Source of the DNA: Candidatus Methylomirabilis limnetica
GTDB lineage: Bacteria > Methylomirabilota > Methylomirabilia > Methylomirabilales > Methylomirabilaceae
Assembly: GCF_003044035.1 (NCBI RefSeq)
Contig: NZ_NVQC01000009.1
Location: forward strand, 120,001-152,000
Length of the DNA stretch: 32,000 nucleotides
Reading direction: 5' to 3'
How positions within the stretch are numbered: position 1 is the first letter of the stretch; the number at the start of each line of letters is the position of its first letter. The notes under the pieces were generated by a model. That model searched no databases, was not told where the DNA came from, and saw nothing but the letters and a program-made list of their open reading frames with translations. This document shows positions 1-32,000 of this stretch, in pieces. The position numbers were made by a program, and so were the translations under genes.

Positions 1-29
1 GCCAATAGCTGATCTCTGCCAGCTTCTCA

Positions 30-1478
30 TCAACCCAACCCATACTCTTTCCATCGTTGGTCTACGAGGGCCTTGGTCTCGCGATCCATGACCTGTTCCT
101 CCGGCCACTCGCGCGTGAATCCCTCCTCTTTCCACTTGCGTGTTCCGTCGATCCCCATCTTTGAGCCATACCGGGGCAGCCGACTGGCGTGATCCAGGGT
201 TTCGACCGGGCCCATGACAAACTCGATATCGCGCTCCGGGTCGATATGGTTCAGGACCTTCCAGGTCACTTCGGCCGGATCGCGGACGTTCACATCCTTG
301 TCCACGACGACGATCACCTTCGAAAACATCGCCTGGCCGAGGCCCCAGATCGCGTGCATGATCTTGCGCGCGTGGCCCGGGTAGGCTTTATCGATACTGA
401 CGATGACGAGGTTATGAAAGACCCCGGCGAACGGCATGTGAAAGTCCACGATTTCCGGTAACTGTTTTCTCAGGAGGGGGAGGGACATCCGTTCCACGGC
501 AGTCCCCATGTGACAGTCTTCCATGGGTGGGCGGCCGACGATGGTGGTCTGATAAATCGGATCCCGGCGGTGGGTGACGGCCGTCAGGTGAAAGACGGGA
601 TAGTGGTCAGCAAGGGAGTAAAAGCCGGTGTGGTCGCCGAATGGCCCCTCCAGGCGCAGCTCATCCGGTTCGACGTACCCTTCCAGCACAATCTCGGCGT
701 TGGCGGGAACCTCCAGATCGACGGTCTCGCACTGAACAAGCTCGACGGACCGCTTCCGCAGAAAGCCGGCGATGAGCATCTCATCAATCCCGTCGGGCGC
801 CGGTATGACTGCCGACAGGGTGGTGGCCGGATCAGGCCCCAGGGCAACGGCGACCTCGGTACGGCGACCCAGCCGCCGGTTTTTCTCGTAGTGTCTGGCC
901 CCGCCGTGATGGATGTGCCAGTGCATGCCTGCGGTCCGTTCGTCGAAGATCTGCATTCGATACATGCCGCAATTGCGCGTGCCGGTTTCGGGATCTTTGG
1001 TGAAGACCAAGGGCATTGTCACGAATCGGCCGCCATCCAGCGGCCAGCACTTGAGGGTCGGCAACGGGTCGAATGAGGGCTCTTTCGTGATGCGTACCTC
1101 CTTGCACGGGCCATCCTTCACCCGTTTGGGCAGGTAGCGGGCCATCTCCGCGAGCTTGGGCAACATCCGGAGCTTCTCAAAGAACCCTTCCGGGGGCTTG
1201 ATCTCGGTGACGCTGTCCAGCTCACTGGCCAGATCGTCCAGCGAGGCGCGCTGCAACGCCAGGCACATCTGCTCCTCGGAGCCGAAGGCGTTGATCAGGA
1301 CCGGCATCGATGAATCCTTGACCCGTTCGAAGAGCAGGGCCGGTCCGAACCGCTTGCTGACTCGATCAGTGATTTCGGTAATCTCGAGAATCGGATCGAC
1401 CTGGGTCTTGATCCGCTTCAGCAGTCCCCGCTGCTCCAGCGCCGCGATAAAGGCCCGCAGATCCTCGTATGCCATCAT
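30..1478 (-). CDS. ubiD: UbiD-family (prFMN-dependent) aromatic-acid decarboxylase
   Basis: The ORF 30..1586 translates to a UbiD-like protein over its whole length (MAYEDLRAFIAALEQRGLLKRIK..., ...GPFGDHTGFYS...). The likely start is the ATGATG at 1478, because the 36 upstream codons run through a REP-like palindrome. Confidence 0.88.
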   Translation of the reverse strand: MMAYEDLRAFIAALEQRGLLKRIKTQVDPILEITEITDRVSKRFGPALLFERVKDSSMPVLINAFGSEEQMCLALQRASLDDLASELDSVTEIKPPEGFFEKLRMLPKLAEMARYLPKRVKDGPCKEVRITKEPSFDPLPTLKCWPLDGGRFVTMPLVFTKDPETGTRNCGMYRMQIFDERTAGMHWHIHHGGARHYEKNRRLGRRTEVAVALGPDPATTLSAVIPAPDGIDEMLIAGFLRKRSVELVQCETVDLEVPANAEIVLEGYVEPDELRLEGPFGDHTGFYSLADHYPVFHLTAVTHRRDPIYQTTIVGRPPMEDCHMGTAVERMSLPLLRKQLPEIVDFHMPFAGVFHNLVIVSIDKAYPGHARKIMHAIWGLGQAMFSKVIVVVDKDVNVRDPAEVTWKVLNHIDPERDIEFVMGPVETLDHASRLPRYGSKMGIDGTRKWKEEGFTREWPEEQVMDRETKALVDQRWKEYGLG

Positions 1479-1516
1479 AACTCCAAGCGGTGAGCTGTCA
1501 GCGCTCAGCAATTGGT

Positions 1517-1571
1517 GTAGGGGCAGGGCTTGCCCTGCCCAAAGAGGGCGCAGCAAGCAGCGCCCATACGC
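1517..1571. repeat. REP-like double-hairpin extragenic repeat, copy 1
   Basis: The sequence GTAGGGGCAGGGCTTGCCCTGCCCAAAGAGGGCGCAGCAAGCAGCGCCCATACGC is nearly identical to 27555..27609. It has two stems, GGGCAGGGC/GCCCTGCCC and GGGCGC/GCGCCC. It lies just upstream of a minus-strand start codon. Confidence 0.8.
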
Positions 1572-1811
1572 GGCTGATAGCTGCACTATTGAACGCTGCC
1601 ACTATAGCGGAGGGAGGTGAGGTCGGCAAGCAAAAATGGGTCAACAGAAAAGGCAATCGCCGCAGACCGATGGCGCCTCCTCGCGCATCTTAGAATGGTG
1701 GGTACGGTATGGAGTCGAGGTGTGAGTAAATCTGTCCCTTTTTCGATAGATTCCACTTGACCGATCAGATTGTACTGTAGATGATGATGTATATTCGAGA
1801 AAGGCAGAGTC

Positions 1812-2069
1812 ATGCCCCGTAAAGTGCGAAAACAAATCTATCTTGATCCCCACCATGCGCAGCTCTTGAAGCAGTTGGCGCGTGATCTCGGGGTGTCGGA
1901 AGCGGCGCTCATTCGGCAGGCCGTGGACCAACAGGCGGCCCACCTTACACCCCTCCGCCGCGACCCAGCCGCCTGGCAGCAAGAGCGGGCCTTTATTGAA
2001 CGCCTCATCCAGGATGGCACCGTCCCTGGCAGACGGACCTGGAAACGGGATGATCTCCATGAGCGGTGA
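1812..2069 (+). CDS. Ribbon-helix-helix (CopG/VapB-like) antitoxin-type protein
   Basis: The 85-aa product has an N-terminal RHH-like segment (KQIYLDPHHAQLLKQLARDLGVSEAALIRQAVD). Its stop overlaps the ATG of a PIN-like remnant. Confidence 0.55.
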   Translation: MPRKVRKQIYLDPHHAQLLKQLARDLGVSEAALIRQAVDQQAAHLTPLRRDPAAWQQERAFIERLIQDGTVPGRRTWKRDDLHER

Positions 2070-2213
2070 GGTCTTGGTCGATCGAACGTACTTGCCTACG
2101 CCTACGACCGACCCTCGGAGCGCGCCAAGCAGCGCCTAGCCCTAGCCGTGCTGGACCTCTTGGCGGGTACGCAGCGCGGGGTCCTGACGACTCAGGTCTT
2201 CGAAGGGGTGTGA
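2059..2213 (+). pseudogene. Frameshifted and truncated PIN-domain (VapC-like) toxin remnant
   Basis: The ATG at 2059 overlaps the RHH stop. The frame reads MSGEVLVDRTYLP... and stops at 2139. A second frame continues with ...LAVLDLLAGTQRGVLTTQVFEGV*, which resembles the first ~50 residues of VapC proteins. No remainder of the domain is present. Confidence 0.4.
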
Positions 2214-2333
2214 GCAGTTAATCCGGCCGCGTTCCGTAAAGCGCTCACAACGCTTTTCTTCCTTGACACTTCCTGGCGCTTTCCGATACAAGACAACGGT
2301 CACACGTGAATGCAGAGTTCTGGGAGAAGCGCG

Positions 2334-3068
2334 ATGAAGCTCATGATCAGTGTGCGGGACGAGCAAGAGGCGGTAGCCGCTTTGGCCGGTGGAGCCGATA
2401 TCATCGATGTCAAGAATCCGGCCGAGGGATCGCTGGGCGCCGGGCGACCGGAGACCATCGCAGCGATCGTAAGGGCGGTCCAGGCCGCCGCCCCTGTCAG
2501 CGCATCGATCGGCGACGTCCCGAATCTTCCAGGAACCGTGGCGCTAGCCGGCCTGGGGGCGGCCACCTGCGGTGTTCGACTCGTCAAGGTGGGATTGCTG
2601 GGGACCAGGACAGGAGCAGAGGCGGCCAACCTGCTCGATGCCGTCAGTGGCGCATTGCGGATGGCGAACGGTACAGTGGGTCTGGTAGCTTGCGCCTACG
2701 CCGATGCCGCCCTTGTTGGTTCGCTCGATCCGCTTGAGCTTCCTGAGGCCGCCGCCCCCTTTGCCGAAGGGTGCCTCATCGATACCGCCATCAAAGATGG
2801 GCGAACCCTTTTCCAGTGCCTTCCGGAGGCGACCATCACCCGCTTCATTCAGCAGTGCCACGATCGGGGGCTCTTCTGCGCCCTGGCGGGCTCCCTGCAG
2901 CAGGCAGATATCCTCAGAGCCCTAGCGCTCGGCGCCGACATCGTCGGCGTACGAACCGCAGCCTGCGAGGGAGGACAGCGAAGCGGCTCTATTTCCACGA
3001 AGTTGGTGGAACGCCTGAAAGCGAGTCTCTCTTCGCACCTCAAATCCCCCTGTGTCCCCCTTTTGTAA
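2334..3068 (+). CDS. mfnB: (5-formylfuran-3-yl)methyl phosphate synthase (MfnB/DUF556 family)
   Basis: MKLMISVRDEQEAVAALAGGADIIDVKNPAEGSLGA...IGDVP..PGTV...KVGL.G......LIDTAIKDGRTLF...CALAGSL matches the MfnB family as I remember it. The start ATG is at 2334. Confidence 0.8.
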   Translation: MKLMISVRDEQEAVAALAGGADIIDVKNPAEGSLGAGRPETIAAIVRAVQAAAPVSASIGDVPNLPGTVALAGLGAATCGVRLVKVGLLGTRTGAEAANLLDAVSGALRMANGTVGLVACAYADAALVGSLDPLELPEAAAPFAEGCLIDTAIKDGRTLFQCLPEATITRFIQQCHDRGLFCALAGSLQQADILRALALGADIVGVRTAACEGGQRSGSISTKLVERLKASLSSHLKSPCVPLL

Positions 3069-3753
3069 AGGGGGGGTGGGGGGATTTCGTACCTCGCGTA
3101 ACCACGCACGTTCCCACTGTCCTCCTGCATTCCAGCCACTCCTTGACACGAGTAGGTCGCGCCCCATTGATGATCCAGCAACAGCCAATCCCGTTCAGCC
3201 ACCTGGCAAACTCGCGATCCACGCCGCTGTAACGCGGGAGGCGTGAGCGCGCGACGCGCGGAAGCAGGGGGGCGAACGGGTCGACCTTCGGATCCCGCGC
3301 AAAGATCCCATCCACATGCTTCAGCAGCAGCAAGGCATCCGCCCCAACACGTCCGGCGATATAGGCGGCGATCGAATCCGAGGTGACACCCCAAGAATGC
3401 GCAAAGGGATCGTGGCGAGCAAGGGATCGGGAGGGGAGGTAGACCGGAAGTTGGCCGCACCGGATCACCTCCATGACCTGGTTCAGGCTGGAGGCCGGAG
3501 CAGCCTGTGAGGCGAGGTCACAAAGCTCAAGACCATACTGATCCATCGCCAGGATAGCCATCCGGTGCGCGGCGCTTTCAGTGAGCCGTAATCGGCGATA
3601 CTCTGCCCGCACCAGATCGGCAAATACCCCGCCACCCGGAATCACCAACACGTTGGTAGCGCCCTTCCACCGCGCAATGGAATCGAGCAGCTTCCCCAGA
3701 CCGCGCGACCGGCCGAGACTCCCGCCCACCTTGATGACGACGTCGATCTTCAT
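3040..3753 (-). CDS. mfnE: Amino-acid-kinase-fold protein of the methanofuran/H4MPT cluster type (MfnE-like)
   Basis: MKIDVVIKVGGSLGRS...VLVIPGGGVFADLVR is an aspartate/glutamate/uridylate-kinase-fold N-terminus. The gene clusters with mfnB, mfnF-like and mfnD-like genes. Confidence 0.65.
   Translation of the reverse strand: MKIDVVIKVGGSLGRSRGLGKLLDSIARWKGATNVLVIPGGGVFADLVRAEYRRLRLTESAAHRMAILAMDQYGLELCDLASQAAPASSLNQVMEVIRCGQLPVYLPSRSLARHDPFAHSWGVTSDSIAAYIAGRVGADALLLLKHVDGIFARDPKVDPFAPLLPRVARSRLPRYSGVDREFARWLNGIGCCWIINGARPTRVKEWLECRRTVGTCVVTRGTKSPHPPFTKGGHRGI
3042..3087. terminator. C-run/G-run hairpin between convergent mfnB and mfnE-like genes
   Basis: The sequence is AAATCCCCCtgtgtCCCCCttttgtaaaGGGGGGGtGGGGGGATTT, with nested inverted repeats. 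It covers the 3' ends of both convergent ORFs. Confidence 0.4.
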
Positions 3754-4156
3754 GATTCAGCTCTCAGCCCTTCAGCCGTGGCTGACCGCTGATGGTTGAT
3801 GACCGTTAGGAGCACTCGGTCGAGGTGAGAATACCTGACATGCATCAGAAATCCAACGGGCGAGATATACCGGAGCCACTTCCTGTAATCGGCGCGGAGA
3901 GAGAAAGGACCCGCCTTTTTTCCAGGTCGGTGTCAAAGTGTTTTAAAATATTTGGCGGAATACTCAGCATATGACAGCGAACCAACAGTGACTAATCCGC
4001 GGACCGCATAGTAGGCGTTTCATATTGGATATTCCGTGCATTGCCTATTAATCATGTGCTAAATGTAATGAAACCTTATCGTTTACGTCAAGTTGTTGTT
4101 TCGTCTTGACCGTGTAGAATCATCTGTGCTGTACTTATCCGTCCATCTAATAATTG

Positions 4157-4277
4157 GTTCTCCCTTCGCGTCGCTCAGGGAGAACGCGGAGCTGAGCCGG
4201 TACCTCTTCCCGCCGCTCCGCTCCAGGAGAACCAGAGGCACGAAACCGACCACTACGCGGCGGCTCAGCCCCGCGTT
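4157..4277 (+). repeat. Palindromic boundary repeat type C (attC-like mini-unit), copy 1
   Basis: The unit reads G|TTCTCCC-N13-GGGAGAAC GCGGAGCTGAGCCGG...CGGCTCAGCCCCGCG|TTAAAT. It is about 90% identical to 8164..8284, and homology to that copy starts at GTT and stops at GTTA. Confidence 0.8.
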
Positions 4278-4302
4278 AAATAATAGTCCGGCGTGGTGCA
4301 AC

Positions 4303-5481
4303 ATGGATGAGCTTCTTATTATACTTGGGTCTGGCGCTACTGCTGCCATAAGCGAGGGAACTTTGCCTGTCGGTAAAGATTTCTTTTCGTCTCGCAATTC
4401 TACTTGGTCTTCTAACAGTGCAGACTATCCTCACCTGGCTGCAGCTTGTCAAGAAGTCGCAGCCCTCAAGAGCTATTTTGGGGATCTGAATCCTGTATCC
4501 CTCACCGACGTATGGTTGTTCTTGGACACCGTGCTCAAGTATCACTCAGCAACAAGACAGAACAAGGACTATGACTATGACTTACTCAGGATCCGCTATG
4601 ACAAAATGGGCAAGGATGTTCCCATCTATCTCCAACTGGGCCATCTCAATGCCGCCTATTCTAGGCTCAGTGCTGGCATGCATCCTCTATTCTCACCGTT
4701 GCGTAAGAGGATATACGACACGCTCCCACAGGATGACGCAGTTGTCTACTTCCTCGTCGTTGCTGGCTGGGAGTTGAAGCACTTACTCTACAGAACTTAC
4801 GATCCAAGAGAAGCACCGTCAGGGATAGAACTGTATCGGCGCCTACTGGCGGAATTACAGGACTTGAAGGGTCACGCGGTTATCAGCTTCAACTACGATA
4901 TATTCTTCGAAATGTCATGCAGTAAGCCATTGCATCTTCTCGCGGAGGATCAAACTGCGGAAGGCGAAGGTGCAATAGACTTCTGTAAACCTCACGGGGG
5001 CTGGAACATCCGACATGTCGACAACTGCATTATGCCCTTCTGTAGCTTAACCAGGTTCGTCGAGGACACATCTTTTGACAAGCTACCAGACCGTGAGGAG
5101 AGACCAGCTATGATACCCTATTTTTCTTATCCTGACGAGATCGAGATACAGCACCGTGACCAATATCCACAGGTTGGGCAGTTCTTTCGTGACCAGCATC
5201 ACAAAATGAAGAAACTGTTTCAGAACGCGAAGAATGTGGTCTCCATAGGCTATTCATTCTCAAAAGATGACAGACACGTGAGAAGTATCGTGGAGAAAGA
5301 TCTACCGAGTAGCTTTGGCCGAGGCAAGAGAATGTTCTGCGCATTGAGAGGGAGTTCCTATAGAAAAGATATCATGGATCTCTGGAAGTTTGACGAGGAG
5401 GACGGCAAGACATTCAGTTACTATGGAAGCGGTTTCGAAAATACATGCATTGATAAGATCAAGACCTTCCTCAAGTATTAG
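4303..5481 (+). CDS. SIR2-like (SIR2_2-type) NAD-binding-fold protein, stand-alone
   Basis: Motifs occur in the order typical of the SIR2_2 family: LIILGSGATAA, ISFNYDIFFE, FCKPHGGWN, VVSIGYSFSKDDRHV. The start ATG at 4303 lies directly after the type C repeat. The 70 upstream codons of the tracked ORF run through the repeat. Confidence 0.6.
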   Translation: MDELLIILGSGATAAISEGTLPVGKDFFSSRNSTWSSNSADYPHLAAACQEVAALKSYFGDLNPVSLTDVWLFLDTVLKYHSATRQNKDYDYDLLRIRYDKMGKDVPIYLQLGHLNAAYSRLSAGMHPLFSPLRKRIYDTLPQDDAVVYFLVVAGWELKHLLYRTYDPREAPSGIELYRRLLAELQDLKGHAVISFNYDIFFEMSCSKPLHLLAEDQTAEGEGAIDFCKPHGGWNIRHVDNCIMPFCSLTRFVEDTSFDKLPDREERPAMIPYFSYPDEIEIQHRDQYPQVGQFFRDQHHKMKKLFQNAKNVVSIGYSFSKDDRHVRSIVEKDLPSSFGRGKRMFCALRGSSYRKDIMDLWKFDEEDGKTFSYYGSGFENTCIDKIKTFLKY

Positions 5482-5761
5482 GATTTGCCGGAGTGCATAT
5501 CTAGCCAGTCGTTCCAGACCGAATTTGACTCGCAGGCTCGCCAAATCGGCTGAACTTGGTCATTAGGCGGCAGTAGGCCGATGGGTATGTGATTCGGAGC
5601 GTTGCCCCCGTCAGGGAAGCAGGCCAGGATCCCGTTGAGTTCGGCGCCGAAGCGACCATCTGGAGGCTCCCTGGAAGCCGCACGTGAGGCGCCAGAGTGT
5701 AGGACGGTGGGTCTAGCCATGTATCCAGTACCGGGACATCATCGTGGGAGACATTATTAAA

Positions 5762-6541
5762 ATGAAAGGCAATTCGCCTCTCCGCCTTTTGGTCTCTCTC
5801 GTAGTTCTGGTGATCGGCGGTTGCAGCACGGTTTCCGTTCAACCGCCGTTAGGATCATCTACCGAACAAAAGCAGCACAAAGAGCGGTCCAACAATTACG
5901 AGATTGGCCGCGAGCAAGTGGCAAGCATCGGTGAGGCAGTCATCAGAGTTAAGGAATTCGAAGTCTTTGAAACCAGAGCTATCGATAGTGATCGCGTTGC
6001 CCCCGACAGAAATTTCGATGGCGTGTGTGAGCTTCCCGGACCCGACCTCAGGTTTCGCGGTACCAAAGACAAGCCGTTTCCGATTGCCGGTACGACACAA
6101 GCTAACAATGCGACGTATCGAATTATTGTGGTTGCAAGGAACCTGTCAGGTGAGTCTATCGGGGTGGCGTTGAACGCTGATTCTGGCGTGGCAGCCGGTC
6201 CGTGTGCCCATCGAACTCTTCTCGGGTGGCGATTAGTAGGCACAGCAAAGTTTTTATCGGCTGGTGGCCCACCGATTTTCTCGACCCCTACAAGGATTAC
6301 ACGCATCGTCGGGCAAATGGCTGGGCCGGACAACTTTGAATTGGTTTACTTAGGCATTACGAGACAATCGATGTCCCTTCTGTATCGAGAGTATACCGAT
6401 CAGGATTTCGCACGACCGGCGTTTTCGCAGACGCTAAACTATGACCTATCGGACTCTGATGTGATTGCGTTTCGTAAGCTTCGTATCCGAGTAATTAAAG
6501 CTGGCAATCAAGACATCCGGTATGTTGTTACAGCGAACTAG
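5762..6541 (+). CDS. Hypothetical lipoprotein
   Basis: MKGNSPLRLLVSLVVLVIGGC has a signal peptide with a lipobox (IGGC). No recognisable domain follows. Confidence 0.6.
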   Translation: MKGNSPLRLLVSLVVLVIGGCSTVSVQPPLGSSTEQKQHKERSNNYEIGREQVASIGEAVIRVKEFEVFETRAIDSDRVAPDRNFDGVCELPGPDLRFRGTKDKPFPIAGTTQANNATYRIIVVARNLSGESIGVALNADSGVAAGPCAHRTLLGWRLVGTAKFLSAGGPPIFSTPTRITRIVGQMAGPDNFELVYLGITRQSMSLLYREYTDQDFARPAFSQTLNYDLSDSDVIAFRKLRIRVIKAGNQDIRYVVTAN

Positions 6542-6650
6542 TGACCCTAAAACAGCGATAGGAATAACGCAAAAACCTTATGGGCCGCTCTGGGAGCGGA
6601 TATAAAGGGGTGTGCTCGACACAGTCCCTTTAACCCACAAGGTGAGACCC

Positions 6651-6800
6651 ATGATACGACAGACGGTGTTCCCTTTCAAGCTGCAACGGAGCGACGAGAC
6701 CTTGACCGCCCACGGAGGTTTGGCCCTGCTGGCCGAGTATAACCACAGTCTGGGGCTGCGGACCCTGGCTGATCGGCATCTGCCCAGTCCTAGAGAAAAA
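6651..6800 (+). pseudogene. N-terminal remnant of a DDE transposase (IS1380/IS4-like), cut off by the repeat motif
   Basis: MIRQTVFPFKLQRSDETLTAHGGLALLAEYNHSLGLRTLADRHLPSP resembles IS1380-type transposase N-termini as I remember them. The frame ends in the TAG of GAAAAATAGGG at 6795-6803. Confidence 0.5.
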
Positions 6801-7362
6801 TAGGGACAGACACTATTTATCGTGGTGATTCGTGGCGTGTACGGTCATGATCGTGCATTCCACGGATTACTCGAATCGTTGTACCCGGCCACCCGTATCA
6901 TGTGACGCGAAAATAGGGACAGACACTATTATCGTGACGATTCGTGGTGTTCGCGGTCATGATCGTGCAGGCCACGGATTGCTCGAATCGTTGCACATGG
7001 CCACCCGTATCATGTGACGCAACGAGGGAATTATCGCTAGGCGGCCTTTCGGCACGACAGCGATTCGAAAAATAGGGACAGACACTATTATCGTGACAAT
7101 TCGTGGTGCTCGTGGTCATTATCGTACATGTCATGGATTGCTGGAATGGTTGCACCAAGCCACCCGTATCATGTGACGCAACGAGGGAATTATCACCAGA
7201 CGGTTTTTCGGAACGACAGCGATTCGTAGGCACACGATGACAGAGCGACCACTGGGAAGAGATGGGTTCATCTGGGAGGTGCGCAGGAAACTGGGACGAG
7301 TAATACGCGTGTTGCAGAGGGGAAGGCCAAGACAGGACCTCAACGAATAGTGTCTGTCCTTA
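6795..7362 (+). repeat. Module A array: two 3'-truncated copies followed by one full 290-nt copy
   Basis: Each unit starts at GAAAA(A)TAGGGACAGACACTATT (TAGGG at 6801, 6914 and 7073). Unit 1 stops after ~108 nt and unit 2 after ~154 nt. Unit 3 runs to the inverted repeat AATAGTGTCTGTCCTTA at 7346-7362. Confidence 0.85.
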
Positions 7363-7486
7363 TACCCTACCCATCCGGCGAGGTGTCAGACTGCGTGTCC
7401 GGCATCTGGGATGAACTCGCGGCTGGCGCGCCAGGAGAAGACGCTCCGGCCGGGGTGCGCCTACCACCCTGACTGAATCTGCCGAA

Positions 7487-7558
7487 CCGCCGTATACGTG
7501 ATCCGTATGTACGGTGGCGTGGGAGGGGGGAGGCCGTGAGGCCCCTCCCTATCCCGAT
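7487..7558 (+). ncRNA. Group II intron domains V and VI (class C type)
   Basis: Domain V is CCGCCGUAUACGUGAUCCGUAUGUACGGUGG: a CGC triad, a 2-nt bulge on the 3' strand and a 5-bp upper stem. Domain VI is a G-rich/C-rich helix with a GUGA loop and a bulged A at 7551, which is 7 nt from the ...GAU end. Confidence 0.8.
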
Positions 7559-7573
7559 TGGTTTTTACGCAGA

Positions 7574-7603
7574 TTGACAACGATTGAAGATTCAGGCCAT
7601 ATT
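7574..7603 (+). promoter_or_regulatory. Candidate sigma70-type promoter for the phd-like gene
   Basis: TTGACA (7574-7579), an 18-nt spacer and CATATT (7598-7603) lie about 30 nt upstream of the start codon. This rests on a pattern match only. Confidence 0.3.
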
Positions 7604-7634
7604 TGGTACCACTAATGGACTGGAGGTTATCATA

Positions 7635-7922
7635 ATGAAAATTAAAGAAGACATTAAACCCATTTCTTATTTGAAGTCTCGGTCTGCTGATTTAATATCC
7701 CAAATTAACGAAACTCGTAGGCCAGTGATAATTACTCAGAATGGTGAACCTCGTGCAGTTATTCAGGACGCGGAGTCCTATGAAAAAACAATCAATTCTC
7801 TAAACTTAATGAGAATATTGGCGCATGGAGAGAAAGCCATCCAAAAAGGGGACACCATCAAACAAGAAGACCTTTTTAAGCGAATTGATGAAACCTTAAT
7901 GAAAAGGAAGACACATCAATAG
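7635..7922 (+). CDS. Phd/YefM-family type II antitoxin
   Basis: MKIKEDIKPISYLKSRSADLISQINETRRPVIITQNGEPRAVIQDAESYE is a Phd/YefM signature. An RBS (TGGAGG) lies 8 nt upstream of the ATG at 7635. Confidence 0.8.
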   Translation: MKIKEDIKPISYLKSRSADLISQINETRRPVIITQNGEPRAVIQDAESYEKTINSLNLMRILAHGEKAIQKGDTIKQEDLFKRIDETLMKRKTHQ

Positions 7923-7925
7923 ACC

Positions 7926-7987
7926 ATGAAAAGATTCGGGGTTGAGTGGGCTCAGCCAGCGAGTAATATAGAAATAGGCAAGGGAAA
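7926..7987 (+). pseudogene. Truncated RelE/ParE-like toxin gene (first ~20 codons only)
   Basis: An ATG lies 3 nt after the phd stop. It reads MKRFGVEWAQPASNIEIGKG and then runs straight into the repeat motif GAAATAGGGACAGACAC. The call rests on position and on the N-terminal pattern. Confidence 0.35.
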
Positions 7988-8166
7988 TAGGGACAGACAC
8001 TATTATTGTGCATGAATCGGTGTTCCAGAGGGCCGTCAAAGAGGCAAGGCTCAGGGCTGGCATAGAAAATATGGACAGCGACTATTTGTTTGGATTTGCC
8101 TGCATCGGCTGATAACCAGGGCATCAACTCGGACACGGCTTCGCCGCGTCGGTTATGCCCGCCGTT
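7985..8166 (+). repeat. Boundary repeat unit (hairpin motif, recombinase-like fragment, second hairpin motif, type B arm)
   Basis: The unit is collinear with 14288..14472. Its last ~100 nt are also collinear with 17941..18042. Homology ends at GCCCGCCG|TT (8158-8166). Confidence 0.85.
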
Positions 8167-8284
8167 CTCCCTTCGCTTCGCTCATGGAGAACGCGGGGCT
8201 GAGCCGGTGCCCCTTCCCTCCGCTCCGCTACGGGAGAACCAGGGGCACGAAACCGACCGCTTCGCGGCGGCTCAGCCCCGCGTT
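8164..8284 (+). repeat. Palindromic boundary repeat type C (attC-like mini-unit), copy 2
   Basis: GTTCTCC (8164-8170) is complementary to GGAGAAC (8186-8192). The perfect 17-nt arms AACGCGGGGCTGAGCCG (8190-8206) and CGGCTCAGCCCCGCGTT (8268-8284) pair with each other. An inner stem is GTGCCCCT/AGGGGCAC. Confidence 0.85.
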
Positions 8285-8348
8285 AGCTGACTTGTGCGAT
8301 TGCTTCGCGATCACAGTTCGTTCTGGTTAGACAAAGTGATTCAGAAAA

Positions 8349-8365
8349 TGGAATGTTTCATTCCA
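8349..8365. promoter_or_regulatory. Inverted repeat upstream of katG, candidate operator
   Basis: TGGAATG-TTT-CATTCCA lies about 40 nt upstream of the katG ATG. The regulator is unknown. Confidence 0.25.
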
Positions 8366-8376
8366 CGCAGCCGTAG

Positions 8377-10602
<2,226 letters not shown>

Positions 10603-10609
10603 GCGTGGT

Positions 10610-11085
10610 ATGAGCGTTTTCGAGGGCTTCACAGGACGGCAGAAGCGGTCAGCTAACAGCCGGTTCCAGCGGACGGCGCTGCGCGCCGCCGCTGAACCGG
10701 AACGTTGGGCGGCGTGCGGGCATCTGCCTGAGCCGAATGGGAGAACCGTCATCCCGACACTCCACCTGATGTGTGGCCTTCCGTGCTCGGGGAAGACAAC
10801 GCTTGCAAGGCAACTGGCGTCCACGCATCGTGCGGTCCGGCTAACGCCAGACGAGTGGCACACGCGCCTGTTTGGCCAAGATGCGGATTCACCCGAGCAC
10901 GATGTTCGGCACAGCGTCGTAGAGTCGCTCCAGTGGGAGGTCGCCGTCCAGGTGCTTTACCAGAACGTAGACGTGATTCTGGACTTCGGATTCTGGAGCA
11001 AGAGCGAGAGGGAAGACTACCGATCGAGAGGGGATGAGATCGGAGCAGAGATGCGCATTCACTACCTGAATGTGCCCGAGAAAAA
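10610..11085 (+). pseudogene. P-loop kinase (AAA_33/zeta-toxin-like), 3'-truncated by module A
   Basis: The Walker A motif is MCGLPCSGKTTLARQL. The native sequence ends at ...IHYLNVPEK, where GAGAAAAATAGGGACAG begins. The stop codon lies inside the repeat (tracked ORF end 11110). The start codon is uncertain. Confidence 0.55.
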
Positions 11086-11375
11086 TAGGGACAGACACTA
11101 TTTATCGTGACAATTCGTGGTGTTGACGGTCATGATCGTGCATGCCACGGATTACCCGAACCGTTGCATCCGGCCACCCGTAGTCTGTGAGGCAACGGGT
11201 GAATGATCGCCAGGCGATCTTTCGAAACGATAGCGATTCGAATGCGTAAGATGACATAGCGGCCACTGCAAATAGACGGGGTCATCTGGGAGGTGCGCAG
11301 GAAACTGGATGAGTAATACACGTGTTGCAGAGGGGAGCACCAAGAAAGGATTTCAATAAATAGTGTCTGCCCCTA
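11081..11375 (+). mobile_element. Module A, solitary copy (290 nt, bounded by inverted repeats)
   Basis: The ends are TAGGGACAGACACTATT (11086-11102) and AATAGTGTCTGCCCCTA (ending at 11375). The interior is collinear with 7073-7362 and 16226-16517. No intron 5' or 3' parts flank this copy. Confidence 0.8.
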
Positions 11376-11573
11376 TATCCGAACGGTGGCGTTGCCGCTC
11401 CGCTGCGGCGGAATGGCAACGCCGAGCGGATCAAGGATCCGCTGGCTGGCCTCCACTTCGCTACGGTCAACCAGCGGATCTAGTGGACTACAGCTCAGCC
11501 GAGCAAGCTCGGCTCCGCTTCCGCCGCTCATCCGCGCGGTATTAGGCCGATTTTTAGTTGAAAGGAGCGATCC

Positions 11574-11717
11574 ATGAACCGTCAGTTCCCAATTCTTTCC
11601 GCCCTCTCGGTTGTTCCTCGAGCCCTTGGATGGCTCGTGCTCGCCGGTGGGGTTGAGTGGGGTTGGAAGTTCCTCTCTCCCCCTTGCCGGCGTCTCCGTA
11701 GTCATCGCCGCGGATGA
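11574..11717 (+). CDS. Possible 47-aa hydrophobic peptide
   Basis: A strong RBS (AAAGGAG) lies 7 nt before the ATG. The product is MNRQFPILSALSVVPRALGWLVLAGG.... I recognise no homology, and the ORF is too short for the ORF track. Confidence 0.2.
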   Translation: MNRQFPILSALSVVPRALGWLVLAGGVEWGWKFLSPPCRRLRSHRRG

Positions 11718-11788
11718 AATCGCCTATGGTTAGAACCATCGAATGTTCGCGCCGATTCCTCTGGCACGGTGCCTGCTTCTTCTCGGGC

Positions 11789-14251
11789 ATGGACCGAATC
11801 GCGCTCACCATCGCAATCGTCGTCGCTGCTCTCGGATCGGCGCACGCGACACCGCCCGTCGTCCCCGAGCCCGCGCCGATGTGCGTCGAGAACCCGCTCG
11901 AAGGCATGGAGCGGCCGCTCCGCGATACCTCCGAGTGCCCGAGCTTAGCGGCGACGGTCCGCACGATCCGCGCGGTCGCCGCCGAGTTCTTCAAGGACTG
12001 CTCGCTCGATCGCCCCGAGGTCGGGAGGAAATACTCGGAGATCGCCTCGCGCTACGTCGGCATGCCGCCGCAGACGGGTCTGCCAATGATGGTCGCCGAG
12101 TTCGCCTCCGAGGTCGGCAGTGACGGAACGCGCTGCGCGATCCGCGCCGTCGTCAAGGAGGGGTTGCCGGTCAGCAGCGAGACGCGGGAGCAGCTCGTAT
12201 CGGTCGTCAACGGGTTCTTCGAGGCGCAGGACGTCAAGGATCTCTTCGAAGACATCGCCGAGAGCGCGCCGCTGACCGCGGCCGCCAACTTAAAGCGCGA
12301 CGAGCTCTCCAGGAAGTTCGCCAACGAGCTGAACGACCGGGTCGCGGCGTCCGAGGAGCTCCGCGGGAACGCCAACGATTTTCAGTCGCTGAGAGCGAAG
12401 GTCATCTGGGCTATCACGGACGATTCGGCCCGGGCGCGTGCCGCACTCGGCGCGGTCGAGGAGTCGCTCGTTACGTGCAGGGTCGTGGAGGCGGCCAAGA
12501 GCCTCTCCGAAGCCGTAGCGGCCGGCCAGCGCGCCTTGCAAGGCGCGCGGCGCGAGATCCGTGCTTCCGAGAGGGCCGCGGAATGCGCGGAGATCAACCT
12601 TCGACTACAGTACGGCGAGGCCTGGAACCTACAACAAGCGGTCATCGCCGGACCGACGCTCGACCAGTATCGGAGCGTCGTGGCTGCGATCCAGAGGTTG
12701 AAGCAGGACGAAAAGGCGCTCGACGCGTTGCTGCGGCGAGCGGGCGAGAGCTGTCTGCGATTGAAGCAGCAGGTCGGGGTCCGCGACCGGCTGGTCGCCC
12801 ACCATACCGCCGCGAAGGCCCGCGCCATGGCTGCGATCGACGGACGCGCCTGCGACGGCTCGGGGATCGAGGAGGCCGCCGCCACGTTGCGCACTCTGGA
12901 AGGCGCCACCTGCGGCAACCAGGCGAAGCCCGCGGCCAACGAGGTTCTGACCAGGCGCGCGGTGCTCCGCGACGAGCTGCGGCAGAGCGGCGAGTGCAGC
13001 GCGGCGGCGGGCGTGGGTGCGGGCGAGTTCCAGGGCCCGTGGCAATGCCCGCAGCGAGGCACGCTCATGCTCCAGGGAAGCGCAACCGGGGTCAGCGGGT
13101 CGGTGAGCGGCCGCCCAGGCGAGCACTGGGGGACGGGCCAACGTGAGGGAGGGCGGATCGGCGGAACCGTGGAGGGCCGCACGCTTCGCTTGACGATGGA
13201 ATCTGGCGACGGGACCACGAGCCGCATGACGGCGACGTTGTCAATGGACGGGCGCACGATGTCCGGCCCTTGGGAGTGGTTCCGCGGCCCCGCCCGATTG
13301 GACGGTGGCACGTGGAGCTGTCAGCGGCCGGCGGGTTACGCCGGCGGAGGGACTGCTGCGGGGAGAGAGACGGCTTCGCGCAGGACCGCTCGGGTGCCCG
13401 ATATGGTCATTCCCGTCGCGGGGCACGTTGCCAGAACCGGCGGCGGAACCGATCCGTATCAGACGCTCACCGTGCGCGCCCACATCGAGCCCGAGCGGAT
13501 CTCGTGGATCGCATGGAATGACCGACGCGACGTCTCGCTCGTCGTCGCGTCGCGGCCGAACCAGAAGCTGCTAGGTCCAGGGGGCTTCGGAACCGACGAC
13601 TACATCGATCTGACCGTCACGGACCCGTTGGGACGCTCGATGACCGTCAAGATGGATCAGAACGACAAGTACGGCGCATCCTACGGGCCACAGAATCTCA
13701 TCCTCGGATCTCGCGCCAACGCGCCCGCCGCCTACCGCAAGATCCCGTTCGGCCCGACGGCGGGCCAGGAGCTGTTCTTCGACCAGGACGGGGCCTTCAA
13801 CTCGCTGTTCACGAAGGCGGGTCAGTACACGTTCACGTTCGCGTTTCGAGACAACGAGGGGGGCAGGACGGGGTATGGGCACACGAGCATCTTCCTCATC
13901 ATCGCCGCCAGGCAGTCGGCACTCGAAGGCACCGCGGCGAGCGGCGCTCCGGTCGCGCCGGGTTCGAAGAGTCTCTCGTTTGGCGGACGCGTGCTCGACG
14001 TGAGGTACGAGCGCCAGACCGATGAGCGAGGCGTACCGATCGATCTCTACTTCTACCGCACGGCAGCGCCCCCGGGCGTTCCCGCACCCGCCGGCGAGGC
14101 CCAGTGGAGCCGCTTCGTGCGCGTTCCGGCGGACGGGGGCGACTCGAGCGAGCCGGCGGTCTGGTGGCACTCGCGCTGGGAATTCGGTCCAAACGGCTGG
14201 ACGTCGATGGGCGAGAAGGACGTCGCGCCGCCGCAAGCGGTGACGCCGTAA
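11789..14251 (+). CDS. Large secreted hypothetical protein (helical/coiled N-terminal half, beta-rich C-terminal half)
   Basis: The signal peptide is MDRIALTIAIVVAALGSAHA. The frame stays open for 820 codons in a very GC-rich stretch. I recognise no domain. Confidence 0.6.
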   Translation: MDRIALTIAIVVAALGSAHATPPVVPEPAPMCVENPLEGMERPLRDTSECPSLAATVRTIRAVAAEFFKDCSLDRPEVGRKYSEIASRYVGMPPQTGLPMMVAEFASEVGSDGTRCAIRAVVKEGLPVSSETREQLVSVVNGFFEAQDVKDLFEDIAESAPLTAAANLKRDELSRKFANELNDRVAASEELRGNANDFQSLRAKVIWAITDDSARARAALGAVEESLVTCRVVEAAKSLSEAVAAGQRALQGARREIRASERAAECAEINLRLQYGEAWNLQQAVIAGPTLDQYRSVVAAIQRLKQDEKALDALLRRAGESCLRLKQQVGVRDRLVAHHTAAKARAMAAIDGRACDGSGIEEAAATLRTLEGATCGNQAKPAANEVLTRRAVLRDELRQSGECSAAAGVGAGEFQGPWQCPQRGTLMLQGSATGVSGSVSGRPGEHWGTGQREGGRIGGTVEGRTLRLTMESGDGTTSRMTATLSMDGRTMSGPWEWFRGPARLDGGTWSCQRPAGYAGGGTAAGRETASRRTARVPDMVIPVAGHVARTGGGTDPYQTLTVRAHIEPERISWIAWNDRRDVSLVVASRPNQKLLGPGGFGTDDYIDLTVTDPLGRSMTVKMDQNDKYGASYGPQNLILGSRANAPAAYRKIPFGPTAGQELFFDQDGAFNSLFTKAGQYTFTFAFRDNEGGRTGYGHTSIFLIIAARQSALEGTAASGAPVAPGSKSLSFGGRVLDVRYERQTDERGVPIDLYFYRTAAPPGVPAPAGEAQWSRFVRVPADGGDSSEPAVWWHSRWEFGPNGWTSMGEKDVAPPQAVTP

Positions 14252-14287
14252 ACAGCGTAAAAATAAAAATAAAATAGGAAAAATAGG

Positions 14288-14472
14288 AATAATAGGGACA
14301 GACACTATTTATCGTGAATGACTCGATGATCCAGAAGGCCGTCAAGGAGGCAAGGCTCAGGGCTGGCATGGAAAATAGGGACAGCGACTATTTGTTTAGA
14401 TTTGCCTGCATCGGCTGATAACCAGGACATCAACTCGGACACGGCTTCGCCACGCCGGTTATGCCCGCCGTT
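14288..14472 (+). repeat. Boundary repeat unit (hairpin motif, recombinase-like fragment, second hairpin motif, type B arm)
   Basis: The unit is collinear with 7985..8166 and ends at GCCCGCCG|TTATGCG (G at 14470). Stuttered partial starts (AAAATAGG AAAAATAGG AATAATAGGG) precede it at 14271-14297. Confidence 0.85.
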
Positions 14473-14551
14473 ATGCGCCTTAAAAATAAATCCTTCAAAT
14501 AATCCAATGAATGTGTATGATATAGTTATATATACACATAGGAGGTAAGGT

Positions 14552-14746
14552 ATGAGAACGAATGTAGTCATAGATGACGATCTGATGGAATCCGCCCTCA
14601 AGGTGTCCGGCCTCAGAACAAAAAAGGATGCCATAGAAGAGGGGTTGAAACTGTTGGTGCAAGTCAAACGCCAGAAAGAAATTAAGCGGTTTCGAGGAAA
14701 ACTCAAATGGTCTGGTAATCTCGACGAGATGAGGTTAGACAAATGA
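14552..14746 (+). CDS. vapB: VapB-family type II antitoxin
   Basis: MRTNVVIDDDLMESALKVSGLRTKKDAIEEGLKLL is typical of the VapB/DUF2191 type. Its stop overlaps the vapC start by 4 nt. Confidence 0.8.
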   Translation: MRTNVVIDDDLMESALKVSGLRTKKDAIEEGLKLLVQVKRQKEIKRFRGKLKWSGNLDEMRLDK

Positions 14747-15138
14747 TTCTCGTTGATTCGTCCGTCTGGATCGACTACTTCAACGGCAATAAAACGTCTC
14801 AGACGGACTGGCTGGACTCTTCACTTGGAAATACACCCATCATCATAGGTGATCTTATCCTAACCGAAGTTCTTCAGGGATTTCAGAACGATAAAGACTT
14901 TAAGACAGCCAGGGATATTCTCTTAGGTATCCCATTTATGTCGATGGGAGGACAGGTATTAGCCCTAGAGAGCGCCATGAACTATAGATTGTTGAGGAGA
15001 AAAGGCGTGACGGTAAGGAAGACCATAGACGTCATGATTGGAACTTTCTGTATCCACCACCAGCAAACATTGTTGCATGATGACAGGGATTTCGATCCGA
15101 TAGTTAAGTTCTTAGGCCTGAAGACAATAGTCACATAA
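14743..15138 (+). CDS. vapC: VapC PIN-domain toxin
   Basis: MILVDSSVWIDYFNG...DLILTEVLQG...HDDRDFD contains the PIN acidic residues in the usual order. Confidence 0.85.
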   Translation: MILVDSSVWIDYFNGNKTSQTDWLDSSLGNTPIIIGDLILTEVLQGFQNDKDFKTARDILLGIPFMSMGGQVLALESAMNYRLLRRKGVTVRKTIDVMIGTFCIHHQQTLLHDDRDFDPIVKFLGLKTIVT

Positions 15139-15316
15139 CCAATCAAACCACCGGACCCTCGTTCCTCGTGCCGGTGATCTTTTCGTTGGCTCGTAAAATG
15201 AATACTGTGGAGAAAAACAAATATGCAGGCACAAAACGAAACATTATCTGAGAGTGCCGCTGAAGGGCGCGTCTCTCAGCGTCGTACTCCAGAACCGTAA
15301 CTAACGGAGGTGACAC

Positions 15317-15793
15317 TTGAAAAATAGGGTTTATATCGAAACTTCGGTTATTAGTTATCTCACGGCACGCCCAAGCAACGACATCCGTGCAATAGCCAAT
15401 CAGAATGTCACCATCGAGTGGTGGGAGACGCAGCGGCTCAATTTCGATTTATTCATATCGGAGTTTGTCGTTGCTGAAGTAAGTCTTGGGCATCCTGACG
15501 CCGTAAAGCGACGTCTTGAGGCAATCGCCGACATTATGGAGCTGGAAGCAACAGAAGAGGTCCGGGTGCCGGGCCAGGAACTTATCCGGCGCAACGTTTT
15601 GCCCGCAAATGCCGAAATTGACGCTTATCATGTGGCTATTGCTACCGTGAACGGCATCGAATATCTTCTGACCTGGAATTGCACTCATATTGCTAATGCT
15701 CATACACGGCCAAAGATTGAGGCCACCTGTCGGGCGCTTGGTTACGAGCCGCCCATCATCTGCACACCGCAAGAACTAACGGAGGAGGTTTAG
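15317..15793 (+). CDS. PIN-like domain protein (toxin-type)
   Basis: The start is TTG with a GGAGGTG RBS. MKNRVYIETSVISYL...AEIDAYHVAIATVNGIEYLLTWNCTHI matches a PIN-like family that is usually paired with a small downstream gene. Confidence 0.65.
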   Translation: MKNRVYIETSVISYLTARPSNDIRAIANQNVTIEWWETQRLNFDLFISEFVVAEVSLGHPDAVKRRLEAIADIMELEATEEVRVPGQELIRRNVLPANAEIDAYHVAIATVNGIEYLLTWNCTHIANAHTRPKIEATCRALGYEPPIICTPQELTEEV

Positions 15794-15795
15794 CT

Positions 15796-16032
15796 ATGTG
15801 GCAAGACCCTATCGTCAAGGAGACGCGTACACTTAGAGAAGAATACGCCAATCAGTTCGATCACAATGCTGACGCGATATTTCAAGACATTTTGCGAAGG
15901 CAAGCCGCATCTGGTAAAAAACTGGTTTCTTTCAAGCATCGCAAACCTGTGCCATCGAAAATTGCAGCAAAACAGGAAAGACCAGTTTCAAGCTTACACA
16001 CTTCAACGGCTGCAATAAAACAGAGCAAATGA
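15796..16032 (+). CDS. Small partner protein of the PIN-like gene (putative antitoxin, reversed gene order)
   Basis: It starts 2 nt after the PIN stop. MWQDPIVKETRTLREEYANQFDHNADAIFQDILRRQAASGKKLVSF resembles small proteins that commonly sit next to such PIN genes. Confidence 0.5.
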   Translation: MWQDPIVKETRTLREEYANQFDHNADAIFQDILRRQAASGKKLVSFKHRKPVPSKIAAKQERPVSSLHTSTAAIKQSK

Positions 16033-16094
16033 GCGAACGTCCAACCAGCGGCTCGACACCGACCGGGCTTCGCCCGGGCAGCTCAGCCCGCCGT
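16033..16094 (+). repeat. Boundary-repeat right arm (type C-like) forming the intron 5' exon
   Basis: ...ACCGACCGGGCTTCGCCCGGGCAGCTCAGCCCGCCGT resembles the right arm of type C (AACCGACCGCTTCGCGGCGGCTCAGCCCCGCGT) and contains the stem CCGGGC/GCCCGG. A weaker relative lies at about 11466-11510. Confidence 0.6.
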
Positions 16095-16220
16095 GTGTGC
16101 CGGGCATGGCACAGAACTGACGGGGTGCAAGTCCCCGTGCCAGGTTTAAGCAGAGCCGAAGGCTAGGAGAAGGGCAAGAGCCTGCCCCGGACTCGATCCG
16201 GGGGCGTCATCGTGAGGTGG

Positions 16221-16517
16221 GAAAATAGGGACAGACGCTATATATTGTGACGAGTCGTGGTGTTTACCGTCATGACCCGCGCCTTGCTACGGATTACCTG
16301 AACCGTTGTACCCGGCCACCCGTATCATGTGATGCAACGAGGGAATGATCACCAGGCGGTCTTTCGGCACGACAGCGATTCGAAGGCACACGATGACAGA
16401 GCGGCCACTACGAAGAGACGGGTTCATCTGGGATGTGCGCAGGAAACTGGACGAGTAATACACATGTTGCAGAGGGGAACACTAAGAAAGGATCTCAATA
16501 AAGAGTGTCTGTCCCTA
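16221..16517 (+). repeat. Module A copy nested in intron domain I
   Basis: The copy runs from GAAAATAGGGACAGACGCTAT... to ...AGAGTGTCTGTCCCTA. The flanking intron sequence GGUGGG/CCCAgCC could close a helix around it, so it appears to sit in a hairpin loop. Confidence 0.8.
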
Positions 16518-16636
16518 TACCCAGCCGGCGAGGTACCAGACTGCGTGCCCGGCATCTGGGATGAACTCGCGGCTGGCGCGCCAGGAGAAGACGCTCCGGT
16601 TGTGATGCGCATACCACCCTGACGGAATCTGCCAAG

Positions 16637-16708
16637 CCGCCGTATACGTGATCCGTATGTACGGTGGTGTGGGAGGGGAGAGGCCGTGAGGACTCCCCCT
16701 GTCCCGAT
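16637..16708 (+). ncRNA. Group II intron domains V and VI
   Basis: Domain V (CCGCCGUAUACGUGAUCCGUAUGUACGGUGG) is identical to the copy at 7487. The domain VI helix differs from the other copy by one apparently compensatory pair. The position of the bulged A is a G here (16701). Confidence 0.8.
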
Positions 16709-16775
16709 TCTCCCTTCCCTCCGCTCCGGGAGAACCATGGGCACGAAACCGACCGCCTTGCGACACATGGGAGCT
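16709..16775 (+). repeat. Degenerate, internally deleted type C repeat (intron 3' exon)
   Basis: TCTCCCTTCCCTCCGCTCCGGGAGAACCATGGGCACGAAACCGACCGCC is type C with a deletion between two CCCTTC direct repeats. The right arm has diverged. Confidence 0.65.
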
Positions 16776-16780
16776 GAAAG

Positions 16781-17884
16781 ATGCCTTCTCTTTTTCAATG
16801 GAACGACACGTTTCTGACCCATATTGACTCCGTTGATGAACAGCATCAGCGACTGGTTGGCCTGATTAACCAGCTTGGCGACATGGTGATGTCTGGCAAG
16901 GATTTTGATCCTCAGTCGCTTGCCTCGGTTCGTGACAGCATCCTGAACTATGCGATCGTTCATTTCGGTGACGAAGAGGCATTGATACGCACTGCGGGGC
17001 TTGATCCGAGATATCTCCAACGACAGTATTCCGACCATAAGGTCTTCATGCACGAAGCCACTGTTCTGGGAGACAAGGAGAGCACTCTCTCCATAGAAAA
17101 GATCATGCGTCTGGAAAACTACCTTGTCTATTGGCTAGTCCGTCATATCCTTGAAGTTGACCATAGCATGGTCCGCCAGATCCATGCTATGCGCGAGGGA
17201 AAGACACCAACCGAGGCGTTCGATCTGGAAAACGAGCTGCAGAACTCCAGCGCCGAACCCCTGTTGTCGGCAATGAATGGGCTGTTCCTCGTTGTCTCCG
17301 AGCGCAATCGTGAACTCTACGCCTTGAACCGTGATCTGGAACAACGCGTGGAGCAGCGAACGATGGAGCTGGAGCAAGCCAACCGGGAGTTGCAACTGCA
17401 GTCCACGCACGATGATCTGACGGGATTGCCCAACCGCCGATTCGCCATGCTCAGCCTCGACCAGCTATGGAAGGAGCGACAACGTTATGGCGAGCCGCTT
17501 TCCCTGCTGTTGCTCGACGCCGACCATTTTAAGCAGGTAAACGATAGTTTTGGCCACGCCCAAGGTGACGAACTCCTCCGGATTATCGCCGAGCGTTTGC
17601 GCCAGTCCGTGCGTGCCAGCGACATTGTCCACCGCCTCGGCGGCGATGAGTTTCTGGTGATCTGTCCAAGGAGCGACCGAGAGGGTGCCACGGTAGTCGC
17701 CAACAAGATCCTGACTGAATCCAGACCATTGCAAACCGCGGAAGGTGTGGAATGCTGGGATGGATCCTTGAGTATTGGCATTGCCGAGTGTAACAGCTCC
17801 ATGGCCCGGCATGAAGATCTGCTGAAAGCCGCCGATCAGGCCATGTACCTTGCAAAAAGCAAGGGTGGCGGATGCGCAGTCTGA
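16781..17884 (+). CDS. Hemerythrin-domain diguanylate cyclase (GGDEF)
   Basis: The N-terminus WNDTFLTHIDSVDEQHQRLVGLIN is of the bacteriohemerythrin type. A coiled linker follows. The C-terminal domain carries DDLTGLPNRR...LLLLDADHFKQVND..GH..GD...RLGGDEFLV, an intact GGDEF motif. Confidence 0.85.
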   Translation: MPSLFQWNDTFLTHIDSVDEQHQRLVGLINQLGDMVMSGKDFDPQSLASVRDSILNYAIVHFGDEEALIRTAGLDPRYLQRQYSDHKVFMHEATVLGDKESTLSIEKIMRLENYLVYWLVRHILEVDHSMVRQIHAMREGKTPTEAFDLENELQNSSAEPLLSAMNGLFLVVSERNRELYALNRDLEQRVEQRTMELEQANRELQLQSTHDDLTGLPNRRFAMLSLDQLWKERQRYGEPLSLLLLDADHFKQVNDSFGHAQGDELLRIIAERLRQSVRASDIVHRLGGDEFLVICPRSDREGATVVANKILTESRPLQTAEGVECWDGSLSIGIAECNSSMARHEDLLKAADQAMYLAKSKGGGCAV

Positions 17885-17940
17885 ACATCGAAAGTGAGGG
17901 CAGGAAATATGAGAATTGGATTGCGTGAAGGTGGAATTGA

Positions 17941-18042
17941 GAAAATAGGGACAGCGACTATTTGTTTAGAGTTGCCTGCATTGGCTGATAACCAGGACAT
18001 CAGCTCGGACACGGCTTCTCCGCGCCGATTATGCCCGCCGTT
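17941..18042 (+). repeat. Boundary repeat (hairpin motif variant plus type B arm) at the right end of the island
   Basis: The repeat runs from GAAAATAGGGACAGCGACTATTTGTTTAGAG... to ...GATTATGCCCGCCG|TTGAGCGC. The G|TT junction (18040/18041) is 8 nt from the mfnF-like stop codon. Confidence 0.85.
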
Positions 18043-18048
18043 GAGCGC

Positions 18049-19083
18049 TTATCCATGAGAGAGTGCCTGCCCCAAGAGGTAGGCAGCCGCCGCGCATGGG
18101 CTCAATGTTACAGATCCGCTATCGGTTAATACTGGAGGGTCGCACGTCGTAAGATACATCCGCCTTGTGCAGGCCTCCCCCAGGAAGGCGCCGATCCCCA
18201 CCGACACCACAGGCAGACGGAGGCCGTTCTCGATCCTGGAGAGGACATGAAGCATCCCCTCCGTGATCTGTTGGAGCTGTTTTTCGGCGATGTAGGCGGC
18301 CAGGGCGTGAAGCTCTCCGGCCGTGAGATGCTTGCTGTCCTCGCAGGCCACCCTGGCCAGGCGTTCTAGTGCTCCCTCTTTAGTTTTCTCGCGGCCGTCA
18401 GGAGTCGCGCAGGTGTAGTCTTCTGGCGTTAGCCTCCCCAATGCCAGATAGACGTCCGCCGAGATGGCGAAGTATTCAGCCGCGATTCGACAGATTACCC
18501 CTCGCATGGGGATCTGGGACACGATGGCCGCAACAGGCGTGCGGAGGGCGCCCGTGTAGATCAGCTCCCCGTGCGCTAATCGTTCGATATCCCGCTTGCC
18601 CTGTGCGGCGAGCTTTCCGTCCAGGATCGGAATCAGATCGGTGGTGGTGCTGCCGATATCCATCATCAGGCAGTTCGGTTGTCGACTCGCCAATACCCGC
18701 GCCTCGGCGATCCAATTCGTTGCCGCAAGGGTTAGGAGATCCGCCTCCCCCCCGTCTAAGCGAACGATCCGGCCCTCGAGATCGATGGCATATAGTGGGA
18801 TCCCGGGGATCGCCTCTCTCACCGCGTCGATGATGTATGCCACCCCTTCGGCCCTGTCGTGGAACGCATCACAGAGCTCCCCAGTCATGGTCAACACCAT
18901 CGCATCGGCCGATCCCAGATCGCTGTGGATCTCCTGCAGGAGTGGGTGGAGACCTTCTCTCTTGTTCCACAGCTCAAAATAGCGGCGAACCGTGCGCCCA
19001 CTCTCGGCGCGCCCGTCAGTGAATAGAAGGCGGGCTGCCTTCACGTTCGCGCCGCCGATGTCCCATCCGATCACCCGGATCAC
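18049..19083 (-). CDS. mfnF: Hydantoinase/oxoprolinase-fold H4MPT-linked C1-transfer-pathway protein (MfnF-like)
   Basis: MIRVIGWDIGGANVKAA...MDIGSTTTDLIPI is an ASKHA-type fold typical of this family. The gene overlaps the upstream ATP-grasp gene by 4 nt. Confidence 0.6.
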   Translation of the reverse strand: MIRVIGWDIGGANVKAARLLFTDGRAESGRTVRRYFELWNKREGLHPLLQEIHSDLGSADAMVLTMTGELCDAFHDRAEGVAYIIDAVREAIPGIPLYAIDLEGRIVRLDGGEADLLTLAATNWIAEARVLASRQPNCLMMDIGSTTTDLIPILDGKLAAQGKRDIERLAHGELIYTGALRTPVAAIVSQIPMRGVICRIAAEYFAISADVYLALGRLTPEDYTCATPDGREKTKEGALERLARVACEDSKHLTAGELHALAAYIAEKQLQQITEGMLHVLSRIENGLRLPVVSVGIGAFLGEACTRRMYLTTCDPPVLTDSGSVTLSPCAAAAYLLGQALSHG

Positions 19084-20129
19084 TGCCGGCTCCCCGAGGC
19101 TTTCACGTCACAGGGGCGCGTGGTAAACCGCGCAGACCCGACAATGTGGACCGCGGCAGGATCCGGAAGCTTGCCTGCCACCGCGTCAAGAATCAGGGCC
19201 GCCAGATTCTGCCGAAGGACCTTTCGGACCCCGACATACGAGGTCGTGAGGCGAGGGTTCACGTCGATGACCACCGCGTCGTGATCGGTCAGGACCATAT
19301 CGATCCCGACATACCCCTTGAGGCCCGAAATCGCCTGCACCACCTCCTCGGCTCGACGGAACGCCAGGGCGCGGATAGGATGATCAAACGGGACACAGCC
19401 CCCGTAATACTTGAGCCTACTCCGCCCTCTGATCTCCTGGAGGTTCAAGGTCAGGGGGAGAGACCGACTCCCGTCGGTGAGGAGCGAGACGCTGACAGCA
19501 ACGCCGTCGATGTAGGTTTGTGCGAGGAGTGTTTCGCCCCGTACCGTCTGCCTGGCCACCGCGATCGTCCGCTCCAATTCCGATTGTCGCCTTGCGATGA
19601 AAACGCTGTGACACCCCACCCCGTCGATCGGTTTCACCACCACAGGGTAGCCAAGCCGGCGGCCTACCGACGCCGGGTCATCAGCAGGCCGAAGGCGGAG
19701 AGTCCTGGGGGTAGGGATGCCGCACGCCTTCAGCAGCCGGTATGTCAGCGTCTTGTCGCCGGCCGCTTTGATACCGGCAGTACTGCAACCCAGCACTAAC
19801 TTGCCGCAGGCCTCGACCATCCCCGTGATCGCTTCAAGCAGGCCGCCTGTCTCTGGGGCTACCAGGAACGCGGCATCCGCCTCCTCGACCATCTGCGCGA
19901 AGCAGTGATAGTAGCTGGTCCCGCTGTCAACAACCTGAAGTCCCGGGTGAGCAGGGAGCAGTGGAAGGTACCTCCGATCGACCTGCACTGAAAGCTGGTG
20001 CGCTTCCAGCGGAAGCAGATCGGCGAGAAGCGCTTCAAGCATCATTCGCCCCTCTGCCACCAGTGTCGGGGCGACCCGACTTCCGCCCAGCCCTCCTGCT
20101 GTGATAGATTCGTGCACAACGATCTTCAT
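19080..20129 (-). CDS. mfnD: ATP-grasp ligase (MfnD-like tyramine-glutamate ligase type)
   Basis: The start ATG is at 20129 (MKIVVHESITAGGL...). The ATP-grasp body includes ...GYPVVVKPIDGVGCHSV.... The 91 upstream codons of the tracked ORF overlap the divergent gene and are unlikely to be coding. Confidence 0.6.
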   Translation of the reverse strand: MKIVVHESITAGGLGGSRVAPTLVAEGRMMLEALLADLLPLEAHQLSVQVDRRYLPLLPAHPGLQVVDSGTSYYHCFAQMVEEADAAFLVAPETGGLLEAITGMVEACGKLVLGCSTAGIKAAGDKTLTYRLLKACGIPTPRTLRLRPADDPASVGRRLGYPVVVKPIDGVGCHSVFIARRQSELERTIAVARQTVRGETLLAQTYIDGVAVSVSLLTDGSRSLPLTLNLQEIRGRSRLKYYGGCVPFDHPIRALAFRRAEEVVQAISGLKGYVGIDMVLTDHDAVVIDVNPRLTTSYVGVRKVLRQNLAALILDAVAGKLPDPAAVHIVGSARFTTRPCDVKASGSRQ

Positions 20130-20153
20130 CGTGGAGAAGGAGCGATTACTGCC

Positions 20154-20897
20154 ATGCAGATCATACCCGTCATCGATGTTATGCGAGGGGTTGCGGTCCA
20201 TGCCCGCCGCGGAGAGCGGATGGTGTACAGACCGATCCAGAGCGTTCTGCTGCAAGGAGCCGATCCTGTCGCCCTCCTGCGGGCGTACCGTGAAACCTTC
20301 GAGAGTGAAGCGGTGTATGTTGCCGATCTGGATGCCATCATGGGCAGCGGCGACAATCTGACCATCATCGCTGAGATGGCTGTCTCCGAGCCACAGCTCC
20401 AAATTATTGTTGATGCCGGCATTCGTAGCGTCGAGCAGGCGAAGTCGCTGCTTGACGCTGGCGCGAGTAAGGTGATCGTCGCCTCGGAATCGCTGGCGAG
20501 CCTTGACGCAGCCGCGCGACTCCTCGCCGCGCTAGGAACCGGAAGAGCGCTCTTTAGCCTAGACCTCAAGAATCGAGCCGTCATCTGGCGAAACTCCTCT
20601 ACCGAAACGCGAGACCCCTACGAGGTGGCAACCGCCCTCATGTCGCTTGGGTTTCGCGAGGCGATCTTTTTGGAAATGGACAGGATCGGCACGGGCGGCG
20701 GGGCAGGCGCAGAACTGTTCGGGAGGGTCACAACGGCCGCACCTGGCATGCGATTCATCGTGGGTGGCGGAATTACTTCGGCTGCGGAGCTCGTGCGGCT
20801 GAATCGCGCGGGTGCCTCCGGGGTGTTACTGGCCACTGCGCTGCACGACGGAACCATCACACGGCAGGACCTGATCCGCGTACAGGCGGACGACTAG
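20154..20897 (+). CDS. HisA/HisF-fold (beta/alpha)8 barrel protein of the C1-cofactor cluster type
   Basis: MQIIPVIDVMRGVAVHA...VYVADLDAI...IVGGGI is ProFAR-isomerase-like. The start is at 20154, 24 nt from the divergent ATP-grasp gene. Confidence 0.7.
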   Translation: MQIIPVIDVMRGVAVHARRGERMVYRPIQSVLLQGADPVALLRAYRETFESEAVYVADLDAIMGSGDNLTIIAEMAVSEPQLQIIVDAGIRSVEQAKSLLDAGASKVIVASESLASLDAAARLLAALGTGRALFSLDLKNRAVIWRNSSTETRDPYEVATALMSLGFREAIFLEMDRIGTGGGAGAELFGRVTTAAPGMRFIVGGGITSAAELVRLNRAGASGVLLATALHDGTITRQDLIRVQADD

Positions 20898-21382
20898 AAG
20901 ATCTCCTCGTAGGAGGCTTCCTGTCCGAACGATTCCTGTACGCCAACCTTAATCGCGGTCACACCACCGCCCCCAAATTGGCTCTTGATCTCTTCCCGCA
21001 ACACTCCGCAGATGTATCTGGCCAACAGCTCTGCGCTGGTGTTGTGGATCGGAAGCAGCAGCACATCTTCCGCCGGAAAGCTGTACTGCTTATTGCCATA
21101 GATTACCCCGACCACCGAATCGCCTGGATCGATCCTCAAATCCTCATTTTCGGTCGGCAGCATGACCTTGTGATCCAGCCGCTCGCAGACCTGTTTCATG
21201 AGCGGCTTGACGACGAGGAAATCGAGGACGTAGTCGCTTGGCTGAAGCGACCCTTCCAGTTCCACCCAGGCCCTGTAGTTGTGGCCGTGAAGGGTCTCGC
21301 ACTTGCCATTACCGAAGAGCACGAAGTGGGCCGAGCTGAATTTGAGATTCTCATGGTCAACCCTGATGCGAAAAGCAGCCAT
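20894..21382 (-). CDS. 6-pyruvoyl-tetrahydropterin synthase / QueD-family protein
   Basis: FSSAHFVLFGNGKCETLHGHNY is a PTPS-type zinc/His motif. Confidence 0.75.
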   Translation of the reverse strand: MAAFRIRVDHENLKFSSAHFVLFGNGKCETLHGHNYRAWVELEGSLQPSDYVLDFLVVKPLMKQVCERLDHKVMLPTENEDLRIDPGDSVVGVIYGNKQYSFPAEDVLLLPIHNTSAELLARYICGVLREEIKSQFGGGGVTAIKVGVQESFGQEASYEEIF

Positions 21383-21680
21383 TTTACCTCCTCACATGTT
21401 ACCCTTGTGTCGCCAGTTGGAAGCTATCGCACCGACGCACCAGATGTCAAGCCAGATCTGCTATCGTTTTGAAACAACCGCTAGACAGATAGTAGGGGCA
21501 AGTGGTAAAATTCCGTCCGCGCGGGTTCGGAAATGCGGTCGTGATACTGCTATCGCCATAACATGAAACGGATGGTGGCGCTTTCAACTTTGAAGTGGCG
21601 GCGAGATCATGCTTGACCCGCTCTAACGCCAGAACATTATTCCGTCATCAATGCAAGCTAGGTACATGGAGGTGATTCAG

Positions 21681-21947
21681 ATGGCGAAGATCACCCCGCT
21701 CCTGCTCGGTATCGGCGGGGACAGTGGGACCGGGGAGTCCACGTGTGCCGGCGGCATCTACAAAATCTTCGGTTCTGAGAAGATTACCAACATCAATCTT
21801 GACGATGACCACACGTTCGACCGCGCTCAACGCAAGACCTATTGTTTCACCGCCCTTCATCCAGCGGCCAACAACATGTCCTTAATGGGTAAGCAGGCCC
21901 GGCAGAAAGCCCCGCAAGAAGGGCCCGCAGAAATGGCAGGAGGATAA
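21681..21947 (+). pseudogene. prk: Phosphoribulokinase N-terminal remnant (88 codons)
   Basis: LLLGIGGDSGTGESTCAGGIYKIFGSEKITNINLDDDHTFDRAQRKTYCFTALHPAANNMSLM parallels the first quarter of PRK/uridine-kinase-family proteins. The Walker lysine is Glu (GTGEST), and the frame stops 3 nt before gap. Confidence 0.55.
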
Positions 21948-21950
21948 TCG

Positions 21951-23009
21951 ATGGCTGGGATTGCTATCAACGGATTCGGGCGAATCGGTCGGTTGGCGTT
22001 TCGGGCCGCGTGGGAGCAGAAGCTGGGCCTCGACCTGGTGGCCATCAACGATCCGGCCGGCGCGAACACTGATGCGCTGTTACTGGAATTCGACTCCAAC
22101 TACGGGCCCTTCCCCGCAAAGGTGGAGAGCGACGAAGGAAGCATGCGGATAGATGGGAAGCGGGTCTTGGTCTTCCGGGAGCGCGATTGGACCAAACTTC
22201 ACTGGTCGGATGTAGGGGTCGACATCGTGTTGGAGTGCAGCGGTCGGGGAACGAGCCGCCAGGAGGCTGAAAAGCATCTCGCGGCTGGGGCGAAACGGGT
22301 GCTGATTTCAGCCCCTGCAAAGGACGAGGACATCACTATTGTTCTCGGTGTCAACCAGGAACGATACGATCCGGCCCTTCACCGGATTATCTCCAATGGG
22401 TCCTGTACGACAAATGGCCTCGCACCGGTGGTGAAGGTTCTCCTTAATACATTCGGGATCCAATGGGGGTTCATGAGTACGGTACACAGCTACACCAATT
22501 CGCAATCTATTCACGATCGCGGGACGGAAGACGTTCGAGAATCAAGGGCCGCCGCCCTCAACATCATCCCGACCGACACCGGAGCTGCGCGGGCCCTTGT
22601 GAAGGTGATTCCCGAGCTCGCCGGCCGTTTCAACGGGATGGCGTTTCGGGTCCCAACGCCCACGGTCTCCGTGATTGACCTTGTCGCGGAGGTTGATCGT
22701 GACGTGACAATCGATACGGTCAATGCTGCCTTCAGAGAAGCAGCTAAGGGGTCGCTTCGCGGGATCCTCGATGTCTGTGACCGGCCACTGGTCTCGATGG
22801 ACTTCAAGGGAAATCCGCACTCTTCTATCGTGGACGCCCTCATGACGCTGGTCCTGAAGGACCGGATTGTGAAGGTTGTGGCCTGGTATGACAACGAGTG
22901 GGGGTATTCGTGCCGGATGGCCGACTTGGCCGCCTACGTTGCCTCTCAAGACCTCAAGCGTGATCAGCAGCGGCTCTGGGGCGTCGCGAAGGACACAAAG
23001 TCAGCATAG
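21951..23009 (+). CDS. gap: Glyceraldehyde-3-phosphate dehydrogenase, type I
   Basis: INGFGRIGR, SNGSCTTNGLAPV and WYDNEWGYS are present over a full-length 352-aa product. Confidence 0.95.
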   Translation: MAGIAINGFGRIGRLAFRAAWEQKLGLDLVAINDPAGANTDALLLEFDSNYGPFPAKVESDEGSMRIDGKRVLVFRERDWTKLHWSDVGVDIVLECSGRGTSRQEAEKHLAAGAKRVLISAPAKDEDITIVLGVNQERYDPALHRIISNGSCTTNGLAPVVKVLLNTFGIQWGFMSTVHSYTNSQSIHDRGTEDVRESRAAALNIIPTDTGAARALVKVIPELAGRFNGMAFRVPTPTVSVIDLVAEVDRDVTIDTVNAAFREAAKGSLRGILDVCDRPLVSMDFKGNPHSSIVDALMTLVLKDRIVKVVAWYDNEWGYSCRMADLAAYVASQDLKRDQQRLWGVAKDTKSA

Positions 23010-23125
23010 ACAGTGAAAACGGGTGAGGTTACTACGGACGCATAAGGTCGCTCAGACAGTTTCACGACATGGATGCCGGCATGATCAGCGGCGATCTGCA
23101 AAACAGGGTGGAGGGTAGAAGGTAT

Positions 23126-25147
23126 ATGGGGGAATCAGTGAAAACCGATCAGGAATCGCTCGATCAGTTGTGCATCAATACCATTCGAACGCTGGCAATG
23201 GATGGGGTTCAAAAGGCGAACTCGGGGCATCCGGGCCTTCCCATGGGGGCCGCCTCCATGGCGTACGTCCTTTGGGAGCGCCACCTCCGACATAATCCGA
23301 CTCATCCCGCGTGGCCGAATCGTGATCGGTTTATCCTTTCACCTGGCCATGGTTGTATGCTCCTGTATTGCCTCCTTCACCTGACCGGGTACGATCTCCT
23401 CCTCGATGAAATCAAGCAATTCCGCCAATGGGGTAGCCGAACCCCCGGACATTCGGAGCATGGCGTGACACCAGGGGTGGAGACGACGACGGGTCCCCTT
23501 GGCCAGGGTTTCGGCAACGGCGTCGGGATGGCGATCACCGAGCGATTTTTGGCCCATCACTTTAACCGGCCAGGACATCTGATCGTTGACCATTTTACTT
23601 ACGCCATCGTGAGCGACGGGGACCTTATGGAGGGGGTCACCTCCGAAGCGGCCTCTCTTGCCGGACACCTTGGCTTGGGTAAACTCATCTACCTGTACGA
23701 CGATAACCGGATTACCATCGATGGCAGCACTGACCTGGCCTTCACCGAGAATGTTGGACAGCGCTTTGAAGCCTATGGGTGGCATGTTCAGCGAGTGGAT
23801 GGGGACGACGTTCACATGATCGATACCGCGATCAGCGCGGCCCAAGCCGAGCAGGGTCGCCCATCGATCATTATTGCCAGAACTCACATCGCCTACGGCA
23901 GCCCCAATAAGCAGGACACGTCAGAGGCTCACGGGTCGCCTCTTGGAGAAGAGGAGGTTCGGCTCACAAAGGAGGCTTTGGGCTGGCCGCTGGAACCTGC
24001 GTTCTATATCCCAGATGAGGCTCTGACTAACTTTCGAGAGGCCCTGCAGAAGGGTCGTGCTTTGGAAACAGAGTGGCAGGCTCAGTTCGATGTCTATGCT
24101 GCTGCGTATCCAGAACTTGCTGAAGAGTGGATCAGGGGGATGAGCGGTCAACTCCCCGAGGGCTGGATCGAGAAGATCCCGATCTTTACCCCTGCCGGGG
24201 GGAACCTGGCAACCCGCGAGGCGTCAGGCAAGGTGCTCAATGCTATCGCCCAATCCCTGCCGACCCTCATCGGCGGCTCGGCCGATCTGGCCCCATCGAA
24301 CAACACCCACCTGAAAGGATATAGCGACTTCCAGGGGTCAAGCCCAGGGGGTCGGAACTTTCACTTTGGTGTTCGAGAGCACGCGATGGGGTCGATCCTC
24401 AACGGTATGGCACTGCACGGTGGCGTGACCCCGTATGGTGGAACCTTCCTCGTCTTTTCCGATTACATGCGTCCCGCCATCCGGGTAGCTGCGCTTTCGC
24501 ACATACATGTGATCTATGTCTTCACCCATGACAGCATCGGTTTGGGCGAAGATGGCCCCACCCACCAGCCGATTGAGCACTTGTCTTCCCTCCGGGCCAT
24601 GCCTAATCTTACAGTCATCCGCCCGGCAGATGCGACAGAAACTGCCGTCGCCTGGCGCGTTGCTCTGGAACACCGTGACGGGCCCGTGGCGCTGGCCCTC
24701 ACCAGACAAAAGCTCCCGGTTCTCGACCGGACCAAATTCCCGCCTGCCGAACTCCTCCTGAAGGGCGCGTATGTCCTGGCTGATGCTGACCAGGGTCATC
24801 CTCGCGTCATTCTCATAGCCACCGGGTCGGAAGTGCAGGTGGCCCTGGAGGCGTGGGGACGACTGACCGATGAAGGCATCCCCGCGCGTGTCGTCAGCAT
24901 GCCGAGCTGGGAGTTGTTTGATCGACAGCCGGAGGCGTATCGCAACGAGGTGCTTCCCCCAACAGTGACCGCCCGCCTTGCCATCGAGGCTGGATCTCCG
25001 CACGGTTGGCACCGCTACGTTGGCCTCCTCGGAGGGGTGATCGGCATGACACGATTTGGAGCCTCCGCACCGATTCAAGTCCTCATGCAGCAATTCGGCT
25101 TTACACCTGAGCATGTGGTGTCCCGAGCTAAGGAGCTCATGGCATGA
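23126..25147 (+). CDS. tkt: Transketolase
   Basis: [36 protein letters not shown]-type TPP motifs and [16 protein letters not shown] are present. The start ATG at 23126 has a GGAGGG RBS. Confidence 0.93.
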
Positions 25148-25180
25148 ATCCCGCAGGAGGGGCAACAATAGAAACAGGGT

Positions 25181-25230
25181 TTAGGGTATAGGGTAGTAGA
25201 AAGATCTCAACTCGCGAGCCTATACCCTAA
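25181..25230. repeat. 12-bp-arm inverted repeat downstream of tkt
   Basis: The arms are TTAGGGTATAGG (25181-25192) and CCTATACCCTAA (25219-25230). Confidence 0.6.
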
Positions 25231-25249
25231 CTGTGACGTAACGCTACAG

Positions 25250-25293
25250 AAAAGAACGCGCCTCAGCGACCATTCCTGGGGCGCGTTCTTTTT
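25250..25293 (+). terminator. Rho-independent terminator after tkt
   Basis: The sequence is AAAAGAACGCGCC-N17-GGCGCGTTCTTTTT, a 9-bp GC-rich stem followed by a T-run (with an A-run on the other side). Confidence 0.7.
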
Positions 25294-25416
25294 ATGAGGG
25301 CTTACCGCCAGAGGGGCGTACTCCAGCTCATCGATGGTCGGCTCGATATCAGCGCCAGAATTCGCTTGTCCAATGAGGGCTCGTACCCTACATTTCGAGT
25401 GAGAGGGAGGTACGTT

Positions 25417-25815
25417 ATGGGTTCAACAAAGGAGGAGGGGTCCATGTCAAAAGGCAAAGAGTGCTCGGTCATTTCGGACGAGGAGGTGGCCAAGCGTCTG
25501 GAGCAAGAGCTGCCAGGGTGGTACCTGGAGGGGAGATGGATCAGGAGGAAGTTCAATACCGACGGCTGGCCAACTACGCTCATGCTGGTGGGCGCGATCG
25601 CCTACATGGCAGAGGCCGCTTGGCATCACCCGGACCTGGAGGTCACATGGGGAAAGGTCTGGGTAAAGCTGATGACTCATTCCGCCGGGGGGATCACTGA
25701 AAAGGATTTTACCCTTGCCAAGCAGATCGAGCAGTCGGTGCTCTGGCGACCAGGCGAGAGCTCTCCTCTTGACGGCACACCAAACAAATGGGTTCGCGGC
25801 GGCAGCAAAGAGTAG
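25417..25815 (+). CDS. Pterin-4a-carbinolamine dehydratase (PCD/DCoH family)
   Basis: ...LPGWYLEG..IRRKFNTDGWPTTLMLVGAIAYMAEAAWHHPDLEVTWGKVWVKLMTHSAGGITEKDF is the PCD signature. Either the ATG at 25417 or the one at 25444 is a possible start, and both have RBSs. Confidence 0.8.
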   Translation: MGSTKEEGSMSKGKECSVISDEEVAKRLEQELPGWYLEGRWIRRKFNTDGWPTTLMLVGAIAYMAEAAWHHPDLEVTWGKVWVKLMTHSAGGITEKDFTLAKQIEQSVLWRPGESSPLDGTPNKWVRGGSKE

Positions 25816-25884
25816 GGCGTGGGGAAGCGTTCAGCAATCAGCCTTCAGCTTTTCTTGTGTCTTGCTGATAACTGACCGCTGAAC

Positions 25885-26646
25885 CTAAAAGTAATACGAG
25901 ACCCCCAGCAGATACATGCTCGAATTAACGCCGACGTTGGGGCTTTTGCGGCCTCCGTTCGAGATGTGATGTAAGCCCACTTGTCCGGTAATCGCCAGGT
26001 TGTCGTTCACAAAGTAATTCACTCCAGGACCACTCATGATAGTGAAGTTGACCTGGCTGTTGAGGTCCCGTGGGATGTGGAGATTCCAATGTAGGATACC
26101 AATACCAGCCTCGAAGAACGGCACCCACCGAGTGCCCGTCACAAAATTGTAGCGGAGGAGGATGCTTGCGCCTTCGCCAAAGGTTTTAGTCGGCTCACTG
26201 ATAAACATGAAGGTCGGCTCGAAGATGACTTCCAGGCTCCCACGAACCGGAAAAGGGCCATGGACATCGGTGACTGTGTACCCAATCTGGAAAAATAGCG
26301 GAGCGAAGTTGACACCGGACTCACGTCCGGCAAAAATTTTGTGAGAGTCACCATAGCCAGACTTGACCCCTAAATGCCACGTTCCCGATTGGAACCCTTC
26401 TTCCGGGCTGAATGTCGGTTTTTTCTCCGTCTCAATCTGACGGGAATCCTCCGTGCCGGCAAAGGCAAGGGTGCGGGCGGCAATTAGTTCAGTCTCGCGC
26501 CCTAGCGTGACCGTCTGTTGACTTGGGGCTCCCTTATCGGCCGTCAACAGTGGTAGTGAGGTCTCAGCCCATGATATGGCAGGTGGTAGGATCGCGAACA
26601 TAGCTAGCCAGATACAAACCGGTATACGCCTCAATTTATTGACCAT
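25885..26646 (-). CDS. Outer-membrane beta-barrel, PagL/acyloxyacyl-hydrolase-like
   Basis: The protein has a signal peptide, alternating beta-strand patterns, an HHISNGG motif and a C-terminal ...LLGVSYYF. Confidence 0.5.
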   Translation of the reverse strand: MVNKLRRIPVCIWLAMFAILPPAISWAETSLPLLTADKGAPSQQTVTLGRETELIAARTLAFAGTEDSRQIETEKKPTFSPEEGFQSGTWHLGVKSGYGDSHKIFAGRESGVNFAPLFFQIGYTVTDVHGPFPVRGSLEVIFEPTFMFISEPTKTFGEGASILLRYNFVTGTRWVPFFEAGIGILHWNLHIPRDLNSQVNFTIMSGPGVNYFVNDNLAITGQVGLHHISNGGRKSPNVGVNSSMYLLGVSYYF

Positions 26647-26859
26647 CGATGTCTCCTCTGGAGTGCAAGTGCCTTAGGCGTCACGCCTCATCCACCCCGA
26701 TCATGTCCTTTCGAGTGGCGCTACACACCGCTTCCAAGATCTCGAACCCACCACCTCGACAGCCGTAGGTTGGGTCGGTCACAGCTTCCACGGTCGAAAA
26801 GCGCTGAGTAGTGTTACTCGATTCCTGGTACGACCCATTCGACAGGCTCAGGACAGGCT

Positions 26860-27513
26860 TCAGTTGGTGCCAGTCTTCATCCGGTGAGACTTCTGTGGGC
26901 CAGGCTCCGGTAAAAACTCCTGATTAATCGGGATCCCTCTGCGGCACATCGGGCAGTTCTTCGGGGCGTACGTCGGGAATTCCCGGTCGACCAGCGTAAA
27001 AAAGGGGAACGTGAAGTTCACCTTTCGAATCCGTCGCCAGAGTGTCCCGATTCCAACCACCGTCCCGCCTAATGAGTTGACCAGTTTAATAAGCTCCTTG
27101 ACAGTCTCACCAGTAGTCACAATGTCTTCGACAATCAGCACCTTAGGGTTACCAACAAAGTACTGCCGAAATCCCCTCGGAAGAGCTACATAGCTGACAC
27201 CGGACTCATCGCGTTGCTTGCCGGCATAGATGAAGCGGGGTCGCAAAGGATGAGCGCGCGCCACGCAATGGCCCAGCAACGAGGCGCCGTAGCCGGTGGT
27301 AAGGACCAGGTCGATCGGCTCCTCGGCGAAATGCTTTGCGATCACGTCTCCTAACCCTTCCGTGAAGGCCGGCTCGGTGGTAGCTAACGCCTTCTCCACG
27401 TACTCCTGGGCGTGACGCCCCGAGGACAATACGAAGTGATCGTTCGTGAGATACGCTCCGGTCCTGAGGATGATACCCCGGTTGATCCGCTCCAAGATCT
27501 CTGCGTCCATCAT
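26860..27513 (-). CDS. Phosphoribosyltransferase (orotate-PRT-like)
   Basis: The PRPP-binding motif is VLIVEDIVTTGETV. Candidate starts are ATG 27513 or 27510, or GTG 27522. Confidence 0.65.
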   Translation of the reverse strand: MMDAEILERINRGIILRTGAYLTNDHFVLSSGRHAQEYVEKALATTEPAFTEGLGDVIAKHFAEEPIDLVLTTGYGASLLGHCVARAHPLRPRFIYAGKQRDESGVSYVALPRGFRQYFVGNPKVLIVEDIVTTGETVKELIKLVNSLGGTVVGIGTLWRRIRKVNFTFPFFTLVDREFPTYAPKNCPMCRRGIPINQEFLPEPGPQKSHRMKTGTN

Positions 27514-27554
27514 AATCCTCACGCATTATGGCTGTTCAGCTACCGGCCGTCCCT

Positions 27555-27609
27555 GTAGGGGTAGGGCTTGCCCTACCCAAAGAGGGCGCAGCAAGCAGCG
27601 CCCCTACGC
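27555..27609. repeat. REP-like double-hairpin extragenic repeat, copy 2
   Basis: The sequence is GTAGGGGTAGGGCTTGCCCTACCCAAAGAGGGCGCAGCAAGCAGCGCCCCTACGC. It lies between the glyS stop and the PRT start. Confidence 0.8.
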
Positions 27610-27617
27610 CGGAAGAC

Positions 27618-29687
27618 TTACGAAGCCATAATCTTACTGAAGTTCGCGATCCCGCAAAACAGGTCAGCAACCTCCTTCAGGATGGCCAAACGGTTCTCCT
27701 GCAGATCTCGATCCTCCACCATCACCATAACCTCCTCGAAGAACATATCCACAATGGGGCGGATCGCGGCGATGAGTTGCAGAGCTCGAACGTAGTCGCC
27801 GGCTTGGACCAGGCGTTCTGTCTCAGTCCGTAGCGTTGTGGCTTCGCTATGGAGCGCTCGCTCGGCGCTGCTCACGAACCGCCTTGGATCAACCGATCCG
27901 GAGAAACCCTTGGGAAGGATATTGAGCACCCGTTTGAAGGTCGCCGCCAGCTCCGTAAAATCGGCCTCACGCCTGAAGGCAGCCAATGCCTCGGCGCGTT
28001 TGCCGGCATCGGATACCCGCTCTGCATTGACGGAAAGGGCAGCCTCGACGAGATCGCCGGGTACACCCCGTTCTATCAGGATCGCCTGGAGCCTGGCCGC
28101 CATAAACCCCATGACCTCTTGTGCTATACGCTCCCTCGGCAGCGGCAAGCGATCACCAAAGAGCTCCAAGCTCTTGCTTATCGGCTGCGAGAGCGGCAGA
28201 TCGATTCCTGTGCTGAGAAGGATCTGCACGACCCCTTGCGCGAGTCGCCGGAGGGCGTACGGATCTTCTGATCCGCTCGGTATGAGCCCGATGCCGAAGC
28301 AGCCACAGATGGTGTCGAGCCGGTCGGCGATGCCTACGAGAGCGCCAACCAGTGATTCCGGGAGCCTGTCGCCTGCAAAGCGGGGGAGATAGTGCTCCTC
28401 AATTGCTTGGGCCACAACCGCGGACTCCCCGGAGAGCTGGGCATACTCACGGCCCATAACCCCTTGCAGGCTTGGGAACTCCTTAACCATCGTGGTTACG
28501 AGGTCAGCCTTGCACAACTGAGCTGACTGACAGGCGTCATGGACAAGGTGCGGGGCAACCTGCTCAGCCAGGTAGGCGACCAGCTTGGTAAGCCGCTCGA
28601 CCTTCTCTAGCATTGTGCCAAGGCGCTCCTGAAAGGTAATCCCCTTCAGTTGGGGCACTCGCTCGCGAAGCTGGACCCTGCGATCCTCTTTGAAAAAAAA
28701 TGCGGCGTCCTTGAGCCGCGCGCTCAGGACCCGTTCGTTGCCTGTACGGATGACCTCCATGTCCTTCGCCTTCATGTTGGAGATCGTCACGAAATACGGG
28801 AGGAGCTTGCCGGCATCGTCAGCCACCGGAAAGTAGCGCTGATGCTTCCGCATGGGGGTCATGATCACTTCACGAGGTAAGAGGAGATACTCCTGTTCGA
28901 AGCGGCCACAGACCACGGTAGGGTATTCCACTAGGGAGGTCACCATCTCTACCAGCTCATCGTCGAAGATCGGTTTCCCGCCAACCTTGGCCGCGGCCTC
29001 TTCGGCCAGCCTTGTCACCAGTTCCCGGCGACGGTGCTGGTTCACGATGACATACCGCTCTTCCAGTTTTTCGATATAATCCTGGAAGCTTCTGATGCGA
29101 ATCTGGCCACGGCTCAGAAATCGGTGACCGTACGTCTTGTTTCCGCTTTTGACCCCGTCAATTTCAAAGGGGATCACCCGACCACTGTACAGGGCAACGA
29201 GCCATCGGATCGGGCGGACAAACCGGAAGGTGCCTTGCCCCCACCGCATCGACTTCGGAAAGGAGAGCGACGTGATCAGGCGGGGTAGGATAACCGGCAG
29301 CATCTCCTCCAAGCGCACGACCCGCTCCACGATGACCGCAACGACGTACTCTCCACGGTCAAGCGTCTTGACGCGGAGGTCCTCCACAGAGACGGCTTGT
29401 GCCCTCGCGAAGCCAAGCGCGGCCTTGGTCGGAAGGCCCTCCTGATCGAACGCGACCGCCTTGGATGGTCCCACCACCTCACGGACCAGGTCACCCTGGC
29501 TCTGATCCAGCCGCTCAACATACAAGGTAAGGCGCCGAGGAGTGCCGAGCGTGCGTACGCCAGAAAAGGTGATGCGCTGCTCTTCGAAAAGGCGGCATGC
29601 CTGTACCTCCAGATCCTTCAGAACCGACGGCATGTAGCTGGAGGGCATCTCCTCGGTCCCGATCTCAAACAACAGGTCTTGGGTCAT
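27618..29687 (-). CDS. glyS: Glycine--tRNA ligase beta subunit
   Basis: The 689-aa product begins MTQDLLFEIGTEEMP... and shows GlyS-like sequence throughout. It lies directly downstream of glyQ. Confidence 0.92.
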   Translation of the reverse strand: MTQDLLFEIGTEEMPSSYMPSVLKDLEVQACRLFEEQRITFSGVRTLGTPRRLTLYVERLDQSQGDLVREVVGPSKAVAFDQEGLPTKAALGFARAQAVSVEDLRVKTLDRGEYVVAVIVERVVRLEEMLPVILPRLITSLSFPKSMRWGQGTFRFVRPIRWLVALYSGRVIPFEIDGVKSGNKTYGHRFLSRGQIRIRSFQDYIEKLEERYVIVNQHRRRELVTRLAEEAAAKVGGKPIFDDELVEMVTSLVEYPTVVCGRFEQEYLLLPREVIMTPMRKHQRYFPVADDAGKLLPYFVTISNMKAKDMEVIRTGNERVLSARLKDAAFFFKEDRRVQLRERVPQLKGITFQERLGTMLEKVERLTKLVAYLAEQVAPHLVHDACQSAQLCKADLVTTMVKEFPSLQGVMGREYAQLSGESAVVAQAIEEHYLPRFAGDRLPESLVGALVGIADRLDTICGCFGIGLIPSGSEDPYALRRLAQGVVQILLSTGIDLPLSQPISKSLELFGDRLPLPRERIAQEVMGFMAARLQAILIERGVPGDLVEAALSVNAERVSDAGKRAEALAAFRREADFTELAATFKRVLNILPKGFSGSVDPRRFVSSAERALHSEATTLRTETERLVQAGDYVRALQLIAAIRPIVDMFFEEVMVMVEDRDLQENRLAILKEVADLFCGIANFSKIMAS

Positions 29688-29712
29688 CAGGGGTTGTCCT
29701 GCGCTATGTGGT

Positions 29713-30591
29713 TTATGACTGCCACGCCTTCATGAGTGGAAAGCCCGCCTCCTCACGCTGCTTTAGATAGGCTTCGGCGCAGCGACGCGCGAGGTTTCGC
29801 ACGCGACCGATGAAGCTGGTCCGCTCAGTGACACCTATCGCCCCCCTGGCGTCCAAGAGGTTAAAGGTGTGAGAAGACTTGAGGCAGTAGTCGTATGCCG
29901 GCAGCACTAGTCCCTTCTCGATAAGGCGGAGACCTTCCCGCTCATATTTGTCGAAAAGCTGAAACTGGAGTGCCACATCGGCTTCCTCGAAGTTGTGGAC
30001 CGACCACTCCACCTCACTCTTGTGATGGATGTCACCGTAGGTCACGCCCTTGACCCACGTCAGGTCGTAGACGCTGTCCACTCCCTGTAGGAACATGGCA
30101 ATCCGCTCGATCCCATAGGTCAACTCCACAGAGACCGGTTTCAGGTCGATGCCCCCAGCCTGCTGAAAATAGGTGAATTGGGTGATCTCCAAGCCGTCAA
30201 GCCAGACCTCCCAGCCTAGCCCCCAGGCGCCAAGGGTTGGCGACTCCCAGTCGTCTTCCACGAAACGGATATCGTGCTTGAGTGGGTCGATACCCAGGCT
30301 CCGAAGGCTGTCCAGGTAGATCTCCTGAATGTCGTCTGGGGATGGCTTCATGATGACCTGATACTGGTAGTAGTGCTGGAGGCGATTCGGATTTTCTCCG
30401 TACCGTCCATCAGCGGGGCGCCGAGTCGACTCGACATAGGCGACCTTCCACGGCTCAGGGCCCAGGACACGCAGAAATGTGGCAGGGTTCATCGTTCCCG
30501 CACCCACTTCAACGTCGTAAGGCTGCTGGATGACACAGCCCTGCTCTGCGAAAAATCGCTGTAATGCGAGGATCAGTTCTTGAAACGTCAT
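29713..30591 (-). CDS. glyQ: Glycine--tRNA ligase alpha subunit
   Basis: [19 protein letters not shown]...[26 protein letters not shown] is GlyQ. The start ATG at 30591 gives the canonical N-terminus. Confidence 0.93.
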
Positions 30592-30635
30592 CACGTGTCC
30601 CGCTGGGCTTTTCATGATCATGTCCGTGCGTTGTA

Positions 30636-30758
30636 ACTACTCAGGTGTTTAGGCTGAAGGCTCTCAACTATCTCGCAAGATACGAATCAAGCCATTCAAG
30701 ACCTGTTCGGTTCCTACCCCTCAAAGCCTTCAGCCTTCAGTCTATCTACCTGAGTAGT
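30636..30758 (-). promoter_or_regulatory. Long imperfect hairpin in the glyQS leader
   Basis: ACTACTCAGGT..AGGCTGAAGGCT pairs with AGCCTTCAGCCT...ACCTGAGTAGT across about 120 nt, ending about 45 nt upstream of the glyQ ATG. Confidence 0.35.
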
Positions 30759-30976
30759 GAGAAAGTGAGAGAGGAAAACCCGTAGCCATACAATATGGCG
30801 GATTCCTTGAAAAGCCTAAACGCCATGGAGGCTAGCAACTTAGCCTCCAGTCTGTCAAGGAAAAACCTGGGAAATCACTGGAAACGGACTAGGCATGGTA
30901 CCACCCTGCAACGAGCTTGGGGGAATGGGTCTGATATCCGTTGGAGGGAAAGCCGGGTAAACCCTTGCTACCCCTT

Positions 30977-31744
30977 TTAGGCCACCTTTTTCCGCTTGCT
31001 GTATCTGTTGTAGAGTATTATGCCGCCTATGAGGACCGACATGCCGAGTAATATGCCGGCTGCATCCTTCCCCACGTTTGAGAAATACGAGGGGAGGCGC
31101 GACTGTGTTTCGAGACCTACCGTAAAAGGAACGCTGAACGTCGGATCAACGGCGTGTATTTCTGCCTCTGTTGGGTCACCACTGCCGTGACTATGCGTGA
31201 CCATGTTCAGTTCCCCGGGCTCGGAAGCGGAATGAGGCTTATGGGCAATCCCAGGCCCGACGCTTTCAAACTTTATAATGGCCATATACTGACCGGCCGT
31301 GGCAATGTCGGCATCGAGTCTGACCGCCCCATCACGGTACACTGTAGGCGGAAGGGAGAGGATTTCATGGGAGTGTTGACTGCTGCCCTTGTCTTCGTGG
31401 CCTTCGGGGGCCTTAACAATCCGGACGGAGATGGGTAGGGCTCGCATCTCTTCATTGAACAGGTCAAAGGCTATCGAGAATTTTCCCGTCTTCGGGATCC
31501 CTTCGCAGTACGACTTAAATTCCTTTTTTACCTTTTCTGACCCTACTTCGTGCAACATGCCGATCTCTGATGCGCCGTATTGTTGCTGATAGGCCGTAAA
31601 GTGAACCGTGTAGTGGCCCTTCTGTAGGACGCATGCATCCGCTTCGTCCATGCCACTCATAGACTCACCGCCGTGGGCACGGGCCTGGGATGTCCAGGCA
31701 ACAAGCAGAAGCGTCGCGAAGCATAACGAGATCAGGCGTTTCAT
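30977..31744 (-). CDS. Secreted His-rich protein with C-terminal membrane anchor (hypothetical)
   Basis: The signal peptide is MKRLISLCFATLLLVAWTSQARA. His-rich clusters include HGGESMSGM, EGHEDKGSSQHSHE and VTHSHGSGD. A C-terminal TM helix is followed by a basic tail. Confidence 0.6.
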   Translation of the reverse strand: MKRLISLCFATLLLVAWTSQARAHGGESMSGMDEADACVLQKGHYTVHFTAYQQQYGASEIGMLHEVGSEKVKKEFKSYCEGIPKTGKFSIAFDLFNEEMRALPISVRIVKAPEGHEDKGSSQHSHEILSLPPTVYRDGAVRLDADIATAGQYMAIIKFESVGPGIAHKPHSASEPGELNMVTHSHGSGDPTEAEIHAVDPTFSVPFTVGLETQSRLPSYFSNVGKDAAGILLGMSVLIGGIILYNRYSKRKKVA

Positions 31745-31927
31745 GTTTCAATTCCTCCTTCAGTTGTCACTAAGATTTCCATGTTGCGTGATCCAGTGAC
31801 GAGCATTGTACACCAAAAACACCTTCCACCTTCCACTTTTTGGGAGCCCTCTTTACGGTCTAGACGCTCCCGGCACCTACCCTGGAACGCCTTCGGCAAG
31901 AAACCCGATGCAGAACTTCTCGGTCGA

Positions 31928-32000
31928 TCACCGGGTTCCGGACATATCCGAGGTGTGTGTCGTTTCACGCTCTTGGAGTTGCTGCTCCAGTTCAGCGATT
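31928..32000 (-). CDS. 3' end of an unidentified minus-strand gene (partial)
   Basis: The open frame ...IAELEQQLQERETTHTSDMSGTR* runs off the window edge. Confidence 0.25.
   Translation of the reverse strand, partial: IAELEQQLQERETTHTSDMSGTR

What the first reader, a model, noticed from the sequence alone, without database searches (positions are those of the whole stretch)
3754..18048. 14.3-kb unidirectional cassette-like island splits a methanofuran/H4MPT cofactor operon
- **Operon split.** mfnD-like, mfnF-like and mfnE-like genes are all on the minus strand and would form one operon. About 14.3 kb of foreign DNA separates mfnF from mfnE.
- **Right junction.** The right junction is a repeat that ends at G|TT, 8 nt from the mfnF stop.
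- **One orientation.** All credible ORFs inside the island are on the + strand: SIR2-like, lipoprotein, phd, katG, kinase, 820-aa secreted protein, vapBC, PIN with its partner, and hemerythrin-GGDEF.
- **Mosaic composition.** Blocks alternate between visibly AT-rich (3754-8300, 14250-16030) and very GC-rich (8400-14250) composition.
- **Shared separators.** The blocks are separated by members of one repeat family.
- **Interpretation.** This looks like stepwise accretion of cassettes at one site rather than a single acquired element.
Basis: partly seen in the sequence, partly recalled or inferred. Interest (0 to 1): 0.7.

Follow-up and report, generated by a model that had tools for sequence, protein, structure and literature searches.

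The report
Integrase-less integron array splitting mfn operon
The 14.3-kb island between two methanofuran-synthesis genes of the methane oxidiser Candidatus Methylomirabilis limnetica is an integron-type gene-cassette array that keeps its insertion site (attI) and attC sites but has no integrase gene within the 32 kb, a known kind of element not so far reported for this phylum as far as my two literature searches show.

Summary
The genome is Candidatus Methylomirabilis limnetica (NC10).

**Operon split.** mfnF-like and mfnE-like genes overlap by 4 nt in one relative. They lie 16 and 108 nt apart in two others. Here 14.3 kb separate them.

**What the island is.** It is an integron cassette array without an integrase gene.
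- A 120-nt module at its left end (4040-4159) is homologous to the region beside true integron-integrase genes in metagenome contigs. It ends in TAATAAYTGG|TT.
- At least seven hairpin repeats of five sequence types are attC sites.
- The B-type repeat recurs at 92-99% identity in 35 metagenome contigs. In three of them it lies 0.4-1.2 kb from an integron integrase (TIGR02249).
- In 30 different contexts the repeat is followed by G|TTRRRY and then by unrelated sequence.
- Homology with other Methylomirabilis arrays breaks at these GTT points in four separate places.
- Six related populations carry different cassettes at the same site.

**Later decay.** REP/RAYT elements and short intI fragments have invaded the array.

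The separators are not one repeat family, and "SIR2-like" is only weakly supported.

**Verdict.** This is a new member of a known kind (CALIN, or decayed chromosomal integron). Interest is moderate.

The parts
3040..3753 (-). mfnE-like amino-acid-kinase gene. This is the left chromosomal flank and occupies the position where intI sits in the homologous integrons.
   Evidence: Pfam AA_kinase. NCBIfam best match MfnE, 110 bits. In L010 it overlaps the mfnF stop codon by 4 nt.
3754..4039 (.). Spacer between mfnE and the attI module. Bases 3779-3994 are extra relative to L007 and L237.
   Evidence: blastn of the island against L007 and L237. Absent from the empty site in L010. GC 0.47 for 3754-4157.
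4040..4159 (+). attI-like module ending in TAATAATTGG|TT. The predicted crossover is G4157|T4158.
   Evidence: Alignment A4. It is homologous to the region between intI and the first attC in L227 and L178. TAATAAYTGGTT is invariant in 8 sequences. The window, L237 and L007 diverge immediately after GTT.
4160..4277 (+). B-type attC with no ORF between it and attI. Hairpin 4183-4277; R' box GTTAAAT; G4275|T4276.
   Evidence: bottom-strand z -3.8. 73-93% identical to B copies in metagenome contigs, mostly 85-93%. R' box matches GTTRRRY at 7 of 7 positions.
4297..5481 (+). Cargo ORF of 394 aa, with weak SIR2/DrmC-like matches only.
   Evidence: No Pfam or NCBIfam hit. PADLOC SIR2 E 5e-4.
5744..6541 (+). 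Cargo ORF of 265 aa. The N-terminus looks like a lipoprotein signal (LVVLVIGGCS); I read this from the sequence and did not test it. No family assigned.
6612..6803 (+). N-terminal fragment of an IS1380-type DDE transposase, cut off by the REP at 6800.
   Evidence: Weak Pfam DDE_Tnp_1_4 match to profile positions 13-49 (E 0.07). The ORF runs into the REP motif.
6795..7559 (+). REP-flanked, internally deleted RAYT element with an internal tandem duplication (REPs at 6800, 6913, 7072 and 7363-), followed by a 190-nt tail that is repeated at 16518-16709.
   Evidence: It retains a match to the C-terminal coding end of a RAYT. The L108 RAYT reaches NF047646 at 80.6 bits.
7584..7922 (+). Phd/YefM antitoxin gene with no toxin partner detected.
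   Evidence: Pfam PF02604, E 1.4e-16.
7985..8106 (+). D3 module: REP1, then a 60-nt intI fragment (encodes ...HESVFQRAVKEARLRAGI), then REP2.
   Evidence: The longer intI remnant in L167/L239 starts with the same sequence.
8107..8166 (+). A-type attC. G8164|T8165.
   Evidence: The same element sits between two TA cassettes in L007.
8165..8284 (+). B-type attC, directly abutting the A-type site with no ORF between them. Hairpin 8190-8284; R' box GTTAGCT; G8282|T8283.
   Evidence: Perfect 17-bp stem. Fold -38.4 kcal/mol, z -5.7. 92-99% identical over at least 118 nt to copies in 24 metagenome contigs, three of which carry intI.
8283..10706 (+). katG cassette: catalase-peroxidase gene 8407-10602 and its own attC 10655-10706 (R'' AGCTAAC, R' GTTGGGC).
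   Evidence: TIGR00198, 1217 bits. attC fold z -5.9, with unpaired T and G on the 3' arm of the bottom strand. Homology with L145 ends at GTT 10706.
10705..11541 (+). AAA_33 kinase cassette. The gene's 3' end is cut by a REP-flanked RAYT remnant (11080-11380). A degenerate attC-like hairpin lies at about 11465-11547; this boundary is uncertain.
   Evidence: Pfam AAA_33 matches profile positions 1-110 of 143 only. REP positions. The hairpin resembles the f and B2 types but ends in ATTAGGC.
11714..14251 (+). Cargo ORF of 845 aa, GC-rich, with no family assigned.
14287..14472 (+). D3 module (REP1, intI fragment, REP2) followed by A-type attC 14413-14472. G14470|T14471.
   Evidence: blastx of the fragment alone against IntI_L198 residues 280-307: E 1e-5 in a two-protein database. 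blastx of the whole window gave a longer hit, residues 279-315, E 0.003.
14471..15187 (+). vapBC cassette (VapB 14552-14746, PIN 14743-15138) with a short attC 15146-15187. G15185|T15186.
   Evidence: Pfam. The block 14373-15189 is 96.5% identical to one in L237/L181. The homology ends 2 nt after this GTT.
15186..16095 (+). Cassette with a PIN-domain gene (15317-15793), a 78-aa partner (15796-16032) and f-type attC 16040-16095, which ends in GTG rather than GTT.
   Evidence: Weak Pfam PIN match. The f-type site also lies directly after mfnF in L007.
16220..16762 (+). REP-flanked RAYT remnant (16220-16518), a 190-nt tail, and a truncated B-type attC remnant (16711-16762).
   Evidence: It encodes GHPYHVMQRGN, which resembles the N-terminus of the L108 RAYT.
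16781..17884 (+). Hemerythrin-GGDEF diguanylate cyclase gene. This is the last cargo gene.
   Evidence: Pfam GGDEF, E 1.3e-43; Hemerythrin, E 4.8e-5.
17879..18042 (+). Diverged D3 module followed by A-type attC 17983-18042. G18040|T18041.
18041..18048 (.). Fixed distal flank TTGAGCGC between the last crossover point and the mfnF stop codon.
   Evidence: The flank is TTGARCGC next to mfnF in L221, L007, L004, L253 and L251. L182 has a more diverged TTGACCGC. The attC sites joined to it are unrelated to one another.
18049..19083 (-). mfnF-like gene. This is the right chromosomal flank.

Best explanation
**What it is.** The island is a chromosomal integron cassette array that has lost its integrase. 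In current terms it is a CALIN that still has its attI.

**Layout.** An attI module (4040-4159) sits next to mfnE. From it runs a co-oriented array of cassettes. Each cassette ends in an attC hairpin whose crossover point is G|TT. The last attC is joined to TTGAGCGC and then the mfnF stop codon.

**Inferred history.**
- Cassettes were added at attI by an integron integrase of the type found beside homologous attI and attC modules in other bacteria. They were removed by attC x attC excision.
- That activity made the array differ between Methylomirabilis populations while both ends stayed fixed.
- REP-associated tyrosine-transposase (RAYT) elements later inserted into the array. They truncated the kinase gene, an IS transposase gene and an intI gene.
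- Short pieces of that intI survive in the D3 repeats.

**Shown here.** The anatomy, the homologies, the breakpoints and the between-strain variation.

**Inferred, not shown.**
- That IntI catalysed these events.
- Whether any IntI still acts on the array in trans.
- That mfnE is now transcribed from a promoter of its own within 3754-4100.
For: 1. **Empty site.** L010, L252 and L254 have mfnF and mfnE adjacent.
2. **Different arrays at the same site.** L007, L253, L251, L004, L237/L181, L221 and L182 all differ in content.
3. **Link to integron integrases.** The B-type repeat occurs in 35 metagenome contigs. In L227 and L178 it lies about 0.4 kb from a divergently oriented integron integrase (TIGR02249, 372 bits, cut-off 265). 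In L198 it lies 1.2 kb downstream of one (483 bits).
4. **attI homology.** Window 4040-4159 aligns with the intI-proximal region of L227 and L178. TAATAAYTGGTT is invariant, and sequences diverge right after GTT.
5. **R' box consensus.** In 30 distinct contexts after the B-type repeat the bases are G, T, T (29/30), R (27/30), R (22/30), R (26/30), Y (25/30), then random. This is the attC R' box GTTRRRY.
6. **Breakpoints.** Four independent homology breakpoints fall at GTT: 4159, 10706, 15187 and 18040-18042. In L221 a different, textbook attC (GCCTAAC...GTTGAGC) is joined to the identical TTGAGCGC-TTA-mfnF flank.
7. **Fold.** The hairpins fold as R box, unpaired spacer, L stem. The A-type sites fold better on the bottom strand. 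In the katG site an unpaired T and G lie on the 3' arm of the bottom strand. z is -5.9 (katG site) and -5.7 (B site).
8. **Cassette properties.** All cargo is co-oriented, compositionally heterogeneous and rich in toxin-antitoxin genes.
9. **Integrase remnant.** The D3 repeats contain a piece of intI. A longer remnant (residues 281-357, E 6e-23 against that locus alone) with the same 5' sequence is in L167/L239.
Against: - There is no integrase gene in the 32-kb window. I found none attributed to Methylomirabilis, so present-day activity is unproven.
- Several 'cassettes' are atypical. 4276-8164 holds three or four genes and no recognisable internal attC. Two attC sites follow another site with no ORF between. 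The f-type site ends in GTG and the site near 11541 ends in ATT.
- The A-type and vapC-type hairpins are not more stable than shuffled sequence (z -0.7 to -2.6).
- R'' boxes match RYYYAAC poorly at the B-type and A-type sites (4 and 3 of 7), but well at the katG, vapC-type and f-type sites (6, 6 and 7 of 7).
- I could not run the standard attC covariance model (IntegronFinder).
- How an attI without intI came to lie exactly between two overlapping genes is not explained.
Confidence: 0.85

Rival explanations
1. A complete integron, or a ready-made array, was acquired once as a single block. The differences between strains reflect only later deletions, REP/RAYT insertions and homologous recombination, not stepwise integrase-mediated capture at this site.
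For: - Both end junctions are shared by genomes whose MfnF is 82-89% identical: the attI module in the window, L007 and L237, and TTGARCGC in the window, L007, L004, L221, L253 and L251. This points to one ancient founding event.
- No intI is nearby.
- The D3+A modules are near-identical repeats that could drive homologous recombination.
Against: - Arrays in L007, L253, L251, L237 and L221 contain mostly unrelated cargo, not subsets of one another.
- Unrelated attC types are each joined at the same nucleotide to the distal flank. That is the product expected of site-specific recombination, not of random deletion.
- The cassettes range from 0.37 to 0.66 GC.
Confidence: 0.1
2. The island is a classical integrative genomic island, or a series of them. 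Each was inserted by a phage-type tyrosine recombinase that targets the 3' end of mfnF and carries a replacement copy of that end.
For: L007 (11788-11918) and L237 (3221-3400) contain a second copy of the last 130-180 nt of mfnF inside their arrays.
Against: - There is no such duplication in the window and no direct repeats flanking the whole island.
- No integrase or excisionase gene is present.
- The internal mfnF fragments in L237 and L007 are themselves preceded by an attC ending G|TTGAACGC. They therefore look like displaced copies of the distal junction.
- Breakpoints are at attC crossover points.
Confidence: 0.03
3. The REP/RAYT system built the island. The ATAGGGACAG...CTAT repeats are the functional separators, and a Y1 (HUH) transposase moved the blocks.
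For: - 13 REP copies, all inside the island.
- Three internally deleted RAYT elements.
- An intact Y1_Tnp gene in the L007 island.
Against: - REPs lie inside cassettes and truncate genes: the kinase, the IS1380 fragment and intI.
- Homology breakpoints coincide with attC GTT points, not with REPs.
- The katG, vapBC and PIN cassettes have no REP at their ends.
- RAYTs are not known to move cargo genes (established knowledge of REP/RAYT systems).
Confidence: 0.02

Closest known systems
CALIN (cluster of attC sites lacking an integron-integrase), as defined with IntegronFinder (Cury et al. 2016, PMC4889954)
   Same: - At least seven co-oriented attC sites with cargo between them.
- No intI within reach.
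- Toxin-antitoxin cassettes.
- A remnant of intI nearby. [quoted passage not shown]
   Different: - It retains a recognisable attI module.
- It sits exactly between two genes that overlap in relatives.
- Some 'cassettes' hold several genes.
- It has been invaded by REP/RAYT elements.
Sedentary chromosomal integrons at a fixed locus, for example the Vibrio superintegron and the Xanthomonas integrons (bioRxiv 10.1101/2025.06.18.660453; the rest from general knowledge)
   Same: - Fixed chromosomal position across a lineage.
- Array content differs between strains.
- TA cassettes.
- attC sites that recur within the array.
- The integrase can decay.
   Different: - No integrase gene at all next to attI; mfnE sits in its place.
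- The attC sites are of several unrelated types rather than one species-specific repeat.
- The B-type attC and the attI are 87-99% identical to those of integrons in contigs of very different base composition (GC 0.44).
Cassette insertion at genomic attG sites, and SALINs (Loot et al., bioRxiv 10.1101/2022.09.11.507474)
   Same: - Integron cassettes lie outside a complete integron.
- The junction falls at a G|TT-type triplet.
- The insertion sits between chromosomal genes.
   Different: An attI module is present at the proximal end, which attC x attG insertion does not deliver. The array is long.
REP sequences and REP-associated tyrosine transposases (RAYT; NCBIfam NF047646)
   Same: - The 17-mer with AT-rich flanks occurs as inverted pairs that bracket a RAYT gene in L108.
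- It also occurs as close inverted pairs in many genomes.
   Different: Here only deletion derivatives and solo REPs remain. They are passengers of the array, not what built it.

Membership tests
Integron (complete) | An integron-integrase gene (intI; tyrosine recombinase with the IntI-specific insertion; TIGR02249) adjacent to the array | tested here: not met
   - No tyrosine recombinase among the ORFs of the 32-kb window.
- blastx of the whole window against two IntI proteins finds only 17-50-aa fragments in the D3 repeats.
Integron (complete) | An attI site next to the first cassette, with crossover at G|TT | tested here: met
   - Window 4040-4159 is homologous to the intI-proximal region of L227 and L178.
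- TAATAAYTGGTT is invariant.
- Downstream sequences diverge right after GTT in the window, L237 and L007.
- Function was not tested.
Integron (complete) | A cassette promoter (Pc) reading into the array | tested here: inconclusive
   - The consensus scan of 3700-4400 found one site only, on the minus strand and pointing at mfnE (4091-4062). That is not more than in shuffles.
- Conserved TTGACC and TATAAT-like blocks are visible in alignment A4, but they were not tested.
CALIN / integron cassette array | Two or more attC sites: imperfect inverted repeats R''-L''...L'-R', with R' = GTTRRRY and crossover at G|TT | tested here: met
   - R' boxes in the window: GTTAAAT, GTTAGCT, GTTGGGC, GTTATGC, GTTGGCT and GTTGAGC score 6-7 of 7. 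GTTCTCC scores 4 of 7 and the f-type GTGTGTG 3 of 7.
- The consensus after 30 B-type copies is G TT R R R Y.
- R'' boxes match RYYYAAC less well at the B-type and A-type sites (4 and 3 of 7); the katG, vapC-type and f-type sites score 6, 6 and 7 of 7.
CALIN / integron cassette array | attC folds as a single-strand hairpin with unpaired spacer and extrahelical bases on the bottom strand | tested here: met
   - DNA-parameter folds: the katG site has an unpaired T and G on the 3' arm of the bottom strand, z -5.9.
- B site: z -5.7 and -3.8.
- A sites fold better on the bottom strand than on the top strand, but with weak z (-0.7 to -2.6).
- This is prediction only.
CALIN / integron cassette array | The same attC family is found in arrays next to a bona fide intI elsewhere | tested here: met
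   B-type attC copies 97-98% identical to window 8164-8285 lie 0.4-1.2 kb from TIGR02249-positive genes in L227, L178 and L198.
CALIN / integron cassette array | Cassettes behave as modules: content varies between genomes, with breakpoints at the attC crossover | tested here: met
   - Breakpoints at 4159, 10706, 15187 and 18040|41.
- Different arrays in seven related loci.
CALIN / integron cassette array | Detection by the curated attC covariance model of IntegronFinder | not testable with these tools
   - The model is not available here, and Rfam has no attC family (one search found nothing in the window).
- My own alignment of the hairpins gave a poor RNAalifold consensus, because the stems are offset between types.
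REP / RAYT system | Short palindromic repeat in inverted pairs flanking a Y1 (HUH) transposase of the RAYT family | tested here: met
   - In L108, inverted copies at 3748(+) and 4477(-) flank ORF 3761-4438, which reaches NF047646 at 80.6 bits (cut-off 80).
- In the window only deleted derivatives remain.
- tblastn with the L007 Y1_Tnp protein found nothing significant in the window.
Methanofuran biosynthesis genes mfnD/mfnF/mfnE | Score above the curated equivalog cut-off | tested here: not met
   - MfnE 110 bits (cut-off 300), MfnF 217 (cut-off 520), MfnD 138 (cut-off 400).
- The mfnF-like protein does pass TIGR03123 'probable H4MPT-linked C1 transfer pathway protein' (332 against 244).
- The genes are bacterial homologues, hence '-like'.

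The most novel reading that the evidence does not exclude
The array is not a fossil. An attI-bearing cassette array without an integrase, lodged inside an essential cofactor operon, may still be serviced in trans by integron integrases of a class shared at over 80% identity among MAGs attributed to Nitrospirota, Thermodesulfovibrionales, Syntrophales and Brocadiaceae.

If so, NC10 methanotrophs take part in an inter-phylum cassette exchange network in anoxic freshwater and groundwater. Near-identical attC and attI modules would be the common currency of that network. Oxygen-related cargo (KatG, hemerythrin-GGDEF) would be recruited in this way.

A further possibility is that REP/RAYT elements preferentially colonise integron arrays, because both systems work on single-stranded hairpins.
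Probability: 0.25. Interest if true: 0.65.

Novelty: new member of a known kind. Interest (0 to 1): 0.5.

Why it matters
- **Extends integrons to NC10.** It shows integron-type gene capture in the NC10 nitrite-dependent methanotrophs. My two literature searches found no description of integrons in this phylum.
- **A well-documented intI-less array.** Few arrays lacking intI come with an empty site, a conserved attI, fixed end junctions and several strain variants. This bears on the open question of where CALINs come from.
- **Ecologically plausible cargo.** The array carries a catalase-peroxidase and a hemerythrin-linked diguanylate cyclase, in an organism described in the literature as producing oxygen internally and living at oxic-anoxic boundaries (general knowledge, not tested here).
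- **Evidence of cassette traffic.** attC and attI modules up to 98-99% identical occur in contigs of very different composition. This suggests cassettes move between phyla.
- **Otherwise ordinary.** The element follows known integron rules.

Tried and rejected
- **Pfam on short peptides.** The repeat-encoded peptides gave nothing usable.
- **PDB sequence search.** The D3 peptide did not hit any integrase. The intI origin was established only later, through the longer remnant in L167/L239.
- **DNA-level alignment of D3 to intI genes.** Not better than the best shuffle.
- **Is the A-type hairpin decayed intI coding sequence?** I considered this and dropped it. There is no detectable homology beyond the 60-nt fragment.
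- **Genome-contig scan with the REP 17-mer.** By my own estimate about 550 matches are expected by chance in 596 Gb, so it contains many chance hits. It did not return the M. limnetica genome. It was useful only for showing the REP/RAYT family.
- **Fuzzy-regex scan.** Timed out; replaced by blastn-short.
- **RNAalifold on a MAFFT alignment of 16 attC-like sites.** It gave only 7 pairs, because the stems are offset between types. I therefore built no covariance model.
- **My heuristic AAC...GTT hairpin scanner.** It found the katG and B sites but missed the weaker A sites, and it gave some hits inside genes. It is not a validated detector.
- **Exact look-ups of five L239 proteins.** None found, so that contig's organism is unknown.
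- **Searches for an IntI attributable to Methylomirabilis.** None found.
- **Short 'IntI C-terminal' proteins.** In the two cases checked, these are frameshifted intI gene calls in other contigs, not a family of mini-proteins.
- **Rfam.** No match in the window.

Full report
**Source and flanks.**
- The mfnF-like protein is 100% identical to one named from Candidatus Methylomirabilis limnetica, of the NC10 phylum.
- Left of the island lie a UbiD gene, a 4-HFC-P synthase gene (mfnB-like, 2310-3068 +) and an amino-acid-kinase gene (3040-3753 -).
- Right of it lie a hydantoinase-A-family gene (18049-19083 -), an ATP-grasp gene (19080-20402 -) and a PTPS gene.
- NCBIfam ranks MfnE, MfnF and MfnD as best matches for the three genes, all below the equivalog cut-offs. 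The mfnF-like protein passes TIGR03123.

- The + strand reads ...GCCCGCCG|TTGAGCGC|TTA at 18033-18051, so the G|TT is 8 nt from the mfnF stop codon.
- All ORFs with a family match or a gene call inside 3754-18048 are on the + strand.
- GC ranges from 0.37 (phd) and 0.43 (vapBC cassette) to 0.65-0.66 (katG and 845-aa cassettes). The flanks are 0.58-0.61.
- Repeats are abundant. The 17-mer ATAGGGACAGMSRCTAT occurs 13 times, only between 6800 and 17961, against 0.01 expected.

**The synteny test.** I looked up contigs that encode homologues of the mfnF-like protein.

| State | Locus | MfnF identity | What lies between mfnF and mfnE |
|---|---|---|---|
| Empty | L010 | 78% | Genes overlap by 4 nt (ATGA) |
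| Empty | L252 | 78% | 108-nt spacer |
| Empty | L254 | 60% | 16-nt spacer |
| Occupied | L007 | 83% | About 5 kb: HicB, a deaminase, ParE/Phd, ParD/ParE, a Y1 transposase |
| Occupied | L253 | 82% | 2.8 kb of toxin-antitoxin genes |
| Occupied | L251 | 80% | HicB, haem-related genes and others |
| Occupied | L004 | 87% | Other content again |

- Metagenome contigs L237/L181, L221 and L182 are further variants.
- The site is therefore empty in the more distant relatives.
- It is occupied by different DNA in the closer ones.

**What the separators are.** Three unrelated systems are mixed together.

*(i) attC sites.* These are hairpin repeats with an AAC...GTT frame. The table lists eight sites of five types plus a ninth, degenerate one.

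| Type | Position in the window |
|---|---|
| B (95-nt hairpin) | 4183-4277 and 8190-8284, plus a truncated remnant at 16711-16762 |
| A (about 53 nt) | 8114-8166, 14420-14472, 17990-18042 |
| f | 16043-16095 |
| katG site | 10655-10706 |
| vapC site (short) | 15146-15187 |
| Degenerate site | near 11465-11547 |

I scanned the metagenome collection with a pattern shared by the A, B and f types. It returned B-type copies in 35 contigs and A-type copies in 3.
- In L227 and L178 the nearest B copy lies about 0.4 kb from a divergently oriented gene that scores 372 bits on TIGR02249 (integron integrase, cut-off 265).
- In L198 a 483-bit integron integrase lies 1.2 kb upstream of a B copy.
- After the B repeat, 30 different downstream contexts read G, T, T (29/30), purine (27/30), purine (22/30), purine (26/30), pyrimidine (25/30), then random sequence.
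- That is the canonical R' box GTTRRRY, with the cassette boundary at G|TT.

With DNA energy parameters the sites fold as R box, unpaired spacer, L stem.
- The katG site has an unpaired T and G on the 3' arm of the bottom strand (z -5.9). This resembles the layout I recall for attC of aadA7 (from memory, not checked here).
- The B sites have z -5.7 and -3.8.
- The A sites fold better on the bottom than on the top strand but are weak (z -0.7 to -2.6).

*(ii) REP/RAYT.* The 17-mer, with A-rich and T-rich flanks, occurs in genomes of many phyla. It often forms close inverted pairs.
- In L108 an inverted pair flanks an ORF that reaches the NCBIfam model for REP-associated tyrosine transposases (80.6 bits, cut-off 80).
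- The window's units at 6800-7363, 11085-11376 and 16225-16518 are REP-flanked and keep matches to one or both coding ends of such a gene: GHPYHVMQRGN... in the 16225 unit and ...VLQRGRPRQDL in the 6800-7363 unit. They lack the middle.
- They truncate the AAA_33 kinase gene (profile positions 1-110 of 143) and an IS1380-like transposase fragment.

*(iii) An intI fragment.* The D3 repeat (7985-8106, 14287-14412, diverged at 17879-17982) has this order: REP1, a 60-nt segment encoding ...HESVFQRAVKEARLRAGI, REP2, then the A-type attC.
- blastx of the whole window against two integron integrases puts its best hit at 14314-14463, aligned to residues 279-315 of IntI_L198 (E 0.003).
- In L167/L239 the same sequence, again starting at a REP, continues through residues 281-357 of an IntI with one frameshift (E 6e-23 against that locus alone).
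- D3 is therefore a piece of a decayed integrase gene, cut on both sides by REPs.

**The attI module.** Window 4040-4159 aligns with the sequence between intI and the first attC in L227 and L178. It also aligns with five further contigs.
- Conserved blocks include ACGTCAAG, TTGACC and an invariant TAATAAYTGGTT at the end.
- Right after GTT (4157-4159) the window continues with a B-type attC. L237 continues with an unrelated ORF of about 290 aa that I did not characterise, and L007 with other sequence.
- The module is also present next to mfnE in L007 and L237. It is absent from the empty sites.

**Breakpoints.**
- Homology with L145 (3' end of katG plus its attC) stops at GTT 10706.
- The block 14373-15189, which holds the vapBC cassette, is 96.5% identical to one in L237. 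Homology stops 2 nt after GTT 15185-15187.
- L221 carries a different, textbook attC: GCCTAAC-AAGTC-GCTCAAGC...GCTTAGC-TTATC-GTTGAGC. It is joined at the same nucleotide to TTGAGCGC-TTA-mfnF.
- L007, L004, L253 and L251 each have yet another hairpin joined to TTGARCGC; L182 has one joined to a more diverged TTGACCGC.
- Fixed ends with unrelated attC sites joined at one nucleotide are what attC x attC excision and attI x attC insertion produce (established integron mechanism).

**Most likely history** (inferred).
1. One ancient event placed an integron platform between mfnF and mfnE in the ancestor of the lineages whose MfnF is at least about 80% identical. The shared end junctions argue for a single founding event.
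2. Integrase-mediated turnover then diversified the array.
3. The integrase gene is no longer next to attI; mfnE occupies that position.
4. REP/RAYT elements invaded afterwards.

Several things remain unknown.
- **Current activity.** The L227-type IntI family is over 80% identical among proteins from MAGs named Syntrophales, Nitrospira, Thermodesulfovibrionales and Brocadia. None in the best 120 is named Methylomirabilis.
- **mfnE expression.** mfnE must now have its own promoter. The only consensus match points the right way (4091-4062, minus strand) but is no more than chance gives.

**What does not fit neatly.**
- The stretch 4276-8164 holds several genes with no recognisable internal attC. 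A conserved non-coding block at 5566-5710 recurs in L004 and L229 and may be a decayed site.
- Two B-type sites follow another site with no ORF between them.
- The three cassettes ending in the same D3+A module are not explained by simple cassette logic.
- Internal copies of the mfnF 3' end occur in L007 and L237.

**Comparison and verdict.**
- The element works like an integron array.
- It meets the definition of a CALIN (Cury et al. 2016, PMC4889954), with the extra feature of a retained attI.
- It resembles sedentary chromosomal integrons at a fixed locus.
- It fails the test for a complete integron because intI is absent.
- It is a new member of a known kind.

Noticed in passing
window 21651-21947 (+): The phosphoribulokinase gene is reduced to a 98-aa N-terminal remnant (Pfam PRK positions 2-68 of 196) between the PTPS and GAPDH genes. 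Relatives L007, L010, L253 and L254 have a full 328-331-aa PRK there. glpX, present between the transketolase and pterin-4a genes in L007, L010 and L251, is also missing in the window. This could mean loss or relocation of Calvin-cycle genes in M. limnetica.
   Followed up: partly
L007 11788-11918; L237 3221-3400: A second copy of the last 130-180 nt of mfnF lies inside the cassette arrays of two relatives. In L237 it is preceded by the same ...G|TTGAACGC junction, as if the distal junction had been duplicated or displaced. Not explained.
   Followed up: partly
L011-L130 (for example L015 1386-1434, L021 3565-3612, L108 3748-4493): The REP core ATAGGGACAG(A/C)(C/G)(A/G)CTAT, with A-rich and T-rich flanks, is conserved across Omnitrophota, Nitrospirota, Elusimicrobiota, Planctomycetota, Desulfobacterota and NC10. 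It often forms inverted pairs 12-45 nt apart. In L108 such a pair flanks a RAYT gene. This is unusually wide conservation for a REP sequence.
   Followed up: partly
window 7985-8166, 14287-14472, 17879-18042; also L237 2204-2401, L221 668-875: The composite module REP1, intI fragment, REP2, A-type attC recurs as a unit at the 3' end of unrelated cassettes. L007 13260-13360 holds only the REP2 plus A-type attC part. In every copy seen, REP2 lies about 20 nt upstream of the A-type attC. Why unrelated cassettes share this end is unexplained.
   Followed up: partly
L227 4937-5057 and 94-215; L178 54-176; window 8164-8285: B-type attC copies 97-98% identical to the window's lie in a contig with GC 0.44 and AT-rich flanking genes, next to an IntI whose 90% cluster carries the names Brocadiaceae and Nitrospinota. 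This suggests the same attC and attI modules circulate between very different organisms. MAG names are only tentative evidence.
   Followed up: partly
L167 947-1494; L198 5382-7801; L256 8255-9327: Integrons of a second type (IntI_L198-like) have intI in the same orientation as the downstream attC or cassettes. In L167 the site ...CTCAATGGTT|CTCCC precedes the first B-type attC. The intI fragments in the window derive from this type, whereas its attI resembles the divergent L227 type.
   Followed up: no
window 7368-7559 and 16518-16709: A 190-nt sequence, 91% identical between the two copies, follows two of the RAYT remnants. It contains a GC-rich hairpin (GGGAGGGGGGAGGCCGTGAGGCCCCTCCC). It also occurs in L253 (7828-7961). 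Its function is unknown and it has no Rfam match.
   Followed up: no
window 5566-5710: A non-coding block between the first two cargo ORFs is 79-82% identical to sequence in L004 (15084-15225) and L229 (1018-1157), both of which hold array-type repeats. It may be a decayed attC or another mobile module.
   Followed up: no

Follow-up and report, generated by a model that had tools for sequence, protein, structure and literature searches.

A 120-base unit in a decayed integron of Candidatus Methylomirabilis limnetica: a probable gene-less cassette made almost wholly of its own recombination site

Gene-less cassettes and related elements

The substrate of the integron integrase is a single strand in folded form, cut behind the first base of the core triplet, and in textbook attC sites an unpaired central spacer and extrahelical bases are held to set the choice of strand and the efficiency of recombination. 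The Vibrio cholerae repeats (VCRs) are about 120 nt long, conserved in sequence, branched in their terminal structure and end at G↓TT (here and below the arrow marks a boundary or crossover); they stand behind genes, retain both the unpaired spacer and the extrahelical bases, and belong largely to one genus. Cassettes without a gene have been documented (PMC8876359), including those of Vibrio superintegrons, Treponema and Xanthomonas (PMC11014356, PMC6557892). A classical attC is described for such ORF-less cassettes, many of which show promoter activity or encode a small RNA (PMC11014356, PMC6557892, PMC8876359); the Vibrio gene-less cassettes that were tested, which often carry promoters, were compared with size-matched controls of 450-650 bp (PMC11014356, PMC6557892). 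Clusters of attC sites lacking an integrase (CALINs) occur commonly, and attC sites that are almost the same in different phyla, even in different domains, are on record (PMC9668308). Group IIC-attC introns and other elements insert at attC sites, the introns being reported on the bottom strand (PMC3001079).

The 32,000-nt stretch of DNA analysed here (the window) contains two full copies of a unit of about 120 bases, both within an island of cassettes. Judged from its sequence, the unit is very probably a gene-less integron cassette that can be moved by an integrase, probably a fossil in the window and perhaps an efficient minimal cassette elsewhere. Like the gene-less cassettes already described, it is discrete, has two crossover points and an attC of its own, lacks an ORF and may be the first cassette of an array. 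It differs from them in its length of 118 nt, nearly all of it attC with a body of 15 nt, in having no promoter consensus, in a main stem that is non-canonical and fully paired, and in being near-identical across many phyla. Gene-less cassettes themselves being known, what appears to be new is a variant that is near-identical over contigs binned to about eight phyla. With the VCRs the unit shares a length of about 120 nt, high conservation, a branched structure and the G↓TT end, but it stands alone as a cassette, has a main stem without unpaired features and crosses phyla.

The island as a whole resembles a CALIN in being a co-oriented set of attC sites without a functional intI. Unlike in a CALIN, its origin is still visible in an attI homologue and 35 remaining intI codons, so it is a decayed complete integron and not an orphan cluster. 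Like group IIC-attC introns, the unit lies exactly at attC cores in arrays, and an intron-like insert of that kind occupies positions 16095-16708 of the same array; unlike these introns and IS elements, which have their own machinery, the unit shows no catalytic RNA signature and its ends appear to act as integrase crossovers. Neither the sequence nor a description of the unit was found in the literature consulted, an incomplete coverage that included the archaeal-integron paper and its supplements, and the same partial coverage gave nothing specific on the 'empty cassette' or on Methylomirabilis integrons.

For annotation, the locus is a decayed integron with katG, GGDEF and toxin-antitoxin cassettes in a methanotroph-type genome. 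The unit is a cassette cut down to its recombination site, without the unpaired features that are supposedly required, yet found in one orientation everywhere. It offers a natural test of what an integrase needs in its site, and may also be a selfish element of integrons or a source of attC sites.

The decayed integron and its relatives

The cassette array extends over 14 kb, from about 3950 to 18045, and contains seven ordinary attC hits, an intI remnant and a site resembling attI. The + strand carries all ORFs between 4093 and 17884, and every sizeable ORF of the island, and the G+C content is mixed, ranging from 42 to 72%. The genes comprise Phd/YefM and VapBC toxin-antitoxin genes, another PIN protein, katG, a kinase, a GGDEF protein and unknowns. 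The island is wedged between methanopterin/methanofuran genes: core genes for UbiD, 4-HFC-P synthase and an amino-acid kinase form the left flank, and those for a hydantoinase-A-like protein, an ATP-grasp protein, PTPS, GAPDH and transketolase the right one. A MITE-like piece bearing terminal inverted repeats (TIRs) is also present in the island.

Ordinary attC sites were located with a covariance model (R1) made from nine ordinary attC sites of related arrays, a small local model and not that of IntegronFinder; the window was searched with filters off, and the E-values of this model and of the whole-unit model R2 (see below) are rough. The best matches are on the + strand, at the 3' ends of genes and within the island, and all the sites that follow are on that strand. 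A textbook attC closes the katG cassette (10652-10706; 39.1 bits, E = 6e-8). Two sites of type B were found at 8111-8166 (23.4 bits, E = 9e-4), where the final GTT is the start of unit copy 2, and at 14417-14472 (21.3 bits, E = 0.003), and an ordinary attC that ends ATT↓AGGC at 5500-5564 (16.1 bits, E = 0.075). Three weak matches were counted as attC sites because of their position. The first is the last attC of the array, again of type B, after which the core genes begin (17987-18042; 12.8 bits); the second is a weak candidate after the vapBC cassette, directly following the PIN gene (15134-15187; 12.5 bits, E = 0.68). The third, at 16040-16094 (10 bits, the R1 match extending to 16095), has its R' core split by the group II intron-like insert at 16095-16708, which contains RF00029 domains V-VI at 16635-16708 (31.3 bits). 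A near relative of this split attC stands before a unit in another locus (L047).

At the left end of the array, codons 1-35 of an intI gene were detected on the - strand (3867-3970) by tblastn with the integrase of a related locus, L013 (76-78% over amino acids 1-35); they contain a frameshift, and the remainder of the gene is deleted. A sequence-only reading of this DNA had reported no intI in the window, which is right for an intact gene but overlooked the N-terminal remnant. Next to it are a promoter-like region facing the array (4106-4135, +), with a -35 box TTGACC at 4106-4111 and a weak -10 box, and an attI-like site ...CCGTCCATCTAATAATTG (4136-4157, +) with the crossover after G4157; over the whole of 3863-4258 the window aligns with positions 2575-2177 of L013 at 84.5%. 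The succession of intI remnant, promoter-like region, attI and cassettes therefore identifies the window as a decayed integron, and the island at 3950-18045 is a decayed, sedentary chromosomal integron that lost its integrase. As it now stands it falls short of a complete integron, since only codons 1-35 of intI remain, attI is recognised by homology and the -10 box is weak; its seven R1 hits and two units, all on the + strand over 14 kb, have the make-up of a CALIN. One of the possibilities raised by the sequence-only reading, an attC cluster without an integrase, thus agrees with the co-oriented array found here, and elsewhere the same unit adjoins intact TIGR02249 integrases. The two unit copies of the window are probably fossils, unless an integrase acts on them in trans.

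In L013 a gene for an integrase of 474 aa is divergent from the promoter/attI side; its product scores 381.6 bits against TIGR02249 (cut-off 265) and carries the IntI-specific insertion. Full-length homologues of this protein adjoin the arrays of L012, L022 and L034, and only N-terminal intI stubs were found in L015, L025 and L028. The motif ...TAATAACT(G/T)↓GTT is situated 143-188 nt from the intI start in L013, L012, L022, L034, L046, L048, L049, L052 and L053, and is followed either by various cassettes or by the unit. A sequence TTGACN, 17 nt, TAnnnT is found at a constant distance from the crossover in at least 12 loci. The region at 4106-4135 is accordingly named here as a putative promoter, although a consensus promoter scan of 3700-8500 missed it. 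The chromosomal locus itself was recognised in three Methylomirabilota-like sequences (L030, L021 and L020), with flanks 78-92% identical, other cassettes and no intI; the right flank, from 18034 on, is common to the window and L020 at 89%. Cassettes have apparently turned over at this locus.

Boundaries, junctions and fold of the unit

Copy 1 of the unit (4157-4277, +; cassette proper 4158-4275) is the first cassette of the array, and copy 2 (8164-8284, +; cassette proper 8165-8282) follows the type B attC described above; they score 127.8 and 152.4 bits, respectively, with R2, a model of the whole unit. The coordinates given for both in the sequence-only reading are correct: 4157-4278 and 8164-8285 are 91% identical across 122 nt. 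Copy 1 is the more decayed, with A.C mismatches in three stems, and copy 2 is 96-99% identical to copies from other phyla. To the left of GTTCTCC the copies show no likeness (ATAATTG↓GTT vs CCCGCC↓GTT), and to the right of GCGTT they diverge, bar one common A; the homology is indeed bounded by GTT triplets, as first proposed. Taken from the TT of the first GTT to the G of the last (118 nt), the unit is a long attC-type site plus a 15-nt body. Two further relatives were found in the array. One is a distant 'type D' at 11391-11521 (+; R2 25.3 bits, E = 0.014), part of which is directly after attI in L030; the other is a short degenerate remnant at 16709-16763 (+; R2 24.4 bits), fused to the 5' end of the GGDEF cassette, which with the intron taken out adjoins the split attC at G↓TTCTCCC.

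Outside the window, 34 loci matched GAGAACCNNNGGCACGAAACCGACC in a search with a single genome for each species; one of them, L006, matches by chance and lacks the remainder of the unit. R2 found about 47 full copies. These are 82-99% identical over their full length, so that the whole unit is kept and not the probe alone, and their homology still ends at x↓TT. All these copies begin at G↓TTCTCC, immediately behind an attC or an attI. What precedes them is of two sorts: an ordinary attC with its 3' end (...GCGCGCCCCTCAACTTTAC↓GTT, for instance), or the promoter-like TTGACN-17-TAnnnT followed by ...TAATAACT(G/T)↓GTT. The 3' boundary is GCG↓TT or GCA↓TT, and the sequences that begin there (TTAGGC, TTATGC, TTAGAC, TTGGGC) are starts of ordinary cassettes. 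In L036 one and the same cassette, starting TTAGACATCACG... / TTAGACATCACGAAAAAGAAC..., follows an ordinary attC in one place and a unit in another, which indicates that the 3' end of the unit is a genuine junction and that the unit is optional. Comparison of the copies shows both ends of the unit to be integrase crossover points, x↓TT. The integron-like G↓TT logic perceived in the sequence-only reading is thereby borne out, since both ends are cassette junctions and the unit has ordinary attC sites, an intI remnant and an attI-like site as neighbours.

The triplet within R'' varies together with the ends of the unit. It is AAC where the unit ends in G and begins with TT, AAT where it ends in A and begins with TT (L012, the L013 type, L051, L052 and one copy of L047), and ATT where it ends in A and begins with AT (the L047/L048 type); the base donated by the upstream site is G in all these variants, and two or three degenerate copies are exceptions to the rule. 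R'' thus matches the last base of the unit together with its first two, a sequence that exists only with the ends joined. This three-way covariation supports the circular permutation that had been postulated, and fits a crossover made by an integrase behind the first triplet base, not a target-site duplication.

The same junctions bear on another reading, in which the unit is a REP- or MITE-like repeat and owes its movement to a transposase (RAYT, IS1111-attC type or the like) that targets attC cores, with the GTT triplets as target duplication. Its short, palindromic form and its several copies would suit such a repeat, and the island also has the attC-targeting group II intron-like insert and the TIR-bearing MITE-like piece. 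The flanking triplets, however, are unlike each other (GTT at the 5' side vs ATT at the 3' side in the L013 type, GAT vs ATT in the L047 type), and the first base at the 3' side covaries with an internal base and so is part of the unit. Besides, copies occur only in cassette arrays, always at the crossover and always co-oriented, instead of as the dispersed REP without cassettes that would have told against the cassette reading, and such transposases are absent among the island ORFs scanned. The transposed repeat was rejected on this junction evidence and is very improbable.

If the unit is a cassette, its mobility would follow established integron biology. The integrase would act on the folded strand of the unit; as the crossover falls after the first base of the triplet at both ends, the unit could leave as a small circle, its last base joined to its first bases, and would be re-inserted at attI or beside another attC in a single orientation. 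The junction of such a circle, ...GGCTCAGCCCCGCG↓TTCTCCC..., would complete a helix of 21-22 bp with GGAGAAC (8186-8192). The elements of this helix had been correctly read: positions 8186-8194 read GGAGAACGC, the arms of 17 nt (AACGCGGGGCTGAGCCG and CGGCTCAGCCCCGCGTT) are perfect complements, and the joined ends, CGGCTCAGCCCCGCG+TTCTCC, are the exact complement of GGAGAACGCGGGGCTGAGCCG. The helix is perfect, but its length is 21 bp for copy 2 and 22 bp for the consensus of the family, and not the approximately 24 bp first estimated. Metagenome contigs gave seven matches to the tandem or circle junction GCTCAGCCCCGCGTTCTCCCTTCGC; these are the reverse complement of a variant with a flipped first-hairpin loop and gave no junction evidence.

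RNAalifold on 25 distinct units gave a fold of five elements, the last three of them within P2. They are a first hairpin H1 (8164-8170 / 8186-8192, GTTCTCC/GGAGAAC), the main stem P2 (8193-8206 / 8268-8281), P3 (8207-8214 / 8241-8248) with H2 (8215-8218 / 8232-8235), and P5 (8257-8260 / 8264-8267). The AAC at 8190-8192 has an alternative partner in the GTT at 8282-8284, in place of the H1 strand. As single-stranded DNA, the unit region has a much more stable fold than its shuffles, with z = -4.75 for the + strand and -4.27 for the - strand. With the diverged variants included, 97.5% of the cells pair and 26 of the 40 pairs show changes on both sides, a number that none of 500 shuffles reached and that slid controls (at most 6) did not approach, the alignment having been fitted to the fold model, which inflates the covariation somewhat. 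The fold thus appears to be under selection. The change CCTCT/AGAGG vs CCCCT/AGGGG noticed earlier between the two window copies is real, a double change at one base pair of the inner stem, although an uncompensated A.C is also found in this stem in copy 1. Among the units the sequence itself is conserved in the linker RAACSGAC and in the loop motif TCGCTnCGCTC, and the latter is also present in the loops of ordinary attC sites. On the top strand, G.T and A.C mismatches showed no bias (about 15 vs 14 after removal of an artefact), so the transcript is not marked out as the folded strand. Rfam 15 gave nothing at the gathering score in the window, and between 8050 and 8420 only chance-level matches at E up to 10.

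The characters of a gene-less cassette are found together in the unit: many different neighbours, an attC of its own, no ORF, a length of 118 nt, and an H1 that covaries in 6 of its 6 pairs. Those of an attC site are found in part. The crossover follows the first base of GTT, with cassette starts as 3' flanks and the triplet rule in three variants; R'' and R' close the hairpin, GGAGAAC (8186-8192) being opposite GTT (8282-8284), and this pairing survives both the replacement of AAC/GTT by AAT/ATT and changes in the neighbouring pairs; and the site lies in a co-oriented array with other attC sites, beside intI/attI. The unpaired central spacer is missing, as the main stem pairs GCGGG with CCCGC throughout.

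The ordinary attC sites of these arrays have the arrangement CCTAAC, 5 unpaired nt, GTT(C)GAG(C)GGG, loop stem, CCCCTCAAC, 5 unpaired nt, GTT. The 3' arm of the unit, CGG CTCAGC CCCGC GTT, is recognisably of this kind, and its 5' arm is the perfect complement, so that the main stem has no unpaired spacer or bulged base. A bulged A at the 5' side of P5 (CCG-A-CCGC) is kept in all the variants read, the main stem itself having no extrahelical bases, and the 3' half has an alternative, weaker fold with a 2-nt mismatch, CA vs GC, the sole mismatch of this kind. Some asymmetry of the unit is presumably read, since its orientation is the same as that of the ordinary attC sites in 22 of 22 loci. The site had been called non-canonical, and it is so both in its fully paired main stem and in its scores with R1, the local model of ordinary attC sites to which the proposed covariance check was entrusted: the 3' half of copy 2 gave 9.6 bits (E about 4.2) and copy 1 no match, so neither window copy was recognised.

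These departures are what would speak for a different, undescribed recombinase instead of the integron integrase, an alternative that had also been raised: the core GTTCTCC / GGAGAAC misfits GTTRRRY / RYYYAAC, the stem is without the canonical unpaired features, and R1 misses the unit. Against it, the junctions of the unit are interchangeable, at the same base, with those of ordinary attC and attI sites, IntI is the only recombinase consistently nearby, and the 3' halves of diverged unit variants do score as attC sites with R1 (23-25 bits, E about 1e-3). Nothing supports an additional enzyme, which is unneeded and, given the junctions, hardly credible.

Spread of the unit and its possible roles

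Copies of the unit were found both in unbinned contigs of metagenomes and in MAG contigs assigned by binning to about eight phyla. The labels include Nitrospirota, Ca. Brocadia, Deltaproteobacteria/Thermodesulfobacteriota, Smithella, Methylomirabilota, Armatimonadetes, Nitrospinae, Dehalococcoidales and others; this spread depends on MAG binning, and at least two of the contigs (L021 and L024) look mis-binned, their sequence being near that of the window. One Nitrospirota contig has at least seven copies, and L012 has two different members of the unit family in tandem. Units that are 96-99% identical lie beside promoter/attI regions that scarcely align, which argues for movement between integron platforms and not for co-inheritance.

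Among the pattern-found copies with readable upstream sequence, 14 of 38 are directly after attI. To escape the ascertainment bias of the pattern search, nine loci were sampled by integrase similarity alone; seven of them, together with the pattern-found L034, make up eight integrons with a recognisable attI. An ordinary cassette is at the attI crossover in five of the eight (L046, L048, L049, L053 and L034) and a member of the unit family in the other three (L047, L051 and L052), these last being diverged variants with the same fold that score 51-72 bits. The unit family is therefore the first cassette in roughly a third of the integrons of this very large integrase clade, which thousands of contigs carry.

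This frequency, and the position beside attI, could also mean that the unit is a semi-permanent part of the platform, a structured secondary site that receives cassettes or boosts recombination, with the array copies as by-products. The unit is 143-188 nt from the intI start in L013, L012, L022, L047 and L052, and it was kept beside attI after the loss of intI in the window, L015, L021 and L037. A platform part is nevertheless improbable in view of the five integrons out of eight with an ordinary cassette directly at attI, and of the near-identical units beside attI/promoter regions that can barely be aligned.

We lean towards the view that the unit would be common mainly as a very efficient, nearly cost-free minimal cassette that spreads between integrons. 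It is compatible with the cassette nature of the unit that it might be retained for a role in RNA or expression, being transcribed from the array promoter and serving the cassettes further down as a stable three-way-junction leader, an insulator, a transcript stabiliser or a small RNA, and the contest is over why it is so common. Several observations favour such a role: the entire fold, beyond the recombination boxes, is kept by compensatory change in the diverged variants too; the RAACSGAC linker and the TCGCTnCGCTC loop are conserved in sequence; the unit is the first cassette past the promoter in about a third of the integrons of the clade; the ribosome-binding site of the next cassette is usually 20-35 nt past the unit; and regulatory RNAs or promoters are on record for other cassettes without an ORF (PMC8876359, PMC11014356). 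On the other side, Rfam gave no match, the scan of 3700-8500 found neither a sigma-70 nor an intrinsic-terminator consensus in the unit, G.T and A.C mismatches are equally frequent, and the conserved loop motif is shared with ordinary attC loops. In particular, no sigma-70-like site was found by this consensus scan inside either unit copy, which leaves the idea of a promoter cassette without sequence support. Retention for an RNA or expression role is thus rather unlikely as the explanation, even though the conservation of the whole branched fold beyond the known needs of an attC hints at an added function, and the conserved fold and unpaired motifs may have a regulatory or platform role.

An extension of the minimal-cassette view, to which we give only a small chance, is that the unit family is a specialised, hyper-mobile mini-cassette consisting of attC alone, a satellite of one large environmental integron clade. 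If so, it would persist as an ideal integrase substrate, because its small circle is one continuous hairpin. A unit that landed beside other DNA would donate recombination sites to it, turning ordinary genes into cassettes, or would regulate the array from its first position, and this would bear on the open question of how cassettes acquire their attC.

Shorter units of about 72-80 nt, made of the 5' hairpin and the 3' half only, were found in L027 and L032, and the 120-nt unit looks like a site of this short type with a perfect partner added. Together with the unit remnant fused to the GGDEF cassette at 16709-16763, these short units are the observations that touch on the idea of the unit as an attC donor.

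The integron locus and its integrase clade

The insertion point and the flanks of the array are common to related Methylomirabilota-like contigs, as seen when positions 3779-3996 of the window were compared with the contig loci L030 and L021, and the right flank from 18034 on with L020. The cassettes differ among these contigs, which also carry nested deletions in the intI region. The shared insertion point and flanks, the different cassettes and the nested deletions, all read from sequence comparison, suggest that the array locus is an old chromosomal integron whose integrase has been lost.

Several decayed integrons, including the one in the window, retain the first 35-47 codons of intI as its surviving part. 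The integrases beside arrays of this kind, namely the intact one in locus L013 (2466-3890) and its homologues P0001-P0120, are 440-517 aa long and have an N-terminal extension of ~160 aa before the region matching the integron-integrase model; public data contain thousands of members of this clade. In many loci, the interval from the integrase start to the array promoter has two or three copies of a motif near TATTAGTCA, in both orientations. This motif maps to ~3985-4060 in the window, between intI and the -35 box, and was also found in L013, L034, L046, L053 and others, and is a candidate binding site for the integrase or a regulator.

Hairpin loops and the katG cassette

The loop of the first hairpin of the ~120-nt gene-less unit exists in both orientations, TTCGCTTCGCTCA or TGAGCGAAGCGAA, and also as a palindromised hybrid, CTTCGCGGAGCGAAG (L014 6378-6498; L039-L045; units of L013 and L036). 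These variants are the product of a small inversion or template switch associated with the hairpin. Each of the unit's two small hairpins (8171-8185 and 8219-8231 in the window) carries the loop motif TCGCTnCGCTC, and so do some ordinary attCs from this integron clade, in their terminal loops (L017, L034). Conservation of attC loops is unusual, and such loops might mark a protein contact.

The katG cassette (8283-10706, + strand) encodes a catalase-peroxidase of 731 aa and measures 2.4 kb, a large size for an integron cassette. The attC that closes it (10652-10706) is the best textbook attC in the array, with 39 bits.

Insertions and dispersed repeats

An ORF-less group II intron-like insert (16095-16708, + strand) begins with GTGTG and matches RF00029 domains V-VI at 16635-16708, with a score (31.3 bits, E 4e-4) under the gathering score. 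On the top strand, the insert interrupts the attC at 16040-16094 within its GT^T core, whereas the strand reported for group IIC-attC introns is the bottom one. Another 3' fragment, with 91% identity, is located at 7368-7559.

A MITE-like piece of ~300 nt, with terminal inverted repeats of 21-26 nt (ATAGGGACAGACACTATT), was also observed at 7067-7367, 11080-11380 and 16220-16522, one copy lying within the intron-like insert, with partial copies at 6795-7067 and single repeat ends at 7982, 8064, 14287, 14370 and 17940. Lone repeat ends directly precede the three ordinary attC sites of type B (8111-8166, 14417-14472 and 17987-18042). The N-terminal ~45 codons of what we take, by eye, to be a candidate IS1380-family transposase occupy 6653-6790 (+ strand), and the truncation point of this fragment is the exact start of a copy of the inverted-repeat element.

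Outside the island, an unrelated 56-nt double-hairpin repeat occurs at 1516-1571 and 27554-27609 (95% identical), and resembles dispersed extragenic repeats of the ordinary kind.

Follow-up and report, generated by a model that had tools for sequence, protein, structure and literature searches.

Within the window, that is, the whole stretch of 32,000 nucleotides of the Candidatus Methylomirabilis limnetica contig NZ_NVQC01000009.1 that was analyzed, there is an integron-like cassette island. The island is surrounded by core genes of H4MPT/methanofuran biosynthesis, and the transketolase encoded in the window shares 88-89% identity with its counterparts in Ca. M. oxyfera and oxygeniifera. Three full copies of a module of about 295 nt were found, and their alignment gave a mean column identity of 86%. 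The copy at 7071-7364 (forward strand, as all the features given below) is the third and last unit of an array, and its right end adjoins the 3′ remnant of an intron. The copy at 11084-11377 is solitary, and the one at 16224-16519 lies inside an ORF-less group IIC-like intron. An initial annotation had described three collinear copies, and they were located here within 2-5 nt of the coordinates given there. It had not recognized two further copies that keep only the left end, at 6799-6908 (module positions 1-112) and 6912-7069 (module positions 1-161), both delimited by alignment. The former is joined on its left side to a short gene stub and on its right side directly to the next left end, and the latter runs directly into the left end of the copy at 7071, so that two partial units and a full one form an array at 6799-7364. 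The stub (6651-6797; MIRQTVFPFKLQRSDETLTAHGG...) is an open reading frame of 49 transposase-like codons cut by the first left repeat; it is homologous to a flank of the full-length element of locus L101 described below, and its 49 amino acids had no Pfam match. The five copies share the same orientation. The module is short and non-coding, and the remnant reading frames inside it end after 13-33 codons.

The solitary copy follows a truncated AAA_33 P-loop kinase gene (10610-11080), which was identified by homology. The similarity to other kinases ends at 11080-11086, where the reading frame is cut after ..LNVPE and continues into the left repeat of the module as KNRDRHY, and the last 42 residues, approximately, that are present in the homologues are absent anywhere in the window. 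The proposal that the solitary copy truncates a P-loop kinase gene is thus confirmed, with the AAA_33 homology stopping at the left repeat. This copy was delimited by aligning it with L101, L065, and L029, which are full-length elements, and the same locus was also found in other samples. Its left and right repeats are located at 11084-11102 and 11359-11377; a remnant start codon is seen at 11142, followed by a premature stop at 11181-11183 and by a deletion junction at about 11231/11232. The remnant translation is MPRITRTVASGHP, and then stop. The insertion at the kinase locus was observed, collinear and in the same orientation, in all the assemblies that carry the locus (five to six), and in one other sample the left repeat is present once more at this locus, with 18 additional nt.

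The Terminal Repeat

The bounding inverted repeats had been given as 15-17 nt long. The repeat does exist, and its actual length is that of the 19-mer AATAGGGACAGACACTATT, or 20-21 nt when the flanking A/T is counted. Allowing up to 3 mismatches, 13 occurrences of this 19-mer were found in the window, while no match arose in 100 dinucleotide-preserving shuffles. The left repeat showed a pairwise identity of 98.7%, the right one 90.6%, and the interior of the module 85.4%. The pairwise divergence of the full copies in the window was 12-17%, and therefore their amplification is not recent.

Five copies of the repeat are free of any module (7986, 8068, 14291, 14374, and 17944). The first two are direct copies separated by a 63-nt spacer (7986-8086; the repeat at 7986-8004 is exact and that at 8068-8086 has 3 mismatches), and this unit interrupts a short ORF downstream of a Phd/YefM antitoxin gene and upstream of an attC-like palindrome. 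The double-repeat unit recurs at 14291-14392 (14291-14309 exact, 14374-14392 with 2 mismatches), just after a stutter of repeat tips at 14255-14290, and it recurs partly at 17944-17962, where the repeat search detected a solo variant (AATAGGGACAGCGACTATT) preceding the island's last attC-like palindrome. The region 7960-8170 with the first double unit had no match among plasmids, and the ORFs at 4093-5481, 5744-6541, and 11714-14251 had none in Pfam.

The Full-Length Element and the Internal Deletion

The 19-mer was also searched, as an exact query and with one genome per species, which gave at least 120 matches; the survey being seeded with the exact sequence, it is biased towards exact matches and the copy numbers obtained from it are lower bounds. 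The matches listed span Elusimicrobia, Nitrospirota, Omnitrophota, Planctomycetota, Methylomirabilota, Desulfobacterota, and others. Among them there are several loci where inverted 19-mers about 745 bp apart enclose a single ORF, and the 19-21-bp inverted repeats flank at least 9 full-length genes from 4 phyla. The complete element is about 745 bp long and has one gene, terminal inverted repeats of 19-21 bp (AAATAGGGACAGACACTATT), and a promoter-like TTGACA box. The encoded protein has 225 aa in the element of the L101 type and 219-230 aa across loci, with the start MPRIARIV.PG.P.H.TQRGN. In this survey seeded with the exact 19-mer, the 19-bp end was identical in at least 10 phyla, whereas the transposases were 43-87% identical.

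When the module was aligned with L101, L065, and L029, it matched them from end to end with a single gap of 455 columns, the first 150 and the last 145 nt, approximately, being those that match. The gap removes codons 31 to 181, approximately, and with them both NHVH, the HUH motif, and RYVERNP, which contains the catalytic tyrosine. What is left in the module are both ends together with the first 30 and the last 45 codons, approximately, in a decayed state. The conserved segments of the module are the codon remnants for MPRIARIV.PGHPYHVTQRGNYRQ.. and ..IRRHT.TGRPLG..RGRPKK. The breakpoint, between ..GGAACGAC and AGCGATTCG.., is identical in the three full copies of the window and in L005, L030, L033, L052, L121, L127, and L212, and the sequence that spans it is GGAACGACAGCGATTCG. 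Given this common breakpoint, all the copies descend from one deletion event. The modules that bear the deletion are found in at least 7 unrelated flank contexts, considering the window, contigs of Methylomirabilis metagenome-assembled genomes, and metagenome contigs.

The initial annotation had suggested looking for an autonomous parent, and one was indeed found, with the same ends and with a gene for a Y1 transposase of 225 aa. An intact element is present in Ca. Methylomirabilis sp. bin48 (L101) and a second one in GCA_040960765.1, whose protein is 89% identical to that of L101 and whose gene adjoins the same NMO gene. Within the window there is no intact gene of this type.

The Encoded Protein

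The protein of the full-length element matched the Y1_Tnp model of Pfam with 62 bits (E 6e-17). Its best NCBIfam model was REP_Tyr_transpos with 74.2 bits (the cut-off being 80), and the IS200 model gave 25.3 bits, both values lying below the cut-offs. As a single sequence it had no match in a search of the PDB; a profile built from 16 members matched 4ER8, the TnpA-REP of E. coli. In agreement with this, the AlphaFold model (pLDDT 85) had its best fold match in 4ER8 (E 1e-7, TM 0.67), followed by the TnpA structures of IS608 and ISDra2. The motifs NHVHF, HLWQGRF, RYVERNPVR, and WSS were invariant or nearly so in alignments of 16 and of 32 proteins with lengths of 219-237 aa. The C-terminal region is modeled as a helical tail (residues 157-207), and a Pfam search of the C-terminal tails of three proteins, with E values of up to 10 accepted, detected no HTH (Bac_DnaA_C, HTH_23, or HTH_28) and only AT_hook, which RGRPKK matched weakly (E 0.06-0.36). 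The protein of the parent element is a RAYT-like HUH/Y1 tyrosine transposase, nearer to the RAYTs (TnpA-REP) than to the TnpA of IS200.

Host Introns

The copy at 16224 was compared with the surrounding intron. On its left side there is a 5′ remnant (16093-16223, with the start GUGUGUGCC), which by alignment with intact relatives comprises intron positions 1-105 plus an extra hairpin of about 24 nt. On its right side there is the 3′ remnant of the same group IIC-like intron (16520-16708), from about position 470 to the end, recognized by the RF00029 model and by alignment. The domains V-VI at 16635-16708 matched RF00029 over its full length with 31.3 bits and E 0.0066 (gathering score 40). The intact relatives came from a metagenome scan with a 20-mer of domain V, which yielded at least 120 contigs, including intact ORF-less introns of 652-679 nt. 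The 3′ remnant of a second intron copy (7365-7558) adjoins the module at 7071; it is 91% identical to 16518-16709, and its domains V-VI at 7485-7558 matched RF00029 with 37.8 bits and E 0.00017 (gathering score 40), also over the full length. The 5′ part of this second intron is absent. The intron 5′ end GUGUGUGCC and the domain V resemble those of class C introns such as the O. iheyensis intron.

These results change the placement that had been proposed for two of the copies, namely, a hairpin loop of domain I in two introns. In the intron at 16093-16708, the positions from about 106 to 470 (some 360-390 nt, domain I and beyond) are missing and the module stands in their place; therefore, this is a replacement rather than an insertion into a loop. 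Moreover, only the copy at 16224 is flanked by intron on both sides, while that at 7071 has intron on its right side only. The host introns have lost about 55% of the ribozyme, and the one at 16093-16708 is presumably dead. Since the copies at 7071 and 16224 join the intron at an identical point on their right side and their intron flanks are 91% identical, these two modules were probably duplicated together, in a passive manner. The same right tip meets the intron 57 nt deeper in L212 and L127, and in the full-length element of L101 both flanks are cut back further, with only half of the adjoining domain V left.

Several features of the host are also those of the group IIC (attC-type) introns: it is class C-like and ORF-less, it has a 5′ GUGUG and an upstream hairpin, its domain V is of the CCGCCGUAUAC...GUACGGUGG type, and it resides in an integron-like cassette island. 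The module differs from what such introns carry as hosts in that it is not a nested passenger competent for splicing and in that it is also found outside introns.

Comparison with Known Systems

The names TIRtron and TIRYT were introduced for RAYT-like genes that carry long inverted repeats, and not REP hairpins, on either side (Di Nocera et al. 2013, PMC3733652). Their repeats carry a GGGGWSAS motif, and the repeat families occur singly or as dimers (PMC3733652). Most TIRYTs have been equated with the TnpA-Y1 subclass 2.1 (Quentin et al. 2018, PMC6006769), that is, with RAYT group 1 (Bertels et al. 2017, PMC5581495), and this subclass is characterized by NHVH, WQ/WE, Y...NP, and SS motifs, a length with a median of 238 aa, and the absence of REPs (PMC6006769); an HTH at the C terminus has also been reported for it. 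The element described here fits a TIRtron/TIRYT of RAYT group 1 and TnpA-Y1 subclass 2.1. It has a single RAYT-like Y1 gene between long terminal inverted repeats. The GGGGWSAS motif may be represented in its repeat, which contains GGGACAG; AGGGACAG agrees with the motif at 7 of the 8 positions, the first G being replaced by A. The protein shows NHVH, WQ, Y...NP, and SS, with 225 aa versus the median of 238, so that both its motif set and its length agree with subclass 2.1 (Table 1 in PMC6006769). Finally, the 19-mer is also present alone and as inverted dimers in genomes. The differences are that the window holds only an enzyme-less and internally deleted derivative, and that Pfam does not detect the HTH in the C-terminal tail. 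The module had previously been left without a known family; it can now be assigned to the RAYT-like TIRYTs/TIRtrons (PMC3733652, PMC6006769), as a non-autonomous internal-deletion shell of a TIRtron of about 745 bp from which about 455 bp were lost. An internal-deletion derivative amplified at many loci is not described in PMC3733652, PMC6006769, or PMC5581495. In a literature search neither this 19-mer nor its hosts (NC10, Nitrospirota, Omnitrophota, Elusimicrobia, and others) were found in this connection, and the term TIRYT was absent from the later papers covered.

The REPIN-RAYT system (Bertels & Rainey 2011, PMC3116915) offers another comparison. There, too, short non-autonomous repeats depend on a Y1 transposase that is single-copy and largely maintained vertically; the TIRYT gene adjoins the same NMO gene in two genomes. 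Besides, inverted doublets of the 19-mer with spacers of 6-30 nt, which resemble REPINs, made up 47 of the 153 occurrences listed in other genomes, and none was found in the window. Nevertheless, the module, which is about 295 nt long and has some 257 nt of gene remnant between its repeats, does not correspond to a REP doublet. The 19-mer, for its part, does not form a GTAG-tagged palindrome and is common to many phyla, whereas REPs are lineage-specific. With MITEs and with the derivatives of IS200/IS605 the module shares being a multi-copy, non-coding deletion derivative that keeps the ends of the autonomous element. It differs from DDE MITEs in having no target-site duplication, from IS200/IS605 derivatives in having true terminal inverted repeats and not subterminal hairpins, and from both in that its junctions are mostly one-ended with deletions in the flanks. 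Taken together, the module can be described as MITE-like: it derives from a tyrosine-transposase element of a known class, has lost the enzyme, and is located among other mobile debris in an integron-like island. No cellular function has been demonstrated for it.

Alternative Readings

The initial annotation had considered three identities for the module, the closest of them being a MITE with TA target duplication. The module is indeed short, non-coding, multi-copy, and bounded by repeats, and it has an autonomous relative; a classical element of the DDE type (IS630/Tc1-mariner-like) would account for the size, the terminal inverted repeats, the number of copies, and the TA found beside GGG/CCC at both ends. 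However, the TA/AT that had been taken for flanks belongs to the repeat itself (AAATAGGG...CCCTATWT), and it is located within the repeat (AAATAGGG and CCCTATTT) in elements of many phyla. The bases outside the repeat are not duplicated in any of 19 elements (10 module and 9 full-length copies), and the transposase of the autonomous relative, which has these same ends, is of the Y1 HUH and not of the DDE type. The TA duplication was ruled out by this comparison of flanks, and we regard a DDE-type MITE as extremely improbable. We attribute a similarly negligible probability to an invertible DNA segment between recombinase sites. In its favor, inverted repeats of about 19 bp do bound a segment of about 260 bp; but no recombinase gene was found among the ORFs that neighbor the modules, the five copies in the window and the same-locus copies of other samples present a single orientation at a collinear locus, and the repeats delimit an element that carries a transposase gene. 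The third possibility was a structured RNA domain riding in the group II intron, and a small RNA gene in the same position was considered together with it. In favor of this reading, the fold of the whole module had a z-score of -4.6, and a hairpin over the old start codon is retained in most copies, with compensatory changes at one pair in two sequences. That z-score is due to the pairing of the two terminal repeats with each other, and without them it was only -1.05. The RNAalifold analysis of nine copies gave a covariation term of +0.59, with a double change in 4 of 92 pairs. The internal pairings that had been indicated (GUUGC/GCAAC and others) are present in the sequence, but they had no statistical support and they lie in the codon remnant ..IVAPGHPYHVTQRGNYRQ.., the conserved blocks of the module being coding remnants. 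Rfam gave nothing for the whole window at gathering scores, and at E up to 5 the region 3800-18200 gave only the intron domains V-VI and noise, with no match in the module and no D1-D4 model. The module is also present outside introns, and its host introns are themselves incomplete. The RNA domain was rejected on the repeat-free z-score and the covariation, and it retains practically no likelihood.

A more serious alternative is that the module is a passive relic, a gutted TIRtron that never moved as such and was carried along by segmental duplication, cassette shuffling within the integron-like island, co-duplication with the intron, and illegitimate recombination at the junctions. The shared right junction of the copies at 7071 and 16224 agrees with this possibility, as do the fixation of the kinase-locus copy in five independent assemblies, the divergence among the copies, and the lack of target duplications. 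It agrees as well with the fact that no empty site or clean insertion was found; P0001, a protein of 100% identity, and all the contigs with the neighboring KatG carry the insertion. On the other hand, the same breakpoint is found in all those unrelated flank contexts, and the ends are more conserved than the interior. The junctions, moreover, are always exactly at the tip, including the fusions of a tip with the interior of another copy and the extra left repeat that is polymorphic among samples, and random recombination would not produce exact tip junctions in every case. Taking these points into account, we consider a purely passive origin to be unlikely.

Proposed Mechanism

The reading that we favor, to which we assign a probability of about 85%, is that the module is a TIRtron shell that has been mobilized or rearranged in trans by a resident transposase, with deletions anchored at its tips. 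The shell would retain the end sequences required by the enzyme, and since it keeps them, an intact TIRYT resident elsewhere in the genome could act on it in trans, in a manner like that presumed for the mobilization of MITEs and REPINs. By analogy with the RAYT and IS200/IS605 enzymes, the transposase would cut single-stranded DNA at the tip of the element and rejoin it elsewhere. Such a tip-specific cleavage and rejoining would be expected to yield adjacent deletions and not a clean cut-and-paste. Most of the junctions in the window are one-ended: the tip adjoins an internal position in a gene, an intron, or another copy, and the intervening DNA is lost. This suggests adjacent deletion by tip-specific cleavage rather than clean transposition. 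The effects of the module include the truncation of the kinase, of a probable toxin stub, and of the transposase stub, as well as the destruction of a group II intron.

A shell of this kind provides one common cause for five pieces of repeat of previously unknown nature, the truncated kinase, the probable toxin stub, and two dead introns, and it removes the tempting reading of the module as an RNA or a switch. It is also a clean example of an enzyme-less derivative of the RAYT type that has kept its ends and spread to several loci. Both the movement of TIRtrons and the enzymatic activity of TIRYTs are treated only as hypotheses in PMC3733652 and PMC6006769, and the junctions that start exactly at the tip, together with the conserved 19-bp end, could make this activity testable. 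A broader proposal, which we make tentatively and consider rather less probable than its opposite, is that the module is the footprint of active single-strand-DNA transposons of the TIRYT type that extend across phyla and act in trans, eroding genes, introns, and cassettes. If this were true, it would be the first in-genome evidence of RAYT group 1 proteins still moving DNA, and the 19-mer would be a defined substrate for biochemistry.

With respect to the size of the transposase family, at least 7,970 proteins were found at E ≤ 1e-20, annotated as transposase or as REP-associated tyrosine transposase. It was also observed that distant members of the family are located on plasmids.

Distribution of the terminal repeat

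The 19-mer that forms the terminal inverted repeats of the module and of its parent was surveyed as an exact sequence by genome scan, and it was found in at least 120 stretches (L001-L120) belonging to at least 10 phyla. Among the matches listed, 83 of 153 occurrences were solo 19-mers, 47 were arranged as REPIN-like inverted doublets with short spacers, and 23 adjoined the coding sequence of TIRYT, the transposase of the parent. Although the bounding repeats are identical, the full-length TIRYT proteins shared only 43-87% identity. Single matches were also present in an archaeal MAG, in Pelistega and in Actinomycetota MAGs, and these may be due to chance or mis-binning. A module copy together with attC-like repeats was seen in a MAG labelled 'Patescibacteria group bacterium' (L052, DATMXF010000003.1), whose transketolase (P0271) is 89% identical to the transketolase of the window; the contigs concerned are probably mis-binned Methylomirabilis DNA.

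Features and rearrangement of the element ends

Eighteen gene-proximal ends of parent elements were examined. Thirteen of them (L013, L020, L023, L029, L035, L038, L042, L065, L091, L096, L101, L104, and L242) had an exact TTGACA box 2-7 nt after the repeat, and in parent ends a -10-like hexamer was located about 15-17 nt past this box, with an ATG shortly after. The box, the hexamer and the close start codon suggest that the element end contains a promoter, from which a near-leaderless mRNA would be produced. In the enzyme-less module this position is occupied by GTGACA in two copies of the window, and by GTGACG in the copy at 16224-16519 and in L030, another contig with a module copy.

Immediately outside many elements, the tip of the repeat recurred in short tandem stutters (window 14255-14290; L030 160-188 and 480-500; about 3395-3416 in L101, the bin48 contig with an intact parent; and L079, L055, and L058). 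For example, aaaataggaaaaataggaat|AATAGGG was seen on the left side, and CCCTATAT|TCCCTATAT or CCCTATTTT|CCTATTTT on the right side. It may be that these stutters are scars of repeated cutting and rejoining. Samples also differed in how many left-end repeats or partial copies they had at the same locus, as observed for L121 600-640 versus window 11060-11084 and for L212 3159-3575 versus window 6799-7364; therefore, the element ends are hot spots of rearrangement within populations.

Genomic context of the module

An island of about 14.3 kb (window 3760-18048), with all genes on the + strand, interrupts the H4MPT/methanofuran gene cluster between an amino-acid-kinase gene (3040-3753) and a hydantoinase-like gene (18049-19083). 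Its GC content per kb fluctuates from 0.48 to 0.68, and it encodes Phd/YefM, two PIN toxins, KatG, a kinase and a hemerythrin-GGDEF protein. The catalase-peroxidase gene katG (8407-10602) is probably a recently transferred passenger, considering that the 90%-identity cluster of its product holds proteins of Burkholderiales, Acidobacteriota and Gemmatimonadaceae MAGs. The Phd/YefM antitoxin gene overlaps at its stop with a short ORF (MKRFGVEWAQPASNIEIGKG.., 7928-7985), which a repeat cuts at 7986. This ORF is probably what remains of the gene for the partner toxin, in which case Phd/YefM would be an orphan antitoxin.

The gene boundaries of the island carry two families of imperfect palindromes that, by their sequence, appear attC-like, with one set of coordinates at 4157-4278, 8164-8285, and 16711-16762 and another at 8087-8166, 14393-14472, and 17963-18042. 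The 122-nt 'X' repeat reads GCGGAGCTGAGCCG...CGGCTCAGCCCCGC and then GTTAAAT or GTTAGCT, and its fold as single-stranded DNA had a z-score of -3.6; the second family has the terminus ..GCCCGCC|GTT. The island looks like an integron-type cassette array, with the integrase absent from view.

The metagenome scan revealed a widespread family of class C-like group II introns without ORF, 652-679 nt long, which have 20 consecutive nt of domain V in common without a mismatch and occur in at least 120 contigs (L122-L241; for example, L184 8695-9351, L182 4860-5518, L133 1552-2203, and L155 2336-3014). Most Rfam D1-D4 models did not recognize these introns.

In the core-genome flanks, a 56-nt GC-rich repeat (TGTAGGGGCAGGGCTTGCCCTGCCC...) was found at window 1516-1571 and 27554-27609, 26 kb apart and 95% identical; it is a palindromic REP-like sequence with no relation to the module.

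What the first reader, a model, noticed from the sequence alone, without database searches (positions are those of the whole stretch)
14288..14472. Boundary repeats all lose homology at the same ...GCCCGCCG|TT junction
- **Shared end.** Three copies of the type B arm (ending at 8166, 14472 and 18042) and the intron-bearing arm (ending at 16094) share ...(T)TATGCCCGCCGTT or ...GCTCAGCCCGCCGT.
- **Divergence after the junction.** They then diverge immediately into GTTCTCC, GTTATGC, GTTGAGC and the intron. GTTGAGC fits the integron R' consensus GTTRRRY, and GTTATGC nearly does.
- **Imperfect hairpin.** Each arm carries an imperfect hairpin, GGC[tg]ATAACC...GGTTATGCC, with extrahelical bases.
- **Position.** These sites lie downstream of cargo blocks (after the phd block, after the 820-aa gene, after the PIN pair and after the GGDEF gene).
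- **Interpretation.** Together with type C, this suggests a shared crossover point used repeatedly to build the array.
Basis: seen in the sequence. Interest (0 to 1): 0.75.

Follow-up and report, generated by a model that had tools for sequence, protein, structure and literature searches.

The report
Integron cassette-array recombination junctions (attC sites)
The repeats that all lose homology at ...GCCCGCCG|TT are the recombination sites (attC) of an integron gene-cassette array that has lost its integrase, so the shared junction is the ordinary integron crossover point, here sitting inside unusually scrambled repeat arms.

Summary
Three 'type B' arms end in GCCCGCCGTT (8157-8166, 14463-14472, 18033-18042) and then diverge. 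A fourth arm ends in GCCCGCCGT at 16094, where a group II intron starts.

The junction is an integron G|TT crossover. Window 4158-18040 is a cassette array with an attI-like site but no integrase gene (a CALIN).
- **Related genomes:** cassette content changes exactly at these G|TT points.
- **'Type C' repeat:** it is a discrete 118-nt ORF-less cassette. I found 31 copies among 120 metagenome hits, with 29 different right flanks that are mostly TTRRRY-like.
- **Integrase link:** two type C loci carry a full integron integrase gene (TIGR02249) and one an intI pseudogene.

Only the last ~60 nt of a B arm is attC-like, and it aligns with the I-type and C-type attCs. The rest is debris: two REP motifs of a RAYT/IS200-like family around a ~55-nt integrase pseudogene fragment.

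The intron sits at GT|T in the attC top strand, co-oriented with the cassettes, which is atypical.

Verdict: a new member of a known kind, of modest interest.

The parts
3863..4157 (+). attI-like region; cassette insertion point is G4157|T4158 (...CCATCTAATAATTGG|TTCTCCC). No intI gene follows; the AA-kinase gene 3040-3753 (-) abuts it.
   Evidence: Homologous to the intI-to-first-cassette spacer of L204. The same ...ATCTAATAAYTGG| flank precedes different first cassettes in L214 (TTGGGCC, Mrr-like), L184, L164, L183, L185, L197 and L224.
4158..4275 (+). Type C ORF-less cassette, copy 1 (118 nt, TTCTCCC...GCCCCGCG); R' = G4275|TTAAAT
7986..8003 (+). B1 arm: REP#1 motif (AATAGGGACAGACACTAT)
8010..8063 (+). 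B1 arm: integron-integrase pseudogene fragment (HESVFQRAVKEARLRAGI)
   Evidence: 93.7% nt identity to L188 947-1025, which continues into the IntI C-terminus
8068..8085 (+). B1 arm: REP#2 motif (CG variant)
8110..8166 (+). B1 arm: X-type attC (R'' TGATAAC 8110-8116; L box GGGCAT-C-AAC / GTTATGCCC; R' G8164|TT)
   Evidence: bottom-strand fold -17 kcal/mol, z -2.99
8165..8282 (+). Type C ORF-less cassette, copy 2 (118 nt); R' = G8282|TTAGCTG
   Evidence: (z -4.2)
8283..10704 (+). KatG cassette. Its own attC is 10650-10706: R'' CAGCTAAC is complementary to the cassette start TTAGCTG; R' = G10704|TTGGGC.
11542..14470 (+). 845-aa ORF cassette, from TTAGGCC to G14470. Its native attC is replaced or extended by the B2 arm.
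   Evidence: Left boundary fixed by L131, where a type C unit precedes it...GCCCCGCG|TTAGGCCGATTTTTAG
14291..14472 (+). B2 arm (the finding): REP#1 14291-14308; intI fragment 14317-14369 (DSMIQKAVKEARLRAGM); REP#2 14374-14391; X-type attC 14416-14472 (R'' TGATAAC 14416-14422, G14470|TT)
14471..15185 (+). VapBC cassette (starts TTATGCG). Own attC 15133-15187: R'' ACATAAC, R' = G15185|TTGGCT.
   Evidence: L214 diverges from the window just after GTTGG
16039..16094 (+). I-type attC of the PIN158/78-aa cassette (R'' GTCCAAC; ends ...GCCCGCCG16093 T16094), interrupted by the intron
   Evidence: Uninterrupted homologue in L214...CATCCCCGCG|TTAGGCC
16095..16708 (+). Degenerate ORF-less group II intron (5' GTGTG; DV-DVI 16635-16708), carrying a RAYT/REP remnant at 16220-16522. 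A second 3' fragment lies at 7368-7558.
   Evidence: Rfam RF00029 31.3 bits, E 3.9e-4, below the gathering score of 40. The joined exons reproduce the B1/type C junction GCCCGCCGT|TCTCCCTTC.
16709..16767 (+). Truncated one-unit type C cassette (3' exon of the intron), fused to the GGDEF gene upstream region
17944..18042 (+). B3 arm, short form: REP#2 17944-17961; X-type attC 17986-18042 (G18040|TT). It is the last site of the array; the chromosomal flank TTGAGCGC starts 7 nt before the stop codon of the hydantoinase-like gene (18049-19083, -).
   Evidence: The same chromosomal junction carries three other left partners in L130, L214 and L216.

Best explanation
Window 4158-18040 is an integron-type gene-cassette array. 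It has an attI-like site at its proximal end and no integrase gene, so it is a CALIN. It is inserted between methanopterin/methanofuran-type housekeeping genes.

The junction ...GCCCGCCG|TT is the R' core (G|TTRRRY) of one attC family, which I call X-type. An integron integrase, supplied in trans or formerly in cis, exchanges strands at this point. Everything to the left of G stays with one cassette, and TT onward belongs to the next cassette. That is why all copies lose homology at the same base.

Only the last ~60 nt of each B arm is the attC: R'' TGATAAC, spacer, L box, spacer, GTT. The upstream 45-125 nt is debris: two REP motifs of a RAYT/IS200-like family that flank a ~55-nt integrase pseudogene fragment.

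The fourth arm is a related I-type attC. A group II intron retrohomed into it at GT|T.

**Shown:** the junction positions, the cassette variation, the association with integrase, and the homology among the attC types.

**Inferred:**
- that an IntI catalysed these particular events;
- that REP-mediated rearrangement, plus cassette duplication or deletion, spread the same REP#2-attC module behind unrelated genes.
For: 1. **The junction is non-random and shared**.
2. **It behaves as a cassette boundary in five independent right contexts:** TTCTCCC, TTATGCG, TTGAGCG, TTAGGCG in L214, and the intron.
3. **Strain and species comparisons:**
   - L130 replaces the GGDEF cassette and B3 with HicAB-like genes, yet keeps the same chromosomal junction...TTAGTC|GTTGAACGC against ...GCCCGCC|GTTGAGCGC.
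   - L214 gives a third left partner...GCGGGCC|GTTGAACGC, and a different first cassette at the same attI point. L216 gives a fourth variant of the distal junction.
   - L131 places a type C unit before the 845-aa cassette, joined at G|TTAGGCC.
4. **Cassette logic.** The inverse core is complementary to the cassette's own start:
   - KatG: CAGCTAAC against TTAGCTG.
   - Type C: GGGAGAAC against TTCTCCC.
   - VapBC: ACATAAC against TTATGCG.
   - L239 ankyrin cassette: GCCTAAC against TTAGGC.
5. **Type C in metagenomes.** There are 31 true copies among 120 sampled hits, with a fixed length of 118 or 71 nt. They have 29 distinct right flanks: 22 start with TT and 21 are within one mismatch of TTRRRY, against 4 of 89 chance hits. 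Of the 26 left flanks, 25 end in G.
6. **Integrase link.** Two loci with identical type C units encode integron integrases: L239 scores 483 bits and L204 373 bits against TIGR02249, whose cutoff is 265. L188 carries an IntI pseudogene. In L239 the order is intI, attI (G|TTAGGC), cassette, type C, cassette.
7. **The B arms carry an intI fragment** identical in register to the REP|intI junction in L188 and L271.
8. **The X, I and C sites align**, with invariant AACCAG...GCCC..CGT, and conservation ends at GTT.
9. **Typical cargo:** the array is rich in toxin-antitoxin genes (Phd, VapBC, PIN).
Against: - No integrase gene lies in the window or within ~7 kb upstream, so activity in this genome is unproven.
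- X-type sites fail a strict AAC...GTT duplex scan.
- Fold support is uneven: z -2.99, -0.52 and -1.79.
- The R'' TGATAAC departs from RYYYAAC.
- The R' of B1 (GTTCTCC) departs from GTTRRRY.
- Several cassettes in the array have no attC that I could recognise (for example after 4303-5481 and 5744-6541).
- Nearly identical REP#2-attC modules behind unrelated genes are not what IntI recombination alone produces. A second process is needed.
Confidence: 0.85

Rival explanations
1. The B arms are decayed integron platforms (delta-intI plus attI), and GCCCGCCG|TT is an attI crossover rather than an attC. This family has integrons with intI co-oriented with the cassettes, so a platform remnant would sit immediately upstream of cassettes.
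For: - The B-long arms contain an intI fragment in the same orientation as the cassettes.
- L188, L239 and L271 have the order intI, attI, cassettes on one strand.
- There is weak similarity between GCCTGCATCGGCTGATAAC and the intI stop region GCCATCAGC...CAGCCATAAC, and between TTATGCC motifs.
Against: - The attI regions downstream of the closest intI remnants (L188, L271, L272) run 150 nt to ...TATACTCAATGG|TT and do not align with X.
- X shares 36 of 53 positions (my hand count on alignment A2) and all landmarks with the I-type attC, which sits at the 3' end of ordinary cassettes.
- REP#2 lies between the intI fragment and X, so the two need not be contiguous in origin.
Confidence: 0.07
2. 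The shared boundary is the end of a REP/RAYT-type (HUH Y1 transposase) non-autonomous element. The transposase cleaves single-stranded DNA a fixed distance 3' of a hairpin, so every copy ends at the same base regardless of integron recombination.
For: - Each arm starts precisely at the outer end of a REP motif.
- The motif flanks RAYT/IS200-like genes in many phyla.
- IS200/IS605-type ends use imperfect hairpins with unpaired bases and cut a few nucleotides downstream (established knowledge of that family).
Against: - Complete REP elements in the window end in an inverted REP, not in X (7347-7363, 11360-11376).
- No locus among about 120 with the REP motif carries the X end.
- REP-free attCs (type C, I-type, KatG) break at the same G|TT.
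- The sequence to the right of the junction is always a cassette start, including the discrete type C cassette.
Confidence: 0.04
3. The arms are plain segmental duplications spread by homologous recombination, and the common end is inherited from one duplication event rather than from a recombination site.
For: B1 and B2 are 92% identical over more than 160 nt, including non-functional debris, which shows common descent of the whole arm.
Against: - One duplication cannot give five different right flanks that all begin TT.
- It cannot explain the same break in the I-type and C-type sites, or the variation between strains at the chromosomal junction.
Confidence: 0.03

Closest known systems
Sedentary chromosomal integron cassette arrays and CALINs (clusters of attC sites lacking an integrase), e.g. 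the Vibrio cholerae superintegron with its VCR attC family
   Same: - Co-oriented promoterless cassettes, each ending in an attC.
- Exchange at G|TT of the R' core.
- The inverse core is complementary to the cassette's own start.
- A species-typical, highly similar attC family.
- Many toxin-antitoxin cassettes.
- ORF-less cassettes.
- Cassette content that varies between strains at fixed junctions.
   Different: - No intI gene in the window; only a 55-nt intI fragment repeated inside the arms.
- Three attCs are embedded in identical REP/intI debris.
- Several cassettes lack a recognisable attC.
- Related complete integrons of this group occur with intI either divergent from the cassettes (L204) or co-oriented with them (L239, L188).
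Group IIC-attC introns (e.g. S.ma.I2; PMC3001079, PMC7923331)
   Same: A group II intron inserted in an attC core at ...GT|T (published IBS1/IBS3 consensus TTGT/T), downstream of the attC stem-loop. It also occurs in CALINs and next to toxin-antitoxin cassettes.
   Different: - Published IIC-attC introns sit in the bottom strand at R'', opposite to cassette transcription.
- Here, and in L216, the intron is in the top strand at R', co-oriented with the genes.
- The window copy has no reverse-transcriptase ORF, is interrupted by a RAYT remnant, and scores below the Rfam gathering threshold.
REP / RAYT (REPIN) elements and IS200/IS605-derived miniature elements
   Same: A short conserved motif in direct and inverted copies, flanking a Y1 (IS200-like) transposase gene (MPRIAR..PHH(I/V)TQRGN). 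It is present in many copies and is associated with rearrangement breakpoints.
   Different: This explains only the left parts of the arms, not the shared right junction. The motif lacks the GTAG/CGTC tag of classical REPs and often appears as a single half-site.
IS1111-attC insertion sequences
   Same: Mobile elements that specifically target attC sites and disrupt them.
   Different: There is no IS110/IS1111 transposase and there are no subterminal repeats of that type here. I considered this family only as an analogy.

Membership tests
Integron attC recombination site | R' core GTTRRRY at the 3' end, with exchange between G and TT | tested here: met
   All arms end in ...G|TT. The R' sequences are GTTGAGC and GTTAGGC (fit), GTTATGC (1 mismatch) and GTTCTCC (3 mismatches, where TTCTCCC is the start of the type C cassette). 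Homology ends within GTT in 5 contexts. Of 29 type C flanks, 21 are within one mismatch of TTRRRY, against 4 of 89 controls. The exact bond within GTT cannot be resolved from sequence.
Integron attC recombination site | Inverse core R'' (RYYYAAC) at the 5' end, complementary to R' and to the cassette's own start | tested here: inconclusive
   X-type has TGATAAC: the AAC is invariant and aligned with GTCCAAC (I-type) and GGAGAAC (C-type), but the RYYY part does not fit. It is not complementary to the starts of the cassettes it now follows. The feature is clearly met for the KatG, type C, VapBC and L239 cassettes.
Integron attC recombination site | Imperfect single-strand hairpin (R box, unpaired spacer, L box, extrahelical bases on the R''/L'' arm) | tested here: inconclusive
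   A consistent register exists: AAC/GTT, CA against GCC, and GGGCAT-C-AAC / GTTATGCCC with one extra C on the 5' arm. Bottom-strand fold z is -2.99 (B1), -0.52 (B2) and -1.79 (B3). The sites were missed by a strict AAC...GTT duplex scan. I did not test covariation because there are too few independent sequences.
Integron attC recombination site | Lies at the 3' end of a cassette, with cassette content varying at the site between genomes | tested here: met
Integron attC recombination site | Recombined by an integron integrase | not testable with these tools
   Association only: the same type C cassette lies next to TIGR02249 integrases in L239 and L204.
Complete integron (intI + attI + cassettes) | Integron integrase gene adjacent to the array | tested here: not met
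   tblastn with IntI1 found nothing in the window. No recombinase is among the ORFs. The attI-like region abuts a kinase gene. Only 55-nt intI fragments are present, at 8010-8063 and 14317-14369. The array is therefore filed as a CALIN.
Complete integron (intI + attI + cassettes) | attI site where the first cassette joins | tested here: met
   ...CCATCTAATAATTGG|TT at 4157|4158 is conserved in at least 8 loci with different first cassettes, and is homologous to the spacer next to intI in L204.
Group IIC-attC intron | Group II ribozyme ends (5' GUGYG, domains V-VI, 3' AY) | tested here: met
   GTGTG at 16095. RF00029 matches its full model at 16635-16708, ending ...GAU, at 31.3 bits and E 3.9e-4, which is below the gathering score of 40. 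The joined exons recreate an intact site.
[quoted passage not shown]
   The intron is on the same strand as the cassette genes, at R' GT|T. The same holds for a relative 84% identical over a 90-nt 5'-end match in L216, which has R'' GCCTAAC upstream. The published rule is in PMC3001079 and PMC7923331.
Group IIC-attC intron | Intron-encoded protein in the IIC-attC clade | not testable with these tools
   The window copy has no ORF; a RAYT remnant occupies the middle of the intron.

The most novel reading that the evidence does not exclude
The REP#2 + X-attC module, and its longer REP#1-intI-fragment form, may be a portable attC. It lies directly behind at least five unrelated genes or gene fragments: parE, the 845-aa ORF, GGDEF, and a 280-aa gene and a gene fragment in L214. 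Its left edge is always the outer end of a REP motif and its right edge is always G|TT.

If REP/RAYT-type single-strand cleavage or REP-REP recombination routinely attaches a ready-made attC to neighbouring genes, that would be a mechanism for creating new integron cassettes. The co-oriented attC-targeting intron lineage could be part of the same process.
Probability: 0.1. Interest if true: 0.75.

Novelty: new member of a known kind. Interest (0 to 1): 0.3.

Why it matters
**What it adds.** The finding identifies a chromosomal integron cassette array. The host is probably NC10/Methylomirabilis-like, judged only from near-identical REP remnants in Methylomirabilis MAG contigs; I did not verify this.

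- It defines the array's attC families and its attI.
- It shows cassette turnover between closely related genomes.
- The array carries a catalase-peroxidase, a GGDEF regulator and several toxin-antitoxin pairs as mobile cargo.

**For specialists.** The junction itself is textbook. Four side observations are less ordinary:
- attCs embedded in REP/intI debris that is repeated behind unrelated genes;
- a very widespread 118-nt ORF-less cassette that is often the first cassette at attI;
- a group II intron lineage that targets the top strand of attC;
- widespread truncated intI remnants in this lineage.

These bear on how arrays decay and, speculatively, on how genes acquire attC sites.

Tried and rejected
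- **Rfam at gathering thresholds:** nothing found in the window.
- **Strict AAC...GTT arm-duplex scan:** recovered only type C and the KatG attC, not the B or I arms. The B arms are therefore not canonical by that test.
folds of 91-nt windows were not better than shuffles.
- **Arm starts as MITE terminal inverted repeats (Tn3-derived or IS630-like):** I first read them this way and then rejected it. In many genomes the motif precedes RAYT/IS200-like genes, and the window 'MITEs' are internally deleted copies of such a gene.
- **GTDB scan for the REP motif:** more than 120 loci across phyla, none carrying the B-arm end.
- **Viral contig scan for the arm end:** 0 hits.
- **X as the intI tail plus attI:** the attI regions of L188, L271 and L272 do not match X.
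- **Protein search with the IntI C-terminal fragment:** intended to find an intact orthologue. The best 120 hits were all 70-143-aa fragments.
- **Covariation test on the attC alignment:** not run. There are too few independent sequences and the alignment is not structure-aware.
- **Organism identity:** not established by a dedicated search.

Full report
**1. The observation**

GCCCGCCGTT occurs three times in the window, at 8157-8166, 14463-14472 and 18033-18042. Chance expectation is 0.08, and none of 100 shuffles reached three. Each occurrence is the right end of a long direct repeat: 8003-8166, 14309-14472 at 92% identity, and 17879-18042, of which only about 17940-18042 is truly shared.

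Conservation stops immediately after GTT. The flanks are CTCCC, ATGCG and GAGCG. A fourth arm ends in GCCCGCCGT at 16094 and is followed by GTGTGCC.

The arms lie after these genes:
- phd;
- the 845-aa ORF;
- a PIN gene plus a 78-aa gene;
- a hemerythrin-GGDEF gene.

The complementarity GGC[TG]ATAACC / GGTTATGCC is in the sequence, but it is not the preferred fold. Folds are not clearly better than shuffles: z from +0.38 to -1.03 for 91-nt windows, and -2.99, -0.52 and -1.79 for 66-nt bottom strands.

**2. What the arms are made of**

Each arm starts with the motif AAAATAGGGACAG(AC/CG)ACTATT, which has 10 direct copies and 2 recognisable inverted copies in the window.

In one genome per species of GTDB, this motif occurs in more than 120 loci across Omnitrophota, Elusimicrobia, Nitrospirota, Planctomycetota and Methylomirabilis. 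It often forms close inverted pairs. In at least ten loci it lies about 60 nt upstream of a gene that begins MPRIAR..PHH(I/V)T, the N-terminus of RAYT/IS200-like Y1 transposases. That assignment rests on my knowledge of the family.

The 300-nt 'MITE-like' units at 7067-7366, 11080-11380 and 16220-16522 are internally deleted copies of such a gene; PRIARIVAHGHPYHVTQRGN is still readable.

Between the two REP motifs of the long arms lies a fragment encoding HESVFQRAVKEARLRAGI (B1) or DSMIQKAVKEARLRAGM (B2). It is 93.7% identical at the DNA level to L188 947-1025. There the sequence continues as the C-terminal part of an integron integrase...[50 protein letters not shown]. L271 has the same REP|intI junction.

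A long B arm is therefore REP#1, then about 55 nt of intI pseudogene, then REP#2, then about 80 nt. The short arm B3 starts at REP#2.

**3. The last ~60 nt is an attC**

The 3' parts of the B arms (X-type) were aligned with the intron-bearing arm (I-type), an uninterrupted I-type site from L214, and the second half of the 'type C' repeat. All share an invariant frame, A.AACCAG ... GCCC..CGT(T), and conservation ends at GTT in every row. X and I share 36 of 53 positions by my hand count on that alignment.

For the one-unit type C sequence the architecture is canonical:
- R'' GGGAGAAC, which pairs with the unit's own first bases GTTCTCCC;
- a 2-nt unpaired spacer;
- an L box, GGGGC/GCCCC;
- a loop;
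- then G|TT.

By homology, the X-type site reads R'' TGATAAC, spacer CA/GCC, L box GGGCAT-C-AAC / GTTATGCCC with one extra base on the 5' arm, and R' G|TT.

**4. The region is a cassette array**

Several cassettes carry an inverse core complementary to their own start, as expected for units that circularise:

| Cassette | Coordinates | Start | Inverse core (R'') | R' |
|---|---|---|---|---|
| KatG | 8283-10704 | TTAGCTG | CAGCTAAC (10650-10657) | G10704\|TTGGGC |
| VapBC | 14471-15185 | TTATGCG | ACATAAC | G15185\|TTGGCT |
| Type C | 4158-4275, 8165-8282 | TTCTCCC | GGGAGAAC | G\|TT |

A mechanical AAC...GTT duplex scan recovers type C and the KatG site far above shuffled background. Cargo includes Phd, VapB/VapC, a second PIN protein and an AAA_33/zeta-like kinase.

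**5. Comparative tests of the junctions**

- **L130**, a strain variant with identical VapC:
  - It keeps the I arm and the intron.
  - It replaces everything from the intron's 3' end to the chromosome with HicAB-like genes and a different terminal site.
  - The chromosomal junction is at the same base...TTAGTC|GTTGAACGC against ...GCCCGCC|GTTGAGCGC.
- **L214**, with core genes about 92% identical:
  - It has the same attI flank joined to a different first cassette: ...CCATCTAATAACTGG|TTGGGCC, an Mrr-like gene.
  - It has a long B arm ending in GCCCGCCG|TTAGGCG.
  - It has an uninterrupted I-type attC, ...CCCCGCG|TTAGGCC.
  - It has a short B arm behind yet another gene.
  - It gives a third left partner at the chromosomal junction...GCGGGCC|GTTGAACGC.
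- **L216** gives a fourth version of the distal end.
- **L131** puts a type C unit in front of the 845-aa cassette, joined at G|TTAGGCC. The window has another partner at the same point.
- **L140** shows phd with an intact parE. The window has lost about 300 nt of parE.

**6. Type C in metagenomes, and the integrase**

Of these, 31 are true copies:
- The unit has a fixed length: 118 nt, or 71 nt for the one-unit form.
- Of its 26 left flanks, 25 end in G.
- It has 29 distinct right flanks. Of these, 22 begin with TT and 21 are within one mismatch of TTRRRY, against 4 of 89 chance hits.
- In about nine loci, and in the window, it is the first cassette at a conserved attI.

It found integrase genes in L239 (54.5% identity over 319 aa) and L204 (40% over 315 aa), and a pseudogene in L188. 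Both full genes exceed the curated cutoff of TIGR02249 'integron integrase': 483 and 373 bits against a cutoff of 265.

L239 reads, on one strand: intI, attI (...ATAG|TTAGGC), an ankyrin cassette with R'' GCCTAAC...CAGCACG|TTCTCCC, type C...GCCCCGCG|TTATGAC, then the next cassette. In L204 intI is divergent, and the spacer between intI and the first cassette is homologous to window 3863-4157.

The window itself has no integrase gene. The attI-like region abuts a kinase gene, so the array is an integrase-less CALIN.

**7. The intron**

Positions 16095-16708 begin with GTGTG and end with a full-length match to Rfam Intron_gpII (domains V-VI). The match scores 31.3 bits with E 3.9e-4, below the gathering score of 40.

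Joining the exons gives GCCCGCCGT|TCTCCCTTC, identical to the uninterrupted B1/type C junction at 8157-8174. The insertion is therefore at GT|T of the R' core, on the same strand as the cassette genes.

A relative, 84% identical over a 90-nt match at the intron's 5' end, sits at ...AACGCGAACGT|GTGTGCC in L216, inside a canonical attC with R'' GCCTAAC upstream.

Published IIC-attC introns insert at TTGT/T but in the bottom strand, opposite to cassette transcription. One top-strand exception has been reported (PMC3001079, PMC7923331).

The window copy has no ORF and is interrupted by a RAYT remnant. The L130 copy also lacks domain V. These copies are probably dead.

**8. Mechanism**

The shared loss of homology is the signature of integron recombination, known from the established model of attC x attI and attC x attC exchange between G and TT. 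Sequence to the left of G stays with one cassette, and sequence from TT onward belongs to the neighbour.

Different left partners at the fixed distal chromosomal junction fit attC x attC deletions that remove terminal cassettes.

IntI alone does not explain near-identical REP#2-attC modules behind unrelated genes. The left edges coincide with REP outer ends, so I infer REP-associated rearrangement, such as REP-REP recombination or RAYT-type cleavage, together with cassette duplication. This step is inference.

**9. Rivals**

- **attI remnant.** The attI regions next to the closest intI remnants do not match X.
- **End of a REP element.** Complete REP elements end in an inverted REP, and no REP locus elsewhere carries X.
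- **A single segmental duplication.** It cannot give five different TT-initiated flanks.

**10. Verdict**

This is a known kind of system: a chromosomal integron cassette array (CALIN). Novelty lies in the side features, not in the junction. Interest 0.3.

Noticed in passing
window 4158-4275 and 8165-8282 (remnant at 16709-16767); L152, L156, L163, L164, L169, L177, L183-L185, L188, L193, L197, L204, L217, L218, L224, L239, L240 and others: Type C is a discrete ORF-less cassette of fixed length: 118 nt, or 71 nt for the one-unit form. It is about 90-98% conserved across many groundwater, sediment and soil metagenomes, and in about nine loci plus the window it is the first cassette at attI. The two-unit form folds into a long perfect hairpin (z -4.2). 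Its function is unknown; it could be a promoter, a regulatory element or a selfish mini-cassette.
   Followed up: partly
window 6799, 6912, 7071, 7986, 8068, 11084, 14291, 14374, 16224, 17944 (+); 7347, 11360 (inverted); loci L004-L123: The REP-like motif AATAGGGACAG(AC/CG)ACTATT is exactly conserved across very distant phyla and in one Asgard MAG. It flanks RAYT/IS200-like transposase genes and often forms inverted pairs 10-30 nt apart.
   Followed up: partly
window 7967-7985, 14263-14290; L214 9900-9910 and 9630-9620; L216 1885-1870; L078, L088: The 5' end of the REP motif (AAAATAGG) is partly reiterated just upstream of many copies, for example AAAATAGGAAAAATAGGAATAATAGGGACAG. This looks like stuttering at that end during copying or insertion.
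   Followed up: no
window 6795-7366: Three head-to-tail partial copies of the RAYT remnant, truncated at different internal points (after 113 and 159 nt), each followed by a new copy that starts exactly at the REP left end. This pattern suggests a one-ended or template-switching mode of spread.
   Followed up: no
L188 947-1210, L271 130-423, L272 4538-5336; proteins P0001-P0120: Integrase genes of this lineage are commonly pseudogenes. The best 120 database hits to the IntI C-terminal 83 aa are all 70-143-aa fragments. L188 and L271 are cut by a REP at the same codon (..HHL|HESV..). L188 also carries a frameshift, and in L272 the integrase region is split into three short consecutive ORFs (92, 93 and 111 aa).
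   Followed up: partly
window 16095-16708 and 7368-7558; L216 10502-10639; L130 2101-2566: A group II intron lineage that inserts at GT|T in the top strand of attC sites, co-oriented with the cassettes. In L130 the sequence downstream of the intron differs from the window exactly from the intron's 3' end. This suggests homologous recombination between intron copies as an additional way of swapping cassettes.
   Followed up: partly
window 7923-7985 compared with L140 2754-3074: The ParE toxin gene that follows phd in L140 is deleted in the window (about 300 nt, between ...GCGAGTA and ATAGAAATAGG). This leaves an orphan Phd antitoxin.
   Followed up: yes
window 6612-6803: A short ORF (MIRQTVFPFKLQRSDETLTAHGGLALLAEYNHSLGLRTLADRHLPSP) that I recall as resembling the N-terminus of IS1380-type transposases. 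It is cut off by the first REP copy and has no Pfam hit.
   Followed up: no
window 1516-1571 and 27554-27609; L214 13613-13668: A second, unrelated REP-like family (TGTAGGGGCAGGGCTTGCCCTGCCC...GGGCGCAGCAAGCAGCGCCC) of the GTAG-tagged type, lying in core-genome intergenic regions.
   Followed up: no
window 10705-11541: The AAA_33/zeta-toxin-like kinase cassette is disrupted by a RAYT remnant at 11080-11380. Its attC 3' end joins the next cassette imprecisely: ...CCGCGCGGTA|TTAGGCC has three extra bases relative to ...CCCCGCG|TTAGGCC in L131.
   Followed up: partly
L140 890-1876 (-): In another genomic context of the phd-parE cassette, next to a TerC gene, a 328-aa reverse-transcriptase ORF lies on the opposite strand. 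It is directly adjacent to the REP remnant and to the 3' fragment of the intron. It may be a second intron in inverted orientation.
   Followed up: no

Follow-up and report, generated by a model that had tools for sequence, protein, structure and literature searches.

A 614-nt insert in an attC-like repeat of Candidatus Methylomirabilis limnetica, most probably the inert relic of an ORF-less group IIC intron

In a 32,000-nt stretch of the Candidatus Methylomirabilis limnetica genome (contig NZ_NVQC01000009.1, positions 120,001 to 152,000; hereafter the window, the coordinates of which are used throughout), one of several attC-like repeats is interrupted by 614 nt, G16095 to T16708, that begin and end in the manner of a group IIC intron. 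A sequence-only reading had taken this element for an intact ORF-less intron. The question is whether it still contains what an intron needs and, if not, how it came to look as it does.

We first consider the limits of the insert. Its 5´ flank, ...GCCCGCCGT, ends at 16094 and is followed by the intron start GTGTGCCGGGCATGG..., while its 3´ end, ...CCCTGTCCCGAT, is reached at 16708, next to the exon TCTCCC. The uninterrupted 15-mer GCCCGCCGTTCTCCC exists at 8157-8171 and represents an empty site; it had been reported one base narrower on each side (8158-8170). If the insert is taken out and its flanks are joined, the product aligns colinearly with 8100-8290 through the junction, and further empty paralogues carrying GCCCGCCGT|T have their junctions at 14471|14472 and 18041|18042, which makes three empty sites in the window. 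Since the joined flanks are colinear with these empty paralogues, the insertion is defined to the nucleotide. The exact 614-nt insertion at GT|T proposed earlier is thereby borne out, and so are its start with GUGUG and its end with AU. In all four contigs of the locus that reach the site the insert is present, the empty allele being found in none of the four. The window itself is also contained in a 170-kb metagenome contig (ERZ4201064 NODE_33).

The 5´ exon corresponds to attC-like site d (16039..16094, plus strand), which was delimited from the sequence, the colinear alignment with empty sites, the layout of the aadA1 attC and DNA folds of the paralogous sites. It consists of R'' GTCCAAC (16039-16045), which fits the RYYYAAC consensus, an imperfect palindrome with the apical hairpin CCGGGC-TTC-GCCCGG, and the GT of R'; the remainder of R', TCTCC, lies beyond the insert at 16709-16713. 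The empty sites are located on the same strand: site a at 8110..8171, with the junction 8165|8166 within GCCCGCCGT|TCTCCC; site b at 14414..14476 (GCCCGCCGT|TATGCG), directly after an 845-aa ORF; and site c at 17984..18046 (GCCCGCCGT|TGAGCG), directly after a GGDEF gene. Compared with GTTRRRY, the R' of site c (GTTGAGC) fits, that of site b (GTTATGC) has one mismatch, and those of sites a and d (GTTCTCC) are poor. A bulged stem, a spacer and an AAC/GTT box can be recognized in the folded bottom strand of site a; the z-scores obtained for folds of the paralogous sites are weak, from -0.25 to -2.3.

All four sites follow ORF stops (7922, 14251, 16032 and 17884) and belong to an island of about 3.8-18.05 kb, the right edge of which is site c. 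The island is situated between methanofuran and methanopterin genes and carries toxin-antitoxin genes, katG and the GGDEF gene. A Pfam scan of 28 ORFs of the window gave no integrase domain, and the island looks at best like a CALIN-type array.

Next, we examined the two ends of the insert. The group IIC intron 5´ fragment (16095..16221, plus strand), recognized by 83-95% identity to relatives and by the RF02001 alignment on the relative L014, contains the 5´ IIC sequence GTGTGCCGGGCATGG...GGGGTGCAAGTCCCC. Recognizable in it are GUGUG, stems IA/IB and the 5´ strand of the helix at the base of domain I, together with an extra hairpin of 23 nt that is peculiar to the lineage and the GNRA hairpin of IC1 (CAUC-GUGA-GGUG); the fragment stops at about RF02001 model position 16, as judged from the alignment on L014. 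Over its first 87-126 nt the insert is 85-95% identical to 5´ ends of group IIC introns from genomes and metagenomes (L125, 89% over 108 nt; L099 and L227, 93-95% over 87 nt), and the first 87 nt are 82.8% identical to the pR148 intron. A 5´ motif derived from the insert (GTGTGCCSGGCATGG, 10-14 nt, GGGTGNNAGTCCC) recurs at no fewer than 120 genome loci of many phyla and at least 120 metagenome loci.

At the opposite end, the segment 16635..16708 (plus strand) comprises domain V (helix 16637-16667), domain VI and the 3´ AU, and shares 84-91% DNA identity with relatives. The Rfam model Intron_gpII (RF00029) matches it over the full model and ends exactly at 16708. The domains V and VI previously recognized are therefore found at full model length, albeit with a score of 31.3 bits (E 4.6e-4 in a 1-kb search), which is below the gathering threshold of 40; genuine relatives of the lineage reach just 37-43 bits with the same model. 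Since the 5´ end is so similar to relatives and RF00029 matches over its whole length, both termini derive from an intron; we regard this origin as secure, and the earlier assignment to group IIC is supported in this respect. The branch position in domain VI, a bulged adenosine in group IIC introns, departs from the family: it is G16701 in the insert versus A in all eleven aligned relatives, where CCCUAUCCCGAU stands in place of CCCUGUCCCGAU. A second copy of the 3´ part elsewhere in the window has A (A7551), a difference between the two copies that had been noticed before. Compared with the 120 genome loci listed, the plasmids and the 120 metagenome loci listed, the element resembles genuine IIC introns by homology at its positions 1-126 and 532-614 only.

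What lies between these termini proved to be decisive. At the gathering threshold, Rfam gave no match in the whole window, RF02001 and RF01998 included. A sensitive rerun on 15900-16900 returned domain V/VI as the sole match, with RF02001 (domain I core) and RF01998 (domains II-III) silent even at E<=10. Relatives behave differently. RF02001 was scored on the full-length introns L077 and pR148, on the ORF-less L014 (410 nt) and L195 (677 nt), and on ten others, and gave 46-137 bits, the intact ones reaching 100-137 bits whether or not they carry an ORF; RF01998 gave 38-54 bits in pR148 and in ten of the twelve short relatives scanned. An intact ORF-less intron, as originally proposed, is not what these models find: strong on the relatives, they fail on the 5´ part of the insert, the very outcome that had been named as contradicting the proposal.

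Alignment with eleven ORF-less relatives shows what is missing. The insert keeps only positions 1 to about 107 and about 492 to 677 of L195, and the gap between them (about 108-491) is occupied by a different repeat, here called module A. With these roughly 385 nt, domain I has lost its exon-binding sites and its closing strand; domains II and III are gone, and so is the beginning of domain IV. On the left, the intron sequence breaks off directly 3´ of the IC1 GNRA hairpin: L175, which shares the 23-nt extra hairpin, continues GTGAGGTGG|GGTTTGGAGGAAGCCCA, whereas the insert continues GAAAATAGGGACAG, which is module A. As it reads, then, the insert is an element lacking domains I-III. Because it cannot fold into a group II ribozyme without the missing domains, it would be inert, unable either to splice or to move, and in our judgment it is with high probability no more than the relic of a group IIC intron that was non-autonomous, having lost its protein gene.

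A functional compact intron would have to be imagined quite differently, as an ORF-less element that splices from cassette transcripts, is mobilized by a reverse transcriptase encoded elsewhere and tolerates module A in a small domain I. Its boundaries are indeed correct, the insertion is precise, both domain V and the terminal AU have been conserved, and intact ORF-less relatives of about 650 nt do exist at many sites. There is also a 9-nt complement between 16099-16107 and 16546-16554, within which lies the CCGGGCA/UGCCCGG pairing that had been proposed as a closing helix. The complementary 7-mers are real, but TGCCCGG (16547-16553) belongs to a hairpin in the protein stub described below, one that varies among relatives, and not to domain I; the real closing strand of the relatives is CUUACCCCGGGAG, which is deleted here. 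With both core models silent where every intact relative matches strongly, some 385 nt gone together with the exon-binding sites and domains II-III, the branch A mutated, and module A absent from all 240 related loci listed, we find it hardly credible that this element still functions.

Even a dead intron may tell how its ancestor chose the site, and here the insert conforms to its lineage. Among the matches listed, positions -3/-2/-1 are C/G/T in 113-116 of 117 distinct sites and position +1 is T in 35 of 35, often followed by AGR to give GT|TRRRY; and at 71 of 97 sites the 200 nt upstream contain the stop of a sense-strand ORF that is at least 90 codons long. By these counts, co-orientation and GT|T are the rule of the lineage. 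Orientation along the cassette ORFs, which had been considered unusual, is thus usual. The insert stands directly after the hairpin, at ...CCGT|T, as is typical of group IIC introns, which enter 3´ of a DNA hairpin with a short IBS1 and have IBS3 in the first base of the 3´ exon; this agrees with the lineage consensus CGT|T, the EBS1/EBS3 region being deleted here. That the insertion supports an attC-like nature of the repeat, as had been argued, gains strength from this preference of the lineage for CGT|T of an R'-like core.

The closest arrangement known to us is found in pR148 (NC_019380), where a full intron of this lineage interrupts the aadA1 attC at AAGCGT|TAGAT, on the cassette strand, between aadA1 and qacEdelta1; the intron of L033 (Candidatus Contendobacter) is arranged in the same way. 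Both the pR148 intron and our insert lie at GT|T of an attC R', after the hairpin, on the cassette-coding strand, and their domains V/VI are related. The junctions correspond accordingly, AAGCGT|GTGTG...CCCGAT|TAGAT in pR148 and GCCCGCCGT|GTGTG...CCCGAT|TCTCCC in the window. The pR148 intron, however, is about 1.83 kb long, scores 117 bits with RF02001 and 54 bits with RF01998 and contains an ltrA gene, and the insert has none of these. For Enterobacter cloacae, a group IIC intron inserted into the aadA1 attC on its top strand has been described, according to the citation of Rodriguez-Martinez et al. 2012 in PMC7923331; the pR148 intron serves here as the lineage comparator, and its identity with the E. 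cloacae intron is not assumed.

The better known IIC-attC introns, the S.ma.I2 lineage, enter the bottom strand at R'' (TTGT/T) and lie opposite to cassette transcription (PMC3001079, PMC7923331). They have in common with the insert the class C ribozyme type, the attC hairpin as a target and insertion at GT|T of a core site. The lineage of the insert differs in using RCGT|T at R' on the top strand, co-oriented with the cassette; it is set apart by site, as there is no protein in the insert.

The sequence that replaced the intron core deserves separate description. Module A, which we find in the insert at 16220..16522 (plus strand; left boundary ambiguous by 1-2 nt), was defined by self-BLAST, alignment of its copies and a census of its terminal 17-mer. 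It is about 300 nt long and has 17-nt terminal inverted repeats, here at 16225-16241 and 16502-16518 (ATAGGGACAGACACTAT). Two other full copies occupy 7067-7369 and 11080-11382. The latter (plus strand) is solitary, without surrounding intron sequence, and cuts the 3´ end of an AAA_33 ORF (10610-11110). Two 3´-truncated copies (6795-6908 and 6908-7067), which keep the left end, are found upstream of the second intron copy. The 17-mer occurs 13 times, always inside the island (6800-17961), and five solitary left-end motifs stand upstream of attC-like sites at fixed distances. At 6795, one of the truncated copies interrupts a stub of 50 codons (6651-6800) that we take to resemble a transposase N-terminus; the stub has no Pfam match.

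Module A has no match in Rfam, in plasmids, in viral contigs or in the 240 related loci listed (120 genome and 120 metagenome). No coding capacity was detected in it, its fold z-score of only about -2 is a weak signal, and the copies are diverged from each other to a similar degree (82-85% identity). In its length, its 17-nt inverted repeats, its several copies (three full, two partial) and its interruption of ORFs it is similar to MITE-type elements. In contrast to these, its full copies, three in number, are without visible target-site duplications, no parent transposase element turned up in the sequences named above, and every partial copy retains the left end. With its solitary and truncated copies cutting other sequences, module A behaves like an element that inserts on its own, and we treat it as MITE-like. 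Contig L003, from another sample, shows 16 differences from the window, 15 of them located within 16368-16468 of module A, as would fit either an assembly chimera or recombination between copies of this repeat.

Between module A and domain V, the segment 16523..16634 (plus strand) is a remnant of domain IV and of the N-terminus of the intron protein, as indicated by similarity to L195 and eight other relatives, by alignment and by BLASTP. It is 74% identical over 93 nt to the L195 block just before domain V, and the block GGGATGAACTCGCGGCTGGCGCGCCAGGAGAAGACGCTCCGGTT that precedes domain V aligns with its counterpart in all eleven ORF-less relatives. Its translation GIWDELAAGAPGEDAPVVM is matched by GVWEETGVGATEEDTQVVL, the N-terminus of the full-length L160 and L173 proteins (BLASTP E 2e-7, residues 4-37); in all, about 35 N-terminal codons remain. 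To most full-length relatives 16523-16634 has no significant similarity. We had also considered 16523-16630 as the C-terminal end of the protein gene; Smith-Waterman comparison with full-length relatives was no better than with shuffles, and the N-terminal match replaced that reading.

The stub ends at GAAGACGCTCCGGTT|, the ORF-deletion junction of the family, which is identical in all eleven aligned relatives. Because this junction is common to all of them, the insert descends from a lineage that was ORF-less already and presumably mobilized in trans. The lack of a reverse-transcriptase ORF was correctly noted before: tblastn of the window with proteins of seven relatives gave a best E of about 0.1. 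ORF-less relatives (L195, L149, L225 and others) measure about 580-730 nt and have domains I-III. They share with the insert the 5´ end, the protein N-terminal stub, the deletion junction and domains V-VI, and differ from it in keeping domains I-III where the insert has module A. Since the intact members of about 650 nt occupy many different sites, mobilization in trans is plausible for this family. Such mobilization is presumed for ORF-less bacterial group II introns in general (Zimmerly & Semper 2015, PMC4424553).

The history of the insert can be approached through the second copy, which is 5´-truncated and located at 7067..7558 (plus strand). It is composed of module A (7067-7369), the protein/domain IV stub (7370-7484) and domains V-VI (7485-7558). 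Self-BLAST aligns 7069-7559 with 16222-16709 at 85% identity; taken by segments, identity rises from 82.4% in module A to 87.8% in the stub and 89.3% in domains V-VI. The two copies carry the same junction between module A and intron. The second one stops exactly at the intron 3´ end and is followed by a different 3´ exon, T7559 GGTTTT..., and the window contains no second copy of the intron 5´ end. The domain V 31-mer recurs exactly at 7487-7517. It is identical in 31 of 31 positions between the copies, the other 3´ part being about 88% identical, and a rough Poisson estimate puts the probability of this by chance at about 0.03. Residual constraint could account for it; so could gene conversion, with active copies at other places of the genome as donors.

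Plain duplication of DNA does not suit these observations, because the intron 3´ terminus is exactly where the second copy stops, with an unrelated exon adjoining it. Likeliest, in our view, are two independent intron insertions that were later homogenized by ectopic gene conversion; conversion between the two resident copies would explain the junction shared by the second copy. It might be supposed instead that the composite of intron ends and module A has itself propagated to at least two attC-like sites, through an intron RNP acting in trans or through transposition of module A, since two loci have the junction in common and the second copy ends at the intron 3´ end before the T of a different exon. 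Such propagation is improbable. The 5´ stub is present in one copy only, and there is no composite among the 120 metagenome 5´-motif matches listed, which do not include the window's own contig. Moreover, reverse splicing requires the deleted domains, carry-over by transposition is not expected to stop at an intron terminus, and the copies of module A are about equally diverged. We attach equally little likelihood to copying of the hollowed chimera between attC-like sites after loss of the core, for example by a related intron RNP acting on the termini and domains IV-VI or by recombination at the intron ends. If true, it would mean that a group II-derived element propagates without a ribozyme of its own.

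For the inert relic that we favor, the following course of events can be proposed. An ORF-less intron of about 650 nt would first have inserted into attC-like site d on its top strand. Judging from the family, this presumably happened through reverse splicing and reverse transcription, for which a related intron would have supplied the protein in trans. Module A would later have taken over about 385 nt of the core; the loss itself is visible in the alignment, its order and manner being conjectural. The branch-point A would have mutated to G. What remained would be the present 126-nt 5´ stub, module A, the coding stub of the protein N-terminus and domains V-VI.

Any effect of such a relic on its surroundings would probably be passive only. 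Since the insert splits the R' core (GTT becomes GTG...), site d is probably disabled for recombination, and 614 nt of untranslated sequence are added ahead of the GGDEF gene. One may ask whether the remnant has been co-opted, as a structured 5´ leader or regulatory RNA of this GGDEF-hemerythrin gene, or as a cassette lock through destruction of R'. In favor of this, the GGDEF start codon follows the insert after 72 nt, on the same strand, the two copies agree completely in domain V, and every locus contig reaching the site has the insert. Nevertheless, neither promoter-like nor terminator-like sites were found in 15700-16900, the strain differences of L003 fall in module A, the second copy precedes an unrelated gene, and no evidence of conservation extends beyond this organism. 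We therefore consider co-option unlikely, about as much so as propagation of the composite.

Decayed introns are no rarity, fragmented ones being reported as commoner than full-length ones in bacterial genomes (PMC7923331). Among described cases, UHB.F1 and H.ha.F1/F2 (PMC7923331) resemble the insert as degenerate remnants in attC arrays with no integrase nearby, non-functional by inference. These are 5´-truncated and keep parts of the protein gene, in contrast to the insert, which keeps both termini, is hollowed internally and has a foreign repeat inside. The literature already documents group IIC introns in attC sites, some of them in the top strand, as well as derivatives without an ORF and intron fragments in CALINs (PMC3001079, PMC7923331, PMC4424553).

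For annotation, then, the insert is best regarded as a degenerate fragment of a group II intron within a cassette array; to label it a functional or a minimal intron would not be appropriate. Independently of its own fate, it marks the repeats of the island as attC-type targets. ORF-less bacterial group II introns have been called rare (Zimmerly & Semper 2015, PMC4424553), whereas ORF-less derivatives of this lineage, about 650 nt long, are common in metagenomes. It is this ORF-less family, rather than the remnant, that appears to be the better subject of study, as trans-mobilized mini-introns with a possible link to integron cassettes.

The island that hosts the 614-nt intron remnant (16095-16708) resembles a cassette array with attC-like sites, spans positions 3800-18050 of the window and is inserted between methanofuran/methanopterin biosynthesis genes: a 4-HFC-P synthase gene and an amino-acid-kinase family gene lie to its left, a hydantoinase gene and an ATP-grasp gene to its right. 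Its cargo comprises genes for Phd, VapB/PIN and a second PIN-like protein, katG with an AAA_33 kinase gene, an 845-aa ORF without Pfam match and a hemerythrin-GGDEF gene. No integrase was found in the window beside these attC-like sites. Directly 3´ of the Phd antitoxin gene, at 7926-7985, an ORF start (MKRFGVEWAQPASNIEIGKG...) is interrupted by a left-end motif of module A; it may be a leftover of Phd's partner toxin gene.

Module A, an inverted-repeat element of about 300 nt, occurs at 6795-7369, 11080-11382 and 16220-16522, and solitary left-end motifs were located at 7987, 8069, 14292, 14375 and 17945. All 13 motif copies in the window fall within the island. Partial copies invariably keep the left end, and each adjoins the next copy. 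Ahead of two attC-like sites, 8110 and 14414, lies a pair of left-end motifs, 82-83 nt from each other and at a fixed distance from the site; the site at 17984 has the proximal motif only. Comparison with the same locus from another sample (L003) revealed 16 differing positions, 15 of them clustered in a 100-nt stretch inside module A (16368-16468), some agreeing with the module A copy at 7067. This pattern points either to gene conversion between copies of module A or to a chimeric assembly.

A second attC-like type, a palindrome of about 100 nt, is present at 4179-4276 and 8186-8283, with a partial copy at 16718-16762. Folded as bottom-strand DNA, it reaches -38.9 kcal/mol (z -6). It directly adjoins site a at 8110, leaving a gap of only about 20 nt, and contains a 47-nt tandem duplication; in the copy that follows the intron, this duplication has collapsed. 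Outside the island, one copy by each window end, lies a direct repeat of about 100 nt (1472-1571 and 27507-27609) with a palindromic unit within (TGTAGGGGCAGGGCTTGCCCTGCCC...). The two copies share 79% identity overall and 95% over a 56-nt core, and the repeat is REP-like.

Among the matches listed, the closest 5´ relatives of the intron are L125 and L224 (89%) and L153 (86%). These loci carry 219-nt intron remnants (L125 1523-1305, L224 9523-9305, L153 4417-4635), in which domain V is joined to domain I via a common ACGTGA microhomology and which also possess the intron's 23-nt extra hairpin. Another relative, L091 859-4721, is 3.86 kb long; its protein gene begins only at about nt 2290, so that the 5´ half of this intron carries some 2 kb of additional, inserted sequence.

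Group IIC introns without ORF, about 410-730 nt long, form one family, with members among the matches listed at L195 2338-3014, L149 31-677, L155 80-725, L225 1910-1262, L137 1196-1845, L168 1076-419, L216 2450-1835, L198 31-756, L014 909-500, L151, L226 and L239. According to Rfam, their domains I-III are intact. They have a single ORF-deletion junction in common and keep a stub of the protein N-terminus/domain IV, and the hairpin+CGT|T site is different for each member. In the metagenome scan, 23 of the 39 two-ended elements among the matches listed are shorter than 1 kb.

The 117 distinct insertion sites of the intron lineage (L007-L247, among the matches listed) show a sharply defined consensus for the target: R-R-C-G-T | T-(A-G-R), equal to the R´ core GTTRRRY of attC-type sites; the target site of the window's intron is 16090-16094|16709. 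At 71 of 97 sites among the matches listed, the intron has the same orientation as the upstream gene. IIC-attC introns use the bottom strand, whereas this lineage uses the top strand; the R´ core target, together with co-orientation with the upstream gene, makes the lineage a top-strand counterpart of IIC-attC introns.
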